A stretch of DNA of 64,000 nt from Deltaproteobacteria bacterium. GTDB taxonomy: Bacteria > Myxococcota_A > Polyangia > Fen-1088. Of the stretch, positions 1 through 64,000 are shown in pieces. Both the position numbers and the translations under genes were made by a program. The stretch covers positions 74,205-138,204 of the forward strand of contig JANRKS010000021.1 in assembly GCA_033763315.1 (NCBI GenBank), read 5' to 3'. The notes below the pieces were generated by a model that worked only from the letters and a program-made list of their open reading frames with translations, was not told where the DNA came from and did not search any database. Every line of letters starts with the position of its first letter. Position 1 is the first letter of the stretch.

Positions 1-180
1 TTCTGCGCTTTCGCGCGGCAACAGCTCTTTGAGGTCGGACCGCAGCCGCAGCTGCGTGGCGTAGCCCCACAACGCGGCCGTGGCGACCAGCGCCAGAAAC
101 ACGGTGGTTCTGCAGCGGGTCCTGGTTACATTTACCAAAGCGTCAACGGCGCCAAAGAACCCGGAAGCGAGGGTAGGCAT
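1..180 (-). CDS. MMPL/RND-family lipid transporter, 5' part only (runs off the left window edge)
   Basis: Not in the ORF track. Manual translation from ATG at 180 (-) gives MPTLASGFFGAVDALVNVTRTRCRTTVFLALVATAALWGYATQLRLRSDLKELLPRESAE: a TM helix followed by SDLKELLP, matching ADLQELLP at the same position in the MMPL at 2928-5351. Confidence 0.65.
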   Translation of the reverse strand, partial: MPTLASGFFGAVDALVNVTRTRCRTTVFLALVATAALWGYATQLRLRSDLKELLPRESAE

Positions 181-314
181 ACGTCTGCCCGTTTATCGCG
201 CGGGCTTTGGCCGTCAACCATTCACTTGGCAAACCTTGCGTGGCAAATGTGACGACTTTGCGGCAGCGCTTTGACATGCGCACGGGGCTCACAACGATGT
301 GCCAGGATGCGCGG

Positions 315-1247
315 ATGATCCCTGCCACGGCTCATTTCATCTGGTTGGGCCCCGCCTTTCCGTGGTTCAACGTCCTCGCGGTTCGCTCCGCACTTGATCG
401 CGGTGAATTCGATAAGGCTGTGATTCATCATGACCACCCACCACACGCCGGCAACTGGTCGGCGTTGCTGGTGGATGACCGCGTGCACGCGCGGCGAATC
501 GACGTGAAACAAATGTGTGAGGCCGCGGGCGTTCCTGCGCATCCCATCACAAGCTTGCTCAGCGAACTTGTGGCGCCGGCCGCGCGATCAAACGTGCTGC
601 GTTGTTTGGCGCTGGCAGGCGAAGGCGGCGTATACCTTGATACCGATACCGTAACCATTCGCACGCTCACCGATCTGCGACAAGCCAATGGCGTGTTTTG
701 CGGCCAAGAGCGCGTGGCGGCACCTGCTCGCTGGCAGTCGCCGGGCTGGCGCCGGACATGGTCCTGGGCGTTGATGGGCGTGCGGCACGCGTTTCGGGCG
801 TGGCCACGCGGTTATGTGCCGTTTCGTCGCATCGAGCGGCTTTATCCCTTGGCGGTAAACAACGCTGTGCTTGGAAGCGTCCCCCATCACCCGTTGCTGA
901 TGACGCTGTTGGCCGCGATGGTCAACATGTCACCCGAACGGCGAAAGCGCCGCTTTGCACTCGGCACGCACTTGCTTCAACAGCACATCGAGCGTGAGGC
1001 GCACGACGGGGTCCGCGTGTATCCGCCCGACTTTTTCTATCCCCTGCCCCCAGCCATCGCCGATCATTGGTTTCGCAGCCACAGCAAACACGACGTGGAC
1101 CGCGTGGTTTCAGCAAACACCCGAGTTGTTCATTGGTATGGCTCTCACCATCGCAGGACCCACATGCAGCGGCTCGATCCCGCGTATGTGAAAGCCAACG
1201 CGAAACAGCAGATGCTAAGCCAGCTGGCGGCGCCCTTTTGTGGGTGA
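315..1247 (+). CDS. DXD-motif glycosyltransferase, GT32/Gly_transf_sug type (SUR1/A4GALT-like)
   Basis: IPATAHFIWLG N-terminus, RSNVLR...EGGVYLDTD (DxD), NNAVLG, FFYP, VVHWY; start placed at ATG 315 rather than TTG 207. Confidence 0.8.
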   Translation: MIPATAHFIWLGPAFPWFNVLAVRSALDRGEFDKAVIHHDHPPHAGNWSALLVDDRVHARRIDVKQMCEAAGVPAHPITSLLSELVAPAARSNVLRCLALAGEGGVYLDTDTVTIRTLTDLRQANGVFCGQERVAAPARWQSPGWRRTWSWALMGVRHAFRAWPRGYVPFRRIERLYPLAVNNAVLGSVPHHPLLMTLLAAMVNMSPERRKRRFALGTHLLQQHIEREAHDGVRVYPPDFFYPLPPAIADHWFRSHSKHDVDRVVSANTRVVHWYGSHHRRTHMQRLDPAYVKANAKQQMLSQLAAPFCG

Positions 1248-1251
1248 GGTG

Positions 1252-3066
1252 ATGAACCGCATCAGCGCCTGGCTGCGCAACGATCTGAGGGTGCTGCGCT
1301 TTGCCGCTGCCTATGCCTTGTTCCAGTTTGTCTTAAGCTTCTGGGACCTGCCTGGCAGCCACGGTTGGGACAACGATGGCGTCGCCCCACGCGACATTTT
1401 CGGGGGCCTTGCGAACAACCTTACGCCGGGTCACGCGCACCGCTACCCGCTGTTCCATTACCTTGTCATCGCGATCTTGAGCTGCCCGGCTTGGTTGACC
1501 GCGGTGATCGCCTCACCCGATTGGCACATGGAATCCCTTAAAGCCAGCTTGCTGGCGGTCCCCGTCATGACGGCAGTCTCGATCGTTGCCAAGGCGCTCA
1601 GCGCAGTCATGTCAGGTGTGGCGCTGGTGGCCTTGGCCTCAATCTGTCGCGCTTGTTTTGATCAAGGCAGCGCCCGGTGGGCAGTGTTCGCGGCGGCGTT
1701 GAATTTCTCTTTCTCGTACTACGCCCGCAGCACAAATTTGGATGCGCCGTACCTTATGTGGGTTTGCCTGGCGGTCGATCGAGCCGTGGCGAACAAAGAC
1801 GCTGGTCTCACACAAGTGCGCAGCCACTTGATCTGGATGGGTGTGTTTGCCGCGCTCGGCGTGGCCACAAAAGATCAGGCTTATGCGCCGTTGTTGCCGG
1901 TGCTGCTTTGGGCGTTGTTCACCCCGATGGCAGGCACGACCTTCCTTGCCCGCTGTCGGTGGCTGTGCCTGGCCGCTGCGCCCACGTATGCGCTCGCAAG
2001 CGGGGCGGCTTTGAACCCCACCGGCTTCTTGGCACGATCGAGGTTGTTGACGGGACCCAACAACGATCAATGGCAAACCTACGAAGCCACTTTGACCGGA
2101 CTGCAGGCAAACGTTGCGGACCTCGCAACCGCTTTGCCTTCGTTTTGGTGGCCGACGCCGGTGCTGGCGGTTGGCACGCTGGCAGCCGTTGTGTGCCTCG
2201 GCCGCCTTCGGCGCGACCGTCACTTGCCGCAAGCGCTCACCATCGTGCCTCTGATGGCGGGATTAGGAAACCTTGTCCTCTTTGCGTTGCTGGTGAGACG
2301 CAGCGATCATCGCTTCGTTCTGCCTTTTGGCTTTTTCATGGCCATCTACGTGGGGTATTCGGTTCGGCGCGCGCTCGCATGGGCACCAACGCAAAATTGG
2401 ATCGCACCGGTGGCCGCGTGCGCTTTGATGGCCCTTATGCTGCCATCGCCTTTGGCGCTCGTGATCACCCAATGGACAGACGCGCGGCACCCGTTGACTG
2501 ATTGGTTGGCGGCGCATGCCCGTGGCCGCGTGGTGGAGACCTATGGAGGCCTCGTCTATCAACCACACGTTGAGCGACTTACCGGCGTCACGGTCAACCG
2601 GGTGGAGACATCACAGCCGCGTTTGCGAAACCCTTTGCTCGGTGCCAATGAAGTTTGGGGCGAGCCCTCCGGAGCCGCGGCCCGCGGCGCCGACATCATC
2701 CTTATCTCGCAAGCGTATGCCGAGCGATTTATCGAGCATCCGTCCGCCCACGGCCGAAGGCGGCCCGCCTGGCAAGCAGAAGCACAAGCCTCTTCACAGC
2801 GCACCGCCTTTTTCCGGGGCGCGTTGGCGGGCACGGTGCCAGGTTACCAGTTGGCTTGGCAAAGCCGCCTTTCGCCAGCCGTGTCGACGTTGCACGCGCA
2901 AGCACTGCGCGTGCACGGCAGCACAGGTTACGGCTGGCTGGTTTTCACGCGCGAAAAAGCCGGCAGCACGATCAACACCACCAGCACAGCCATAAACTCG
3001 CCGACCACAGCCGACCATCCAAAACTACGAAGCGCCCCAGAGAACGCCATCAGCAGTGAGCCATAG
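1252..3066 (+). CDS. Polytopic membrane glycosyltransferase, GT-C/ArnT-PMT-like
   Basis: Many TM segments; N-terminal loop GWDNDG, YPLFHY, NLDAPY, ATKDQAY, HRFVLP typical of lipid-linked-sugar GT-C enzymes; starts 4 nt after the upstream GT stop. Confidence 0.6.
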   Translation: MNRISAWLRNDLRVLRFAAAYALFQFVLSFWDLPGSHGWDNDGVAPRDIFGGLANNLTPGHAHRYPLFHYLVIAILSCPAWLTAVIASPDWHMESLKASLLAVPVMTAVSIVAKALSAVMSGVALVALASICRACFDQGSARWAVFAAALNFSFSYYARSTNLDAPYLMWVCLAVDRAVANKDAGLTQVRSHLIWMGVFAALGVATKDQAYAPLLPVLLWALFTPMAGTTFLARCRWLCLAAAPTYALASGAALNPTGFLARSRLLTGPNNDQWQTYEATLTGLQANVADLATALPSFWWPTPVLAVGTLAAVVCLGRLRRDRHLPQALTIVPLMAGLGNLVLFALLVRRSDHRFVLPFGFFMAIYVGYSVRRALAWAPTQNWIAPVAACALMALMLPSPLALVITQWTDARHPLTDWLAAHARGRVVETYGGLVYQPHVERLTGVTVNRVETSQPRLRNPLLGANEVWGEPSGAAARGADIILISQAYAERFIEHPSAHGRRRPAWQAEAQASSQRTAFFRGALAGTVPGYQLAWQSRLSPAVSTLHAQALRVHGSTGYGWLVFTREKAGSTINTTSTAINSPTTADHPKLRSAPENAISSEP

Positions 3067-5351
3067 CCCACAACCGTTGTCAGCGAACAAAGCAGAATCG
3101 CGCCGCCCATGCGTGCGCACGCCGCACGCGCGTTCAAGCCCAAACCATCCATCGCTCCATACAAGTTCAGCAGATAGTCGGCACCCACGCCGATCGTAAT
3201 GGGCACGGCGGCAAAATTGAGCATGTTTACGCGAATGCCAGCGCCCACCACCAGAATCTGCGCCACAAGCGCCACAGGACCAATGACCAACGCCGCAATC
3301 ACCACTCGGCTAGGCTTTTGATAATAAAGCACGACAAGCAGCGAAAGCACGAGCAAGAAAACCACACACACCACGCGCGGGGCCTCCGCATGCACAAGTT
3401 TGAACAACGCGGCCATGAAAAGGAACGGCCCCCCTACCACCACCGAAGAAGGCTTCGGCGTGCTCTCGATCGCTTCGGCCAAGGTTATCATGTGGCGGCC
3501 ATCGCCGTAGTCGATCGCGGTGGACGGATAGATCAAAACCGTCTTATCGCTGCTGCCATCGCGCTCGATCAGATTGCGCAACAGAGGAGGAGGAACCTCG
3601 GCGCGCGTGACGAGCGACAAACCTGCATCGCTCCACCACAAGTCGAGGTGTTGTTTGATGTCCGTGGGCAGGTTCTCCTCGTCTGCCAGCGCCATTTGTG
3701 CTTGCAAACGTTTCAGTTTTGCGAAGCGCCGCTCTTGCTCGGCGGCTTTGGGCACGAACGTTTCAATGGTTTCGATGCGATCCACCAACGGTCGCGGCAC
3801 ATTCTTCAACGACGCCTCAAATGCACCGGCCATCGCTTCACGGTCGCTGGGGTTTGTTGCCAAACCGATGACCGGGTTCACCCACGATCCAAACAAGCGG
3901 TTCATTGTGGCGTCCCATGAGGCGCTGCCCGTCGCCAGGGAACGACGGTTGCGTAGCACCTCCAGGCGCATCTCGTAAAGGCCATGGCGGCGGACCTGCC
4001 AGAGGCCCACACCACACAAAGCCGCGGTCAGCGTGATCAGCGCCAAGGCCGTGCCTTTGGCCAGCCAGGGCGTGAAGAAAAACCTGCGCACCTGACGTTC
4101 CACAGATGTGGCCTCGGCGCCGAGACGTTGTGGCCGCAACCAGGCAATCGCGATCGGCAAACAAAGGTATGTCATCAGCCACGTAGCGATCATGCCAAAG
4201 CCACCAAGGTAGCCGAACTGCGAAAAGCCTCGAAAGCCCGAGACCGCAAGCCCCCCGTAGGCCGCAGAGGCGGTGGCCGCCGCGCCTAACGTGCCCGGCA
4301 AAGCGGCGCGGGCGGCACCCACGATCGCGAATGGCAAACGTTCCTGCGTTTCCCGACGCCGATAGAACGACAAAAACAGAAGCGGATAGTTGATGCCGTT
4401 GCCCGCGATGATCGAACCTAAAAAGGCGGTATTGGAGTTCAGGTGTCCCACCATCAGGCGCCCCAGCCCAAACGCGAATAAGAGGCCGGGCAGCAAAGCC
4501 GCCAAAGCGGCGACGACGCTGGTTAGGGATCGGAAATAGAGTGCAACAAGCGCCGTCACTAACACGAGCACCACAATCGATGTGGAAGACAAGTCCGCGA
4601 TGATCGCATCGTGTTCGTCGATAAAATTGGCCGCGTCGCCGGTGTAGGCCACGTTTACGCCCTGGGGAACGCCGGTGCGTTCAACTTGCTTCTGCACATC
4701 CGCTTTGAGAAGCCGCGCGGTATCGATGTCAACGTCCGAACCGCGTAACCAAACGATGGCGATGACCGTATCGCCTTCCGGAGTTTCGAGGTACCCGTTG
4801 GGGAATCGATCCTTGGCCGCGACGTCCGCCTGAACCCGCCGCTGCAAGCTCAGCCAATCGTCGTCCTTGTCTCCGTCGTCGAGTGACACGAACAGCGGAT
4901 TGGCCCTTGCCTTGCGCTTGTTGATGGCGACGGCTACGTCATCCACGAGCGAGTCGAATTGTTGGGTCGACATGAGCAGCGGTGCCCGCAGGCGCAACCA
5001 CCTGCGCTCAGCCCGCACATCCGCTTGCACCCAAGCAACGCGCGGGGCCCCTGACGCACGCAGATTGGTTGCCAAGGCTTCGATGAATGCACGGTTCTTC
5101 TCGGGGAACTTGCCGTGCGCCACCACCGTGATGTGTCCCTGGCTGGGGATACGGTCGTGGATGCTCTGCAGCGCCCGCGCGGCTTGCGAATCGGTCGGCA
5201 ACAGCTCTTGCAGATCGGCTTTGACGCTCGTAAAAAGCTGCACCGTTTGCCAAGCTGGCCACGCGCACGCCAACATCACAAGTGCGGCCGCCACGCGTGG
5301 CGCGCGGCAAACCGCGCGCACGTATTGAGCGTACCAAGAGCTAAGCGACAT
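2928..5351 (-). CDS. MMPL/RND-family transporter (HpnN-like)
   Basis: Two repeats of periplasmic domain + TM bundle; GNGINY and GVGADY motifs, CSLTTVVGYGSL; likely start MSLSSW at 5351, overlapping the upstream GT stop. Confidence 0.85.
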   Translation of the reverse strand: MSLSSWYAQYVRAVCRAPRVAAALVMLACAWPAWQTVQLFTSVKADLQELLPTDSQAARALQSIHDRIPSQGHITVVAHGKFPEKNRAFIEALATNLRASGAPRVAWVQADVRAERRWLRLRAPLLMSTQQFDSLVDDVAVAINKRKARANPLFVSLDDGDKDDDWLSLQRRVQADVAAKDRFPNGYLETPEGDTVIAIVWLRGSDVDIDTARLLKADVQKQVERTGVPQGVNVAYTGDAANFIDEHDAIIADLSSTSIVVLVLVTALVALYFRSLTSVVAALAALLPGLLFAFGLGRLMVGHLNSNTAFLGSIIAGNGINYPLLFLSFYRRRETQERLPFAIVGAARAALPGTLGAAATASAAYGGLAVSGFRGFSQFGYLGGFGMIATWLMTYLCLPIAIAWLRPQRLGAEATSVERQVRRFFFTPWLAKGTALALITLTAALCGVGLWQVRRHGLYEMRLEVLRNRRSLATGSASWDATMNRLFGSWVNPVIGLATNPSDREAMAGAFEASLKNVPRPLVDRIETIETFVPKAAEQERRFAKLKRLQAQMALADEENLPTDIKQHLDLWWSDAGLSLVTRAEVPPPLLRNLIERDGSSDKTVLIYPSTAIDYGDGRHMITLAEAIESTPKPSSVVVGGPFLFMAALFKLVHAEAPRVVCVVFLLVLSLLVVLYYQKPSRVVIAALVIGPVALVAQILVVGAGIRVNMLNFAAVPITIGVGADYLLNLYGAMDGLGLNARAACARMGGAILLCSLTTVVGYGSLLMAFSGALRSFGWSAVVGEFMAVLVVLIVLPAFSRVKTSQP

Positions 5352-6801
5352 ACGGCTCGTGCAGGGGCGCGGCTTGCAAAGGCAAGCCAAGATCGCGCAG
5401 GGCCTGTTCGGTCTCGTCCCACAAGGGAGCCAACCGCTTGTGGCGATTGACAACCGCGGGCGGCCGCATCAGACCAGCAAGGTATGCGAGCATATGCGTG
5501 ACGCTCCACCGTCCCAGAGCACGGTTACGCGCCATGAATGTGGATGACGGTGCTTGAGAGCGGCAGTGTTCGCGGGCGAGCTCAAACGCCTCGTAGTGTT
5601 TCGCAATCGCCCTTTGCGGCGTACACAACGATTGGGCTCGGCGCCGCGCCGCCTCCGAAACAGCGCGGCGGCGAACCGGGTTCATAAGCAATGACAAGGT
5701 GGCCGCAGCGAACGCTAGATTGGCCTGCGTTTCGGGTTGCGGCTCAATCAACATGCCGGTCTCGTCATCTTCAATTTGGTGGCTTACCCCCATACCATCG
5801 GCAAACGCGACAGCCGGCAAACCACACCACGCCGCTTCACTTATCACCTGCCCATACGTTTCTGACAGCGACGTGTAGACGAAGAGATCCGCGTGGCGGT
5901 ACCAAACAGGCGCCATGCTCGCGGCGCATTCCCCAGGGAAGAAGGTGCGGTGGGCCACGCCCAGTTCATGCGCGAGGGCGCGAAACGCGTCGTGGTCGGG
6001 GCCGTCGCCCACCAACGTCAATGTGGCGTCGGGCGCATAGGGAGCGATTTGCTGCGCGAAAATACAGAGCAGCCGAGCGATGGCTTTTTCGCGTGTATGG
6101 CGGCAGAGCACCAGCAAACGTCCGCCGCGTTTGGCTGTGGGATCGAAGGGATCGCTGTCGCCGGGGGCCTCGAACATTTGTACGTCGATGCTTCGGGGAA
6201 TGACAGAGATGGGCACGTGAACGCCGCGGTCCTGCCAGTAGTGCTTCAGCCCCTCCGACAGCACGATCAGTCCGTCGCTGCGGTTGTAGGTTGCCGCCGC
6301 TTGCTTTTCCAACTTCGGAACCGCCCATTGCTCCAAGAACCGGCGCACGCGCGCGCTGCGGTTCAGCCAATCCGGAAGTACGACGTTGTAAACACTAGGG
6401 AGGTGAATGGTGTTCACGCAAAGAAACGGCACGCGCTTCGCCAAACGTAAGAACACGCCATACTCAGTGAACGCCGATCCTGTTTGGCCCAAGAGCACAT
6501 CGAAGTCGGCCTGCACGCCCGCACGCAGCGCCGCCCGCGACGGCAACGGCAGCTGAACACCGGGATGATTACGCAACGGAATGGCCGGCACCATGAGATG
6601 CCGCCGAGGCAACTCACGAGCGGTTGCCAACGGATCATGGGGCCCCACGACGGTCACTTGATGCCCGCGCCTCACAAACTCCCGATAGAGGCGCTGCGAA
6701 GCGAATGACGACCCGTTCGCGTAGGGAATCCTCACGTAGTCATTGAGGATACCGATGTGGTGCGGCCAAGCGGGCCCTTGTGCCTCTTGCATGGGTGCCA
6801 T
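5341..6801 (-). CDS. GT4-family glycosyltransferase
   Basis: GT-B motifs: RRGHQVTVVGP, LVGDGP, ADLFVYTSLSETYGQVISEAAWCGLP (ExxGxxxxE). Confidence 0.85.
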   Translation of the reverse strand: MAPMQEAQGPAWPHHIGILNDYVRIPYANGSSFASQRLYREFVRRGHQVTVVGPHDPLATARELPRRHLMVPAIPLRNHPGVQLPLPSRAALRAGVQADFDVLLGQTGSAFTEYGVFLRLAKRVPFLCVNTIHLPSVYNVVLPDWLNRSARVRRFLEQWAVPKLEKQAAATYNRSDGLIVLSEGLKHYWQDRGVHVPISVIPRSIDVQMFEAPGDSDPFDPTAKRGGRLLVLCRHTREKAIARLLCIFAQQIAPYAPDATLTLVGDGPDHDAFRALAHELGVAHRTFFPGECAASMAPVWYRHADLFVYTSLSETYGQVISEAAWCGLPAVAFADGMGVSHQIEDDETGMLIEPQPETQANLAFAAATLSLLMNPVRRRAVSEAARRRAQSLCTPQRAIAKHYEAFELAREHCRSQAPSSTFMARNRALGRWSVTHMLAYLAGLMRPPAVVNRHKRLAPLWDETEQALRDLGLPLQAAPLHEPYVA

Positions 6802-6888
6802 TGTTTACCCGAGGGGCACGCCCTCAACTGTGACAATATGGTTCATCAGTAACGGCCCCCGCCCCGTCAATGTCACACAGCTGGCAAA

Positions 6889-8094
6889 TCACGCCACGGC
6901 GCCCGCGACAGGCTGAGTGGGTTCAAGGCGGCGCGTGCCCTTGTGGACCAACGCTTCGTGATAGGCGTAGCTCAAGCGGCGCAGCACGGCCGGCCACGTG
7001 AGGTGCCTCAAGATGTACGCGCGGCCTCGCTCACCCATGACTTCGCGATCGGCGCGAGAATGTAGGAGCAGCATTTCCAGAGCGCCCGCAAGCGAGATCG
7101 CGTTGGCAGCCGTAAAGGTGACCCCGCACCCACTCTTCTCTACGAGATCTTTCACAGCGCCAGCGTCAGCTCCCACAACCGGCGTGCCGCACGCCATCGC
7201 TTCGGCCGTCACAAATGAAAAGGTTTCGGCGTGGCTCGGCACAACCACGGCCGTGCTTTGGCTGAGAAGCTCGGCCATCTCTTCTCGCCGGGTGACCGGC
7301 TCGTGCACGCTTAGCCAGGGGCGGTCTTGAGCTGCCATCGTGAGCTTTTTGCGCAAGGGCCCCTCGCCCACGAGCCTCAGCCGCGCACCGGTGCGCGCGT
7401 GGACCGACGCAAACGCGTTAAGCAACAGCGGCAGTTCCTTGTCTCGTGTGAAACGTCCTGCGTAGGTCACGAAAAGTGCAGCACCTGAATCACGCCGCCG
7501 CGGCGCAAACGTATCCACATCCACACCCAAGCCGACGTTGTGTACCCGATGGATGTTGTGCTCGGCCGCCGCGTCTTGCATGTGCCCAGAGGCGACCAGC
7601 GTGGCGTCGTAGTCTTCGTGCTGCCACGCCGCAAACCGCCACATGACTCCAGACAACACATCCGCACCGAGGTTCCACGGCAGCATCGCCGTGACATTTT
7701 GGACCACCTGCCTTGGATGGCTGTGGAAGAACCCAACCAATGCCGGTGGAATTGGCAGCGACGCAACGGCGCGCTTAACCATGTACGGCAGATGGTAGTG
7801 ACTGGCCAACTCCACAACGTCGGGCTCCAAATCACGAAGCTTTCGCTCAAGGCCGCCATTGAGCGCAAAGCGGCGATAAGAGTCGTTGCCTGCAAGCAGC
7901 GGTCCCTCAAGCTCATGCAGCCAGCCGTTGCCGAACGGCGTAACGCGGGTAACGGGGCCGGGCACAACAAAATGGCACTCCACGCGCTGGGGGTCGAGAA
8001 ACCTTGCCTTCTCGGTGTAGTAGCGTTTGATACCGCCACATGAACTCGAGAAGAAGCTGCTGACGTCGACCACGCGAATGCTTTGCAAGGACAT
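6889..8094 (-). CDS. GT4-family glycosyltransferase
   Basis: GGIKRY N-terminal motif, YAGRFTRDK, LVGEGP, PSHAETFSFVTAEAMACGTPVVG; start at ATG 8094. Confidence 0.85.
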   Translation of the reverse strand: MSLQSIRVVDVSSFFSSSCGGIKRYYTEKARFLDPQRVECHFVVPGPVTRVTPFGNGWLHELEGPLLAGNDSYRRFALNGGLERKLRDLEPDVVELASHYHLPYMVKRAVASLPIPPALVGFFHSHPRQVVQNVTAMLPWNLGADVLSGVMWRFAAWQHEDYDATLVASGHMQDAAAEHNIHRVHNVGLGVDVDTFAPRRRDSGAALFVTYAGRFTRDKELPLLLNAFASVHARTGARLRLVGEGPLRKKLTMAAQDRPWLSVHEPVTRREEMAELLSQSTAVVVPSHAETFSFVTAEAMACGTPVVGADAGAVKDLVEKSGCGVTFTAANAISLAGALEMLLLHSRADREVMGERGRAYILRHLTWPAVLRRLSYAYHEALVHKGTRRLEPTQPVAGAVA

Positions 8095-8261
8095 CGTGCC
8101 ACGACTGTTAGCGCAACGGACGCACATCATTGCGTGACAATTTGGAACACTCGCGCGACAAAATATTCACACGCAAGACGTCCGTCTCTCAACTTCGTCG
8201 CCAGCTCGTTGCTATGTGGTCATAAAAACGTCTTACGTGTGCTGCATCTTGGCCTGGCACC

Positions 8262-9320
8262 GTGAACGTTGAAGCCGGTCTTCAGAATCCAGCGCTGTCA
8301 GCACCGCCCACCATCCGTGGGTGGCGTGTGGTGGGCGTCGCCGCTGGCATCGCTGCAGCCACATACCTTGCGGCCCAAGCTGATTGGAGCAAAGCCCGGC
8401 TGCTGCTGAACCACATGGGCGCTTGGGCGCCTTTGGTGGTTCTTCCGTTTCTGCTAGCGATGTGCCTGGGAACCATCGCGTGGCGGCTCTGCCTGATTCA
8501 GCTGGGCAGGCGCTTGCCACTTTCTGCATTGCTCCGCGTGCGCATCATGGCTGAGATGGTGATGACCGTGGTGCCTGGCGGCGCCGTGATCACCGAAACG
8601 CTGAAACCGGTGTGGCTGCGCCGACGTTTCGGCGTTGAACTGGGCGACGGCGCCGCAAGCGTCGTGCTAACCAAGGCGCTCATTCTGCAAACAGCCGGTG
8701 CCTATTGGCTGTTGGCGTTGCTCTTGGCGTACCCACGCTGGGCTTCTGCAGGCGTCAGCATCGCTGGGCCCCTGCGCTGGGTTTGGCAAGGCCTGCCGGC
8801 CCTTGCCCTTGTAATGTGCGGCCTCGGTTGGCTGTTGATGCGGACACTCAAAACAGGCAGCGCCATGAAGCTGCTGCACAGTCTGTTCCGCCGCGTACCG
8901 ATTCCACCGCTACAGCGCGCGCTGGCCAAACAAGATCACCTCATGGCCGCAACCCACGGAAGCTTCGTCCGCTTCTTCGGTGACGGCGCCAATGCGGTGT
9001 GGTTGTGGGGCTTTGTGTTCACCCTGGGGCAATGGTTCGCCGAAGCGGTCGAGACGTTCTTGATTCTCCGGCTGCTCGGCGTTCACATTTCACCGACGGA
9101 CGCCCTGCTGGTGGAAAGCCTCTTGTCCACCGTCCGCGCGTTGGTGTTCTTCCTTCCTGGCGGCCTTGGCGCGCAAGAAGTGGCCGCGTTCTTTCTCTTT
9201 CAATTGGTGGGCGTTCCAAACGCAGAAGCAAGCACCACGGCGTGGGCTTTCACCAAACGGTCAAAAGAAGTTTTCTGGATCGTCACCGCAATCGGTCTCG
9301 GCTTGGTGAAAAGAAGGTAG
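8262..9320 (+). CDS. Lysylphosphatidylglycerol-synthase TM / flippase-like membrane protein (UPF0104, HpnL-like)
   Basis: About 8 TM segments, AWRLCL, VVPGG..ETLKP, FFLPGGLGAQE motif of the LPG_synthase_TM family. Confidence 0.75.
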   Translation: MNVEAGLQNPALSAPPTIRGWRVVGVAAGIAAATYLAAQADWSKARLLLNHMGAWAPLVVLPFLLAMCLGTIAWRLCLIQLGRRLPLSALLRVRIMAEMVMTVVPGGAVITETLKPVWLRRRFGVELGDGAASVVLTKALILQTAGAYWLLALLLAYPRWASAGVSIAGPLRWVWQGLPALALVMCGLGWLLMRTLKTGSAMKLLHSLFRRVPIPPLQRALAKQDHLMAATHGSFVRFFGDGANAVWLWGFVFTLGQWFAEAVETFLILRLLGVHISPTDALLVESLLSTVRALVFFLPGGLGAQEVAAFFLFQLVGVPNAEASTTAWAFTKRSKEVFWIVTAIGLGLVKRR

Positions 9321-9322
9321 TC

Positions 9323-10327
9323 ATGGCGCCAAGAGTTCTCTTTATCTGCGGCTCGCTCAACCAGACCCGACAAATGCACAAAATCGCGCAGCGCCTCCCT
9401 GGTTGCGAAGCCACCTTCTCTCCCTACTACTGCGACGGCCTCGTTGAACAGCTACGGCGCACCGGCATCCTTGAATTCACAATCTTGGGCTGGCGGCGAC
9501 GCAAAGAGTGCCTCCGCTACCTGCGTCAGCATCGCTTGCCACTGGACCACGAGGGCAAGCGCGGCCCGTACGACCTCGTCGTCACGTGTTCGGACGTCAT
9601 CATTCCTCGCAATATCAAGGCCTCGAGGGTGGTGGCGGTCCAAGAGGGGATCACCGATCCGGAACAGTTTTGGTATTGGGCGCGCCGGATCTTTCCCTTC
9701 ATTCCACGGTGGACGTCTGGCACAGCGTGGACAGGCACTTCAAACGAATACGATCGCATGTGTGTCGCAAGCGAGGGCTACCGCCAGCTGTTCGCAAAGC
9801 GTGGTGGTGACGCCACAAAAATGGTGGTTACCGGCATTCCGAACTTCGACAACTGCCAGGAATACTTCATTAACGACTTCCCTCACCATGGCTACGTTTT
9901 GGTGTGCACGTCAGACGCACGTGAAACCCTAAAATTTGATAGCCGCGCGCGGTTCCTAAAGCGTGCGCTGCGGATCGCCGCTGGGCGCCGTCTCATCTTC
10001 AAGCTTCACCCCAATGAGGATTGGAACCGCGCCACCCAAGAAATTAAAGCGGTGGCTCCCGAGGCACTCGTCTTCACCACGGGATGCGCCGAGGAAATGG
10101 TGGCGAACTGCAATGTTTTGGTTTGCCAATACTCCACGCTTGCCTTTGTGGGTGTGGCGCTCGGCAAGGAAGTGCACAGCTATTACAAACTGGACGAGCT
10201 GCAGCGTTTGCTGCCCGAGCAGCATGGACGCGCGGCAGAAGAGATCGCCAAAGTGTGCCGCGGCGTGCTTGAGCTCTCACCGGATCATCTCGCAAACCCC
10301 TTCACTTCAGTGGGAGTGACAGCATGA
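9323..10327 (+). CDS. GT-B-fold protein, candidate CMP-ulosonic-acid (sialyl/Kdo-type) transferase
   Basis: Start at ATG 9323 (MAPRVLFICGS). Motifs QEG, VVTGIPNFD, FKLHP and QYST resemble the (D/E)(D/E)G, HP and S(S/T) motifs of CMP-sugar GT-B transferases. Sits in the operon with the cytidylyltransferase and NeuB. Confidence 0.5.
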   Translation: MAPRVLFICGSLNQTRQMHKIAQRLPGCEATFSPYYCDGLVEQLRRTGILEFTILGWRRRKECLRYLRQHRLPLDHEGKRGPYDLVVTCSDVIIPRNIKASRVVAVQEGITDPEQFWYWARRIFPFIPRWTSGTAWTGTSNEYDRMCVASEGYRQLFAKRGGDATKMVVTGIPNFDNCQEYFINDFPHHGYVLVCTSDARETLKFDSRARFLKRALRIAAGRRLIFKLHPNEDWNRATQEIKAVAPEALVFTTGCAEEMVANCNVLVCQYSTLAFVGVALGKEVHSYYKLDELQRLLPEQHGRAAEEIAKVCRGVLELSPDHLANPFTSVGVTA

Positions 10328-11133
10328 AGATTGTGGGTGTCATTCAGGCTCGCATGGGTTCCTCTCGCTTGCCTGGCAAAGTTCTTATGCCTTTGGGCGG
10401 AGCGCCCATGCTTATGCGCATGTGGGAACGCGTGCGGGCCGCGCATGCCCTCGACGACGTCGTCATCGCCACAACCACTGACGACGCCGACAACGTCATA
10501 CGCCAGTTGTGCCAGCAGAACGATGTGCCTTTCGTGGCGGGGCACCCCTTGGATCTTCTTGATCGCCACATGCAGGTTGCGCGGGTGCACAAGGCAGACG
10601 CCATCGTAAAGATTCCCTCGGATTGCCCCCTCATCGATCCGCGCATTATCGACAAGGTGGTCACTTTCTACGGCGACCACGCTGGCGCTTATGACTTCGT
10701 ATCGAACCTTCACCCTGCCACTTATCCCGATGGCAATGATGTTGAGGTGGTTCCGGTTCATATCCTGGAACAAGCCCACGCGGAAGCCACAAGGCCACAC
10801 GAGCGTGAACACACGACGCCCTTTATCTGGGACCAACCCGAGCGTTTCAGGATCGGCAACGTGGTTTGGGAGACCGGCCTCGATTACTCCATGAGCCATC
10901 GCATGACCGTGGATTACGCCGAGGACTATGAACTTGTGCGCGCCGTGTTCGAAGCCCTGCACAGAGAGGGCGAGGCGCCGTTCTCGCTGGGCGACATCCT
11001 GCAGTTCCTCTCGAAGAACCCTTCGGTATTTCAGCTCAACTCTCACTTTGCCGGCGTGAACTGGTATCGGAACCACCTGCCGCACCTGCGCACCGTCACG
11101 CGACGGCAAACCGTGGTGTTCGAAGACGATTAG
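10324..11133 (+). CDS. SpsF-like cytidylyltransferase (CTP_transf_3 family)
   Basis: IQARMGSSRLPGKVL, SDCPLIDP, YPDGNDVEV, EREHTTPFI, RMTVDYAEDY. Confidence 0.85.
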   Translation: MKIVGVIQARMGSSRLPGKVLMPLGGAPMLMRMWERVRAAHALDDVVIATTTDDADNVIRQLCQQNDVPFVAGHPLDLLDRHMQVARVHKADAIVKIPSDCPLIDPRIIDKVVTFYGDHAGAYDFVSNLHPATYPDGNDVEVVPVHILEQAHAEATRPHEREHTTPFIWDQPERFRIGNVVWETGLDYSMSHRMTVDYAEDYELVRAVFEALHREGEAPFSLGDILQFLSKNPSVFQLNSHFAGVNWYRNHLPHLRTVTRRQTVVFEDD

Positions 11134-11139
11134 GAGACT

Positions 11140-11988
11140 ATGGAACGCGACCACATTGATTTGGCAGCAACCGCACTTCGGGTGCGCGAGCACATTGTAC
11201 GCATGTCTGGCGGCGGTGGGTGCTTCATTGGCGCCTCGCTGTCGTGTGCGGACTTACTGGTGCATCTATATTGCCGCGTGCTGAGGCAGGCAAGCGTCGA
11301 TGACCCCGGGCGCGATTATCTGTTGCTATCCAAGGGGCACGACGTGCCGGCCCTGTATGGCACCTTCGCTGAGCTGGGCATAATTCCCAAGGAGCGCCTG
11401 CAGAACCACTTGAGCGTCGACGACAACCTCTACTGGCATCCAAACCGTGCCATACCGGGCGTTGAGTTTCACTCTGGCTCGCTTGGCCACTTGCTGTCCG
11501 TGGGCATTGGCGTAGCCATGGATTTCAAGCTTCGCGGCTCGGAGCAACGTGTGTTCGTGTTGCTTGGCGACGGAGAATTGAACGAAGGCTCCATTTGGGA
11601 AGCGCTGCTGGTGGCGCAGGCGCACAAGCTGGACAACCTAATCGCCATCGTGGATCGGAACCAGTTCCAGGCAAACATCGCGACTGAGGATCTGATTCCA
11701 CTTGAGCCGCTGGGCGCCAAGCTGCGTGCCTTCGGCTGCGACGTCATCGAAGCCGATGGCCACAACTTCTCTGCCTTGGACGAAGCTTTTGCCACGCTCA
11801 AGAAGCACAGTGCGCGCCCCGCCGTTGTGGTCGCTCACACGGTTCGCGGCAAGGGCTTGCCAAGCATTGAGCGGCGCGCCGATCGCTGGTTCGTGCGCTT
11901 TTCAGCAAATGAAGTCGAACAACTTCTTAACGAGCTGCATGGCCTGCACAACGCTGCGCTCACAGCAGAACCTTTGATGGTGCGATGA
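11140..11988 (+). CDS. Transketolase, N-terminal (TPP-binding) subunit
   Basis: RDYLLLSKGH, SGSLGH, GDGELNEGSIWEA...N TPP motif, HTVRGKG. Confidence 0.9.
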   Translation: MERDHIDLAATALRVREHIVRMSGGGGCFIGASLSCADLLVHLYCRVLRQASVDDPGRDYLLLSKGHDVPALYGTFAELGIIPKERLQNHLSVDDNLYWHPNRAIPGVEFHSGSLGHLLSVGIGVAMDFKLRGSEQRVFVLLGDGELNEGSIWEALLVAQAHKLDNLIAIVDRNQFQANIATEDLIPLEPLGAKLRAFGCDVIEADGHNFSALDEAFATLKKHSARPAVVVAHTVRGKGLPSIERRADRWFVRFSANEVEQLLNELHGLHNAALTAEPLMVR

Positions 11989-12953
11989 TGTCGAATCTAA
12001 CAACCCAGTCGTACGAAGATGTGCTCGGGCAAATCGCAGAAGCGGACGAGCGCGTGGTGGTGATGACCGCCGAGAACCGCGCGGCGATTCGGAATCTGCC
12101 CCAACGTTTGGGTGGCCGGTTCATCGACGTTGGCATCTGCGAACAAACGATGTTGGGTGCTGCTGCTGGCCTCGCCTTGCGTGGGCGTGTGCCAGTGGTG
12201 CACGCCTTGGCCGCCTTCTTAACGATGCGTGCGTTCGAGTTTATCCGCACGGACGTGGGCATCGCACACTTACCCGTCAAGATGGTCGGCGGCGTTCCCG
12301 GCGTTCTGTCGGAAGCGAATGGCCCCACCCATCAAGCGATCGAAGACGTGTCGCTCATGAGGGGCATTCCAGGCGTGCAGGTGGTTTGCCCCGCGGATGC
12401 GCAAGAGCTGGCCGCCGCATTGCCGTCAATCATGGCCAGCCCCAACCCTTGCTATATCCGGCATAACAACCTTCCTGCGCGGGTGCCTCACCAGCCTTAT
12501 GAGTTGGGGCACGCCGAACGGCTGACGGAGGGAAGCGACGCCGCCATCTTAACGTATGGAGCCTTGGTGGGCGAAGCGTTTGAGGCGGCGGCGCTGTTGC
12601 GTGTCCGAGGCATCAACGTGCGCGTGGTGAACCTGCGCTCACTTGTGCCACTTGACACAGCCGAGGTGGACGCGGCGGCGCGTGACTGCGCCATGCTCAT
12701 CACTGTCGAAGACCACTTTCTCACAGGTGGCCTGTTTACGATCCTCGCAGAGCACTTCATTAAGCGAGGCCAATGCCCGCGCCTCACACCCATCGCCTTC
12801 GTCGAACGCTGGTTTCGACCCGCCCTGCTTCGCGACGTGCTCGAGTTCGAGCGCATGGACGCCACTGGGCTGGCCAACAGAGTCGCAAGTGCCCTTTCTG
12901 CAGTCGCTCCAGGGCGTCTCGTCAATCCAGGAGTCATCAATGCGCACGCTTAG
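11985..12953 (+). CDS. Transketolase, C-terminal (pyrimidine-binding) subunit
   Basis: RFIDVGICEQ, RAFEFIR, NGPTHQAIED, LITVEDH; ATGA overlap with the N-terminal subunit. Confidence 0.9.
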   Translation: MMSNLTTQSYEDVLGQIAEADERVVVMTAENRAAIRNLPQRLGGRFIDVGICEQTMLGAAAGLALRGRVPVVHALAAFLTMRAFEFIRTDVGIAHLPVKMVGGVPGVLSEANGPTHQAIEDVSLMRGIPGVQVVCPADAQELAAALPSIMASPNPCYIRHNNLPARVPHQPYELGHAERLTEGSDAAILTYGALVGEAFEAAALLRVRGINVRVVNLRSLVPLDTAEVDAAARDCAMLITVEDHFLTGGLFTILAEHFIKRGQCPRLTPIAFVERWFRPALLRDVLEFERMDATGLANRVASALSAVAPGRLVNPGVINAHA

Positions 12954-14316
12954 TGAAGAGTCTCGCTTACCCGACATCACGCGTTCCAATGAGCTTTGGG
13001 CGCGCGCACAACGGCTCATCCCTGCGGGAACCCAGACGTTGGCGAAGGGTCCCACCCAACACGTGAACGGCGTGGCCCCGAAGTATCTTGCCAAGGGGAG
13101 CGGCGCCACCGTGTGGGACGTCGACGGCAACCAATTCACGGATTTCACGATGGGCGTGGGGCCACTGATCCTGGGCTACACCCACCCGGAGGTGGATGAA
13201 GCGATCAAACATCAGCTGGCGGACGGGATCACGTTCTCGCTCATGCACCCACTGGAAGTGGAGGTGGCCGAGCAGATCAAACGCTTGGTGCCGGGAGCCG
13301 AGAGCGTCCGCTTCTCAAAGACAGGATGCGATGTCACCACAGCGGCCGTTCGGCTGGCGCGTGCGTTTACAGGGCGCACCAAAGTCCTGTGCTGCGGCTA
13401 CCACGGTTGGCACGATTGGTACATCGCCACCACCGATCGGTCGGCGGGCATCCCCGACGCCACAGCAGAGCTGACATACACGTTCGCCTACAACGACCTC
13501 GCGTCGGTTGAGCGTTCGTTAGATGCCGACACGGCTTGCGTGATTTTGGAGCCCACCGTTTTCGAGGCGCCGGCGGCTGGATTTCTGCAAGGACTCGCGG
13601 ACCTTTGCCACGAGCGCGGCGCCTTATTGATCTTCGATGAGATGTGGACAGGTTTTCGCCTGGCCCTAGGTGGCGCACAAGAGCGCTTCGGTGTCACGGC
13701 TGACCTTGCGTGCTTCTCAAAGGCGGTCGCCAACGGTATGCCGCTGAGTGTTCTGACCGGACGAGCCGATGTTATGCAGCTGCTTGAGAAGGACGTGTTC
13801 TTCTTCACAACGTTCGGCGGCGAAGCTCTCTCATTGGCCGCAGCCCATGCCACGTTGCAGGTGCTGGAGCGGGATCGTGTGCCGCAACAACTCGAAAGCC
13901 TGGGTCTGCAGCTAAGTGAAAGGTTCGCGGGCGTCGCGCGGGAAATGGAAACACTCTTCGTGCGTTGCGTGGGATACGGCGCCCGCACCATGCTGACCTT
14001 TGCGTCTGAAGGTGTTGCCGCCGGCGCGTCCCCCCTGCTGCAAAAGTCCTTCGTGCAGCAGGAGCTCATCCGTCAGGGCATCTTGTGGACTGGGTTTCAC
14101 AACCTCTGCGCGGCGCACACACAAGAGGACGTTGAGCACCTTTTGGCGGCGTACCGTATCGCGCTTTATCGCCTTCGCAGCGCAATCGTGGCCAACACGC
14201 TCAGCTCGTCGCTGCTCGGCGCCCCGCTTGAGCCGGTTTTTCGGCGCACAAGCGGCTTTCATACCAAACCCAAACCCGCGTCGCCCCCGATGCCGGCGCC
14301 CAAGGAGACACGTTGA
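12940..14316 (+). CDS. Class-III PLP aminotransferase (GSA-aminomutase-like, sugar-pathway associated)
   Basis: WDVDGNQFTDF, GYHGWHDW, LIFDEMWTGFR, DLACFSKAVANG (PLP Lys); start at ATG 12940. Confidence 0.85.
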   Translation: MRTLSEESRLPDITRSNELWARAQRLIPAGTQTLAKGPTQHVNGVAPKYLAKGSGATVWDVDGNQFTDFTMGVGPLILGYTHPEVDEAIKHQLADGITFSLMHPLEVEVAEQIKRLVPGAESVRFSKTGCDVTTAAVRLARAFTGRTKVLCCGYHGWHDWYIATTDRSAGIPDATAELTYTFAYNDLASVERSLDADTACVILEPTVFEAPAAGFLQGLADLCHERGALLIFDEMWTGFRLALGGAQERFGVTADLACFSKAVANGMPLSVLTGRADVMQLLEKDVFFFTTFGGEALSLAAAHATLQVLERDRVPQQLESLGLQLSERFAGVAREMETLFVRCVGYGARTMLTFASEGVAAGASPLLQKSFVQQELIRQGILWTGFHNLCAAHTQEDVEHLLAAYRIALYRLRSAIVANTLSSSLLGAPLEPVFRRTSGFHTKPKPASPPMPAPKETR

Positions 14317-15155
14317 CTATGGCAAAGGAAGTCTATGCGGGATCGGATCGATTCGCGCTTGAGGGACGCGTGGCGATCGTCACGGGCGCGTGCGGTCTTT
14401 TGGGTGAGCAGTTCTGCCAGGCCCTGCTTGAAGCCGGTGCACACGTCGTGGTGGCTGATATTGACGGCGATCGCGCTCAGGAGGCAGCCCGCGGTCTGGT
14501 GAAGCAAGGGATGGGCGCAGCGATCGGGGTGCAACTCGATGTTACGCGCAAAGACTCTCTGGAAGCCGTAAAAGACACATGCTTGCGAGAGTTTGATCGC
14601 ATCGATGTGCTTGTGAACAGCGCGGCCATCAACGATCGGTTTGACGAAGGTCAAGCGGCCGAGCAATCGCGCTTCGAGTCGTATTCGTTGCAGGCCTGGC
14701 AGCAGCAGATTGAGGTCAACCTCACGGGCTCATTCCTGTCGTGCCAGGTGTTCGGCGCGGCCATGGCGGCGCAAGGCCGCGGCAGCATCATCAACATTGG
14801 TTCCACGTATGGACTGGTCGCGCCCGTGCAGGAGATTTACCGCCGGCCTGACGGCTCGCAGCTGTTCTTCAAGTCGGCGGGTTATGCGGCCAGCAAGGGC
14901 GGCGTGGTGATGCTGACCCGCTTTGTTGCCACATATTGGGCTCATCGAGGCGTGCGAGCCAACGTGTTGTGCCCGGGCGGCGTCGCACAAAACCAAGACG
15001 CACATTTTGTTGAACAGTATTCGTCACGTACGCCTATGGGACGCATGGCAGAGCCCCGTGAAATCGCGGGGGCTGCCGTATTTTTGGCGAGCGACGCTGC
15101 CTCATACGTCACGGGCGCAGTGTTCTCCGTGGATGGCGGATGGACCGCATGGTGA
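14313..15155 (+). CDS. Short-chain dehydrogenase/reductase
   Basis: TGACGLLG, LVNSA, NIGSTYG, YAASK catalytic motif, VDGGWTAW. Confidence 0.9.
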   Translation: MTMAKEVYAGSDRFALEGRVAIVTGACGLLGEQFCQALLEAGAHVVVADIDGDRAQEAARGLVKQGMGAAIGVQLDVTRKDSLEAVKDTCLREFDRIDVLVNSAAINDRFDEGQAAEQSRFESYSLQAWQQQIEVNLTGSFLSCQVFGAAMAAQGRGSIINIGSTYGLVAPVQEIYRRPDGSQLFFKSAGYAASKGGVVMLTRFVATYWAHRGVRANVLCPGGVAQNQDAHFVEQYSSRTPMGRMAEPREIAGAAVFLASDAASYVTGAVFSVDGGWTAW

Positions 15156-15679
15156 ATACGGCTATACCTCTCGATGAACTGCGTCGACGCGCGCGCACCA
15201 TCGCAGTTGTGTTTACGGATTGCGACGGCGTGTTGACCGATGGCAGCGTTTACTACGACCGGCAAGGTGAGAGCATGCTGCGGTTCTCCCGCCGTGACGG
15301 CATGGGTGTCGAACGGCTGCGCGCGCAAAGCATCGAAGTCGCGATTTTGACGCGCGAGACGTCACCGATTGTTGAACATCGTGCGGCCAAGCTAAGCACC
15401 CGGCTGTTCGCTGGCGTCAAAGACAAGCGCGCTGCGTTTCCGGCCCTTTTGCGTGAGATGTATGCGCAGGTCGAAGCCTGCGCGTTCATAGGGGACGACG
15501 TCAATGACCTGGACTTGCTTCGTTACGTAACGTCGATGGGCGGCCTAAGCGGTGCACCCGCAGACGCGCGACCCGAGGTTCGAGACGCCGTTCTGTTTGT
15601 GACCGAAGCGCCTGGAGGCGAAGGCGCGTTCCGAGAATTTGCTGAGTGGATACTTCAACTGCGAGGAGCAACATCATGA
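15149..15679 (+). CDS. KdsC-family HAD phosphatase (Kdo-8-P / KDN-9-P phosphatase-like)
   Basis: FTDCDGVLTDG, RDGMG, FIGDDVND, APADA, GGEGAFRE. Confidence 0.9.
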   Translation: MVNTAIPLDELRRRARTIAVVFTDCDGVLTDGSVYYDRQGESMLRFSRRDGMGVERLRAQSIEVAILTRETSPIVEHRAAKLSTRLFAGVKDKRAAFPALLREMYAQVEACAFIGDDVNDLDLLRYVTSMGGLSGAPADARPEVRDAVLFVTEAPGGEGAFREFAEWILQLRGATS

Positions 15680-16578
15680 GCGCAACGAACATCAAAGTGG
15701 CTGACCGGATGATTGGCGAAGGTATGCCCGTGTTTGTGATTGCCGAAATCGGCATCAATCACAACGGCGACATGGCGCTCGCAAAGCGTTTGATCGACGG
15801 AGCGGTTTTGGCAGGCGCGGACGCTGTCAAGTTTCAAAAGCGCACGCCTGAGCTGTGTGTTCCCAAGGACCAATGGTTGCAAGAGCGCGACACGCCTTGG
15901 GGCCGCATGACATACATCGATTACCGCCGGCGCATTGAATTCGGCCAAGCGGAGTACGAACAAATCGACAAGCACTGCAAGGAACGCGGCATCTTGTGGT
16001 TCGCCTCGTGTTGGGATGAACCCTCTGTGGATTTCATCGATGCCTTTTCGCCCCCTTGCTATAAGGCCGCTTCGGCCTCTCTGACCGATCACCCGCTACT
16101 GGCTCGCATGAAGGCCACGGGTCGGCCGTTGATGATCTCCACGGGCATGTCAACCTTGGCAGAGATCGACGCAGCCGTGGGCGTGCTTGGCTTCGACAAT
16201 CTGATGATTGCGCATTCGACATCAGCCTATCCCTGCCCCGTCGATTCGCTCAACCTGCGCATGATTCACACCCTGCGGGCGCGCTATCCTGAGGCCTTGA
16301 TCGGATACTCGGGCCACGAAACGGGGCTGGCCACCACGTGGGCTGCGGTTTCCATGGGAGCCACATTCGTCGAACGCCACATCACGCTTGACCGCGCCAT
16401 GTGGGGAACGGATCAGGCGGCGTCGGTCGAAATCGGCGGGCTTATGCGCCTGGTTTCCAACATTCGCGACATTGAACGCTCTTTGGGCGATGGGGTCAAG
16501 CGTGTCTACGAGCCAGAGCTCGCGATGCGCCAGAAACTGCGGCGTGTGCAAAGCGTGGTCGAAGCGAGCGCCAACTGA
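15676..16578 (+). CDS. neuB: NeuB-family nonulosonic acid synthase lacking the C-terminal SAF/AFP-like domain
   Basis: IAEIGINHNGD, ADAVKFQKR, ISTGMS, STSAYP, GYSGHE, ERHITLDR; ends about 20 aa after LGDGVK (300 aa). Confidence 0.85.
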   Translation: MSATNIKVADRMIGEGMPVFVIAEIGINHNGDMALAKRLIDGAVLAGADAVKFQKRTPELCVPKDQWLQERDTPWGRMTYIDYRRRIEFGQAEYEQIDKHCKERGILWFASCWDEPSVDFIDAFSPPCYKAASASLTDHPLLARMKATGRPLMISTGMSTLAEIDAAVGVLGFDNLMIAHSTSAYPCPVDSLNLRMIHTLRARYPEALIGYSGHETGLATTWAAVSMGATFVERHITLDRAMWGTDQAASVEIGGLMRLVSNIRDIERSLGDGVKRVYEPELAMRQKLRRVQSVVEASAN

Positions 16579-16580
16579 TC

Positions 16581-17387
16581 GTGAACGCCCAGCTGCTGTC
16601 CACGGCCGTCATCGTCGGCTCTGCTCTTGTGTTTATCTTGCTTGAACGCTGGCGTCCCTATGATGAACGCCAGCGCTTCTTGCGCGATGAGTTCTGGAGC
16701 GACTTACTGCTTTATACCTTGGCGCAAAGCTATGTGTTGGGGTTCGCGATCCCTTGGATCAGCTCGGCATTGGACAAAGCCCTTGGCGTTTCGAGCTGGG
16801 GCTTGCTCGCAGGGTGGCCGGTTGCAGCACAGTTCGCGCTGTTTTTCGTGACCCACGATCTCTACATCTATCTGTTTCACCGGGCACAACACCGCTGGAA
16901 GTGGCTATGGCGCTTGCATGAGGCACATCACAGCACCAAAGATGTAGATTGGCTCTCGGGATCCCGTTCACACGCACTTGAGATCTTGATCAATCAAACC
17001 ATCGAGTTCGCGCCGCTTGTGTTGTTGCGCGCGCACCCGTCGGTCGCCCTCTTGAAGCTGACCGTGGATGCGGTGTGGGGCATGTACATCCACACCAACA
17101 TCGACGTTCGTTCGGGTTGGTTGCAGTACGTCATCAATGGTCCCCAGATGCACCGTTGGCACCACGCCAAAGAAGTGACCGATGGACACCTCAACTACAG
17201 CACGAAGCTTGCGGTGTGGGATTGGCTATTTGGGACAGCATACTTGCCTCACAGACACAAACCACAAGCCTACGGGATGTTTGGCTATGATGTTCCGCGA
17301 GGGTTTTGGGCGCAGTTCTGGTTTGCCTTTCGATCGCCGCAGCCACCCGAAACTCAGGTAAGCTCGGCAAAGAGCCTTTCGTACTGA
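16581..17387 (+). CDS. Fatty-acid hydroxylase / sterol desaturase superfamily membrane enzyme
   Basis: His boxes HRAQH, HEAHHS, HTN, HRWHH; NYS...WDWLFGT. Confidence 0.85.
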   Translation: MNAQLLSTAVIVGSALVFILLERWRPYDERQRFLRDEFWSDLLLYTLAQSYVLGFAIPWISSALDKALGVSSWGLLAGWPVAAQFALFFVTHDLYIYLFHRAQHRWKWLWRLHEAHHSTKDVDWLSGSRSHALEILINQTIEFAPLVLLRAHPSVALLKLTVDAVWGMYIHTNIDVRSGWLQYVINGPQMHRWHHAKEVTDGHLNYSTKLAVWDWLFGTAYLPHRHKPQAYGMFGYDVPRGFWAQFWFAFRSPQPPETQVSSAKSLSY

Positions 17388-18193
17388 GCAACAGAGGCCG
17401 CCAAAGACAGACGCTGTTGTTGGGCGATGACTCTTGCGCGCGCTTCGTGCCACAGGGGCGAGCCAAAGGATGCATTATAGCGGTCTAAACAACACTGAAC
17501 GTCTTGCGGCTGCAGCGATGTCAAGAAATAGGGATAGTCATCCCCCAAAAGCTCAACCGCGCCTGGCTCCTTGCCGCCTATGAACACCGCGTGTGACGCT
17601 GAACAATTGGCAAGCTTCACAACCGACTTCGTCACATCAAGCCGGCCCGAAAAGTGCGCGTTGTAGGCGCGGAGCCGTTCCCGCCAATCCGCCTTCTTGA
17701 AATCCAAGAGCGCAACGCCGCGCAGCCCACCTTTGCTGCCGATGGAATTAACCGTTTCGCCCACGTAGACAAGTTTTGCCTGCATCACAGGGTGGTGCGG
17801 CAGAATGTGGGGATCGGCGTGGTGGTAGAACACGAATGCCCGCCCCGCAGGGTATTGCGCGAGGTACACATCTCTTGTTGCCTCGCTGCCAAAAAGAACC
17901 GCCGCACAGGCGCCTTCACAGTCGCGCAACAGGCGCGGATCATGGTCCAGGGCATCGAGGATCAAGATGTTTCGCTTCGCATGCAGAGCGTGATGCCTAT
18001 GTGGCTGGCTTTTGACGCACACAATGATGCTGTCGCGCACGCCCCGCAACGCCCACAGCGAGGGCCCTGCGACGGCCACACAGTTCCAGCCTCGGCAGCG
18101 CAGGGCTTCCGCCACCTGCATGCCCCTCATCGTGAACGATGGTCTGCGGCGGTGTGACCAAAAGATGACCGGCCTAGACCGCAACGTGGACAC
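17354..18193 (-). CDS. Hypothetical protein, possibly a divergent GT-B glycosyltransferase
   Basis: Continuous ORF coupled to the flippase stop (probable GTG start at 18193). MRGMQVAEAL, ILDALD, LVYVG and KSVVKLAN resemble GT-B elements. Confidence 0.45.
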   Translation of the reverse strand: MSTLRSRPVIFWSHRRRPSFTMRGMQVAEALRCRGWNCVAVAGPSLWALRGVRDSIIVCVKSQPHRHHALHAKRNILILDALDHDPRLLRDCEGACAAVLFGSEATRDVYLAQYPAGRAFVFYHHADPHILPHHPVMQAKLVYVGETVNSIGSKGGLRGVALLDFKKADWRERLRAYNAHFSGRLDVTKSVVKLANCSASHAVFIGGKEPGAVELLGDDYPYFLTSLQPQDVQCCLDRYNASFGSPLWHEARARVIAQQQRLSLAASVAQYERLFAELT

Positions 18194-19673
18194 GTCGACC
18201 CACTCCCAGAAACGGCCACAAGACCAGCAGATACCCAACAATGAAGACCGCAACCGGCAGCCACACCGAATGCGAAAGGCTAGCCGAAACAAAGGCCGAC
18301 ATGGCAGCGATGCTCACAGGAATCGTGGCAGCCAACAGTGGTCGAGCTGAAAACCGAACATTGAGCAACACGCGCACTTGCGCAAGCTGCAGGATCTGCT
18401 GCACGCACGTGCCTGTGGCCACGGCAATGGCGGCTCCCAAAAGCTGAAGCCGAGGCACCAAAAGCAGGTTCAATGAAACGTTCACGGCTGTGGCTATCAC
18501 CGCGTTGACAAGGTTGAGAGCGGGGCGGCCGCTCATCCCTAACACGTTTCCCGACAGTCCAAACGTGCAGCTGACAACCGCGCTTAACAGCAACACAACG
18601 AAAAAGGAGGTTTGCCCCGTGGGCGCCTTGGCGACCTCGAGAATGCCATGGCGTAACAGAATGCAAAGGCCAGCCACCGGTGCCGCCAGCCACAAACACC
18701 AACCACTAACTTTGCCGATGCTTTGGGAGAGCAGGCTCGTTCTTCCCTCGCGAGCCAAGCGCGCCACGAGGCTCGCGTAAACGCCCGCGAACGCCACACG
18801 GATCGTGAAGATCTGTCGAGCGATCTCGGAACCTACCCGGTAGGCCGTAATTAGTCTGTCAGGCAGTGATGCCATTCCCAAGAGCAACAGGTCGACGTCA
18901 AACGTGGCTTGATAAAAGGCCATGTTTAAGGACTGGGGCAGAGCGAACCTCAAAACCGCGCGGTGAGGAGCGGCGCCCCAGGCGCTCCGCAACCCATGAG
19001 GCTTAAAACGCCTACAATAGAGGAAGAGCGCGACCGCCGCGGCCGTCACTTGTGAAATGGTGAAGGCCCAGCAGATGGCGATGGAGGTTGGCGTTGCTTG
19101 GCGCAACAAGGCAAGCGAGGCGAAGAGAACAAGCGGCAGCACAAGGCTCTTGACGATCACGTCGCTTCCCATGCGCATCGAAGATCGCATCACTGCCGTG
19201 GTGATCGAGGCGAGTGACATGAAGGGAAGGCTGGCCGCCACCACCAAGAAGGCCGGTCCCAACCCCGGACGTGAAAACAGCAGACTTCCCAGGGTCTCGC
19301 CGGTCGCCCCAAGGACAATGGCACACAACGTGGAGACGCCTATCGCGTAGGCGGCGGCAGCAAGCACGACGCCATGGATGCGCTCGATGTCCTTTCTCTT
19401 CAGCTCCGTGTCGAAGGGATGGGCGCACAAGAACTGGGCGGCGTCTGAGAAGCCTGCGGAGCACAGAAACGAACAGATACCAACGCTTGCCATCACGAGA
19501 GCCACGCCTGAGAAACCGGGGCCGTACAGGCGCGACGCGACCAGAGGCAACAACCCGAGCGACAGTCGACCCAACGTTCCGAGAAGATTCACGAAGGCCC
19601 CGCGCTTAAGCAACGTATAGTCAGCGGCGCCAGCCAACGCGCCCCCCACGGACAGGCAAGGGAACTCTTGCAC
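18174..19673 (-). CDS. Oligosaccharide flippase (Wzx/MOP superfamily)
   Basis: 12-14 TM segments; RLYGP, LRFALP, DLLLLG, VLGMSGRP, LLVPRLQLLGAAIA. Confidence 0.8.
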   Translation of the reverse strand: MQEFPCLSVGGALAGAADYTLLKRGAFVNLLGTLGRLSLGLLPLVASRLYGPGFSGVALVMASVGICSFLCSAGFSDAAQFLCAHPFDTELKRKDIERIHGVVLAAAAYAIGVSTLCAIVLGATGETLGSLLFSRPGLGPAFLVVAASLPFMSLASITTAVMRSSMRMGSDVIVKSLVLPLVLFASLALLRQATPTSIAICWAFTISQVTAAAVALFLYCRRFKPHGLRSAWGAAPHRAVLRFALPQSLNMAFYQATFDVDLLLLGMASLPDRLITAYRVGSEIARQIFTIRVAFAGVYASLVARLAREGRTSLLSQSIGKVSGWCLWLAAPVAGLCILLRHGILEVAKAPTGQTSFFVVLLLSAVVSCTFGLSGNVLGMSGRPALNLVNAVIATAVNVSLNLLLVPRLQLLGAAIAVATGTCVQQILQLAQVRVLLNVRFSARPLLAATIPVSIAAMSAFVSASLSHSVWLPVAVFIVGYLLVLWPFLGVGRRVHVAV

Positions 19674-19871
19674 GCGTCCTCCGCTGTATCCGAAAACCGT
19701 TCATTCGCCCGCAGCCTTACCACTCGCGCCGGACATCGCACGAAACGAAACGGCGACAGCGCGCGCCGGCCTTCACCGCGGCCACGTGAATTGAGCGTAA
19801 CGTGAGATTTTCGTTCTCGTCGTCAACCCGCTACGACGTTGCCACGGAAGCCCATTACCATCGAGCCACAG

Positions 19872-21095
19872 ATGCATCGCAAAGGGCGTCATTGCTCGCT
19901 GGGGTTTTCACGCCGCACCGTCGTTGCCGGGTTGTTGTCGGCGGGTGCGGCGACCCGGTTCGATGGGGACGCGCCCTGCTCGAGGAGTCCCTTGCTGTCG
20001 ACGTTTTGGTGTCCCTCAGCTTTGACCGTGGAGCAGCACACAGATCCCGCCATCGCTAAGCTGGCTGCCCTGCACAGTCCGGCCCTTGCCTTTACGAACC
20101 CAAACATGTGGCCCGTTGACGTGTCGTATAGCTGGCACGACGGCAGCGACCTGTACTTCGAGGACGTAGGCGGCAAACAGCGAACCGTTCTCACCAATCG
20201 GCTGCTTCGCGAACCGGCAGCCTTCTTTGCACCCAGCGCCGATCACCGCCGCAAGCACTACATCAACAGCCCAGGCGATGGCCCACAGCAAGACGCGTGG
20301 GCGACGGCGTGGCTACGCATTCAAGGACACACGCCCGCAACGGCACTTTATCCACCCACGCAATACGTTCACGCATTTTGGTTGAACCGCCACCTGGGCC
20401 TCTTGGCGATCCAGTATTGGTTCTTCTACCCATTTAATGACTGGGTGAATCGCCACGAAGGCGATTGGGAGCACGTGGCCACGGTGTTCAAAGGCCCAAC
20501 CGCGCTGGAGAATCCCGGCGCCTTCACGCCGGTGGCCACGTTCTTCTATTTTCATGAATGGGTACATGAGGCAAAACAGGTACTGCACCTCAGAGGTGGT
20601 TCTGCCGCTGCAAAGCATCCCGTTGTTTTCGTGGGGGGTCAGGGCGACATGTGGAACCTGTGGCACTGTTCACATCGACAAAGCGGCGGCAGCTACCCTT
20701 GCGCTGGTAGGTTTGCGAACGCAGGTGCCGACAGGGGTTGGCTGGTGTCACCGTCCGAACAGGTCCAGCCTCCCGCGAGGATCATCCTGCCCGAGGACTT
20801 TAGATTGGTCATGCTGCCTGAGCCTGACCACGTGTCCGAACGGCAGTGGCCTCAACTTTGGTGGCTGCGTTGGAACCTGTTCTTTGGGCAACGCCGGATC
20901 GACGGCAATTTGCCATTGATGGGTGCGCTCGCGCTGGACCATCCGCCACATCACCCCGGGCAACACGTCGACTGGAATATGCGTACCAAGCGTCGGCTGT
21001 GGCCCGGCATTGCGCCGCCAACTAACCCGCTAGTCTTGCCGGCAGCGGTTCGGGATCGCCTCGTAACAATAGACGACCGTGCAAAGCTCACGTGA
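19872..21095 (+). CDS. Vps62-like (HEGDWE-motif) protein with possible Tat signal
   Basis: AIQYWFFYPFND...HEGDWEHV and HPVVFVG motifs; N-terminal SRRTVVAGLL; start uncertain (19839 TTG or 19872 ATG). Confidence 0.55.
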   Translation: MHRKGRHCSLGFSRRTVVAGLLSAGAATRFDGDAPCSRSPLLSTFWCPSALTVEQHTDPAIAKLAALHSPALAFTNPNMWPVDVSYSWHDGSDLYFEDVGGKQRTVLTNRLLREPAAFFAPSADHRRKHYINSPGDGPQQDAWATAWLRIQGHTPATALYPPTQYVHAFWLNRHLGLLAIQYWFFYPFNDWVNRHEGDWEHVATVFKGPTALENPGAFTPVATFFYFHEWVHEAKQVLHLRGGSAAAKHPVVFVGGQGDMWNLWHCSHRQSGGSYPCAGRFANAGADRGWLVSPSEQVQPPARIILPEDFRLVMLPEPDHVSERQWPQLWWLRWNLFFGQRRIDGNLPLMGALALDHPPHHPGQHVDWNMRTKRRLWPGIAPPTNPLVLPAAVRDRLVTIDDRAKLT

Positions 21096-21295
21096 AAATT
21101 CTTTTCCCAATTGAAAGAGATTCGCCGCAGCCTTGCAACAACATGCGACCTGACCGCCGACGAGTTGTCACCAGGTTGTAAGCCCAAACGCCCTTACGGG
21201 CGCCATGTTGTCCTTGCGATGGTTCCCACACTACCAATTGCGTTCGCAACGGCACCCGCCCTGTCAGCCCATGAAACTGCGAGACGCGTTTGACG

Positions 21296-22270
21296 ATGCG
21301 CGAATACAGAAGGGTTTTGGTCACCGGCGGAAACGGATTCATCGGTTCACGCGTTGTGCGCGCTTTGGTATCGCGTGGCATCACGGTCCGCTGTCTTCTG
21401 CGAACCACGTCCAATACGTCACGGATCGATGGTCTGCCGTTTGAGCGCGCGATGGGCGACGTGCGCGACGCGGAATCCGTTCGCCAAGCCTTCAACGGCT
21501 GCGACGCGGCCGTTCATCTCGCCAGCCTCTCAAATTGGAATGACATTGATTCCCCCTTAATGACGGAGGTGGTGATGGGCGGCACGCGCAACGTGTTGGA
21601 CGCGGCCAAGCAATGTGGGAACAAGTTGGTGGTGTTCGTTTCATCGGCGGCGGCGGTCAATGGCTCCGAAACGCCGGAGGTCTTTGCTGAGAATGCGGAG
21701 TTCACGCTGAACCACGCGAAATTGTCTTATGCGCAACACAAGCGCGACGCCGAGGCCTTGTGTGCGCAAAGCGGCGTCCCAGTGGTGGTGGTGAACCCCA
21801 CAGAGGTGTATGGCCCGGAAGACATTGGTTTGATCACCGCAGGTAACCTCGTTGATTTTGCGCGTAGCTCACCAGTGATGGTATGCGACGGTGGCACCAG
21901 CATCGTCCACGTTGACGACGTGGCCGACGGGATCGTCCAGGCGTTGCACCGGGGCCGTCCTCACGAGCGTTACATCCTTGGCGGCGACAATCTGACCGTG
22001 ACGGAACTGGCGCAGATGACGTTGAGTCTGGTGGGACGCAAAGCACGCGTGGTAAAATTGCCGAAGACGGCCATAAGGGCCTTGGCCTCCGTGGGGCGCG
22101 CCACGAAATTGCCGTTGCCCTTTAACCCGCGGGTTATCCCTTACGCCACCCGCTATTGGTTTACCGACAACAAGAAAGCCCGCACGGAACTCGGCGTTGA
22201 CTTTCGCTCCGCCGAGGCAACGCTGCGCCCCACCTTGCAGTGGCTGCAACAAACGGGACACATCTCATGA
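21296..22270 (+). CDS. NAD-dependent epimerase/reductase (extended SDR, HpnA/DFR-like)
   Basis: VLVTGGNGFIGS, HLAS, VSSAAA, YAQHK, VNPTEVYGP, VHVDDVA; ATGA-coupled to the PKS. Confidence 0.85.
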   Translation: MREYRRVLVTGGNGFIGSRVVRALVSRGITVRCLLRTTSNTSRIDGLPFERAMGDVRDAESVRQAFNGCDAAVHLASLSNWNDIDSPLMTEVVMGGTRNVLDAAKQCGNKLVVFVSSAAAVNGSETPEVFAENAEFTLNHAKLSYAQHKRDAEALCAQSGVPVVVVNPTEVYGPEDIGLITAGNLVDFARSSPVMVCDGGTSIVHVDDVADGIVQALHRGRPHERYILGGDNLTVTELAQMTLSLVGRKARVVKLPKTAIRALASVGRATKLPLPFNPRVIPYATRYWFTDNKKARTELGVDFRSAEATLRPTLQWLQQTGHIS

Positions 22271-25200
22271 GCAGGCTCCCCTCGCCCATCGCGATTGTAG
22301 GGATGGGCTGCCGCTTCCCAGGCTCCCCGAACATTCCAGCTTACTGGCGCACGATCAGGGATGGCAAAGTGTGGCTCGCGCCTGTGCCGCGATCGCGCTG
22401 GAACCACGACCTGTTCTATAGCCGCGACAGGGGCTTTCGTGACGCCAACAAGACCTATGTGGATCGCGTCTCACTCATCGATGGGCCTGAACTATTCGCG
22501 CCTGAGGCATTCGGGATCGCCCCCAAGCGCGCGCGTATCATGGACCCCCAGCAGCGCTTGTTCTTGGACGTCGTGCGCGCCGCCCTTGAGGACGCCGGCT
22601 ATGCGAAGCGAGAGCTGAAGCGGGATCGCGTTGGCACGTTTGTGGGCGCCTGTGTTTCCGACTTCATGGATCTGGTCACCGTACGTATGCGGGCAACGCT
22701 GTTGGCCGGCGGCGAATTCGGAGCTCCCTTGCAGGGCGACGAGATCCACAACGAGCTCACAAAGAACGTTGTGCCTCTCGCCGCACATACAGTGGTTGGG
22801 TCACTGCTCAACATGGTGGCGGCGAACGTGAATCAGGCCTATGACTTCGGCGGTCCTGCGTTCAGCACGGACGCTGCCTGCTCATCGGCCTTGGTGGCCC
22901 TTCATGAAGCCATGCTGCATCTGCGACATGGCACCTGCGACACGGCCATCGTCGGCGGTGTGTACATGGTGCTTTCACCCGACAACGTGCTCGGATTTTC
23001 GCGTATAGGGGCTGTGTCTGAGGCCAACATTTGCCGGCCGTTCGATCAGCGCGCCGACGGCTTCGTGGTGGGCGAAGGCATTGGCGCGGTGGTCTGCAAA
23101 CGCCTTGAAACCGCGCTCGCCGACAAAGATCGAATTTATGCCGTCATCCCAGGGATGGGCATGAACAACGATGGGCGCGGCGACGGTCCGATGACGCCTC
23201 GTAAAGAAGGTCAGCTCGCCGTTCTGGAGCGGGCCCATCAGGACAGTGGCATCGCGCCTTCGCGGGTTGAAGTTGTGGAGGCGCATGGCACCGCCACACC
23301 GGTGGGAGACGCCACCGAGGTTGCCGCGTTGGCCGAGTTCCGCGGCGATACATCGGGCCGGCCCTGTGCCCTCTCATCAGCGAAGGCCAACATCGGGCAC
23401 TCCATGAGTGCGGCCGGCATCGCCGGCTTGATCAGGGCAACGCTGGCGGTTCATCACGCAACGATTCCGATGCACGCTTCATACGAGCAGCCCCGCGCAG
23501 ACCTTCGGCTGCATGAGAGAGGCCTATACATCCCCAACCGCAGCATCCCCTGGCAGCGCCAGGACGCGCTTCCTCGCACGGTAGGTGTCAGCTCTTTCGG
23601 CTTTGGTGGCACCAACTGCCACGTCATCGTGCAAGAGCCATCCACCTCATCTGCAAGCACAACTCGTGTATTCATGAGCCATTCGATCGAGTCGCCGCCG
23701 CCGCGGCCCGAACTGTTTTTGCTTTCAGCACCAACGGCCGACTTGCTCTGTGAGACAGCCGTTGACCTTCTGGAAGCCTTCGTCGAACAAAACGATGTGT
23801 CGTTGGCAGGCATCGCCGCGAGCCTCGCATCGCGCACCGCTTCGCCTCACCGTGCCGCCTTCATCGCCAGCTCTCATCAACAATTCATCGCGGCGCTGCG
23901 TTGGCTGGCAGCGCCCTCGTCGGAAGAGCCTTCACACATCCACTTAAATCGCGAACCAGTGGGCTCTGATGTGCCAAAGCTCGCCATGCTCTTCCCTGGG
24001 CAGGGCGCCCAAAAGCCCGACATGGCGCGGCCGCTCTACGAACGCTTCGGTGTCTTTCGTGAAGCGCTGGATGCTCTCACAGCAGACTGCGCGATCGATG
24101 GGCGTGCGTTGTTGTCTTATCTTTACCCAACCAACGGCGCACGAGAGAAGGCGCGTGCCACGCTATCGCGCACAGAGATCTGTCAGCCCCTCATGGCCTC
24201 ACTGGGCCTTGCAAGCGCTGCGTTCTTTGATGCCCTGGGTGTCCGTGCGCACGCGGTCGCAGGCCACTCCTTGGGTGAATTTGCAGCCGCTGCGGCCGCG
24301 GGCATTCTGCCGGCACACGAGGCGGTGCAGCTCGTCGCTCGCAGAGGTGCACTCATGGCGTCTATGGCTTTGCCTGATTCAGGAGCCATGCTTGCTTTGT
24401 CCACCGATGCGGCCACCGCGCAAAGAGGTGTGTCACAGCATGATGGATGGGTTGTAGCCAACATCAACCACGCCCGGCAAACAGTGATAGCGGGACCGCG
24501 CGCCTCATGTGAAGCGGTGGCCACTCACTTTCGTGAGCTCTCCATCAAGGCCGTTGCCCTTGACGTATCACATGCCTTTCATTCGCCGTTGATGGACGGC
24601 ATCACGCAGCCCTTCACCTGCTTGGTCAAGCAACTACCGCTGGGGCCAGCAAAGATACCCTTTGTCAGCGCTGTGGAGCCGTCGCTCAGCCCGCTTGCGC
24701 CAGAGCAACTGCGCGCGGCCTGGACGAGGCACGCCACCGCGCCCGTAGATTTCATTGAAACAGTGAGGTCGCTGCACGAGCAAGGATGCCGCGTGTTCCT
24801 GCAAGTGACGGGCGGCCATAGCTTATTAAACATGGCGCGACACACGCTGGCCCACACAGATCCAAGCTGCTCGTACTTGGCCATCACTCAGGATGAGGGG
24901 GACGACGGCACCACATGCCTGCAGACCCTCGCGCGGCTCTTTACGCTTGGCTTCTCCGTGGATGCGCGAGGCCTTGAGGATCCAGCCGCAGACAGAACCG
25001 CCGTCTCGCTGCCGCCATCGCGCCTGCAAACACGAGCGCTGTGGCCCGTCAAACGCGAAACCGTTGCCGCCACCCCACACACCGTCAGCATGCCCAACAA
25101 CGACACCACACCGATGATGCAGCCCAAGCCTCAAGAACCGGCCGCCGGCGGCATGGCCACCGAATCCCCCGCAACGAGACTGAGGGCCCTGTTTGCGCAA

Positions 25201-28200
25201 CAGATGGCGCTGATGGATGCGCATGTGGAGATCATCCGCAAACAAAACGAACTGCTTGCGCAAGCCGCTCAAAGCCCGGCTGCAGAGTTGGCGCCCTTGA
25301 GGCCAGCCGCGCCGGCGACGTCGGCCCCCCCCGTCGTTCAAGCCGCGGCCGTCGCTGCCAGCGTATTTGAGCAACTTCGAGGTGTGGTGAGCCGCATCGC
25401 TGTCACTCCAATTGAAGGGCTGCATTCGCGCACGCGCCTCGGAGCGGATCTTGGGTTCGACTCGTTGATGATCACAGAGCTTTCGGCAGCCCTCACAGAG
25501 GCGTTCAACGGGCTGACCTTGCCTCGCCGCTTGTTTGAAACGGATCTAACGTTGGGGACGTTGGAAAAGGAGATCCGCGACCGCGTCCAAGCGCCCGAAC
25601 CAGCGACGAAGGTGGCCCAAGAGATACGCCTGTTTGAACCAAAGTGGGTGGCGCGTCCGCTCCGCCGCAACGCAAGCACACCATCTGAGAATGGCGCGGT
25701 CGTTCTCCTCAGTGCTGGTGATGATTGGGCTCCCGCACTGGCGAAGGCACTAGAACAGCGTGGACGCACCGTGAGAGCGACAAGCAGCGTACAAGACCCG
25801 TCGCTGCTCAGCGCCCATGTGATCGATCTGCGTCTACTTTCCATCCATGGCACGAACGATGCCGTAAACCTTCTGCAAAGCCTGCGACAAGTGGCGCAGC
25901 GGCGGCCAAGCACATGGCATGTTCTTGCTCACACGCAGAACGCCGCACCCGTGGGTGGTTTTCTTCGCTCGCTTAGCCACGAGGCCTATGGAGCTCAGTT
26001 GGGTTCCGTCGCGTTGGACGATGACGTGACGCCGTCACCAGAGTTTATAGAGGCACTGGTGCAGACCCTGCTGTCTGGCAAGTTTGACGAGGAGGTGCGT
26101 TTCACAGTGGCGGGCGGCCTCGGCCCCTTGTCAACGCAGTTTCATGCCCACGCCTTGCCTTCAACGTTCCCCTCCGCTGCAGGTGTGTTGCTGATTTCGG
26201 GCGCCACGGGTTCCATCGGCGGCAAGCTCGCGCGGCACTACGCCTGCAGCCAGGCGTCGTTGGCACTGCTTGGCCGCAAACCTGCGGACGCGCCAGACGT
26301 CTCAACGTGGCTTGCTGAATTGCGTTCACTTGGTGCAAAGGTTCACTACGCGAGCTGCGACATAACGGATGCGTCAGCTGTGAACAAAGCGGTTCTTGAC
26401 GCGCGGGCGGCTTTGGGTCCGATCACGGCCTGCCTTCACGCCGCGGGCGAGACAGACGATCACCCGGTTCACGCACCCTTTACGGACGCAACAGCCGCCG
26501 TGGTAGCAACCAAAGTGGACGGCGCAGAGAACCTTTGGAACGCACTTCAGAACCAACCGCTGATCACCTTCGTTGCACTTGGTTCGTGGGCGGCACGCTT
26601 TGGCAACCGGCACCAAACAACGTACGCGTTTGCGAACGCTTTGCTCGCGTCCGTAATGTCACGCTTTGAAAGCACACGCCCACAGGTACGCTGCTGCGTG
26701 CTGGAGCTGCCTGCTTGGCGGGGCACGGGGATGGTAACAAAGTTACCTGTCGCCGCGCGCGTGCAGCTTGAAAGCCAGGTGGAGACACTGGCGGATTCGG
26801 AAGGTGTCAACGTTATTGCAGCAGCCCTTTCTGGTGCGCTGGCGAGCGGCACCTACGTGGTGGCGCGACGCCTGCCTCCGATCGAAGAGACCTTCGGTTG
26901 GACACAGACGCTGGCTCCTGATGCCCCTGGCTATCTTTCCTCGCACGTCATCGCCGCACGCCCTGTCCTTCCGTTGGCCGGCGCGATCGATCTCATGTTG
27001 CCCGCCCTCGCCCACCAAGGCATCAAGCTGCCCCTGGCACTGCGAGACGTGGAGGTCGTGCAGGGCGTTGTTCTCGAAGGCGACTCGGCAACGGTGCTCA
27101 CCCGCGTGCGCAATGGTGAAGCCGGCACAATCGTCGAGACGATTAGGCTTGATGATCGAAACCAGATCGGGTTTCGGGCCACCTTGAGCGTCATAGACGA
27201 TCTTCAACCTGTGCAGCTTGGTGACTTGCGAGAGGCTACGTTCGGCGTTGAGCACTTCTATCAACACGCCACATTTCACGGCCCGGCCTTGCGGCCACTG
27301 TTGCAAGTCCGTGGCGTAAGTCAGCACGCGATCTCCGCGCTATGCGAAGCGTCCAGTGTCGAGGGCGGCACGACGCTTGTCAGTGGGCTCGATGGCGTCC
27401 TGCAGGTCTTTGCCTTCTGGTCCGCACATACGTTGGGGCGCGCAGGCTTGCCGTTGGCGATCGACGCGATCCACATCCTCCGCCAACCCGTGGCGCACGA
27501 GGTTCTGTATATTGAAGCCACCGTTGCCACCAACGAGGACGGAACGATGCGCGGCGACGCCGATGTGCGCGACGAACACAACCAACTGGTGTTCAGGCTC
27601 CGGGGTTTCAAAGGCGAACCTCGCGATCTCACCCGACTCGCGGCCGGCCGTAGCCTCGCGTCCGCACGTGTCTTGCCGGAGCGCGAGACGGTATTCGATG
27701 CGCCGCTTGAACACACCAGCGTGCAACACTTTCCAGAGGTGCAAGAGCTGGCGCGCAGAATCACCGCTGCGAAGACCGCGGGAATGCAGATTCCCTATTT
27801 TCGCGCCCACGATGGCATAAACGGAGCCACCGCATCACTGCACGGACGATCGCTGCTGAACTTCTCTTCGTACAACTACCTCGGCTTTTCAGGTCATCCC
27901 GAGGTCACGCGCGCCGCCCAGCGTGCGATTGAAAAGTTCGGCTCTTCGGTGTCTGCCAGCCGGATTGCTTCAGGCGAACGACCGCTTCACCAGCAACTGG
28001 AGCGCGCCCTGGCAAAGCTTCTCGGCAGTGACGATGCCCTTGTGATGGTCGGCGGCCACGCAACCAACGTGTCCATCATCGGTCACCTGCTTGGCCCCGC
28101 AGACCTGGTGATCCATGACAGCCTCGCGCACGATAGCATTCTCGGTGGGGCGCGCTTGTCAGGCGCACGACGACGTCCGTTCCCACACAACAATGTGGAT

Positions 28201-28962
28201 GCCTTGAGGCGGATGTTGCGGGAAAGCCGCACCCAAGCGCGGCGCGTTCTGCTCGCCGTGGAGGGCGTGTACAGCATGGATGGCGACCTGGCACCGCTTG
28301 ACAAGCTCATCGAGCTCAAGCGTCAGTACGGCTGTCTGCTGCTCGTGGACGAGGCCCATTCATTGGGCGTCATCGGACCAACCGGCGCCGGCGTTGGAGA
28401 GCACTTCGGCGTCAATCGCGGCGACGTAGATCTGTGGATGGGCACGCTCTCGAAGTCGCTCGCCAGTTGCGGTGGTTACGTCGCTGGCGTGCGGCACCTC
28501 ATCGAATACCTGCGTTACAGCTTGCCGGGCTTCATCTACAGCGTTGGCATATCACCGGCCAACGCGGCCGCCGCATTGGCGGCACTCGATCTGATGGAAA
28601 GGCAGCCTGAAACGGTGGCGCGCCTGCAAGAGCGCTGCCGATACTTCCTGACTCTTTGCGAAGGCTTAGGCATTAACACCGGCCCCTCGCGAGGGTCAGC
28701 GATCGTGCCTTGCATCGTGGGCAATTCCGCCCTCTGCATGCAACTTTCGCAGGCTCTCCTCGCGCGTGGCATCAACGTGCAGCCCATCGTGTACCCGGCC
28801 GTGGAAGAGGATCAAGCGCGTCTTCGCTTCTTCATCTGTGCCACCCACACCGAAGAACAGCTCCGGCAAACCGCCAGCGCGTTGGCGCAAGAGTTGTTTC
28901 GGTTGCAGCCGCCTCACATGATCGATGCGATTGACCGCCACACCGTGGCCAACGGAGGATAG
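22267..28962 (+). CDS. Type I PKS KS-AT-ACP-KR-DH fused to a C-terminal alpha-oxoamine synthase (SPT/AONS-like PLP) domain
   Basis: KS: DAACSS (Cys ~22879), EAHGTAT, KANIGH. AT: GHSLG (~24262) and HAFHS (malonyl type). ACP: LGFDSL (~25459). KR: GATGSIG (~26200), YAFAN. DH: HVIAARPVLP (~26944), LDGVLQ. AOS: NFSSYNYLG, VEGVYSMDGD, DEAH (~28348), GTLSK (~28453). No ER or TE. Confidence 0.92.
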   Translation: MSRLPSPIAIVGMGCRFPGSPNIPAYWRTIRDGKVWLAPVPRSRWNHDLFYSRDRGFRDANKTYVDRVSLIDGPELFAPEAFGIAPKRARIMDPQQRLFLDVVRAALEDAGYAKRELKRDRVGTFVGACVSDFMDLVTVRMRATLLAGGEFGAPLQGDEIHNELTKNVVPLAAHTVVGSLLNMVAANVNQAYDFGGPAFSTDAACSSALVALHEAMLHLRHGTCDTAIVGGVYMVLSPDNVLGFSRIGAVSEANICRPFDQRADGFVVGEGIGAVVCKRLETALADKDRIYAVIPGMGMNNDGRGDGPMTPRKEGQLAVLERAHQDSGIAPSRVEVVEAHGTATPVGDATEVAALAEFRGDTSGRPCALSSAKANIGHSMSAAGIAGLIRATLAVHHATIPMHASYEQPRADLRLHERGLYIPNRSIPWQRQDALPRTVGVSSFGFGGTNCHVIVQEPSTSSASTTRVFMSHSIESPPPRPELFLLSAPTADLLCETAVDLLEAFVEQNDVSLAGIAASLASRTASPHRAAFIASSHQQFIAALRWLAAPSSEEPSHIHLNREPVGSDVPKLAMLFPGQGAQKPDMARPLYERFGVFREALDALTADCAIDGRALLSYLYPTNGAREKARATLSRTEICQPLMASLGLASAAFFDALGVRAHAVAGHSLGEFAAAAAAGILPAHEAVQLVARRGALMASMALPDSGAMLALSTDAATAQRGVSQHDGWVVANINHARQTVIAGPRASCEAVATHFRELSIKAVALDVSHAFHSPLMDGITQPFTCLVKQLPLGPAKIPFVSAVEPSLSPLAPEQLRAAWTRHATAPVDFIETVRSLHEQGCRVFLQVTGGHSLLNMARHTLAHTDPSCSYLAITQDEGDDGTTCLQTLARLFTLGFSVDARGLEDPAADRTAVSLPPSRLQTRALWPVKRETVAATPHTVSMPNNDTTPMMQPKPQEPAAGGMATESPATRLRALFAQQMALMDAHVEIIRKQNELLAQAAQSPAAELAPLRPAAPATSAPPVVQAAAVAASVFEQLRGVVSRIAVTPIEGLHSRTRLGADLGFDSLMITELSAALTEAFNGLTLPRRLFETDLTLGTLEKEIRDRVQAPEPATKVAQEIRLFEPKWVARPLRRNASTPSENGAVVLLSAGDDWAPALAKALEQRGRTVRATSSVQDPSLLSAHVIDLRLLSIHGTNDAVNLLQSLRQVAQRRPSTWHVLAHTQNAAPVGGFLRSLSHEAYGAQLGSVALDDDVTPSPEFIEALVQTLLSGKFDEEVRFTVAGGLGPLSTQFHAHALPSTFPSAAGVLLISGATGSIGGKLARHYACSQASLALLGRKPADAPDVSTWLAELRSLGAKVHYASCDITDASAVNKAVLDARAALGPITACLHAAGETDDHPVHAPFTDATAAVVATKVDGAENLWNALQNQPLITFVALGSWAARFGNRHQTTYAFANALLASVMSRFESTRPQVRCCVLELPAWRGTGMVTKLPVAARVQLESQVETLADSEGVNVIAAALSGALASGTYVVARRLPPIEETFGWTQTLAPDAPGYLSSHVIAARPVLPLAGAIDLMLPALAHQGIKLPLALRDVEVVQGVVLEGDSATVLTRVRNGEAGTIVETIRLDDRNQIGFRATLSVIDDLQPVQLGDLREATFGVEHFYQHATFHGPALRPLLQVRGVSQHAISALCEASSVEGGTTLVSGLDGVLQVFAFWSAHTLGRAGLPLAIDAIHILRQPVAHEVLYIEATVATNEDGTMRGDADVRDEHNQLVFRLRGFKGEPRDLTRLAAGRSLASARVLPERETVFDAPLEHTSVQHFPEVQELARRITAAKTAGMQIPYFRAHDGINGATASLHGRSLLNFSSYNYLGFSGHPEVTRAAQRAIEKFGSSVSASRIASGERPLHQQLERALAKLLGSDDALVMVGGHATNVSIIGHLLGPADLVIHDSLAHDSILGGARLSGARRRPFPHNNVDALRRMLRESRTQARRVLLAVEGVYSMDGDLAPLDKLIELKRQYGCLLLVDEAHSLGVIGPTGAGVGEHFGVNRGDVDLWMGTLSKSLASCGGYVAGVRHLIEYLRYSLPGFIYSVGISPANAAAALAALDLMERQPETVARLQERCRYFLTLCEGLGINTGPSRGSAIVPCIVGNSALCMQLSQALLARGINVQPIVYPAVEEDQARLRFFICATHTEEQLRQTASALAQELFRLQPPHMIDAIDRHTVANGG

Positions 28963-28964
28963 CG

Positions 28965-29852
28965 ATGCCACTATTTGCACGCTCAGACGGAGAGTTGGTG
29001 CACACCGAAACACCCGTACGAAGCATTTTGCCGTACGTGATGCGGGGCCGAAACGAAAGCGCGATCTATCATCAGGAAACGTACGACATCACGCGCACAC
29101 GTTCGTGGCTGCGTCAGTTCAATCGGGCCCGCGGTAACAAGCTGCCAGCCAGCTTGTTTCATCTGTTCTTATTTGCATGCGCCCAGGGCCTACACCGCCG
29201 CCCCGAACTAAACCGGTTTGTCTCAGGCGGTCGCCTCTACCGACGCAAAGGTGTTTTTATTTCGTTCGCGGCCAAGAAGGCGTTCAAAGACGACGCGCCC
29301 TTGGTGACCATCAAGCTGTCGTTTCCAGAGATTGAATCATTCGAGCACGCGGTCGATCGCATAAACGAAGCGATTATGCAGGGCCGTGGCGACCGGAGCA
29401 CCACCGTGGATAAAGAGCTGGCTTTGGCGATGGCGCTGCCACGTTGGTTGCTGCGCGCGGTGATGGCGCTGCTGCGGTGGCTCGATGGTATGAATCTTAA
29501 GCCGCGCTTCATGATTGAAAGTGATCCTCTCTACACAAGTTTGTTTGTGGCGAACCTGGGCTCCGTGGGGTTGGATCGTGTGTTCCATCACCTTTACGAA
29601 GACGGCACGGCCAGCGTTTTTGGCGCGCTTGGCGTGCCACGCAAGGCAACCGCGTTAGATCGTCACGGACGCGTCCAGACGCACGACGAGGTTGAGGTGA
29701 GGTGGACGCTCGACGAACGAGTGGCCGACGCCTTCTATTGCGCAGCCAGCTTGAAGATCGCCAGGCGCATCATTGAGGATCCGGCGCGTCACTTCGGCGC
29801 GGAGAACATGACGCTTCCGGCTGTAGAAGAAGCGGCCCTGGTTTCAGGTTGA
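28965..29852 (+). CDS. Stand-alone 2-oxoacid-dehydrogenase E2 / CAT-fold acyltransferase-like protein
   Basis: RPELNRFVSG, FVANLGSVG and WTLDERVADAFY align to the E2 catalytic domain; no lipoyl domain; starts 2 nt after the PKS stop. Confidence 0.7.
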   Translation: MPLFARSDGELVHTETPVRSILPYVMRGRNESAIYHQETYDITRTRSWLRQFNRARGNKLPASLFHLFLFACAQGLHRRPELNRFVSGGRLYRRKGVFISFAAKKAFKDDAPLVTIKLSFPEIESFEHAVDRINEAIMQGRGDRSTTVDKELALAMALPRWLLRAVMALLRWLDGMNLKPRFMIESDPLYTSLFVANLGSVGLDRVFHHLYEDGTASVFGALGVPRKATALDRHGRVQTHDEVEVRWTLDERVADAFYCAASLKIARRIIEDPARHFGAENMTLPAVEEAALVSG

Positions 29853-29933
29853 GACGCAAGGCCTCACTGCGTTCGGGTGCGCGCGGTGCCCACATCGCAA
29901 CCACGCCAGCTTTGGCGTTAAACTCACTGCTTC

Positions 29934-31505
29934 ATGAAGGTGAACACGTTTCTCTCGTTAGGTATTTTCGCAAGCTTGTTCCTGATCGGCTGCACAAGCT
30001 CAGACGATAACAATGGCGTCATCGATGATCAGCAAGTGCTTCCTGATATGGCCGCGCCGCAAACAGTTCGGCTAGGCAAACGGTCGACCGTCGAGATCGA
30101 TATCCCTGCGAATGCCTTGCCCAGCCGCCAACCATTGACCGTCAACGTGCGGACAGATGTTGTTCGTAAGGGGGCCATTCCGGTTGGTCAATCCGTTGAG
30201 TTCTCGCCGGGGGGCCTAACCTTCACGTCGCCCGTGCGGGTGCGGCAGGCGTTGCCGGCCCCCTCCCCAATGCGTCGCTACGCCGCCTTCGCATCCAGCA
30301 CCACTACAGACGTTTGGGTTCGTCGCGGCCGTGGCCGCAAGCTAGGCCCCGGAGCGAGCCCGCAAACGGAAGTGTGGGAAGTGGAAGCTGACACAACAGG
30401 CTTGTGGGCCTTCGTTGAAGAAGCCGATGAAGTGACAGTGGTGGATGCAGGCGTTCCGGCCGACGCCGAAGCGCCTGTGGATGTCATGCCCTTGCCGGCT
30501 CCTGCTGCGCTCGTGACCGATGCGCCGGCGATCAATTTCGGCGACGTGGTTTTGGGCTCACAATCTCCGTCGCAAACGATCGTGGTGACGAACACGGGCG
30601 CCATGAATACGGGGGCCATCTCCGTATCTTTGACAGCTGATGTATCGGGCACGTTTGCCGTAAAAGCCGGCTCAACCTGCCAAGGCGCGGATCTCGCTGG
30701 CGCACAGACTTGCGCCATCCAGGTGTTCGCGCTGCCGGGTCAGGGTGTGCCGATCGGAGGGACCATGCTGATCATGTCTTCCTCCGGTGCGCAGGCGATG
30801 GTTACGTTGACTGTTAAAGGCGTAAAGCCTCCTTTGCTGGGGGCCAGCACCGCGAATCTCAGTTTTCTGCCGGCGCCCATCAATGCCACGGGCGAAAGCA
30901 AACTCGTGACCATCACGAACACGGGTGATCTGCCCACCGGTCCCATCGCCATTGAGCTCAAAGGCACCGACGCCACCAGTTTCTCCGTCACAGCCAACAC
31001 GTGCACGGGTGCCTTGATGGCAGGGAAAACCTGCATGGCGACGATCACCTTCACGCCAGCAAAAGTAGGCAACGCCGTCGCAAGCCTGGTTGCCAGCGGC
31101 AGCCCCGGCGGCGCCGCGGTGACGAACCTGGGCGGCACGGGACAAGCTTCCGATCAGGGCGCCAGACTCGTGTTCACGAACCCTGCGGCCGGAGGCAATC
31201 AAGTGAACTTCAACGAGTCAGCAACCAACACGTGTTCAGATCCTATCGTCTTCACCGTCACGAACCAGGGCGCCTACATAAGCGAAGCCATCACCTTTGC
31301 CTTCACGGGCGCGGATGCAGACGATTTCGTGGTGTTGCCCACAGGCGATGGCTGTTCAGGCAAGCGCCTGCCCGCCGCTAGCTCATGCATGACGACTTTC
31401 AACATCTGCGCCAACAATTTCGGGCTGCACTATGCAACAGTCACCGTGAGCGCGAAGGCTGCGGCCGCATCGTCTAGCCTCGATCTCTACGGCTATTCCT
31501 ATTAG
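29934..31505 (+). CDS. Lipoprotein with a ZU5-like domain and three Ig-like (choice-of-anchor D/ASH-type) domains
   Basis: Lipobox LFLIGC; IPANAL...VEFSPGGLTFTSPV (ZU5-like); three repeats of NFG/F...VTNTG...C...L...C. Confidence 0.65.
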   Translation: MKVNTFLSLGIFASLFLIGCTSSDDNNGVIDDQQVLPDMAAPQTVRLGKRSTVEIDIPANALPSRQPLTVNVRTDVVRKGAIPVGQSVEFSPGGLTFTSPVRVRQALPAPSPMRRYAAFASSTTTDVWVRRGRGRKLGPGASPQTEVWEVEADTTGLWAFVEEADEVTVVDAGVPADAEAPVDVMPLPAPAALVTDAPAINFGDVVLGSQSPSQTIVVTNTGAMNTGAISVSLTADVSGTFAVKAGSTCQGADLAGAQTCAIQVFALPGQGVPIGGTMLIMSSSGAQAMVTLTVKGVKPPLLGASTANLSFLPAPINATGESKLVTITNTGDLPTGPIAIELKGTDATSFSVTANTCTGALMAGKTCMATITFTPAKVGNAVASLVASGSPGGAAVTNLGGTGQASDQGARLVFTNPAAGGNQVNFNESATNTCSDPIVFTVTNQGAYISEAITFAFTGADADDFVVLPTGDGCSGKRLPAASSCMTTFNICANNFGLHYATVTVSAKAAAASSSLDLYGYSY

Positions 31506-31510
31506 CCACC

Positions 31511-31554
31511 AAAACAAACGGGGAGCCGACATCGCTGTCGCTCCCCGTGTTGTT
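31511..31554. terminator. Probable bidirectional intrinsic terminator between the lipoprotein gene and amtB
   Basis: Stem ACGGGGAG(C)CGACA / TGTCG-CTCCCCGT (31518-31548) with a TCGC loop; on the - strand it is followed by TTTGTTTT, on the + strand by GTTGTT; the flanking genes converge. Confidence 0.7.
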
Positions 31555-31597
31555 AGCCGCAGGTCTGCAACCTGCCTGCGTGAGCTAATGCTTTTCG

Positions 31598-33124
31598 TTA
31601 TTGCTCTTCGTGGTAGCCAGCTTCGCCGTGCTCCACCAAGTCCAACCCTTGGTCTTCGATCTCGCTGGTTGGGCGCAGGCCGATCACAGCCTTGATGATG
31701 TACGCCAACACCGCGGTGGCACCAACCGACCACACAATGGTGAGGCCCATCGCCTTGAGTTGTTCCATCCACAACGTCTTGCCAACAATGGCGGCGAGGT
31801 TTGTGCTGAGGTTCGCGTTGACGTCTGGCGTGGCGAAGATGCCGGTGAGGAAGGCGCCCAAGGTGCCGCCCACGCCGTGGATGCCGAAGGTGTCCAAAGC
31901 GTCGTCGTACTTAAGCCAGCCCTTGAGCTTGGTGCAAGCGAAGTAAGGCACAACCGCAGCCAACACGCCGATCGCCACCGCACCGGAAGGAGTCACGAAG
32001 CCCGCACCTGGCGTGATAACAACCAAGCCGGCCACGATACCCGAGCAGAAGCCCAGGACTGTGGGCTTGCCACGCGTCACCCACTCAATCAAAGGCCACA
32101 CGAAACCGGCAACCGCGGCCGCCAACGTGGTGGTGGTGAAAGCGTTCGCAGACACGCCGTCGGCAGCCACAGCGCTACCAGCGTTAAAGCCGTACCAGCC
32201 GACCCACAACATACCCGTACCAACCATGGTCAACACCATGCTGTGAGGAAGCATCGCGCGGGTGCCGAAGCCATTGCGCTTGCCCAAGATCAAGCACAAC
32301 ACAAGCGCCGACCAACCAGAGGTCATGTGCACAACCGTGCCGCCTGCAAAGTCGATCGCCTTGATGCCAGCAGATGCGTTCCATACGCCGTTCATCAAGC
32401 CGTCAGCGCCCCACACCATGTGAGCGAAGGGGAAGTAAACCACAACCATCCACAAGCCGATGAACAGCATGATGGCCGAGTACTTCATGCGTTCTGCGAT
32501 CGCGCCGACGATGAGGCCCGGCGTGATGATTGCGAACATCAGTTGGTACATCGAGAACACGTTTTGCGATACCCAGTAGGAGTAATCAGTGTTAGGCGCT
32601 GATGTGACGCCTGAAAGCATCGCCATCTTGAAGTCACCCACGATCGATGAACCGTGCGAGAAGGCCATGCTGTAGCCGAAGGCCCACCACAGAACGGCAA
32701 CGAGGGTCGCGCATCCCAGACATTGGGCAAGCACCGAAAGAATGTTCTTCTTGCGCACCAAGCCGCCGTAGAAGAGTGCCAAACCTGGCAAGGTCATGAA
32801 CAAGACCAAAGCCGCACACACCATCATCCAGCCGTTGTGGCCTGGACCCGAGCTGCCCGTCAGTGGCGCGCCCTTGGGAGCGCCGTTCGTGACATACGCT
32901 TCCAAGTCTGCAATTCGTTGCAACACCTCGGGAGGCACTTCCACGGTCGTTGCGGCTGGCGCAGCGGCGGGAGCAGGAGCGGCTGCAGGAGCGGGCTCGG
33001 CAGCGGCGGGAGCGGCGGGAGCTTCTTCAGCAAAAGCGTTAGAGGCGAGGCCAACAAACGCTGTAAGGGTCAGAAGTCCGATCCGAATTAAACTTGATGC
33101 GTGCGGTGGGTGGTTCGTTGTCAT
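31598..33124 (-). CDS. amtB: Ammonium transporter
   Basis: LFMTLPGLALFYGG, GAIAER, DFAGGTVVH, LWVGWYGFNAGS, DDALDTFGIHG; signal peptide and Ala/Pro linker at the N-terminus. Confidence 0.95.
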   Translation of the reverse strand: MTTNHPPHASSLIRIGLLTLTAFVGLASNAFAEEAPAAPAAAEPAPAAAPAPAAAPAATTVEVPPEVLQRIADLEAYVTNGAPKGAPLTGSSGPGHNGWMMVCAALVLFMTLPGLALFYGGLVRKKNILSVLAQCLGCATLVAVLWWAFGYSMAFSHGSSIVGDFKMAMLSGVTSAPNTDYSYWVSQNVFSMYQLMFAIITPGLIVGAIAERMKYSAIMLFIGLWMVVVYFPFAHMVWGADGLMNGVWNASAGIKAIDFAGGTVVHMTSGWSALVLCLILGKRNGFGTRAMLPHSMVLTMVGTGMLWVGWYGFNAGSAVAADGVSANAFTTTTLAAAVAGFVWPLIEWVTRGKPTVLGFCSGIVAGLVVITPGAGFVTPSGAVAIGVLAAVVPYFACTKLKGWLKYDDALDTFGIHGVGGTLGAFLTGIFATPDVNANLSTNLAAIVGKTLWMEQLKAMGLTIVWSVGATAVLAYIIKAVIGLRPTSEIEDQGLDLVEHGEAGYHEEQ

Positions 33125-33189
33125 ACCCAACACAAGTGCCTTGTCTGCGAACACTCTTCCAGCGCAAAGAAACAAGTCGCGAATGATTT

Positions 33190-33205
33190 AGCCCTCGCGA
33201 TACCA
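33190..33205 (-). promoter_or_regulatory. Candidate sigma54 (-24/-12) promoter for amtB
   Basis: The - strand reads TGGTATCGCGAGGGCT = GG-N10-GC, about 65 bp upstream of the amtB start; amtB is commonly NtrC/sigma54 controlled. Confidence 0.45.
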
Positions 33206-33443
33206 ACTAGAAATAAACCGGAAACTTAAGGCGCAATTTTTGGCCCAAAGCGCGTACTCTTGCGCAGGGCGGCCACAGTTCTTCAGCCAGGGAAGCGTCA
33301 TCCTCGCGCATTTACGCGCGCTTCGCGGCGACTTTCAAAGTCGACACAAAGGCCGAAACACACAGCATTTCTATTAACAATTCAGAAACAACAGCTTCTT
33401 TCGGGCGAAACACCGCAAGAGCGTTCGCCACCGAACGACGGCG

Positions 33444-34358
33444 CTAAACAGGGTTCTGCGACGGCGCCGGGGAGGGCGGCGTTTCGGGTGTTTCGGTGGC
33501 GACCGAGGACGATCGTGGCAACCAAATCGACCAAGCCGTCGCCGCGCCGGCCAAAACCAGGATGCTAGCCGCCAACGTCACTGTGCCAGCATTGAGCAGC
33601 TTCATCGAAGACGAGGTCAGCACCAACACGAGAATCGGTCGAATCACCCGATCGGGCGCTCGCGAGGAATAGCGAGCCGCAAGGAACACGCCCGGGATCG
33701 CACCGATCACGATCGACGTCATGAGTTGGAAATTAAACGAGCCAAACAACAAGTGTCCGATGGCTGCCGACGCCACCAACGGAATGGCTTGGATGAGATC
33801 CGTGCCCACGAGCTGCTTCATGTGAAGGCGCGGGTAAAGCAACAAAAGTAAGATCATCATCAGCGAACCAGAGCCCACCGATGTGATGCCCACAACCAAG
33901 CCCCCGGCGATCCCGATGAGAACTGTGGGAATCGGCCGAATGATCAAAGGCGCGTTGGGGTTGAGGCCGGCGCGCTTGCGCATCAAAAGCGGGCGAATCA
34001 CCAAGCCAACAGCCACAACCAACAGGGCCACACCCAAGGAAAACTTCACCGTCCCTTGCAGGTGCGCGCCCTCACCCAACCCGCGCAGCAACAAAACACC
34101 CAAGAACGCCGCGGGAACGGAGCCCATCACAAGCCAACGGACCAAGCGCCAATTGACCGTGCCCCGCTTCCAATGCACCCCGCCGCCCACAGGCTTCATC
34201 ACCAAAGAGGCCACGATGTCACTTGAAACTGCCGAGAGCGGATCGATGCCAAAACCCAAGACAAGAATGGGGGTCATCAAGGCCCCGCCGCCCATGCCGG
34301 TCAAGCCCACGACAATGCCCACGAGAAAGCCAGCAAGGATGATGGGGATGTTGAACAT
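33444..34358 (-). CDS. TauE/SafE-family sulfite exporter
   Basis: VGLTGMGGGALMTPIL, VGITSVGSGSL, LVGTDL; two repeated TM halves. Confidence 0.9.
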   Translation of the reverse strand: MFNIPIILAGFLVGIVVGLTGMGGGALMTPILVLGFGIDPLSAVSSDIVASLVMKPVGGGVHWKRGTVNWRLVRWLVMGSVPAAFLGVLLLRGLGEGAHLQGTVKFSLGVALLVVAVGLVIRPLLMRKRAGLNPNAPLIIRPIPTVLIGIAGGLVVGITSVGSGSLMMILLLLLYPRLHMKQLVGTDLIQAIPLVASAAIGHLLFGSFNFQLMTSIVIGAIPGVFLAARYSSRAPDRVIRPILVLVLTSSSMKLLNAGTVTLAASILVLAGAATAWSIWLPRSSSVATETPETPPSPAPSQNPV

Positions 34359-34413
34359 GGCGGAATCTAGGTCGGTTAAACGGAGGGCCGCCTAAACTAG
34401 CGCCGGTCGCGGC

Positions 34414-35172
34414 TTGTTGCCACTTTGGAACGCCGCGGCGACTGAATGCCCGGCCATCCTGCCGGCGGAAGCCTCGTACGTGACCACCGGGTCCCCCGAA
34501 TTTCGCTATAGATGGCGGTTGTTGCCAGAGCCTCTTTCACTTTTCGCCCCACTGTGGCGGTCGTTCACCAGCGCCCCAACCACAGCCACCGAAACGCCGG
34601 GGATCCGCGCCGACTGGCACAAAGGCCGCCCCCGCTACGCCGTTTGGGTGGTGCGCGTCAGTCACCCCGCCGTAAACGAACGCGTGGCCGCCCTGGGACA
34701 GGCCTTGAAGCCCTGGCTCATCCCGCAGCCCGATCTGCACGTGACATTGGGCATCGCGGGCTTTCCGCGCCGCCAGTGCGTGGAAGACGACGACGTTTCG
34801 GAGAACGTGCTGGCCGCCCAGGCGGACGCCGTGGCTGCGTGGGCGCGTGCCACTTTATTTCGCGTGCACGGCGCGTGCGCCTTCTTGGCGGCGCCTTTTC
34901 TGTGTGTAACGGACGACCATCACAGCCTGCGCGACCTGCGGGCGCTGCTTGATCCGCCAGGCCGTGCGTTGAGCATCGAAGCTTACGTGCCACACGTGAC
35001 TGTGGGGCGTTGGAATGGCGCTCACGCCACGGCCGCTGTGGCCCTGCGAATGGAGCCTTTTCGCAACGGCGACCCCATCGACGTGAAGGCCGATGCCGTG
35101 GAATTGGTGGACTACGACGCGGCCGATCCGCAGGCCCGGCTCGTCACGAAAGTGCGCGTTCCGATGCCTTAG
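34414..35172 (+). CDS. 2H phosphoesterase (2'-5' RNA ligase-like) family protein
   Basis: Two HxT motifs (LHVTL, PHVTV); true start uncertain, probably downstream of 34414. Confidence 0.7.
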   Translation: MLPLWNAAATECPAILPAEASYVTTGSPEFRYRWRLLPEPLSLFAPLWRSFTSAPTTATETPGIRADWHKGRPRYAVWVVRVSHPAVNERVAALGQALKPWLIPQPDLHVTLGIAGFPRRQCVEDDDVSENVLAAQADAVAAWARATLFRVHGACAFLAAPFLCVTDDHHSLRDLRALLDPPGRALSIEAYVPHVTVGRWNGAHATAAVALRMEPFRNGDPIDVKADAVELVDYDAADPQARLVTKVRVPMP

Positions 35173-37277
35173 CGGTGTGCGATCAGCACGAGCGCTTCAG
35201 GCCGCCCCAGCAGCGCTTGCAGCACGCGCAGGCTTGTTTCGGGATCAAGCGCCGCCAGCGATTCATCAAACACGCGCACGTCCACACGCTGCAACAGCGA
35301 GCGCGCCACGAACACGCGGCTCCGTTCACCGTGCGAAAGCTGCCACCCCGAATCACCAACGGTTTGATTTAAGCCCGCAGGCATGCGATCCAAAAGTGGG
35401 CCAAGGCCTAATTCACGACATACGGCATCGGCGGCGGCGATGTCTTCTTGCCGCGGTGGCCAGCGCCGGCCCAACAACAAGTTGAACAACAACGGCCCCG
35501 CGAAAATGTGGTTGTCATGAAATTGCGGCACGCCTCCAGATCGCTGGCGCCATCGCTGCGGCCCCACAGCGTGGTGATCAAAGCCGCCCAGCAGCAGCAC
35601 ACCCGAAGTGGGCACGCGCAAGCCCGAAAGAATTGCACCCAAAGTTGATTTTCCGCCTCCCGAGCCGCCTTCCAACAACACGCGTTCGTGACGACGAATC
35701 GAAAAATTGCACCCGCGCAACACGGCCTCGGGTCGGCCTTCGTAACGAAACACGACGTCGCGCCCCACCATCAAACCACGCCGCCCCACGGCGGCCTCGT
35801 CGGGAGACGCCGCCAACACGTCCGCCGAACTGGCGACGCCGCGCTGGGCGGCTGAAAACAAGAAGCGCAAGTTTCGCCACGCCACAAACGCCGCGGTCAA
35901 CGCGGGGCTCGCTTCAGCCAGGTGGCGAAACGCACCCCAGATCAGCACCACGCCACCCAAAGCCGTTGCCAATGCCGCCGACGATGTGCCGCGATCAACG
36001 AACGCTGGAACGAGCCCCAATAAGCCCAGCACCACCCAGCCGCGCGGCAAAATCGCCGTGAGCTTTGTGGCCGCTTGATCCAATAGCCATGAGCGTTCTT
36101 GGTATTCGTCAAGCGAGGCATGCAGATGGCCGAGATGCAACCCTTGGTCTTGCGCCACCAAAGTGCGGTGGCCCACCATGGCTTCCACAAGCTCGTGTGT
36201 GACCGTCAGGCGAGCGTCGGTCCACGCCGTGAGCCGACGTTGCAGGCCGCGCAGCCACCACGCGAGCAACACAAGCCACAGCACCAACAACACAAAATGG
36301 ATCACGCCCCCCGCGCCCAGGGCAAGCAGCGAGGCACCCAACACCAGATCCAACACAACCCAAATCAAAGTGGGACCGCCGCCGCGCGCGAGAAGTTCAA
36401 GCGAATCAACTTCAAGCACAGTGCCAAGCAATTGTCCCACGCCGCGCGCGCGGATCTCGCCACCATCAAGGCGCAGGATGCCTTCCAACAAACGCTCGCG
36501 GGCCAAACCCGAAAGCAGCACCACGGCGCGCCCCAAAGCTGAGCCCGCCACCGCGCGCACTCCAACCATCGTGGCCAGCAGCAAACCAAACGCCCATAAA
36601 GTGCCCGACTCCAAACGCCCTTGCAGCGCGCCGTTGGCCACCATGCCCCACGCGCCGCTGAACAACGCCAACTGCCCGATGAACCCCGCCAAGCCCGTTA
36701 GCAACAAACGTGCGGCGCCCAGGCGTCGAGCGCGTTGCCAAAACGTGGGCGCGGCGTCTTCGATCACCCACGCTTCGGCCAAAGCGCCGCCGCCTAAGGC
36801 CGCACGCATCGCACGCTCGGCGGCGAGGCGTTGCTTGCGCGGCAAGCCGAGTTCTGCAACCACCTGTGTGGCGTTTGCCGCGAACAACGCGTGCTCAAGC
36901 TGTGAGACATCGACGTAGACAGCGCCGTTGGGCGTAAGCACGCGCGCTGTGTGAGATGTGGCGGGCAAAGGCCCAACCACAACGAGGTATGCACCTTCTT
37001 CGGTCTCGGCGCTTAGGCAGCGCGCGATGATCGCGGATGCCTCTGGCAAAAGATCGGATAAGCCGCGCGCCCGCTGATCAGGTGCATCGACGGCGAGGCC
37101 CAAGCGGTGCACCCCCGCTTGCACCCAGCGATCAAGCGGAGGCCCAGCGATCACATCGGGCGCAGGGTTGGCCAGCGTGCGGAGTTCATCCACGCCGCGC
37201 AACTCTGTGTTGATCGCGGTCATCGCTTCGCCCAAGCGCGCGCGCGGCCAAGTCAATGATGCGGCCGCAACGCTCAT
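35169..37277 (-). CDS. ABC exporter (TM + NBD) with a degenerate N-terminal domain; partner of the C39 transporter
   Basis: TM domain; Walker A GGSGGGKST, signature LSHGERSR, Walker B VRVFDES, H-loop IAHR; no QxxxxDCG peptidase motif. Confidence 0.85.
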   Translation of the reverse strand: MSVAAASLTWPRARLGEAMTAINTELRGVDELRTLANPAPDVIAGPPLDRWVQAGVHRLGLAVDAPDQRARGLSDLLPEASAIIARCLSAETEEGAYLVVVGPLPATSHTARVLTPNGAVYVDVSQLEHALFAANATQVVAELGLPRKQRLAAERAMRAALGGGALAEAWVIEDAAPTFWQRARRLGAARLLLTGLAGFIGQLALFSGAWGMVANGALQGRLESGTLWAFGLLLATMVGVRAVAGSALGRAVVLLSGLARERLLEGILRLDGGEIRARGVGQLLGTVLEVDSLELLARGGGPTLIWVVLDLVLGASLLALGAGGVIHFVLLVLWLVLLAWWLRGLQRRLTAWTDARLTVTHELVEAMVGHRTLVAQDQGLHLGHLHASLDEYQERSWLLDQAATKLTAILPRGWVVLGLLGLVPAFVDRGTSSAALATALGGVVLIWGAFRHLAEASPALTAAFVAWRNLRFLFSAAQRGVASSADVLAASPDEAAVGRRGLMVGRDVVFRYEGRPEAVLRGCNFSIRRHERVLLEGGSGGGKSTLGAILSGLRVPTSGVLLLGGFDHHAVGPQRWRQRSGGVPQFHDNHIFAGPLLFNLLLGRRWPPRQEDIAAADAVCRELGLGPLLDRMPAGLNQTVGDSGWQLSHGERSRVFVARSLLQRVDVRVFDESLAALDPETSLRVLQALLGRPEALVLIAHR

Positions 37278-40006
37278 CGCGCCCCCTCGGACGCGGTTGG
37301 CGGCGCGGTCTCTTGCACTTGCCCCGCCACCAATTGCCAGCGGCGCCAGTGAGGTTCGGCGAACGCCGATTGCAAGCGCTCTTCAACCGCCAAGAATTTC
37401 GCAAATAGAGATTCAGGGTCTGCGGCCAACGCGCGCGGTGGGCCATCTTCGGCCACCCGGCCATTGGCAATCACCAACACGCGATCGAACACCATCGCGT
37501 CGGCCACGTCGTGCGTGGCGCATAAGAATGTGGCGCTGGCCCAGCGCTCCCTCGCGCGCGCCAAGAGCCGCTGCCGGCGGGGGCGTTCCAAGCCGCGGAA
37601 CGCTTCATCCAACAACACAAGCCTTGCCTGTTCCTTGTGAATGTTGCGTGCAAAACGCACGCGTTGGCCTTCACCGCCTGACAGCAACCCGCCACTTTCG
37701 CCTAACGACGATTCAAGGCCTGTGGGCAAGCGCGCCAAGACTTCATCAAGCTCGGCGTCTTCGATAGAAGCACCCACCGGAGAGTCGGGGCGCGAAGAGC
37801 CATAGCGCAGGTTTTCAAGCAAGCTGCGGTTCCACAACTGCACCGATGGATCCACCCACACAGTGTGGCGCCGCAAAGCTTCAACGAGAGCCGGGCAAGA
37901 GGCCTCTCCATCTAAGTTCACCTGCCCGCGCGCGGGCTCGTGCCACCCCATCACCAAACCCAACAGACTGCTTTTGCCGCTGCCTGAAGCCCCCACCATG
38001 GCCACGTGGCCACCCGCGGGCAAGTGAAGTGACTCGATCACGAGAACTTCATGGCCGCCCGCCTCCACGCGCACATCATCAAAGCGCAGGTCCACACCCG
38101 TCGAAGCCTGTGAGGGCACCTCGGCGGGCCGTTCGGCATCGGCGGCGCCCAAAGGCTCGACGAGGCGCGCGGCAAGGTTCTTTTGCCGCGGAATTTGTTG
38201 CAACAAGAACGCAAACTCTTGCCCGAGCGCCGGCAGCGACAAACACCAATACACAAGCAGCAAGGCCCATCCAGAGCCCGGCGCGCGCGTCAGGTGATCG
38301 AACAGCAGCGCCAAGGCAAAGCCATAGCCCACCAAGGTAACGGTGGCTTCCGAACGCACGGCGTATCGTGCCGCTTGCCACGCGGAACGGGCCCATTCTT
38401 CGAGGCGCGTGGAATGCTCACGCATCAACGCCGTTTCGCCCGCGTGGGCACGCACGGCTTGCAAACCCAAAAGCGCATCCAGATAAAACACCGACAACGC
38501 GCCCGCATGCGCCCGCACGCGCATGTCGCGCTCTTCGTGCCCCGATTGCATAAGCAAGGGAAAGCCCACAAGCGCCGCAAGCGAAAGCAAAGCCAAGGGC
38601 GTGCCACGCGGGTGCAACCAAATTACACCCGCGGTGGTCACCATCAATTCGCAGGTCACACGGAAGATCTGGCCTGCGTAAAACGGCAGCGATCGGATCT
38701 GGTGGATCTGGTGCGCCCGCGTGGCCATGTCTGAAACAGGACGGCTTTGAAAATACGCGTCTTGCAAGCGCGGCAGCTTGTTTAAAAAGGCACGCCGCAA
38801 ACCGCCTTCCAAGCGACGTCCAAGCGATGCCAGGCCCAAGGCGGTGGGCCACTCAAGCAACAGCAATGACGTGGCGAACAAGGCCACCATCGCCACAGCG
38901 GCAACCCGGTGTGAAAACAGGGGCAAGCGTCGGCCGATGTCGAAGAAGGCACGGAACAACACCGCTTCCACCAGCGAACCCGCCGCCGCCAAACCAAGCC
39001 CTGCCCCGAGTAACCAAGGGGCGCGTTTCCCCGCCGTTGCCACCAGCCGCAGCAGCACCTTCGCCACAGGCTCTTCTGCGCCCGCCAAAGCGCGCGTGGT
39101 GGCCGTGGCCGGCGCGTTTGTTTGTGCAGAACCCGCGGGCTTAACACCATCCAATGCGATGGCCACAGCGCCGCGCATTTTCACCATCTTCACTGTTGTG
39201 TGCGTCGGGCCACCGGGCTCGCGATGTTCAGGCGGAACTTCCTCTTGCACATCCGCAGCGGGCTTGGCCAGCCGCAGGGCCTCGGGGATGGCGTTGGGGT
39301 TGTTGGCAGACGCGGCCACCAAACCATCGATCACGCGCGCGGCTTGTGCGGCGGAAAACCCGGCGTGGCCTTGCAGCCCTTCGGCCAAGCGCAAAGCACC
39401 TTCCAAGCGGCAAAACGCTTCCCAGCCTTGCGCCACAGCTTCATCAAAGCGTGCGGCTGCACGTGTGCACCCCGCGGCTTGCAGGCGCGCCACCACCACA
39501 CGCCGCAAGCCCGGATCGTGAACGAAATCTAAAAACGCTTCGAGCGGCACGGGCACATCCACCATGGCCACTTGCCGCATGAATTCACGGTGGTGCACCC
39601 AATGCCGCCCGCGCGCCGGATCCATCACTTGCAGGTATGGGCCCACGCGCCGCCACACCACCACGAAGTGCAAGATGCCCGAAGGCATCGCCGTCACCAC
39701 GATCGCGGGCATGAGATCTGCGCGGTTCATCAATAGATGTTCCACGGGCATCACAGACTCGGCCGCGTCCAAACCCAACTCCTGCAGCACGGCCTCCAGC
39801 GCGGACACGGCGGTGCCATCCACGCTGGTGTGGCAGGCCTCGCGCAGACGCCCGTAGCTGACGGCGACGCCGTAACCTTCAAGCACGCTCTTTAAACACG
39901 CAGGCCCGCAGTCCATCGCTGAGGTTTGAATCGCCTCAGGCACGAAGAACCGACGCCGCGCGCGCCGCCGGCTGGCCGCTTTGGAATCCGCGTCTTCTTG
40001 GCTCAT
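37274..40006 (-). CDS. Peptidase C39-containing ABC transporter (PCAT)
   Basis: QTSAMDCGPACL (catalytic Cys), HFVVV (His), VMDPARG (Asp); TM domain; GASGSGKS, LSGGEGQR, LLDE, THD. Confidence 0.92.
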   Translation of the reverse strand: MSQEDADSKAASRRRARRRFFVPEAIQTSAMDCGPACLKSVLEGYGVAVSYGRLREACHTSVDGTAVSALEAVLQELGLDAAESVMPVEHLLMNRADLMPAIVVTAMPSGILHFVVVWRRVGPYLQVMDPARGRHWVHHREFMRQVAMVDVPVPLEAFLDFVHDPGLRRVVVARLQAAGCTRAAARFDEAVAQGWEAFCRLEGALRLAEGLQGHAGFSAAQAARVIDGLVAASANNPNAIPEALRLAKPAADVQEEVPPEHREPGGPTHTTVKMVKMRGAVAIALDGVKPAGSAQTNAPATATTRALAGAEEPVAKVLLRLVATAGKRAPWLLGAGLGLAAAGSLVEAVLFRAFFDIGRRLPLFSHRVAAVAMVALFATSLLLLEWPTALGLASLGRRLEGGLRRAFLNKLPRLQDAYFQSRPVSDMATRAHQIHQIRSLPFYAGQIFRVTCELMVTTAGVIWLHPRGTPLALLSLAALVGFPLLMQSGHEERDMRVRAHAGALSVFYLDALLGLQAVRAHAGETALMREHSTRLEEWARSAWQAARYAVRSEATVTLVGYGFALALLFDHLTRAPGSGWALLLVYWCLSLPALGQEFAFLLQQIPRQKNLAARLVEPLGAADAERPAEVPSQASTGVDLRFDDVRVEAGGHEVLVIESLHLPAGGHVAMVGASGSGKSSLLGLVMGWHEPARGQVNLDGEASCPALVEALRRHTVWVDPSVQLWNRSLLENLRYGSSRPDSPVGASIEDAELDEVLARLPTGLESSLGESGGLLSGGEGQRVRFARNIHKEQARLVLLDEAFRGLERPRRQRLLARARERWASATFLCATHDVADAMVFDRVLVIANGRVAEDGPPRALAADPESLFAKFLAVEERLQSAFAEPHWRRWQLVAGQVQETAPPTASEGAR

Positions 40007-41193
40007 GGGGCCGCCTTGCCTTCGGCGTGGTTTGTGCCAGCCGCTTGCGCATCGATGCCTGTGACGAAGCGACCAGCGGCATCGAGCACCATCGTCAGCG
40101 GCGACGTTTGTTCCACCTTCACTTCCACAAGCCCCGGCAAACCGTGTTCAAGCGGCGCCGTGTTGCCAGCTGTGCGTGAGACGTCGAGCTCCACGCGTAT
40201 CAAGCCGTCATTGGGCTCGGAGCCGACGTTCGTCACACGCACAGCGAGCGCGCCGTATTTTGTCCAAGGAAAGCCAAGCAAACGCACGCGCCCCGTTTGC
40301 CCGCGTTTGATGCGGCCCACCGCCGCTTGCGGATCGAAGAACGCCACCACGCGCAAGCCGCCTTGGGGCACCACCACCGCCAAGCGCGTGCCTTCCTCCA
40401 CCACCGCCCCCGCGCGCAACGCACGCACGTCGCCCAAACGCCCGGATACGGGCGCGCGTATCGTGCGCAGCTCCACCTCACGCCCGAGCGTGCGCAGATG
40501 CGCCTGGCTTTCGGCCCGCATCGCTTCAAGTTGTGCGATCTCAAGTTCGATGCGCGCCAAACGCGCGCGGCGATCGCTGCGTTTCGCGATGACTTCGCCA
40601 CCCAGCCGTTTGACGCCGGTGCGTGCGGCCTCGGCCTCGGCCACGCGTTGTTCTGCCTCGGACTTCATGCGTGAGGATTCAAGTTCCGCCACGATGCGCT
40701 GCTGCCGCAGCCGTTCCAGTTGCGACGTTTCGCTGGTTTTCAGTGTTGCCACAGCTTCACTGGCCCGGCGCATGGCTTCGGCCTCTTCGTGGGCCGCCAC
40801 CGCCGCGACGCCCTCGCCCACCGCGGCCCGCTCATCGGCCGTCATCTCTTTGCGAAGGGCGTTGATCTGCGGTTCAAGCGCGGCCAGATGTGCCGCTTCC
40901 TTCGCCAACGCCAAGGAGAAGGCCTCGGCGTCCAATTGCACCAGCACGTCTCCCTGTTTCACCATGGCACCCAAAACCAAGTCGCTGCGCAACACGCGCC
41001 CCGACACAGGGGCATCCACGGGGTTAGAAGCGGTGTCCACTTCAAGCCGGGCGCTGTGCGAAGCGGCGTAAACAGACAGCTTCGCGAACAAGAACCACGC
41101 GGTCCAAGCAAACAAAAGCAAGCCACCCGCCAGCGCCGACCAAGCGGGGGCGTTCTGGAAGGGGGCCAAAGCAGAGGCAAACTTTCGCGGCAT
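40003..41193 (-). CDS. HlyD-family membrane fusion protein
   Basis: N-terminal TM, VDAPVSGRV...VKQGDVLVQLD, long coiled coil, IRAPVSG, GFPWTKYG; ATGA-coupled to the PCAT. Confidence 0.9.
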   Translation of the reverse strand: MPRKFASALAPFQNAPAWSALAGGLLLFAWTAWFLFAKLSVYAASHSARLEVDTASNPVDAPVSGRVLRSDLVLGAMVKQGDVLVQLDAEAFSLALAKEAAHLAALEPQINALRKEMTADERAAVGEGVAAVAAHEEAEAMRRASEAVATLKTSETSQLERLRQQRIVAELESSRMKSEAEQRVAEAEAARTGVKRLGGEVIAKRSDRRARLARIELEIAQLEAMRAESQAHLRTLGREVELRTIRAPVSGRLGDVRALRAGAVVEEGTRLAVVVPQGGLRVVAFFDPQAAVGRIKRGQTGRVRLLGFPWTKYGALAVRVTNVGSEPNDGLIRVELDVSRTAGNTAPLEHGLPGLVEVKVEQTSPLTMVLDAAGRFVTGIDAQAAGTNHAEGKAAP

Positions 41194-41327
41194 GAGCGGG
41201 CGCTAGAGTACCGCAGAACCTCACCGAAGCAGGTCCAAAGACCGGGTGTGTGACGCAAGCCGCTCTGCGCTCGGGGAACCTGCAATCCGCTTGACGGAAC
41301 GTTCTCTTTCGAGAACACTTGCTTCCG

Positions 41328-42890
41328 ATGAAGGCTATCGTTTTGGTGATTTTGGCGCTGGCTTGCGCAGCCCGTGAGGCGAACGCCAAAACGCCCCTCC
41401 ATCGCACGCGCCCGTTGAGCTATGCGTCGCTTGGCTTTTGGTGGGGCACAGGCTGCCCTGACAACGGCCGCTGCGCGTGCAGCCCCACCGCCACGACGAT
41501 GCAGGAGGAGGCCAGCTGCCAACTTGACGCCCTGGCCAAGCACGACTTTCCCGTCGATGTGTTTTTGTTTGACGGCAATGCGTGGTCAAAAGCCAACTCG
41601 TTCAAAGACAACCAATGCCGTGGCGAAGACTGCTGCGAATGGAAGTTAGGCGATGGCTTGATCGACCGGATGAAAGCCCAGGGCGTTCGAGCCGTGCTGC
41701 ACTTTTGGGGTGGATGCCACCAGGACGAACAATATGAACGCGCCCATCGGCGCTTGGGCAAAGTGCTGCTGGGATTTTATCTCGACGACGGATCGTCGGA
41801 CGCCGAAGCATCCCGCGCCAGTGCGTTCTTGGCCCGCGTGGCGCCTGGCGATTCAGACGTTGTGTGCAAAGCCATTCAAGGCCGGGACGACAAAACCAGC
41901 GAAGCGTTTCTTTCGTCCACCGCGAACGTAAGCTACGTCGGCGACACCCACTATGACTGGCAGGGCCTCAAAGACGGCATCAAGCGGTTCTTCACAAAGG
42001 GGCCACTGCTTCCGGCCGCGTTCAACGAACTGACGGGGTACTGGTATCCGAAGGAAGGCACGCCCGACGAAGAGACGGTGTATCGACGTTTACACTGGGG
42101 CGCCGTGCAACCAATCATGGCGCACACGCCGTTCGCAAACATGGATCCTTGGCAACACGGCTATTCCGCGGAGCTGCTCGCCGCCTATCGCCGATGGGCC
42201 TGGTGGCACAAAGAGCTCACGCCCTACATCTACAGCCTGTCGATCGCGATGCACGAGAACCCCGCCGAACCGGTCATTCGCAATGCTTCTTTGCCAAACG
42301 AATCAATGCAACTGGGGCCCAACATTTTTGCGGCATTCGTCAGCGATCCGAAGGTGAGCGCACGTGACGTGCAGTTGCCGCCGGGACGATGGATCGACGT
42401 TTGGAATGAAGACAACGTGCTATCGGGCCGCGTGAAGCAGCACCCAGCCAAGCCGGGATTCGAACCTGTGTTCGTTAAAGAAGGCGCGTTGCTGCCGCTA
42501 CAGGTGGCGCGCCCTTATGCAGATCACGGCACGCGCGCTTCGGCAGACAGCTTAACGTTGCTGGCATACCCAGCCGGAAAATCTACTTTTAGGTACCGGG
42601 ATCACGTTCGCAACCAATGGCACGTGTTCACGTTGAAGCAGCAAGGCCCGGCGCTGTCGTTGGACGCCGCACCACGGTTTCGACGCCTGCCGGTGTTGCT
42701 GCGGCTGGGTCGACAAAAGCAGCCACCGCAATCCGTTGGCATCAAAGGAGGCCGGCTGTTGGTGAATGCCACCGATCGTATCGCCGCCTTGCCACAAGTC
42801 GCAACAGAAGACGCCGTCAACGCCGCGGGCGCTTCGTGCTGGTTCTTCGACGCGCAGAAAAGGCGATTGATCGTTAAGTGGGTCCCCTAG
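41328..42890 (+). CDS. Secreted GH31-like glycoside hydrolase
   Basis: Signal peptide; FPVDVFLFD, GFYLDDG, YVGD, HWGAVQPIM, LTPYIYS, LPPGRWID, PVFVKEGALLP follow the GH31 motif order; lacks the usual N-terminal beta domain. Confidence 0.65.
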   Translation: MKAIVLVILALACAAREANAKTPLHRTRPLSYASLGFWWGTGCPDNGRCACSPTATTMQEEASCQLDALAKHDFPVDVFLFDGNAWSKANSFKDNQCRGEDCCEWKLGDGLIDRMKAQGVRAVLHFWGGCHQDEQYERAHRRLGKVLLGFYLDDGSSDAEASRASAFLARVAPGDSDVVCKAIQGRDDKTSEAFLSSTANVSYVGDTHYDWQGLKDGIKRFFTKGPLLPAAFNELTGYWYPKEGTPDEETVYRRLHWGAVQPIMAHTPFANMDPWQHGYSAELLAAYRRWAWWHKELTPYIYSLSIAMHENPAEPVIRNASLPNESMQLGPNIFAAFVSDPKVSARDVQLPPGRWIDVWNEDNVLSGRVKQHPAKPGFEPVFVKEGALLPLQVARPYADHGTRASADSLTLLAYPAGKSTFRYRDHVRNQWHVFTLKQQGPALSLDAAPRFRRLPVLLRLGRQKQPPQSVGIKGGRLLVNATDRIAALPQVATEDAVNAAGASCWFFDAQKRRLIVKWVP

Positions 42891-42903
42891 CCTTTAGGAG
42901 TTT

Positions 42904-43656
42904 ATGAACATGAGTCGATTTGATGGGCAGGTTGTTGCCGTCACGGGCGCGGCTTCCGGGATTGGTTTGGCGATCGCCAAACGGCTCACCAAAGAAGGCG
43001 CACACGTGGTGGCCTGGGACCGTGACCGACGCGCCCTTGAAGTGGCCTTCGGCACGTCATCGTCGGCTGTGGCCGCCGCCCGGGCCGTGGACATCGCCGA
43101 CGATGGATCGGTGGCCGCCGCCACAGAAGAAATCGTCACGCGGTTCGAGAAGCTCGACGGTGTCATCCACTGTGCCGGCGTTGTGGGGCCCAACGGCAAA
43201 ACCATCGTCGACGTTTCCACCGAGGAGTTCGAAAATGTGTGCCGCGTGAACTTGGTGGGTTCGTTCGTGGTCACCCGACACGCGCTTAAGGCCATGCTGC
43301 CGCGTCAGTATGGCCGGATCTTGCTGTTTGCCTCCATCGCAGGCAAAGAAGGCAACGCGGGTATGTGTGCGTATTCGGCGAGCAAAGCCGGTGTCATCGC
43401 GCTGGCCAAAAGCGCTGGCAAAGAGATGGCCACAAAGGGGATCACGGTGAACGCGATTGCCCCGGGGGTGATCAACACGCCGCTGGTTCAGGCGATGGAG
43501 CCAGCACAGGTTGCGTACATGACGGAAAAGATCCCCATGCAGCGCACGGGTTCGCTTGATGAAGTGGCGAGCCTGGCGTGTTGGATCATCTCGCGCGAGG
43601 CCAGCTTCACCACAGGCTTTACCTTCGATCTGTCGGGCGGCCGGGCCACTTACTAG
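42904..43656 (+). CDS. Short-chain dehydrogenase/reductase
   Basis: TGAASGIG, ASIAGKEGN, YSASK, FDLSGGRATY. Confidence 0.9.
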   Translation: MNMSRFDGQVVAVTGAASGIGLAIAKRLTKEGAHVVAWDRDRRALEVAFGTSSSAVAAARAVDIADDGSVAAATEEIVTRFEKLDGVIHCAGVVGPNGKTIVDVSTEEFENVCRVNLVGSFVVTRHALKAMLPRQYGRILLFASIAGKEGNAGMCAYSASKAGVIALAKSAGKEMATKGITVNAIAPGVINTPLVQAMEPAQVAYMTEKIPMQRTGSLDEVASLACWIISREASFTTGFTFDLSGGRATY

Positions 43657-43736
43657 CCGCGGCGGCCGCGCCGGGGAACCCCGTCAGGATTTGGAGGTTG
43701 CATCTGCCATGCCGGCGCGCCACTGTAGCAGCCCTC

Positions 43737-44795
43737 ATGGTTCACCTTCCCACCGATAAAGCCGCCGCCTTGGCTGAAAAGGCTCACTTGGCATTCGTTG
43801 CCGAGCAGTTCGAGCAAGCCGAAGCTCTGTTCACAGAGTCATCAACGTTGCTGCGTTCGCATGTTGTCAAATCCAAAGCGCCTGACGAAGACGCGGCCCG
43901 CACATGGGTGGCCGCCCATTGCGGCGCCGCTTCGGCCGCGCGGGCCCAAGGCGGGTACGCCCGCGCCGAAAAGCGTTTGAACGAAGCTGAAGCCTTCGTG
44001 CTGCGCACCTACGGGGCCAAGGACGCCGTTTACGCCAACGTGCTGAATGAGCGCGGCATCTTGCGCAAGTACCAAGGCCGCTTCAAAGAAGCGGAGGCCG
44101 AATACAAGAAGTGCAAGCCACTCATAGCCAAAGGCTTCGGCAAAGACAGCGAGTCTATGTCGGTGCTGTTGCACAACTTGGGCGGCATTGCGCACGCGCA
44201 AGGGCACTGGAAGCGCGCCGAAGCGTATGCGCGCGAAGGGCTGCGCTTGCGCCAAAGCTTGCCGAAGCCAGATGCTGTGGCCGTGGCCGCCGATCAAAGC
44301 GCCCTCGCCGCCATCTTGGATGTGGCTGGCAACCACGACGAAGCGGCCACGCTGTTGGCAGAGGCTTTGGCGACGTTCAAGAAGAAGCTGGGCCCACGCA
44401 GCTTCGAGGTGGGTGTTACGATGGAGACGCTGGGCAACCTGCACTACCGCATTCACGATTTGCCCAAAGCCGACAAGCTGCTAACCGCGGCGCTTGAGAT
44501 TCAACAAGAGCGCTTGGGCGCCGGCCACCCAGAACTCGCGTTCGCGTTGCATAACCTCGCCGTGGTGCGCATTGATCGTGGGCAACCCGAAGACGCCCGC
44601 CCGTTACTACAAGAAGCGTTGGCCACGTTTAAGAAAACCTTTGGCCCGAAGCACGCGAACACGCTTGTGGTCAAAGATCGGCTCGAATCACTGGGCAAGG
44701 CGGCCGCGCCCCTCAAAAAAGCGGCGCCGATCCCCACAAAGAAGCCGCAACGCAAAACCACAAAGACGGCTGCGAAGTCCAAAAAAGCTCGCTAA
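43737..44795 (+). CDS. Tetratricopeptide-repeat protein (kinesin-light-chain-like TPRs) with Lys-rich tail
   Basis: About 42-aa repeats (VLNERG, LHNLGG, METLGN, LHNLAV; GAGHPE, GPKHAN); start placed at ATG 43737. Confidence 0.8.
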   Translation: MVHLPTDKAAALAEKAHLAFVAEQFEQAEALFTESSTLLRSHVVKSKAPDEDAARTWVAAHCGAASAARAQGGYARAEKRLNEAEAFVLRTYGAKDAVYANVLNERGILRKYQGRFKEAEAEYKKCKPLIAKGFGKDSESMSVLLHNLGGIAHAQGHWKRAEAYAREGLRLRQSLPKPDAVAVAADQSALAAILDVAGNHDEAATLLAEALATFKKKLGPRSFEVGVTMETLGNLHYRIHDLPKADKLLTAALEIQQERLGAGHPELAFALHNLAVVRIDRGQPEDARPLLQEALATFKKTFGPKHANTLVVKDRLESLGKAAAPLKKAAPIPTKKPQRKTTKTAAKSKKAR

Positions 44796-46264
44796 GCGCG
44801 AAACTTTTCCACGTCAATGCCGTGGCGGTCCACCGCGCGCTTGATCACCTTCCAATGGCGATCAAGTTCGCGGGCCACTTCGCTCACATTGCCTTGGTGC
44901 TTGCGCAGAAGCGCTTCTAACTCTTCCTTTGTTGGAATGCGCCGTGGTGAGCGACGACGCGACGGCCCGCCTTCATCGTCATCTTCCTCTTCGGGGGCAC
45001 TCGCCACCAACACGGGTGCGGATGGGCGGTTGCCGGTGCTTGTGCCTGTGGGGCCAAACCCATCAACGACGGTGCCGTTTTCGCCAACGAGGCCCGCGAT
45101 CTCTTCGGGCACGTGCGCCAACCCCAACTCAGCCGCGCCTTCACCCAAGAGCGCCGCCGTTTCGATCACCTTCTTGAGCTCGCGCACATTGCGCAGCCAA
45201 GGGTGAAGGCACAACGCCAAAAACAGCACAGGATCCAGCGGCTTCGAAGGCCCGCGCCCGCCATTCGTGAGGAAGAAGTGAATCAACACACCCAGATCCT
45301 CACGACGCGCGCGCAACGGCGGCAACGTGAAGGCGGCGGCACCCATGCGTCCCACGAGATCTTCGCGCAAACCGGGCGACCCGTTGCCACCACCGGGGCG
45401 GCTGGTGGCGGCCAACACGCGCGTTTCCACGTGACGCGAACGCGTGGCCCCCAACGGCACGATCTCGCGGCTTTGCAGAAACCGCAGCAACTTGGCCTGC
45501 GCGGTTTGTGGCATGTCGCCGATCTCATCCAGAAACAATGTGCCGCCCTCAGCCTCTTCAATCAGTCCACGCTTTGATTGCATGGCTTGCGAGTGAGCGC
45601 CGCGCACATAGCCAAACAGTTCGCTTTCAACCAAGTCGCCGGGCAACGCCGCGCAGTTCACGGCCACAAGCGGGCCACCGCGGCCGCTGGCCTTGTGAAT
45701 CGCCTCCGCATAAACCTCTTTGCCAACCCCGGTTTCCCCCACCAGCAAGATCTCATGCTCGGAGCGCGCCATCTTGCGCAGCTTCACTTCGCCGGCGGCG
45801 GTGGCGGGCGACGCGGTGACGATGGGGCCCAAAGGGTTGCGTGCAGAGTCGCTAAGGCATGCTTGATCGTCGGCGGACAGCCACCGGAAGACTGCCGCGT
45901 GGCCGCCGAAGAACAACAGATCACCATCGGCCAGGGGCACCGGGCCGCGCACCAAAGCGCCGTTGCGAAGCGTGCCGTTCGTGCTGCCTAGGTCTTCCAG
46001 CACGCACAAGCTGCCTTGGCGCTGGATGAAGGCGTGTTTGCCCGAGGCACGCCGGTGGGTGAGGCGCCAGGCGGGCAACGAATCTGTGGATTCGGCGTTG
46101 CGACCGATCTGCAAACCGCCCGGGCCGATCAACAGGACGCGCGCGGCGCCCGCAGGTGCGGCGCCCCCCAAAGCGGCATCTCCCACGACGATGAGGGACG
46201 GCGTGCGCGTCGACGACGCCACCGGAGATTGAATTTCCGTGCTGGGACCTGGCATGACGCTCAT
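44792..46264 (-). CDS. FHA-domain sigma54-type enhancer-binding protein (AAA+, Fis HTH)
   Basis: FHA: IGR, SGKHA, DLGSTNGT. AAA+: GETGVGKE, ESELFG-YVRGAHSQA, LFLDEIG, NVREL. C-terminal HTH GNVSEVARE. Start placed at ATG 46264. Confidence 0.9.
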   Translation of the reverse strand: MSVMPGPSTEIQSPVASSTRTPSLIVVGDAALGGAAPAGAARVLLIGPGGLQIGRNAESTDSLPAWRLTHRRASGKHAFIQRQGSLCVLEDLGSTNGTLRNGALVRGPVPLADGDLLFFGGHAAVFRWLSADDQACLSDSARNPLGPIVTASPATAAGEVKLRKMARSEHEILLVGETGVGKEVYAEAIHKASGRGGPLVAVNCAALPGDLVESELFGYVRGAHSQAMQSKRGLIEEAEGGTLFLDEIGDMPQTAQAKLLRFLQSREIVPLGATRSRHVETRVLAATSRPGGGNGSPGLREDLVGRMGAAAFTLPPLRARREDLGVLIHFFLTNGGRGPSKPLDPVLFLALCLHPWLRNVRELKKVIETAALLGEGAAELGLAHVPEEIAGLVGENGTVVDGFGPTGTSTGNRPSAPVLVASAPEEEDDDEGGPSRRRSPRRIPTKEELEALLRKHQGNVSEVARELDRHWKVIKRAVDRHGIDVEKFRA

Positions 46265-46315
46265 GTGGTGCCCATCGACCATACAACGGCCCGCGCGCGG
46301 CTCGAAGGCCCGGCG

Positions 46316-46373
46316 TGGGACTGCGGTTGGGACTCGTTGGGACTCGTTGGGACTCGCGTGGGTGCAGTCCCAA
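46316..46373. promoter_or_regulatory. Phased TGGGACT repeats, candidate enhancer/operator
   Basis: TGGGACT at 46316, 46328, 46338 and 46348 (three perfect GTTGGGACTC units, 46326-46355), plus an inverted AGTCCCAA at 46366-46373, in the divergent intergenic region. Confidence 0.6.
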
Positions 46374-46457
46374 GGAGATGGCGCGGAATCATGCGTTTTC
46401 GGCCGAAAGAGCGGGGATTTTGGCGGGGCACGCGTTTTTTCAGAAGGGCTGGAACGT

Positions 46458-46472
46458 TGGCACGAAGGTTGA
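46458..46472 (+). promoter_or_regulatory. sigma54-type promoter for the repeat-peptide gene
   Basis: TGGCACG-AAGG-TTGA: perfect -24 box, -12 box TTGA instead of TTGC; 76 bp upstream of ATG 46549. Confidence 0.65.
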
Positions 46473-46548
46473 AGTAGTCCCTCTCGTCCGAACGGCAGCA
46501 AGCCGCAAGACACCCACCAACCCCAACTTCCAACGAAAGAGATTCCCC

Positions 46549-46953
46549 ATGAAAACCTCCAAGATGATCGTTCGCACCTCCACTGGCATCAAAGCTGGCG
46601 GCCTCGTCTCCACCAACCACAACCGCGCTCTCATCAAAGCCGCTTCGGGCGCCAAGGCGGGCGGTCTCGTCTCCACCAACCACAACCGCGCTCTCGTCAA
46701 AGCTGCTTCGGGCGCCAAGGCGGGCGGTCTCACCAGCATGAACCACAACCGCGCTCTCGTTAAGGCTGCTTCGGGCGCCAAGGCGGGCGGTCTCACCAGC
46801 ATGAACCACAACCGCGCTCTCGTTAAGGCTGCTTCGGGCGCCAAGGCGGGCGGTCTCACCAGCATGAATCACAACCGCGCTCTCGTTAAGGCTGCTTCGG
46901 GCGCCAAGGCGGGCGGTCTCACCAGCATGAACCACAACCGCGGATTGATCTAA
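46549..46953 (+). CDS. Multi-cassette double-glycine peptide precursor (134 aa, six NHNR cassettes)
   Basis: MKTSKMIVRTSTGIKAGG-LVSTNHNR-ALIKAASGAKAGG-LVSTNHNR-[ALVKAASGAKAGG-LTSMNHNR]x4-GLI; purine-rich AAAGAGA upstream; a C39 transporter lies about 6.5 kb away. Confidence 0.8.
   Translation: MKTSKMIVRTSTGIKAGGLVSTNHNRALIKAASGAKAGGLVSTNHNRALVKAASGAKAGGLTSMNHNRALVKAASGAKAGGLTSMNHNRALVKAASGAKAGGLTSMNHNRALVKAASGAKAGGLTSMNHNRGLI
46591..46941 (+). repeat. Coding tandem repeat, 63-bp unit, about 5.6 copies
   Basis: Units begin at 46591 + 63n (last at 46906); differences between units are synonymous or conservative, and frame is preserved. Confidence 0.95.
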
Positions 46954-46958
46954 CTCGC

Positions 46959-49900
46959 TCATGATTCGCCACGGATCCAATCGGTTCCCGTTTTGAGATG
47001 AACGTGCGGGGACCGTGGTTCGGGAATGGCGGGAAACTTCAAGCCGAGCGAGTGTGCCTGTCGCGCCAGCAGACCAACATCTGGCAGTGACGCCAACACA
47101 CGCTCTCGATCGTCCTGGCTTTGCAAAACGCTCAAACGCTTCTCCAAAGCCACCAACGCTTCCGCAGCCACTTCGCGCGCCTGTGCCATATCTCCCTCAG
47201 CGCGAAGGCATTCAACCCCTGCAAGCCACACGAGAAACTCTGCGTGTTCAGCGCCACCCAAACGACGAAGCGTGGCCACAGCAGATTCGGCATAGATGCG
47301 CGCGTCCTTACCACGGCCCACCATCAGTAAGGCGCGCGCCAATGCAGCCTCGGCGGTGAACAGCAACGACGGTGTTTTGGCCAGATGGGACACGGCCTCC
47401 TCAGCCCGCGCCAGCGCCAGGTCGCCGCGCTCCTCCGCCAAAGCGGCTTGTGCCAACAAGATCGAGCAGAAGCCAACAACCCGTGGGTCGTTCTGCCCGT
47501 CGCCGCCCGCGAGAGCTTCTTCGACCATCTGGCGCGCCTCCGCGTTTTGTCGCCGGCACAGCAAGGTCGCTGCCAGATTCACCTGGCCCATAAGAAGCGT
47601 GTAGTGGCCGCCTAATCGACGCGACAATGCGATGAGGTCGCGTGCGGCCTTCTCAGCTTCTTGCAGTTGCCCGACGTCGGTCAGCGTGCACACAAGGTTG
47701 TTAAGCACCCCGCACGACTCGCGCAAATCTCCCACGATGTGGAACAGCTCAAGCGCGCGCCTTGCATCGTCGATGGATTGTTGCGCTTTTCCGAGAATGA
47801 GATGCAAATGCGTGCGCAGCGAATACCACATCGCGCGCAGACGAAGATCCCCACCAAGGGCCACTTCACGCACGTTCTCGAGAACGGAAATCACAACCAG
47901 CGGCTCGTTCAGGAACAAGAAGAATCCTGAGGCCTGAAGCACGGCATACGTCCACTGATGGGACGCGCCATCATCGCTCTGGCAATCGAGCAGCTGCTGG
48001 TGCGACTGCCTCATCAGGTCGAACTTCTGCTGATGACCAAGCGAGATCGTCAACTCGCGCAAAGCCTCCAGATGCAGATCGCCCCGCAACCACTCCAGAG
48101 CCTTACGCGCCGCCTCCTCACCTGCGGGCCAATCGCCCCGGTACATGTGCGCGCGGCATGCCACCAGATGCAAGCGCCCCAGCTCCTCGTCTTGCGGCCC
48201 TAAGGCGTGCGCGCGGGCGCAGCGGTCAAACACACCCTCAAAATCGCTGGCATCCAACGCTTGTTCGGCGGCCACGCGCCACTGAACCAAGGCCGCCTGC
48301 GTTTCGCCCGCGCGCTCGAAATGCGACGCCAACACAACACCATCACGTTCACCGCAGTCTTGCAGGTAAAACGCCGCAAGCTTGTGGCCCACGCGGCGAT
48401 CAACGTCCGTCAGCGTGTCGTAGGCCGCGTCTTTCACAAGGGCGTGGCGAAACTGCCAGCGCTCGTCGTAAGGGTTGACCTCGCCCGTGCTTGTGCGCAC
48501 GTCGGGCGACATGATGAGCTCGGCGTTCGACAACACGTCCAGCCACTCCACCACGTCCGCGCGCAGTTCCGCGGGCAACAAGGCCGCCACACCGCCCGCG
48601 ACAAAGCCTTCGCCAAACACAGAAGCCGCACGCAGCACACGTTTGCCGGCGTCACCCACTTGATCCAATCGCCCCTGCACAGCGGCCAAAACCGTGGGTG
48701 GCGTGGCGTGCCCCGCTCCACCGCCGTGAACCGCTTCCACGCGCACCAGTTCTTCGAGAAAGAACGGATTGCCATCGGCACGTTCGATCAAGGCCTGCGC
48801 GCGTTCGTCTGAAAGCTCAGGCAAAACCGCTTTGATCAACTCACGCGCCGCGCGTGCACGCAAAGGCGAAAGCGTGATGCGATCGGCGGTGTCGCGCCAC
48901 AGGTTGGGAAAGCGCGCGTTCACCTCGGGCCGCGCAAACGCCATCACAACGAGGGGCATGGTGCGATATGCCTTCATCGCGGCGTCCACCAGAGCGATCG
49001 AAGGTGCGTCGCCCCAGTGCAAATCCTCAAGCACCAGCAACACACGCGAATTCATCAGCGCGGCGGCCAACCAATCAAGCCAGGCCACGCGCACCTGATC
49101 TGCCATCGTGCGCGGATCTTGCCGCGCCGCCAACACCAGTGGGATAAGATGAGACGGTGTTTCAAGGCCCGCAATTTCGCCGAGAAACGCCCACACACGC
49201 GCGCGATCAGGGCCGGCCAACGTGGGCGCCGAAAGCGCCAAAAAGTCCTCAAGCTTCGCACTTTGCTGCCCGGGCGAATCCGTTGCCACCACCTGTGCCG
49301 CTTGTTTAAACGCCGCGCCCAAGATCTCGTATGGCGCCCCCGCCCTGAATGCATCGGCCACTCCCACCAACGGCAGCAGCACGTCGTCTTCCTCTTGCAA
49401 CCGCCGCAACAACTCACGCCGCAATCGTGATTTGCCAGCGCCCGCGGGCGCCAAGATCAAAGCGGCACCGCAGCGGGGCTCATCGAAGCATTCAGTCACC
49501 AAGGCTTCAAGCGAGCGCAGTTCGCGTTCACGCCCCACGAAAGGAACCTGCCGGCCCATCACCAAACGTGATGAAGCGTTGGCACCGATCTCACCCACCA
49601 GTTGGTATGCCGCGCCGGCTTCCGTTTGTTGCAGCAGCACGGAGAATTGCTCGCTCAGCAGTTCGGCTGTGTCTGCATCCACATAAACGGCCACCGCCTC
49701 GCCCATCGCTGACGATGCGGCCGCGGGCGACAACGCCACCAAGCGCGTGGTCTCGTCGATCGCTGCACCCACCAAAACGCGCCCCTCCACTGTGGCCCGC
49801 CCCAGCGCCAAGGCCATCGCTCGCCCTGCCAAGACCGAACGCAACTCCAACGCCGCGCGCGCCGCACGCACCGCAAGTTCACGCGCGCCGCCCACGCCGA

Positions 49901-51053
49901 ACGTCACCAAAGAAGACCCTGACAGCAACACCTGCGCCTCGCCGCCCCACCGGGCCACCACCTCTTGCAAACGTTTGGCTTCATCGGGCCGGGTGTCAGC
50001 CTGTGGCCCGGGGCCCACCATCAACACCATCACAGGGCGCGCTTCACGCGCACCCAACGACTTGGATGCAACCGGCTGCGCAGGCAACGTCCCCACAGAT
50101 TCAGCCACGGCGCGCAGTTGCGCTGCCAACGCCAGAGCGTCGGCCGGCCGATCCTCTGGCGCGCGCGACAACATGCGCGACACCACAGGCGGTAGGCCCG
50201 AGGGCAATACGTCCAACACGTCGGCGGGCACCACCGAATCAGCCAAAGCCAGTTTCGCCAAGCCCGCTGAACCTGCCCCCGCAAACACGGGGCGACCGGT
50301 GATGCACTCAACGAGCACACACCCCACGGCGAACACATCGGCGCGACCGTCGAGCTCCTTCTGCCCCAACGCTTGTTCGGGCGCCATATAAAGCGGCGTG
50401 CCCATCACCTGCCCCGTCAACGTGCGCATCCACCCGTGAACTTCACGTGCCACGCCGAAATCCAACAACTTTGCCTGCGCAAGATCGCCACCCGGCAGGA
50501 ACACGTTCGAGGGCTTAAAGTCGCGGTGAACCACGCCTCGTGCGTGCGCGGAGCCGAGCGCATCCAACATGCGCGCCATCACCAGGCATGCGTGCGCAGG
50601 CTCAAGTGGCCCGTGGTTCAAACGTTCGCGCAGGTTTTCACCCGCCAGCAGTTCCATCACCAAGTACGGCGCGCCCGCTGCTGTAAGCCCATGGTCCAGA
50701 TACTTCACGATGGCGGCGTGCCGCAGCGATGCCAGCACACGCGCTTCACGTTCAAACATCTGCGACGTATGAACGTCCACTTGGGCCGCCGTCTTCACCG
50801 CGACCAAAGCGCCCGACACACGATCGCGCGCACGGAACACCACGCCGCCCCCGCCAGAGCCGATCACAGCGAGGATCTGGTAGCGATCACCCAAGACATC
50901 ACCCCGCGTCGATGCAGCATCGACGTCGCGGCGAAGCTCGGCGACCGGCCCGACCTGCGTGGTGTCGTCCGGCTCGGAAGCGGTGGGAGGTGGGGGAGGG
51001 TGCCCCATGTGTGGCATCGGGTTACCACAAGCAAGGCCAGAACGCCTGTTCAT
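46959..51053 (-). CDS. Ser/Thr protein kinase fused to a degenerate cyclase-like region, an AAA/STAND-type ATPase and TPR-like helices
   Basis: IGSGGGGVV, VAVK, HRDFKPSN, DFG, GTPLYMAPEQ; FVGRERE, APAGAGKS, LEDLHWGD, GNPFFLEE; helical repeats at the C-terminus; exact start uncertain. Confidence 0.9.
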   Translation of the reverse strand: MNRRSGLACGNPMPHMGHPPPPPTASEPDDTTQVGPVAELRRDVDAASTRGDVLGDRYQILAVIGSGGGGVVFRARDRVSGALVAVKTAAQVDVHTSQMFEREARVLASLRHAAIVKYLDHGLTAAGAPYLVMELLAGENLRERLNHGPLEPAHACLVMARMLDALGSAHARGVVHRDFKPSNVFLPGGDLAQAKLLDFGVAREVHGWMRTLTGQVMGTPLYMAPEQALGQKELDGRADVFAVGCVLVECITGRPVFAGAGSAGLAKLALADSVVPADVLDVLPSGLPPVVSRMLSRAPEDRPADALALAAQLRAVAESVGTLPAQPVASKSLGAREARPVMVLMVGPGPQADTRPDEAKRLQEVVARWGGEAQVLLSGSSLVTFGVGGARELAVRAARAALELRSVLAGRAMALALGRATVEGRVLVGAAIDETTRLVALSPAAASSAMGEAVAVYVDADTAELLSEQFSVLLQQTEAGAAYQLVGEIGANASSRLVMGRQVPFVGRERELRSLEALVTECFDEPRCGAALILAPAGAGKSRLRRELLRRLQEEDDVLLPLVGVADAFRAGAPYEILGAAFKQAAQVVATDSPGQQSAKLEDFLALSAPTLAGPDRARVWAFLGEIAGLETPSHLIPLVLAARQDPRTMADQVRVAWLDWLAAALMNSRVLLVLEDLHWGDAPSIALVDAAMKAYRTMPLVVMAFARPEVNARFPNLWRDTADRITLSPLRARAARELIKAVLPELSDERAQALIERADGNPFFLEELVRVEAVHGGGAGHATPPTVLAAVQGRLDQVGDAGKRVLRAASVFGEGFVAGGVAALLPAELRADVVEWLDVLSNAELIMSPDVRTSTGEVNPYDERWQFRHALVKDAAYDTLTDVDRRVGHKLAAFYLQDCGERDGVVLASHFERAGETQAALVQWRVAAEQALDASDFEGVFDRCARAHALGPQDEELGRLHLVACRAHMYRGDWPAGEEAARKALEWLRGDLHLEALRELTISLGHQQKFDLMRQSHQQLLDCQSDDGASHQWTYAVLQASGFFLFLNEPLVVISVLENVREVALGGDLRLRAMWYSLRTHLHLILGKAQQSIDDARRALELFHIVGDLRESCGVLNNLVCTLTDVGQLQEAEKAARDLIALSRRLGGHYTLLMGQVNLAATLLCRRQNAEARQMVEEALAGGDGQNDPRVVGFCSILLAQAALAEERGDLALARAEEAVSHLAKTPSLLFTAEAALARALLMVGRGKDARIYAESAVATLRRLGGAEHAEFLVWLAGVECLRAEGDMAQAREVAAEALVALEKRLSVLQSQDDRERVLASLPDVGLLARQAHSLGLKFPAIPEPRSPHVHLKTGTDWIRGES

Positions 51054-51224
51054 TCTTGCTCCAAAGCGTCACCGTCCTTACGACGGCTATCAGCGCGCAT
51101 CGCCCAGAGCACACCGCGTCATGAGCGAAGCCAGGTCCAAATTTGCCCGAAGTCCCCATAACCGTTCGGTTTCTACGCGGATGCGCGCCAAACCTCACGC
51201 GAGTCGTGGCACACTGGCGACATC

Positions 51225-51602
51225 GTGAGCGCTCAGCTTGACATCGAACGCCTGCGGGCGGATTTGCACAAACTGCGGGACGCCCTGCTGGCTGAGGGGG
51301 ACCTGCCCATCGAACCAGCCACGGACAAAACCGACGACGACGAAGCGCCTCTGGCCGAGATGAACCAGGTCATCGCTTCCAAGCGGAACGCTGAACGTGC
51401 CGCCACCCTCAAGCGGATCGCGGCGGCATTGACCAGGCTCGAAAATGACCCTGACGACTTCGGTAACTGCGTGGAATGCGGCGATCCCATCGGCAAGCGC
51501 CTCCTGGCCCTGCCCTACGTCGACCTTTGCCTGCAATGCCAAGAAGAACAAGACGGCTCACCCAAAGCCGGTCGGCGGCGCCACTTGATGGACTTTCGCT
51601 AA
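51225..51602 (+). CDS. DksA/TraR-family C4 zinc-finger protein
   Basis: Coiled coil followed by FGNCVECGDPIGKRLLALPYVDLCLQC. Confidence 0.85.
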   Translation: MSAQLDIERLRADLHKLRDALLAEGDLPIEPATDKTDDDEAPLAEMNQVIASKRNAERAATLKRIAAALTRLENDPDDFGNCVECGDPIGKRLLALPYVDLCLQCQEEQDGSPKAGRRRHLMDFR

Positions 51603-51608
51603 ACGCTC

Positions 51609-52913
51609 ATGCCCGCGTCCCAAGAGTTCGACCCGCTGGCGGGACGCAGTTCATTGCGCGCCGGCTTGAACTTGCTGGGCATCGAACGGCTGGCGTTGAC
51701 GATCTACAACACCGCTTTTCCATCACTGTCCGAAGAAGAGCTGGGTTGTGGCTCGCCCTATAGCCACGGTGGCCACGCCTTCATGCGTTTCGCCCATGAG
51801 CTCGGCTTTGATACTTTGATCTTGGGCCCTCAAGGCCAAACACACGCCACGCAGCGTTCGCCTTACGCGGGATGCGCCTTCTTCCGCAACCTGCTGGCGG
51901 TGGCGCCGTTGCCGTTGACCTCGCCGCGGCTCAACCTGCTGTCGCAGACGCACCTGCAACGTTTGGTGCGCGGCGCCCCGGTGAGCCAGGGCGGCGCGGC
52001 GCTTGATCGCGTCGACTTTGCGTATGCGTGGAACAGCGCCCGCGGTCTGCTCGACGGTGCGGTTGCTGGTTTGTCGCAAGCGAGCGAAGCCTTGGTCCCC
52101 ATGCAAGCTGCCTTTCGTACTTACGTGCAGGAACAGCTAACGACGGGCTCGTGGCTGGAACGCGGCTGTTTGTTTTCAGCCTTGGCGGAAACACGCGGCA
52201 CCGACGACTGGGCACGATGGCCAGAAGCCGATCGTCATCTGTATCGTGACGTCGAAGCTTCGAGAGGCGGAAAACGCATTTCAGGTCTGCTGCAAAGCCT
52301 GAAGAAACCCGTTGAACAAGCTGCTTTGGGGCAATTTCTGCTGCAGTGGCAGCACAGCGATCTGGAGCGAGAAGCGCGCTCGCTGGGATTGGCGCTATGG
52401 ACGGAGGTGAACGCAAGCCTTTTGCCGCAAAGCCTGCAGGACGCGTGGGCGTACGGTGAACATTTGCCCTCTTTACAAAGCCGGATTCAGCATTGGCAGG
52501 ATCACTTCGACGGCGTGCAGGTCGTGGACGTGGAAAACAGCGGCACGGCGAAGTTCGTAAGCACCACGGCCGTGGATGAACCGCCTGTGTGGTCGCGCGC
52601 GGCAAGCGCACAAAGCGCCGAGGAAGAAGCGGCGAAAACATTCGCTGCAGGCCACACCCACGTCGCCGTTCTGTTCACGGATCTGTTTGGCCTCAAGGAT
52701 TCCTATGCCGGATCGACAGCGCCGGCCGAAGCGCGCTTCGCGCTGCGCGTTCCCGCCGACTACGCGCGCACTTATCCCGCCAACGCGCGTGCAACAGCCG
52801 CACTCGATCTGAGACGTGTGGTTGCACTGGCCTTGCGCTCAAAGGTTCATAACAACGCCTCATCGGCCCTCGCCACGGCCCTCATGGCCGAAGCCGCACA
52901 CGCACCGTTTTAG
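51609..52913 (+). CDS. Shortened, degenerate 4-alpha-glucanotransferase (GH77/MalQ)-like protein
   Basis: N-terminal MalQ-like elements (LGFDTLILGP, SPY, RVDFAYA, WARWP, QFLLQWQ..L...ARSLGLALW) are present, but I could not find the GAPP/GQxW or RIDH motifs; 434 aa. Confidence 0.55.
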   Translation: MPASQEFDPLAGRSSLRAGLNLLGIERLALTIYNTAFPSLSEEELGCGSPYSHGGHAFMRFAHELGFDTLILGPQGQTHATQRSPYAGCAFFRNLLAVAPLPLTSPRLNLLSQTHLQRLVRGAPVSQGGAALDRVDFAYAWNSARGLLDGAVAGLSQASEALVPMQAAFRTYVQEQLTTGSWLERGCLFSALAETRGTDDWARWPEADRHLYRDVEASRGGKRISGLLQSLKKPVEQAALGQFLLQWQHSDLEREARSLGLALWTEVNASLLPQSLQDAWAYGEHLPSLQSRIQHWQDHFDGVQVVDVENSGTAKFVSTTAVDEPPVWSRAASAQSAEEEAAKTFAAGHTHVAVLFTDLFGLKDSYAGSTAPAEARFALRVPADYARTYPANARATAALDLRRVVALALRSKVHNNASSALATALMAEAAHAPF

Positions 52914-52957
52914 CCACACCCCTGGTGCGGCCCATGGCCTTGTGACACAACTGCCGC

Positions 52958-53920
52958 ATGAAGATTGTGTTGCTTGATGCCTTCACAGCTGATCAAGGGC
53001 GCTCGCCGTGGCCGGGTTTGCAGAACCTCGGTACCGTTGCCAACCACCCGCGCGTGGGCAACGCCGACATCGCTTCGCTTTGTGCGGGCGCAGAAGCGAT
53101 CATCACAAATAAGGCGGTGATCACAGCCGATGTCATGCAGCGTTTGCAGCCCACGTTGCGCTACGTGGGCGTCAGCGCCACAGGCACCAACATCGTGGAC
53201 GTGGCAGCGGCACGCAAACTCAACATCGCGGTCACAAACGTGCCGGGCTATTCGTCGCCCTCGGTGGCACAGCTCACGATCGCGCTCATGCTCTCGCTGT
53301 CGCTCGATGTGGCCGGTCACGCCAGCGCCGTCAAAGGCGGCGCGTGGGCCAGCAGCCCCGACTTCTGCTTCTTTTTGCGGCCCCTCCCCGAGTGGTCAGG
53401 CAAAACGATCATGATTGTTGGCCTGGGTGCCATCGGACAAGCTGTGGCCACCGTGGCGGAGGCGCTAGGCATGCGTGTCTTGGCCGCCGCCGTGCCAGGC
53501 GCCCCCGAGAAATCTGGGCGCGTGCCGTTGCTGGAGAACCTTCGGCATGCGGATGTGGTGAGCCTGCATTGCCCATTGACCCCCGCCACAGATCGCTTGG
53601 TCAATAAAGCCTTTCTCAACGCGATGAAGCCGGGCGCTTTATTGCTGAACACCAGCCGCGGCGGCTTGGTGGATGAAGCCGCGCTGTTGGACGCCCTCGA
53701 CGAAGGGCACTTGGGCGGCGTTGGCCTCGATGTGCTTGGCACCGAACCACCAGCCCCCGATCATCCGCTGCTCAACAGCCACGCCCCCTGGGCGCCACGC
53801 GTCCTCGTGACGCCGCACCTTGGTTGGGGCACCGAAGAAGCGCGCGCCCGCTTGCGCCAAGAAGTGGTTCTGAACCTCGAAGCCTTCACCAAAGGTGAAC
53901 GCCGCAACCGCGTGGACTAA
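52958..53920 (+). CDS. D-2-hydroxyacid dehydrogenase (glycerate dehydrogenase-like)
   Basis: ATGTNIVD, VTNVPGYS, GLGAIG, VSLHCPLT, NTSRGGLVDE, TPHLGW. Confidence 0.9.
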   Translation: MKIVLLDAFTADQGRSPWPGLQNLGTVANHPRVGNADIASLCAGAEAIITNKAVITADVMQRLQPTLRYVGVSATGTNIVDVAAARKLNIAVTNVPGYSSPSVAQLTIALMLSLSLDVAGHASAVKGGAWASSPDFCFFLRPLPEWSGKTIMIVGLGAIGQAVATVAEALGMRVLAAAVPGAPEKSGRVPLLENLRHADVVSLHCPLTPATDRLVNKAFLNAMKPGALLLNTSRGGLVDEAALLDALDEGHLGGVGLDVLGTEPPAPDHPLLNSHAPWAPRVLVTPHLGWGTEEARARLRQEVVLNLEAFTKGERRNRVD

Positions 53921-55407
53921 CCCGCGAGCAGTCGTGCTTCGGCGGCCGCGTATTGGCGGCGCGTGCTTTCGGAGAAGCGTGTGGGATCAGTTGTAAAGCG
54001 GCGCAGCGAAACACACTCACGAACGTGGGTACGCGCCTCCGCGAGGCCGGCGAATTGGCCCGCCGCGATCGCCTGCACCATCACGTTGCCGCCCGCGGTG
54101 GCTTCCACGGGCCCCGCCAACACGGGTTTGCCTGCAGCGTCTGCCGTCGCTTGGTTTAAGTAATCATTCTGGCAGCCACCACCCACGATTTGAATGCCGG
54201 CCACCGTTTGCCCCGTGAGGCGTTCAATGATTTGCAGCACGCGCGCGTAGCGCAGGGCCAGCGAATCCAAGATCACCTTCGTCATCGCCGCGGGCGATTC
54301 CGGCACGGTTTGACCCGCTTCGGTGAGCTGCGTCGACAGCGCCGCCAACATACTCTGCGGGTTAAACAACCGTTGATCGTCCGGGCACACCACGGGCCCT
54401 TGCACGGGCAACGCCGCCACTTGCTCAAGCAATGTGCCGTATGCCACGTCGCGGTTTTGCGCCTGCCACTCTTTGCGGCACGACTCAAGCAACCACAAGC
54501 CCATCACGTTCTTCAAGAACCGAATGGTGCCGTAAGCGCCGCCTTCATTCGTGAAGTTTTCACGGGCGACATCGGCATTGATCAGAGGTTGATCGCGTTC
54601 AACGCCCACCAACGACCACGTGCCCGACGAGATATAAGCCCATCCCGCTTGCAACGGGGCGCCCACCACCGCGCTGCCCGTGTCATGCGTTGCCGGCGCC
54701 ACCACACGCACGCCCTGCAGCCCCAACGAAGTCGCGAGTTCAGGGCGCAAACCACCAAGATCGGCACCCGAGGGCACAATCTCAGGCAACATGCCTGCCG
54801 GCAAGTCAAGCAGCCGAAGCAGATCCGGATCCCACGTGCCCGTCTGCGCGTTCACCATCTGCGTCGTGGTTGCGTTCGAGTACTCAATCGCCACTTTACC
54901 GCAAAGATGGTGATGAATCAGATCCGCCATCATCATCAGGCGTTGCCCACGCGCAGGCAGCCCTGCCCTGCGGTGCGCGTGCAGTTGAAACAGCGAATTG
55001 AACACCAAAAATTGAATGCCGGTGCGTGCAAACACCTCACTTCGAGGCAGACGCGCAAACACCGCCGCCATCTCATCCGCCGTACGATCGTCGCGGTATG
55101 TGATGGGATCCTCCACCAGCGCGCCATGCGCGTCGATGAAGCCATAATCAACGCCCCAGGTATCCACGCCCACGCTGCGAATGGGCCGGCCCAAGGCTTT
55201 GGCAGCCACGGCCGCTTGGCCGAGACCCAGTTCGATCTCGGCCAAGATGTGGCCAAACGGCCAACGCAGGTGGCCGTCGCGCTTTTCCATTGGGTACGTG
55301 AACCGGCGAATCTCATCTAAACGAAGTTCGCCGGGAGCCATACCTGCCAACATCACGCGCCCACTGCCGGCGCCAAGGTCGACTGCAACGTAAAGCGCGT
55401 TGTTCAC
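53917..55407 (-). CDS. rhaB: Rhamnulokinase
   Basis: AVDLGAGSGR, GVDTWGVDYG, YRDDRT, HDTGSAV, ISSGTWSLVG, FTNEGG, FLKNVMGLW, GPVEATA. Confidence 0.92.
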   Translation of the reverse strand: MNNALYVAVDLGAGSGRVMLAGMAPGELRLDEIRRFTYPMEKRDGHLRWPFGHILAEIELGLGQAAVAAKALGRPIRSVGVDTWGVDYGFIDAHGALVEDPITYRDDRTADEMAAVFARLPRSEVFARTGIQFLVFNSLFQLHAHRRAGLPARGQRLMMMADLIHHHLCGKVAIEYSNATTTQMVNAQTGTWDPDLLRLLDLPAGMLPEIVPSGADLGGLRPELATSLGLQGVRVVAPATHDTGSAVVGAPLQAGWAYISSGTWSLVGVERDQPLINADVARENFTNEGGAYGTIRFLKNVMGLWLLESCRKEWQAQNRDVAYGTLLEQVAALPVQGPVVCPDDQRLFNPQSMLAALSTQLTEAGQTVPESPAAMTKVILDSLALRYARVLQIIERLTGQTVAGIQIVGGGCQNDYLNQATADAAGKPVLAGPVEATAGGNVMVQAIAAGQFAGLAEARTHVRECVSLRRFTTDPTRFSESTRRQYAAAEARLLAG

Positions 55408-55410
55408 GAC

Positions 55411-56709
55411 TTAAACGATCCCCGAACCACCGCGGCCCGAAGAAGGACGCTCTTCTGCCTTGTGCTGGCGGTAGCCGCTGGCGCGGTACGTGGCCACAGG
55501 ATCCACGGCACCACCCGAACGCTTGCGTGACATGCCAAGGATGGGCGTCACGTCGGTGTTGAACGCCTTCTTCAGCGTGGCCAGCGCGCCGATCGCATCG
55601 CACTTGTCTTGCGCTTCGGCCAAAGCCACACGGTCCACCAACAGCGCTTGGGTGTAAGCGCGCACGATCTCATTCGTGCTGGAAAGCAATGATTCGATCG
55701 GATCCGTCACGTTGTGAGATTGGTCGATCATGTATGCCGGATTGAAGTTCGGCACCTTCGATTGGGCCGCATCAACCAACTCGTTGAACACCAAAAACAA
55801 TTGGAACGGCTTGATCGAGCCCGAATCCAAATCGTCATCGCCGTACTTGCTGTCGTTGAAGTGAAAGCCCGCCAGTTTGCCCGCTTGAATCAAGCGCGCC
55901 ACGATCATTTCAATGTTCACGTTCGGCGCGTGGTGGCCAAGATCCACCAGGCACGCGGCCTTGGGGCCCAGCTTCTCGGCGCACATAAAGCTTGTGCCCC
56001 AGTCGTTGATCACGGTGCTGTAGAACGATGGCTCGAACAACTTGTGCTCGAGGAACACGCGCCAATCAGCAGGCAGAGCCTTATAGATTTGCGCCGTGCT
56101 TTCCAGGTAGCGTTCAAGCGACTTGCGGAAGTTGTGTTGGCCGGGGAAGTTGCCACCGTCGCCGATCCAAACCGTCAGGGCCTTCGAGCCCAACGCGGCG
56201 CCCAGCTCGATGCACTCAATGTTGTGCGCCACAGCTTGCGCACGCACCGCTGGATCGGGATGGGTCAGGCTGCCGAACTTGTATGAAAGTTTTTGATCGG
56301 CCTGATCTTGGAACGTGTTGGAGTTCATGGCATCGAAGCCAAGGCCAAGCGCGGCGGCTTGTTCCTTCATGGCTTTGATGTCCTTGGGCTTGTCCCAAGG
56401 AATGTGCAGCGACACGGTGGGTGTGTTGCGGCTCAGCTTCTGCACCACGCCACAGTCGGCCAGCTTCTCGTCAACGTTGCGAGGCTCGCCTACGCCCGGG
56501 AAACGCGCAAAGCGGGTGCCACCCGTGCCCACGCCCCAGGACGGCAACGCCACACCGAACGCTTGTGCTTCGCCCACAATCTTCTCAATGTCGATGTTGC
56601 GGCGGGCCAGTTGGCTGCCCAAATGCGCAAAGTCGGCGTTGAGCTCGCTTTCGAGTTTCTTGTTTTGGTCGGCAATGAAGCTGTCGCTGATCTCAAATGG
56701 AGCTGCCAT
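55411..56709 (-). CDS. rhaI: L-rhamnose isomerase (RhaI type)
   Basis: PSWGVGTGGTRFARF, LHIPWD, NSNTFQD, EHKLFEP, DLGHH, FHFNDSKYGDDDL, MIDQSHN. Confidence 0.92.
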   Translation of the reverse strand: MAAPFEISDSFIADQNKKLESELNADFAHLGSQLARRNIDIEKIVGEAQAFGVALPSWGVGTGGTRFARFPGVGEPRNVDEKLADCGVVQKLSRNTPTVSLHIPWDKPKDIKAMKEQAAALGLGFDAMNSNTFQDQADQKLSYKFGSLTHPDPAVRAQAVAHNIECIELGAALGSKALTVWIGDGGNFPGQHNFRKSLERYLESTAQIYKALPADWRVFLEHKLFEPSFYSTVINDWGTSFMCAEKLGPKAACLVDLGHHAPNVNIEMIVARLIQAGKLAGFHFNDSKYGDDDLDSGSIKPFQLFLVFNELVDAAQSKVPNFNPAYMIDQSHNVTDPIESLLSSTNEIVRAYTQALLVDRVALAEAQDKCDAIGALATLKKAFNTDVTPILGMSRKRSGGAVDPVATYRASGYRQHKAEERPSSGRGGSGIV

Positions 56710-56841
56710 GGTCAATCCTTGCGTGGTTTCTGAGGGACAAACGGTCGCGAAGTATACCCGAAGCTACACCCAATTCACTTGTCATTTCATGCAGACGCGG
56801 CGCACAGAGCCCCACGTTCAAGCATGGAAGTTCGTGCTGCG

Positions 56842-58092
56842 TTAGCGCTTGGGCGTAACGGCGGCGTAGTCCGTCCCGATGCGCACCTCGTCGATCGAGC
56901 CGCTGCCAGGATCTCTGCCAGGATAGAACGCCACTGATCTTACGGCTGCCAGCATCGCGGCCGGCTTCGTCATGGTGGCGGCCGGTGGGCTGCCCGCCAG
57001 CGAAGCCGGATTCAGATACAACGACACGCTGCTGCTGGCGCCGTTGTATGTGAGCGAGACCACGGCAAAGACCGTTTGGCCGGGCACCATCTGCACCGCC
57101 GTGGGAAAAACGTTCGCCGGTGTAGCGGAGTTGTCGAAACCCACGCGCAAACTCCAATAGGTCTTCCCGCTGACCACCGAAGCCGCGCCGAACACGCCCA
57201 CAGAGGCCGCCGGTGGAGCGGACGAGTCGCCGTCCCAATGCTCCGCATTCGACCCATGCAGCGCCCACACAAAATCAGTATCAGCGCTCGTGTTCTTGCG
57301 CAGCAAAGCGCTCGCCCACAGCGTGGTGCCGGCTTTGCCAATGCGGGTTCCGAGCGTATCGAGGTAAGCCCCGAACGGCCCACCGGCAGTGACATCGAGA
57401 CGAACCCCCGAGCCGAAATACATGTAACCGCCGTCGGCGTAATTGGGCGTCGACACGAGATTTGAAAACACCAACGGCGTGGTCGCCATGACGGCGTATC
57501 CGGGACTCACCACCGAATCGTTCTGCACGTTCCACCCAGCCTCGAACCCTGCGCCCAACGGGAAGTTGTCCAGAGGCCCCGGGGTGCCATCAAAGCTCGC
57601 GTAAGCCAGGACCTTACTTGTCGCGGCGGGAGATCCGCCCGTGCCCGGTGTTCCCCCGGTATTCATGCCGCCCGTATTGGGTGCGCCTCCCGTGTTTGGC
57701 GTGCCACCTGTGTTCATACCGCCGGTGTTTGCCATGCCACCGGTGTTCGCCATGCCACCGGTGTTCGGGACGCCACCTGTGTTTGCCATGCCACCAGTGT
57801 TCGAAGCGCCACCACTGTTCATGCCCCCAGCCCCCCCGGTCGCGACCGCGCCGCCGGCGTTGGCGAGCCCCCCTGTGCCGCTGCCACCAGAGTTGTTTCC
57901 ACCTTGGTCGCTTGCCCCGCCCTTTCCACCCGCACCGGTCGCCTTACCCCCGCCCCCACCGTTGGCCGATGCGCCGGCTTTTCCACCTGAATCACCCAGG
58001 TTGCCCACGGATTCAGATGTCGGGCCCCCGCATCGGGCTGCGGTCAACACAACAACGATCGACAAAAGCAGACCCAAATGCGTTCGTGTCAT
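56842..58092 (-). CDS. Exported (probable lipo)protein with a Gly-rich NTGG-repeat linker and a C-terminal beta-sandwich domain
   Basis: Hydrophobic signal ending LTAARC; Gly-rich tract; C-terminal domain ending IDEVRIGTDYAAVTP. Confidence 0.7.
   Translation of the reverse strand: MTRTHLGLLLSIVVVLTAARCGGPTSESVGNLGDSGGKAGASANGGGGGKATGAGGKGGASDQGGNNSGGSGTGGLANAGGAVATGGAGGMNSGGASNTGGMANTGGVPNTGGMANTGGMANTGGMNTGGTPNTGGAPNTGGMNTGGTPGTGGSPAATSKVLAYASFDGTPGPLDNFPLGAGFEAGWNVQNDSVVSPGYAVMATTPLVFSNLVSTPNYADGGYMYFGSGVRLDVTAGGPFGAYLDTLGTRIGKAGTTLWASALLRKNTSADTDFVWALHGSNAEHWDGDSSAPPAASVGVFGAASVVSGKTYWSLRVGFDNSATPANVFPTAVQMVPGQTVFAVVSLTYNGASSSVSLYLNPASLAGSPPAATMTKPAAMLAAVRSVAFYPGRDPGSGSIDEVRIGTDYAAVTPKR
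57635..57825 (-). repeat. Coding 15-18-bp repeats (xxNTGG x9)
   Basis: SNTGGMANTGGVPNTGGMANTGGMANTGGMNTGGTPNTGGAPNTGGMNTGG. Confidence 0.85.
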
Positions 58093-58270
58093 AGCTGGGC
58101 TCCGGTAAAGCGCCTACGGCGGGTTTGGTCAAACCGCCGCTTCCACCCCACCTGCCCCCAGCCAGAACGCGGCGTTGGACAGACCTAAGCTAGCACATAG
58201 CCAAGCAATGGTTTCCTGGCTGTTGCCAAAAAAATGTCAGGCCACAAACACTCACAAGCGACCACAACCG

Positions 58271-59317
58271 TCAGATCACCACCCATTTACGGGGCAAGAA
58301 ATACTCCTCGAACACCCGCAACGCGTAACGATCCGTCATGCCGGTGATGAAGTCAGCAATGGCGCGCGATGGCTCCTCCGTCTGAGAAATCCCGCGGGGC
58401 CAGTGTTTGGCCCGGAACTCATCCAGATGCGCGTGAAAGTATCCCCACAGCTCACTGATCACCCGCTGCGCGCGCTCAAACTCCATTCGAATCTCGGGCC
58501 GTTCATAGACCTGGGCGTAAAGGAAATCGCGCAGAGCGATGAGCGCGTTGAGCACATCATCGCTCATCCGAATCTGCCGCTTCTCTTCCAACTTCGACGT
58601 TTCCACGATGTCCATGGCCATCCGGCGGATGCGTTGGCTGTGGGTTTGCCCCAACACCTTCAAGATGTGCGGCGGCACATCCTCGTAATTCAGCATCCGG
58701 CCTCTCACGGCGTCGTCTAGATCGTGGTTCACATACGCCACGATGTCGCTGACCCGCACGATCTGCCCTTCCAGTGTCATGGACAATAGATTGGGATTGT
58801 CCGAAAGTATGTGGCCCTTGCCCTTCGAGTGCTTGAGAATTCCATCGCGCACTTCGGCGGTAAGGTTCAAGCCCTGCCCCTCGCGCTCCAGCACCTCAAC
58901 CACGCGCAGCGATTGCTTCACGTGGTGAAACCCTTGAGGCATCAGCTTGGCCAACACCTTTTCGCCCGCGTGGCCAAACGGCGTGTGCCCCAAATCGTGT
59001 CCCATCACGATAGCTTCGGTCAGGGTCTCGTTCAGCGCTAACGCACGCGTTACGGTGCGCGCAATCTGGGCCACCTCTAAGGTGTGGGTCATTCGCGTAC
59101 GGTAATGATCCCCCTCGGGAGCCAAAAACACCTGCGTTTTGCCGCCCAAGCGGCGGAACGCCTTACAATGCAGAATGCGATCGCGATCTTGCTGATAGAT
59201 CGTTCGCATATCATCCAAAGGCTCGGCGCGATCGCGCCCCTTGCTGCTGTCACTGAATGCGGCAAACGGCGAAAGCACCTGCCGTTCGGCCAGCTCGAGA
59301 CGTTGGCGAATGTTCAT
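58271..59317 (-). CDS. dgt: Deoxyguanosinetriphosphate triphosphohydrolase-like HD protein
   Basis: DRDRILH, FRRLGGKTQVF, RTRMTHTLEV, HDLGHTPFGHAGE, DFITGMTDRYA. Confidence 0.92.
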   Translation of the reverse strand: MNIRQRLELAERQVLSPFAAFSDSSKGRDRAEPLDDMRTIYQQDRDRILHCKAFRRLGGKTQVFLAPEGDHYRTRMTHTLEVAQIARTVTRALALNETLTEAIVMGHDLGHTPFGHAGEKVLAKLMPQGFHHVKQSLRVVEVLEREGQGLNLTAEVRDGILKHSKGKGHILSDNPNLLSMTLEGQIVRVSDIVAYVNHDLDDAVRGRMLNYEDVPPHILKVLGQTHSQRIRRMAMDIVETSKLEEKRQIRMSDDVLNALIALRDFLYAQVYERPEIRMEFERAQRVISELWGYFHAHLDEFRAKHWPRGISQTEEPSRAIADFITGMTDRYALRVFEEYFLPRKWVVI

Positions 59318-59355
59318 TTCGCCTTACCGTACACGACCTGGCCGCGTGGTCTAAA

Positions 59356-60144
59356 TTATGGCGCTCCCACGGGTTCAGCCGCCGTCGCTTGGTAACGCAT
59401 CTTCTGGGCGCCGCTCATGTCGATGATGCCAACGAAGTTGAGCAGCTTCATCACTTGATACGTGGTGTCCAACTCCCACCAACGGGCCGCGAAGTTTGGA
59501 CTCATGGGGAACTTGTGGTGGTTGTTCTGGTACAGCTCGCCGGCTGTAAGAAAGTCGATAGGTAACGAATTGCGCGACACATCTTTCACATCAAAGTTGC
59601 GGTAACCGTAACGGTGGCCCGACCAGTTAACGATGGCACCGTGCACGGCGCCCATCAGCCAATGCCCTGGCAGCAAAAGCCATTGCCATGCAGCTGTGGC
59701 GAAGAAGTAATAGAAGACCGCAAAACCAAGCGCCCAAATCACGCGCATGGCCCAGCTCTTACCCATCCAATCAAGAAACGGAGAATGCGGGAACTCGCCG
59801 TCGAAGCGTGGCTCAGGCGCCACCTCGTGGTACGCGATCCCGTGGTAGATGCGCTTGGTCTTGTACATCATCTTGAACAGACCGGGCACAATGCCGCCGT
59901 ATGTCTTCGGCGAATGCGGATCCCCGGGCGTATCGCTGTAGGCGTGGTGCATGCGGTGCAAAACCGCGTACCCGCGTGGGTTCAAATAGCTCGAGTTTTG
60001 CGTGATTGCCGTCAGCGCGTTGAAGAAACGCTCCCAGCCCTTCGACATGGAGAATTGGCTGTGAGCGCCATACCTGTGAAGGAAAAAACTTTGGCAAAAG
60101 ACGGACAGTTGCCACTGCACAATGAAAAGCCAGACGACGGTCAT
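59356..60144 (-). CDS. Acyl-CoA (delta-9-type) desaturase
   Basis: His boxes HRYGAH, HRMHH, NNHH; DPHSP; GYRNFD. Confidence 0.88.
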   Translation of the reverse strand: MTVVWLFIVQWQLSVFCQSFFLHRYGAHSQFSMSKGWERFFNALTAITQNSSYLNPRGYAVLHRMHHAYSDTPGDPHSPKTYGGIVPGLFKMMYKTKRIYHGIAYHEVAPEPRFDGEFPHSPFLDWMGKSWAMRVIWALGFAVFYYFFATAAWQWLLLPGHWLMGAVHGAIVNWSGHRYGYRNFDVKDVSRNSLPIDFLTAGELYQNNHHKFPMSPNFAARWWELDTTYQVMKLLNFVGIIDMSGAQKMRYQATAAEPVGAP

Positions 60145-60467
60145 TCGCGGGGACTATGGCCGACTTGTAGGGGAAAAAGGGAAAGAATCGGCGTTTGTCG
60201 GTAAAAAAGAGTGGCATTGGGGCCCGAGTTCGGAGGCGTGGGTGGGGGCGAAACATGCCCAATCGGTCCCAATAGCTCGACCACTTCCGTAGCCTTAGGT
60301 AACGTAAGCTGCACAGCAAGTGGCGGCCCTCACACGAACGGATCGCCACAATCGTGACGTCCCACGGTTGCCAGCCGCCTTTCGATGGGCATGGCAAGGG
60401 GCGCGACCAGTAGGACGCCGTGGCATCGTTTGTGCACCGTACATCCATCATCGGGAGGCGCCCCCCA

Positions 60468-60881
60468 ATGATGATGCATCACCACGCCAACGCCGCCACA
60501 GGCAACCACCTTCACATATTGCTGGCCGACGACGACGATGATCTGCGCACCCTCATACGAGACTGCCTTGAGCAAGAAGGATGGGTGGTGCATGAGGCCA
60601 GCAGCGGCCTCGATTTGCTGGATCTCCTCACGAGCAGCCAGCACTTCGATTTGGTGGTCAGCGACATGCGCATGCCGTGGCTATCCGGTTTACAAGTCGC
60701 CACCGCTGTACGCCGCAATGGCAGCCCCATTCCCTTCGTCATCATGAGTGCGTTCGGCAGCCGCGAGGTGCGGGAAAGTGTGGCCGCCTTGCCCGCGTCT
60801 GTGTTCATCCAAAAGCCCTTCGCGCCCGAACAGCTCTGCGCGTTGGTGGTTGCCACACTGGATCAATCGCAAGGCAAGTGA
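60468..60881 (+). CDS. Single-domain response regulator (receiver)
   Basis: ILLADDD, DLVVSDMRMP, MSAF, QKPF; GGAGG RBS upstream of ATG 60468. Confidence 0.88.
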   Translation: MMMHHHANAATGNHLHILLADDDDDLRTLIRDCLEQEGWVVHEASSGLDLLDLLTSSQHFDLVVSDMRMPWLSGLQVATAVRRNGSPIPFVIMSAFGSREVRESVAALPASVFIQKPFAPEQLCALVVATLDQSQGK

Positions 60882-60978
60882 GCTTTCGCGGGGCCTCTTC
60901 TGTGAGGTTTCCCCCAGGGCAATCTGCATTTTATGATTGACTTCCGTCATATCTTTATGCAAGGTATCGCTCATAAAC

Positions 60979-61755
60979 GTGAAGGTCCCGTTGCACATTG
61001 TTCAGGCCCGCCGCGAGCGTTTGGCGCAGATGCTGCGAGAGCACTCGTATCTGCCGCTTGGCCAGGTGTGCGCTCGTTTGGGCATCAGCGAGGCCACGGC
61101 CCGCCGCGATTTGGTGGCCTTGGAGCAGACACAGGCGATCACGCGCACCCGCGGCGGGGCGATCTCCGAGTACAACCGTCGGTTTCCATCGTTCCGCGAT
61201 CGTTTAGAGACGGGCACCTCAAGCAAGCAACGCATCGCTTCGGCTGCGCACAAGCGCATCTGTGCGAACCAGGTGGTGTGGTTCGATGGTGGCACCACCT
61301 GCTACGCGCTGGCACAGGCTTTGGCAGCGCAACCGGTGGCGGGTTTAACTGTGGTCACAAACAATCTGCCAGCCGCGGAGTTGTTGGCCGATCACGAAGA
61401 GATCGCGGTGCATCTGTTAGGCGGCCAATACTTTCGTCGCAGCTCTATCTTGGCCGGCGGTCACGCGCTCGACGCTGTCAAGGCGTGGCGTTTTGACGTC
61501 GCCTTTCTGGGGGCGGAAGGCCTAACGCATGAAGGGCTTTGGAACTCCGTGGGAGATGTGGTGGCCTTGCAACGAGCCGTGGCCGGGGCTGCAGCGGAAA
61601 CCATCTTCTGCTTGGACGCGGATAAGGTCGGCAAACAAGCGCCGGAGTTCTTGTTGCCACTTTCTGAAGTGCACCAACTGTTGACCGACGCCACCGCAGC
61701 CACATTGGCCGCGGCCGGCGTGAAATTGAAAAGAAAAGCGCTGGTGGCCGCTTAA
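60979..61755 (+). CDS. DeoR/GlpR-family regulator, probable rhamnose regulator
   Basis: ISEATARRDL, RTRGGA, FDGGTT, VVTNNL, LLGG; directly upstream of the rhamnulose-phosphate aldolase gene. Confidence 0.88.
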   Translation: MKVPLHIVQARRERLAQMLREHSYLPLGQVCARLGISEATARRDLVALEQTQAITRTRGGAISEYNRRFPSFRDRLETGTSSKQRIASAAHKRICANQVVWFDGGTTCYALAQALAAQPVAGLTVVTNNLPAAELLADHEEIAVHLLGGQYFRRSSILAGGHALDAVKAWRFDVAFLGAEGLTHEGLWNSVGDVVALQRAVAGAAAETIFCLDADKVGKQAPEFLLPLSEVHQLLTDATAATLAAAGVKLKRKALVAA

Positions 61756-61800
61756 CACGCGGTCACTTCACAGTTTCGAGAAACAACAAGGAGACACAAC

Positions 61801-63987
61801 GTGAGCCAAGAATCCAAACGCCCCTATCCCAAGTGGGATGACGCCTACGCCGCCAAACTCGACCCCGTGCAGAAGTTGGTTTACCGCTCGAACCTCTTGG
61901 GTTCAGACCAGCGGATAACCAACACCGGCGGCGGCAACACATCCGCCAAGCTCATCGAAAAAGATCCGATCACCAACGAAGATGTTGAAGTGCTTTGGGT
62001 CAAAGGCTCGGGCGGCGATTTGCGTACATCAAAAAAGGATGGATTTGCTTCGCTTTACCAAAAGCGCTTGATTGGCTTGCAAGAGCTTTACGCACGCTTC
62101 CCCAACCGGGGCGCGAAGACGGAAGCTGAAGACAAGATGGTCGACATGTACAAACACTCGACCTTCAACCTCAACCCGCGCGCGGCCTCGATCGACACGC
62201 CGCTACACTCGTTCGTGCCACGCAAGCAAGTGGATCACATGCACCCGAACTCGGTGATCTCGATCGCCGCTTGTAAAGATCGCGAGAAGCTGACGCAGGA
62301 AGTGTTCGGCGGTGAACTTGATTACATGAACTGGCTCCGCCCCGGCTTCGAATTGGGCCTCGAATTGCAGGAGATCTGCAAGAAGAACCCGAAGGCCAAA
62401 GGCGCGATCATGGGTCAACACGGCGTGATCAACTGGGCCGATGACGATAAGACTTGTTATGAGCTGACGATCGACTTGATCGAGAAGGCCGATGCTTACA
62501 TCGCCAAGTGCGATAAGGGCGAGAAGACTTTTGGCGGCAAGAAATTCGAGACACTTCCTGAAAGCAAGCGCCACGCGGTGCTCGCCGAAGTGCTGCCGTT
62601 CATCCGCGGCCAGATCACGTTCAAGGGCCAACGCTTGATCGGAACCATCCAAGACGACGAAACGATGATGCGTTACGTGAACTCAGTGGACGCGCCTCGT
62701 TTGGCCGACGTTGGCACAAGCTGTCCGGATCACTTCTTGCGCACGAAGATCAAGCCGCTGTACGTGAATTGGGATCCTTCCAAAGAAGACGTCGCCGCAC
62801 TCAAAACCAAGCTGACCGCTGGCTTAGAAGCTTATCGCCAAGGCTACAAGGCGTACTACGAGCGCTGCAAGCGTCCCGACTCGCCCGCTATGCGCAACCC
62901 AAACCCATCGGTTGTGTTGATTCCGGGTTGCGGCATGATCGCTTGGGGCAAAACGAAATCAGAAAGCCGCGTCACAGCTGAATTTTATAACTGCGCGGTT
63001 GAGGTTATGCGCGGCGCAGAAGCCATCAGCGAATACGTCGCTTTGCCGGAGCAAGAAGCATTCGACATCGAGTACTGGGCGCTCGAAGAAGCGAAGCTGC
63101 GCCGCATGCCGGCCGAAGAAGAGCTTTCACGCCAAGTGGTGGCTGTGATCGGTGCGGGCAACGGCATCGGCAAACAGGTGGCCATCCGCTTGATGAAGGA
63201 AGGCGCCACAGTGGCCTGCATCGATCGCGACTTGGAAGCGGCGCGTGCCACAGCCAAAGAGCTCGAAGGCGTTTACGGCGTGGGCATCGGCGTGGCAGGC
63301 ACGGGCATATCCGGTTCTGGTCCAGTGGTGGGCTTGGCGGCCGACATCACAAGCCGCGAAAGCGTTCGTGCGGCCTTGCAGCAGATTGTGTTGGCTTACG
63401 GTGGCATTGACACAGTCGTCGTCACGGCCGGCATCTTTGTGCCACCCGATAAAACGGGGCACATTGGCGATGACAAGTGGGGACTCACCTATGACATCAA
63501 CGTGATTGGGCCTTACTTGGTGGCTGACGAAGCCACGGCGATCTGGAAGGCACAAGGCACGCCAGGCAACTTCGTGATGACAACGTCAGTCAACGCCGCT
63601 GTGGCCAAGAAAGGCAGTGTCGCCTACGACACATCGAAGGCCGCCGCGAACCACTTGGTGCGCGAACTGGCCGTCGAGTTGGCGCCCTTGGTTCGCGTGA
63701 ACGCCGTGGCGCCCGCCACAGTGGTCAAAGGCAGCACCATGTTCCCGCGCGACCGCGTCATCTCATCGTTGGCCAAGTACAACATCGCCCACGACGAATC
63801 CGAATCAACCGAAGCGCTGCGCGACAAACTGGCGCAGTTCTACGCCGATCGCACGCTGCTCAAGCAACCCATTACACCTGAAGACCAGGCAGAAGCTGTG
63901 TTCTTGCTGGTGTCGAACCGCCTGCCCCGCACCACGGGACAGGTCATCAACGTCGACGGCGGATTGACCGACGCGTTCTTGCGCTAA
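61801..63987 (+). CDS. rhaD: Bifunctional rhamnulose-1-phosphate aldolase / short-chain dehydrogenase
   Basis: TNTGGGNTSAK, WVKGSGGDL, SIDTPLH, DHMHP, GTSCPDHFLRTK, FDIEYWALEEAKL; SDR GAGNGIG, YDTSK; AAGGAG RBS. Confidence 0.92.
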   Translation: MSQESKRPYPKWDDAYAAKLDPVQKLVYRSNLLGSDQRITNTGGGNTSAKLIEKDPITNEDVEVLWVKGSGGDLRTSKKDGFASLYQKRLIGLQELYARFPNRGAKTEAEDKMVDMYKHSTFNLNPRAASIDTPLHSFVPRKQVDHMHPNSVISIAACKDREKLTQEVFGGELDYMNWLRPGFELGLELQEICKKNPKAKGAIMGQHGVINWADDDKTCYELTIDLIEKADAYIAKCDKGEKTFGGKKFETLPESKRHAVLAEVLPFIRGQITFKGQRLIGTIQDDETMMRYVNSVDAPRLADVGTSCPDHFLRTKIKPLYVNWDPSKEDVAALKTKLTAGLEAYRQGYKAYYERCKRPDSPAMRNPNPSVVLIPGCGMIAWGKTKSESRVTAEFYNCAVEVMRGAEAISEYVALPEQEAFDIEYWALEEAKLRRMPAEEELSRQVVAVIGAGNGIGKQVAIRLMKEGATVACIDRDLEAARATAKELEGVYGVGIGVAGTGISGSGPVVGLAADITSRESVRAALQQIVLAYGGIDTVVVTAGIFVPPDKTGHIGDDKWGLTYDINVIGPYLVADEATAIWKAQGTPGNFVMTTSVNAAVAKKGSVAYDTSKAAANHLVRELAVELAPLVRVNAVAPATVVKGSTMFPRDRVISSLAKYNIAHDESESTEALRDKLAQFYADRTLLKQPITPEDQAEAVFLLVSNRLPRTTGQVINVDGGLTDAFLR

Positions 63988-64000
63988 CCGCGCCGCATCG

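Follow-up and report, generated by a model that had tools for sequence, protein, structure and literature searches.

Peptide pheromone circuits are textbook biology of Gram-positive bacteria. The ComCDE circuit combines a peptide gene, a histidine kinase, a response regulator and a C39-ABC exporter. C39 domains cut after Gly-Gly during export, and the canonical double-Gly leader has 15–30 aa with Gly-Gly (or Gly-Ala/Ser) at −2/−1 and hydrophobic residues at −4, −7 and −12 (LSxxELxxIxGG-like). The locus described here resembles ComC/ComAB/ComDE of Streptococcus and the three-component regulation of class II bacteriocins in that a small peptide gene lies beside a receptor kinase and a transcription factor, the peptide promoter is factor-dependent, the gene of a C39-ABC exporter is close by or at another locus, and the peptide contains a Gly-Gly site; its C39 peptidase-containing ABC transporter (PCAT) is homologous to ComA and PCAT1. 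Unlike the Gram-positive circuits, it has Hanks-type Ser/Thr kinases with TPR sensors instead of histidine kinases, and an FHA-domain sigma54 activator (FHA-EBP) or phosphorylation-type ECF sigma factors instead of response regulators. Precursors here consist of 2–14 tandem units and lack a canonical leader. In these diderm hosts, the exporter also comprises an HlyD adaptor and a second ABC subunit.

The same trio of HlyD-like adaptor, C39-PCAT and second ABC subunit makes up the NHLP/Nif11-type RiPP export cassette (TIGR03794/TIGR03796/TIGR03797). The proteins found here score far below the NHLM equivalog cut-offs (168.7 vs. 853.3, 92.7 vs. 709.4 and 44.3 vs. 156.2 bits) and, unlike in that cassette, there is neither an NHLP or Nif11 leader nor a modifying enzyme in the window, as we call the whole 64-kb stretch of DNA analysed. 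Multi-copy precursors are known from the yeast alpha-factor, the plant CLE and CEP polyproteins and the multi-core precursors of cyanobactins. They, too, repeat a short variable core, set in a conserved processing frame, several times in tandem, giving several peptides per translation product; they differ in their proteases (Kex2, subtilases, PatA/PatG) and share no homology with the present family.

By gene context alone, the locus can be likened to AfsK-AfsR-AfsS of Streptomyces, where a Ser/Thr kinase stands upstream of an ATPase-TPR regulator with a small repeat gene adjacent to it. As described in PMC10832544, AfsR is composed of SARP, ATPase and TPR domains, afsS adjoins afsR and is activated by AfsK-phosphorylated AfsR, and the AfsS repeats bind back to AfsR. 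In contrast to the present case, AfsS is intracellular and has no exporter, AfsR binds DNA via its SARP domain, and the system belongs to a different phylum. A further parallel is offered by the STPK-activated ECF sigma factors of the ECF43 type (PknS/EcfK, PknT/EcfP), since 18 of 71 precursor loci likewise hold an ECF sigma factor and a membrane kinase. The known STPK/ECF examples control T6SS or polymyxin resistance genes rather than a repeat-peptide gene, and the window has an FHA-EBP instead.

The repeat-peptide precursor gene lies on the plus strand of the window (46549–46953; ATG at 46549, stop at 46953, 134 aa), with a ribosome-binding stretch, GAAAGAG, 7 nt ahead of the ATG. The protein has six KAGG sites in one shared frame, each followed by LVST or LTSM and then NHNR: an 18-aa head, MKTSKMIVRTSTGIKAGG, precedes five units of 21 aa, and the sixth, of 11 aa, ends in NHNRGLI. 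At the DNA level the repeat period is 63 bp (5.2 tandem copies, 95% matches), and the codon differences among the units comprise 35 synonymous and 16 non-synonymous ones. The product is strongly basic, Asp and Glu being absent. The KAGG..NHN combination occurs nowhere else in the six frames of the 64-kb window, and KAGG elsewhere only once. The gene is placed between the FHA/sigma54 activator and a kinase-ATPase-TPR gene, 5.4 kb from the exporter operon. RNA-library contigs from three studies map to 46525–46667, over the precursor start. The first-pass annotation had described a six-cassette precursor together with an exporter operon, a sigma54-type promoter, phased repeats, an FHA-EBP, a TPR protein and a kinase-ATPase-TPR protein, and every one of these was found again in its place.

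The 134-aa ORF is a real and conserved gene that belongs to a large undescribed family of small repeat peptides. The unit of this family is a fixed frame, GLKVK(S/T)xVKAG(G), followed by 3–4 hypervariable residues and NHN(R/Q/E); family-wide, the hypervariable core opens with a hydrophobic residue and is near-random in composition after that. A profile search retrieved 1826 cluster representatives at E ≤ 1e-3, of which 325 pass E ≤ 1e-10, while 71 of the 73 loci from a DNA-pattern search hold 83 precursor ORFs of 2–14 units each, in Myxococcota and Acidobacteriota. Among 61 related genomes, which are non-independent samples, 19 have homologues, and the same genome carries a paralogue on another contig with its own kinase-AAA-TPR and FHA-EBP genes in the same layout. 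The first-pass annotation recognised no named family for the precursor, and neither Pfam-A nor NCBIfam gives a match above a curated cut-off. The best Pfam scores are Gly-zipper_YMGG (27.0 bits, cut-off 28.9) and TACO1_YebC_N (17.2 bits, cut-off 36), no NCBIfam family appears at E ≤ 0.01, and the neighbours in the ESM Atlas are "hypothetical protein" clusters without a common Pfam family. Most members have only 2–3 units (43 of the 83 ORFs in the pattern loci, 120 of 154 representatives in the profile set), and genome G002 encodes a single-unit ORF of 25 aa, neither of which fits a folded repeat domain well. Compared with the same-genus orthologue in G001, the core holds three of the four amino-acid changes in the first 26 codons, and core lengths differ.

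The exporter operon lies on the minus strand and starts with an HlyD-family membrane fusion protein (40003–41193, 396 aa; HlyD_3, 58.3 bits) with one N-terminal hydrophobic helix. It is followed by the PCAT (37274–40006, 910 aa; Peptidase_C39 (PF03412) 68.9 bits against a cut-off of 22, ABC_membrane 32.4, ABC_tran 71.3) and by a second ABC subunit without a peptidase domain (35169–37277, 702 aa; ABC_tran 57.9 bits); stop and start codons of the three genes overlap. The PCAT, whose top NCBIfam match is TIGR03796 (168.7 bits, cut-off 853), has intact C39 motifs: in QTSAMDCG, HFVVVW and MDPARG the residues Q10, C16, H96 and D112 are invariant in 16 orthologues. Its C39 domain aligns to the PCAT1 (4ry2) and ComA structures, which places the protein among the C39 PCATs, and it is the only C39 domain found in the genome. 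The second ABC subunit has five hydrophobic segments; its closest specific models in NCBIfam are CydC/CydD-like ones and TIGR03797 (NHLM_micro_ABC2), the latter at 92.7 bits far below its cut-off of 709. Its N-terminal 190 aa show no likeness to C39 (hhalign probability 0.1), and in all 17 of the 17 related loci inspected an orthologue comes after the PCAT gene. A GH31-like and an SDR gene (41319–43656) separate the operon from the TPR gene, and at the 17 related exporter loci this pair is never next to the exporter.

The expectation set out in the first-pass annotation, that precursor and transporter occur together in other genomes, is mostly borne out, with a PCAT orthologue in 16 of the 19 precursor-positive genomes and in 8 of the 42 precursor-negative ones (61 related genomes in all). 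Exporter genes are present in 15 of the 71 loci, in 8 of them immediately adjacent to a precursor, and a co-directional order of precursor, (ECF or TPR,) HlyD, PCAT and ABC is seen in L090, L096 and L099. The exporter also adjoins the precursor in genomes G012, G029 and G004; adjacency is found in many loci of two phyla. Two observations count against coupled export: 8 of the 61 genomes have an exporter orthologue but no detectable precursor, and in the five of them searched again with the family profile nothing matched; conversely, a four-unit precursor is present in G009 (96% complete), where no C39 domain is found at E ≤ 1e-3.

The simple double-Gly reading of the first-pass annotation stands in part. 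In its favor are the six KAGG sites of the window's precursor, which place Gly-Gly at −2/−1, and the intact C39 motifs; against it are the non-canonical leader, the KAG-x units and the mismatches between exporter and precursor. Of the 357 family units scored, 207 have exactly KAGG and 34 have KAGA or KAGS. The second Gly is missing in about a third of units, other variants include KAAG, KAGE and KAGD, and in some proteins GG is entirely absent, which speaks against a uniform Gly-Gly site. The heads are short (10–18 aa across the family), and the canonical leader pattern is not found: in the family's frame, positions −4, −7 and −12 are Lys, Ser/Thr and Gly, and the hydrophobic residues are at −5, −9 and −11. 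No bacteriocin-signal model of NCBIfam matches the precursor. A cut after GG alone would leave 21-mers that still carry the frame of the next unit, a further point against the release of short peptides, and no second protease is conserved in the neighbourhoods of the precursor loci. If cleavage after GG and export do take place, the octapeptide L(V/T)S(T/M)NHNR would not be favored over a 21-mer as the mature product.

The stated absence of LanM, YcaO and radical SAM enzymes was reproduced by a Pfam scan of the 43 predicted window proteins, and no LanB/M, YcaO, radical SAM, ATP-grasp or similar modifying enzyme of the kind expected of a RiPP is encoded in the window. No enzyme family is recurrent in the neighbourhood clustering of the 71 loci; a B12-radical-SAM gene neighbours the precursor at one locus (L027, 1 of 17 relatives' loci). 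Modification by the product of a distant gene is possible. Triceptides, or three-residue cyclophane RiPPs, have an adjacent radical SAM/SPASM maturase and aromatic-X-X motifs. A triceptide identity was considered and rejected, radical SAM genes being present in 1 of 17 relatives' loci and absent from the recurrent neighbours of the 71 loci.

Signalling genes accompany the precursor in 50 of the 71 loci (STK 36, soluble TPR 12, ECF TIGR02999 18, sigma TIGR03001 8, EBP 4), and a kinase lies within three genes of it in 12 of 17 relatives' loci. In the window, a Ser/Thr kinase-AAA_16 (STAND ATPase)-TPR protein (46959–51053, minus strand, 1364 aa; Pkinase 143.8 bits, AAA_16 53.7, TPR_10/TPR_12) is encoded convergently with the precursor, the stop codons being 5 nt apart; its best NCBIfam model is TIGR03903 TOMM_kin_cyc (265.5 bits, cut-off 705). 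The full-length kinases next to relatives' precursors have one hydrophobic helix between the kinase domain and the C-terminal TPR part (31 of 31, and 12 of 14 in another set). The window's kinase has no membrane helix after the kinase domain, so that in this genus the TPR part would be cytoplasmic, which counts against its being a receptor for an exported peptide. A soluble TPR protein (43737–44795, plus strand; ORF open from 43578, likely start Met 43737; TPR_12 172.7 bits) is encoded between exporter and FHA-EBP. Of 17 related exporter loci, 10 have a homologue of it next to the PCAT, and 12 of the 71 precursor loci hold a soluble TPR gene, in many cases just downstream of the precursor; the window's protein and 11 of 11 homologues have neither a TM nor a signal segment. 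In 18 of the 71 loci the precursor stands beside a TIGR02999 ECF sigma factor and a membrane Ser/Thr kinase, and many genomes hold more than one cassette, with a kinase and a sigma factor for each. TIGR02999, which we take to be equal to ECF43, includes proteins here with an HTLQxT stretch at the position of the phospho-Thr described for EcfP. STPK-linked ECF sigma factors are activated through phosphorylation, as stated in PMC8999054.

Divergently from the precursor, the window encodes the FHA-EBP on the minus strand (44792–46282); its ORF is open to 46513, with the conserved part beginning near Met78 (46282) and orthologue alignments starting at residues 91–107. The protein has an FHA domain (45.5 bits), the AAA+ sigma54-interaction domain that defines sigma54 EBPs (Sigma54_activat, PF00158, 164.6 bits against a cut-off of 20.2) and AAA_lid_14 (38.5 bits), with HTH_8 below cut-off (17.1 bits). 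The GAFTGA loop reads GAHSQA, which counts against a canonical sigma54 activator; GAHS(Q/T)A is found in all four precursor-linked FHA-EBPs examined (the window, L005, L025 and L028), whereas other EBPs in the set keep GAFTGA. Upstream of the precursor, a putative enhancer (UAS; 46316–46371, no strand assigned) consists of four direct GGGACT copies with 10–13 bp phasing and one inverted AGTCCC (46366–46371); TRF reports the repeat as TGGGACTCGT, period 10, 3.9 copies, 46316–46356. A sigma54-type −24/−12 element, TGGCAC-GAAGG-TTGAA (46458–46473, plus strand), lies 76 nt upstream of the ATG. Its −12 part reads GA rather than the GC of GG-N10-GC (TGGCAC-N5-TTGCW), a further point against, and the search pattern has three matches in the window vs. 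0.89 expected.

The UAS block is kept in the same-genus orthologue while the neighbouring spacer has diverged, and the sigma54-type element is identical there; the UAS, promoter and RBS blocks are all conserved in this G001 copy, which is located away from its regulators. The paralogue reads TGGCAT-GCGTT-GTGAA, and the canonical TGGCAC-N5-CTGCA is found in relatives. The strict sigma54 motif occurs upstream of 15 of 75 precursors vs. 8 of 2833 control windows, an enrichment of about 70-fold, and a palindrome, TAGTCATATGAC, is common to precursor upstream regions in other genera. The window's genome encodes rpoN (441 bits, above cut-off). The wiring proposed earlier, from kinase to FHA-EBP to sigma54 to precursor, thus gains support from the conserved UAS and promoter, from the relatives' canonical sigma54 promoters and from kinases being the commonest neighbours.

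In general, this unnamed repeat-peptide system looks like an undescribed peptide signalling or secreted-peptide system. We tentatively favor, with somewhat less than even confidence, a reading under which a multi-unit peptide is exported, forms the output of kinase-linked transcription modules and probably also acts as their ligand. Precursor transcription would be the dedicated output of a Hanks-type Ser/Thr kinase pathway. In the window, a soluble kinase-ATPase-TPR protein would act, presumably through phosphorylation, with an FHA-EBP that would bind the GGGACT repeats and fire the TGGCAC-N5-TTGAA promoter; in relatives, a membrane kinase would act with a TIGR02999 ECF sigma factor, a TIGR03001 sigma factor or an FHA-EBP. 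The precursor would be passed to the HlyD/C39-PCAT/ABC exporter, possibly aided by the soluble TPR protein, and cut at KAG↓G or KAGG↓, so that a short cationic peptide would be freed in several copies. Its likely receptors are the TPR domains of the kinases, which lie outside the cytoplasm in most relatives, and sensing of the peptide by TPR may close an autoinducing or kin-specific signalling loop comparable to ComC/ComAB/ComDE with Hanks kinases.

The evidence for export would also serve if the PCAT freed the units as cationic antimicrobial or bacteriocin-like peptides, or as some other secreted effector, while the kinases sensed something else, for instance prey, competitors or envelope stress, and merely turned on production, which we consider rather unlikely. 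PCATs classically export bacteriocins, the peptides are strongly basic, with Asp and Glu absent from the window's protein, and hypervariable cores would fit an arms race. In three-component bacteriocin loci, however, the GG-peptide gene beside the kinase and regulator encodes the inducer and not the toxin. Neighbourhood clustering reveals no conserved immunity-like gene, and the multiple cassettes of many genomes, with a separate kinase and sigma factor apiece, would be better explained by cognate ligand-receptor pairs than by an effector. In favor of an effector, STPK/ECF modules (PknS/EcfK) are known to turn on defence functions (PMC8999054).

A lower probability is given to an intracellular co-regulator similar to AfsS, the unsecreted repeats binding the TPR/ATPase part of the kinase or the soluble TPR protein and so tuning the pathway of their own transcription. 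In both paralogous cassettes a kinase-AAA_16-TPR protein without a membrane helix is encoded beside the repeat gene, soluble TPR genes without signal or TM segments lie directly downstream of many precursors, and G009 has a precursor without a C39 exporter. AfsS itself, according to PMC10832544, has 2–5 short repeats with an Asn/His motif that are needed to bind AfsR. These similarities are opposed by the exporter genes adjacent to or co-directional with precursors in two phyla and by the neighbouring kinases, whose TPR part lies beyond a membrane helix in 31 of 31 cases in one set and 12 of 14 in the other.

A structural role, in which the protein would leave the cell uncut except at the first GG to serve as a matrix or surface component, its units stacked into a beta-solenoid or an amyloid-like fibre that bears an Asn/His ladder and a Lys-rich surface, is improbable: the frame does alternate hydrophobic and basic residues (L-K-V-K-S-x-V-K) before Gly-Gly and Asn-His-Asn turns, an ESM Atlas model (pLDDT 0.66, pTM 0.49) does superpose on SufBD beta-helix, ice-nucleation and phage Gly-rich models (TM by query 0.7–0.9), and AlphaFold2 gives a periodic three-strand pattern, but the latter has low confidence (mean pLDDT 53.9, no residue ≥70), 2–3 units, as in most members, or the one unit of a single ORF are not enough for a solenoid monomer, mutual repulsion would be expected among three stacked Lys/Arg ladders per rung, capping segments are absent, the rapid change of core residues and lengths between close relatives is unusual for a structural core, and a private kinase and sigma factor per gene copy is left unexplained.

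To our knowledge, peptide pheromone circuits are almost unknown in diderm soil phyla, and we know of no ligand for most of the hundreds of Hanks-type receptor kinases there. The repeat-peptide genes are genetically tied to TPR-sensor kinases and to phosphorylation-dependent sigma factors or FHA-EBPs, which makes this family a concrete, testable candidate class of ligands for such kinases, with units short enough to synthesise. More broadly, it is conceivable, though doubtful, that soil Myxococcota and Acidobacteriota share an undescribed peptide language of cell-cell communication or kin recognition. Polyproteins would give ligands coded by the tri- or tetrapeptide framed by KAG(G) and NHN, dedicated PCATs would export them and TPR ectodomains of Hanks kinases would read them; these kinases would phosphorylate ECF sigma factors or recruit FHA-EBPs and so re-induce the precursor, with several orthogonal channels in many genomes. 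Should one of the other explanations be true, the family would still be new, consisting of secreted cationic peptides or of AfsS-like regulators outside Actinomycetota. If the signalling reading is true, it would add a new precursor architecture to the substrates of PCATs and would assign a function to many orphan kinase/ECF/EBP modules of the Myxococcota and Acidobacteriota.

The precursor gene was located by a six-frame motif scan at 46549-46953(+) in the window (G+C about 61%), and its six KAGG/NHN units were found as the first-pass annotation had described them. The protein runs from MKTSKMIVRTSTGIKAGG through two copies of LVSTNHNRAL(I/V)KAASGAKAGG and three of LTSMNHNRALVKAASGAKAGG to a terminal LTSMNHNRGLI. 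In the DNA the units form a 63-bp tandem repeat, 5.2 copies long with 95% matches; summed over pairs, they show 35 synonymous vs. 16 non-synonymous codon differences. The sequence GAAAGAG sits 7 nt 5' of the ATG. A 239-aa ORF at 46261-46980(-), open across the whole repeat array, was rejected as an artefact of the GC-rich repeats, its frame not being the conserved one.

Domain scans also confirmed the neighbours previously read by eye. The exporter operon comprises HlyD (40003-41193(-)), C39-PCAT (37274-40006(-)) and a second ABC protein (35169-37277(-)), the stop codon of each gene overlapping the start codon of the next. It is accompanied by a TPR protein (43578/43737-44795(+)), an FHA-domain sigma54 enhancer-binding protein (EBP; 44792-46513(-), its conserved part starting near Met78 at 46282) and a 1364-aa kinase/AAA_16/TPR protein (46959-51053(-)). 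Two genes (41319-43656), one for a secreted GH31-like protein and one for an SDR, stand between the exporter and the TPR gene; they are treated as passengers, since none of 17 related exporter loci contains a match and the insertion is seen in the source genome only. The idea that the N-terminal domain of the second ABC protein is a degenerate C39 domain was rejected, as was a special kinship of the soluble TPR protein with the kinase TPR regions, the similarity (E 3e-11 and 0.007) being generic to TPRs. The reported absence of LanM, YcaO and radical-SAM enzymes holds for all 43 predicted window proteins scanned, and the corresponding readings, lanthipeptides included, were rejected for this reason. 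Unrelated to the precursor is a lipid or polyketide-type cluster at 11140-31502 of the window. Its products include NeuB, a 2240-aa PKS (22240-28959) whose last domain is an aminotransferase, a separate class-III aminotransferase, a fatty-acid hydroxylase, an SDR and an epimerase.

The precursor fits no Pfam or NCBIfam model, in agreement with the earlier remark that no named family was recognised for it, and no description of the family was found in the literature, supplements and subscription journals lying outside the coverage. It is nevertheless a large family. The same genome encodes a 115-aa paralogue of six units with F(K/R)x cores, laid out in the same way with its own 1366-aa kinase-AAA-TPR protein and its own FHA-EBP; no exporter lies within three genes of it. 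A protein search gave precursor matches in 19 of 61 related genomes, and in 17 of these the ORFs were read as real precursors (the weak matches are G031 and G049). A word-indexed protein search returned 5 proteins only. An exhaustive profile search retrieved 1826 representatives with E<=1e-3 and 325 with E<=1e-10, almost all of them 50-240 aa long. The degenerate DNA pattern KAGG..NHN..KAGG, run on a species-level genome collection, hit 73 loci, 71 of which hold a total of 83 precursor ORFs with 2-14 units. On the Myxococcota side they come from MAGs or strains of Polyangia, Sorangium, Labilithrix and Nannocystales; many others are Acidobacteriota (Acidobacteriia, Bryobacterales, Solibacteraceae, Blastocatellia, Vicinamibacterales, Thermoanaerobaculia), and one is from Singulisphaera.

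The unit design emerges from 357 units in 154 representatives as G-L-(K/R)-V-(K/R)-(S/T)-x-(V/I)-K-A-G-G, a core of mostly 3-4 residues, and N-H-N followed by R, Q or E. About three quarters of the cores open with L, F, I, M, V or W, and beyond this position their composition is near-random. The family alignment of precursors contains no conserved stretch of 7-10 columns. The frame preceding GG does not have the form of a canonical leader. Exact KAGG is present in 207 of the 357 units, the variants being KAGA, KAGS, RAGG, KAAG, KAGE and KAGD, and some family proteins have no GG at all; judged from the sequences, the second glycine is dispensable in many units. Over the first 26 codons, three of the four amino-acid changes between the window's precursor and its same-genus orthologue in G001 fall in the core, whose length goes from 4 to 3. 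On the minus strand of locus L019 (G002), a 25-aa single-unit ORF, MKNVKVKSGVKAGGLGTVNHNRGLL, has a plausible RBS region 5' of it; with a single frame and a single core, it would represent the family in its smallest form.

Most precursor loci also hold signalling genes. In 12 of 17 relatives' loci the precursor has a Ser/Thr kinase no more than three genes away. Among the 71 pattern loci, of 8 kb each, 50 carry some signalling gene: a Ser/Thr kinase in 36, a sigma factor of the TIGR02999 type (which we take to be ECF43) in 18, a soluble TPR protein in 12, a TIGR03001 sigma in 8 and an EBP in 4. Any exporter gene is present in 15 (second ABC in 10, PCAT in 7, HlyD in 6); signalling and exporter genes occur together in 11 loci and neither in 17. 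The usual orders are ECF>PRE>STK and PRE>TPR>STK, where PRE is the precursor and STK the kinase; those with an exporter include PRE>ECF>HlyD>PCAT>ABC (L090), PRE>PRE>TPR>HlyD>PCAT (L096) and PRE>HlyD>PCAT (L099). The soluble TPR gene adjoins PCAT in 10 of 17 exporter loci. All 31 full-length kinases of the pattern loci have one hydrophobic helix between the kinase domain and the TPR region, as do 12 of the 14 in the first set, where the window's kinase and its paralogue are the only ones lacking it; none of 11 soluble TPR proteins has such a segment. Neither a second protease nor a modifying enzyme is conserved near the precursors.

Two other neighbours recur. A 440-470 aa protein matching no Pfam or NCBIfam model directly adjoins the precursor in several genera and one Acidobacteriia MAG (L037:1836-3179(-), L028:10385-11713(-), L034:8360-9727(-), L036:10358-11767(+), L069:2384-3727(+)). 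The AlphaFold2 model of a 448-aa member (pLDDT 76.4) gives weak matches to dUTPase-like or cupin-like beta-barrels (TM 0.1-0.4). This family is present in 8 of the 61 related genomes and missing from the window's genome, and is therefore excluded from the window's system. Large DUF5916-type proteins also stand beside precursors (L025:6910-9432, L028:15713-18838, and 6 of the 71 pattern loci, e.g., L064:4608-7184) and may be outer-membrane components of the precursor system. In L027 (G011), the sole locus of this kind, a 1031-aa B12-binding radical SAM protein (10614-13706(-)) adjoins a ten-unit precursor (9729-10388(-)); the two may be neighbours by chance, or this lineage may modify its peptide.

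The expectation that precursor and transporter co-occur held in one direction. With a threshold of at least 180 bits, PCAT orthologues were found in 24 of the 61 genomes, which are related to one another: in 16 of the 19 with a precursor match, and in 8 of the 42 without, the other 34 having neither. The three precursor-positive genomes lacking PCAT are G009, G025 (86% complete) and G049, whose precursor match is weak; no C39 domain was detected at E<=1e-3 in G009 (96% complete) or G025. Re-searching five of the eight exporter-only genomes with the family profile gave no precursor match, and there the exporter lies amid housekeeping genes. Thus a genome with the precursor almost always has the exporter as well, one good genome excepted, but the converse fails. 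Outside the precursor family, orthologous HlyD/PCAT/ABC trios sit beside other candidate systems, namely two large paralogous proteins in L045 (G046) and a LanB-like N-terminus in L046 (G053), so this exporter type serves other peptide systems too.

The putative sigma54-type promoter and phased repeats noticed earlier between the EBP and precursor genes are indeed there. Four direct GGGACT copies with 10-13 bp phasing (46316-46357; TRF period 10) are followed by an inverted AGTCCC (46366-46371) and the element TGGCAC-GAAGG-TTGAA (46458-46473), whose -12 dinucleotide is GA, not GC. When 240 nt of upstream DNA are aligned with the G001 orthologue, a clear footprint emerges: the GGGACT block, the RBS and the promoter as far as +1 match almost base for base, and the spacer between them has diverged. 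In G001, the precursor lies on another contig than its kinase/EBP/TPR/exporter cluster, and the sites it has in common with the window thus speak for regulation in trans by the same activator. The window's genome has rpoN. No sigma54-like element was found upstream of the exporter operon. The GAFTGA loop of the EBP reads GAHSQA (45590-45630, residues about 295-315), and GAHS(Q/T)A replaces GAFTGA in all four precursor-linked FHA-EBPs examined (window, L005, L025, L028; three genera); the other EBPs in the data set retain GAFTGA. Possibly the loop is specific to this lineage and has adapted together with the unusual -12 element (TTGA).

Across the family, 15 of 75 precursors have the strict motif TGG(C/T)AC-N5-(T/C)TGC(A/T) in the 160 nt that precede them, vs. 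8 of 2833 random windows drawn from the same loci; a relaxed motif gives 24 of 75 vs. 198 of 2833. In several genera (L028, L034, L036-L039, L055, L056, L025), a palindrome TAGTCATATGAC(TA) lies 60-150 nt upstream of the sigma54 promoters. Distinct from the GGGACT repeats found in the window's genus, it is probably the EBP binding site in those loci. Loci with a TIGR03001 sigma have in common CGTCCGAA-N4-GCGGA instead. Acidobacterial loci show, by eye, an A/T-rich tract and then TGA(T/G)C-like and GCGCC(C/T)TAC-like boxes; a regex for this ECF-type consensus matched one of 23 precursors. The review PMC8999054 gives phosphorylation as the activating step for STPK-linked ECF sigmas, ECF43 among them.

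Contigs from three RNA-library runs (three studies) match 46525-46667, one of them also 46723-46815, with 88-97% likeness, and derive from relatives. Since such libraries may contain DNA, these contigs only hint at expression of the gene family; parts of 46250-47050 left uncovered in the RNA runs, and sequencing runs with small shares, are uninformative on habitat or flank silence.

What, then, does the precursor do? The favoured, still tentative reading is that it is an exported multi-unit peptide, both the output and the ligand of the kinase pathway, a preference based on the driver factor, the kinase, the C39 exporter and the variable core taken together. That it is instead an exported effector peptide seems unlikely to us. 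Slightly less credit goes to an intracellular co-regulator resembling AfsS, which is in line with the soluble nature of the window's kinase-ATPase-TPR protein and has a precedent in AfsK/AfsR/AfsS (PMC10832544). Quite improbable is a structural solenoid or fibre protein, kept alive, weakly, by the ESM Atlas, which holds the exact precursor sequence (model pLDDT 0.66) with beta-helices or solenoids as nearest structures; the AlphaFold2 model (24-row alignment) has short strands in a periodic pattern at low confidence (mean pLDDT 53.9, pTM 0.41, no residue >=70).

In the signalling reading that we favour, a small precursor gene would be driven by a factor encoded next to it; a receptor-type kinase adjoins it, the C39 exporter is adjacent or elsewhere in the genome, and a variable core inside a constant frame changes between close relatives. 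The genes are thus arranged in the manner of an autoinducing peptide circuit.
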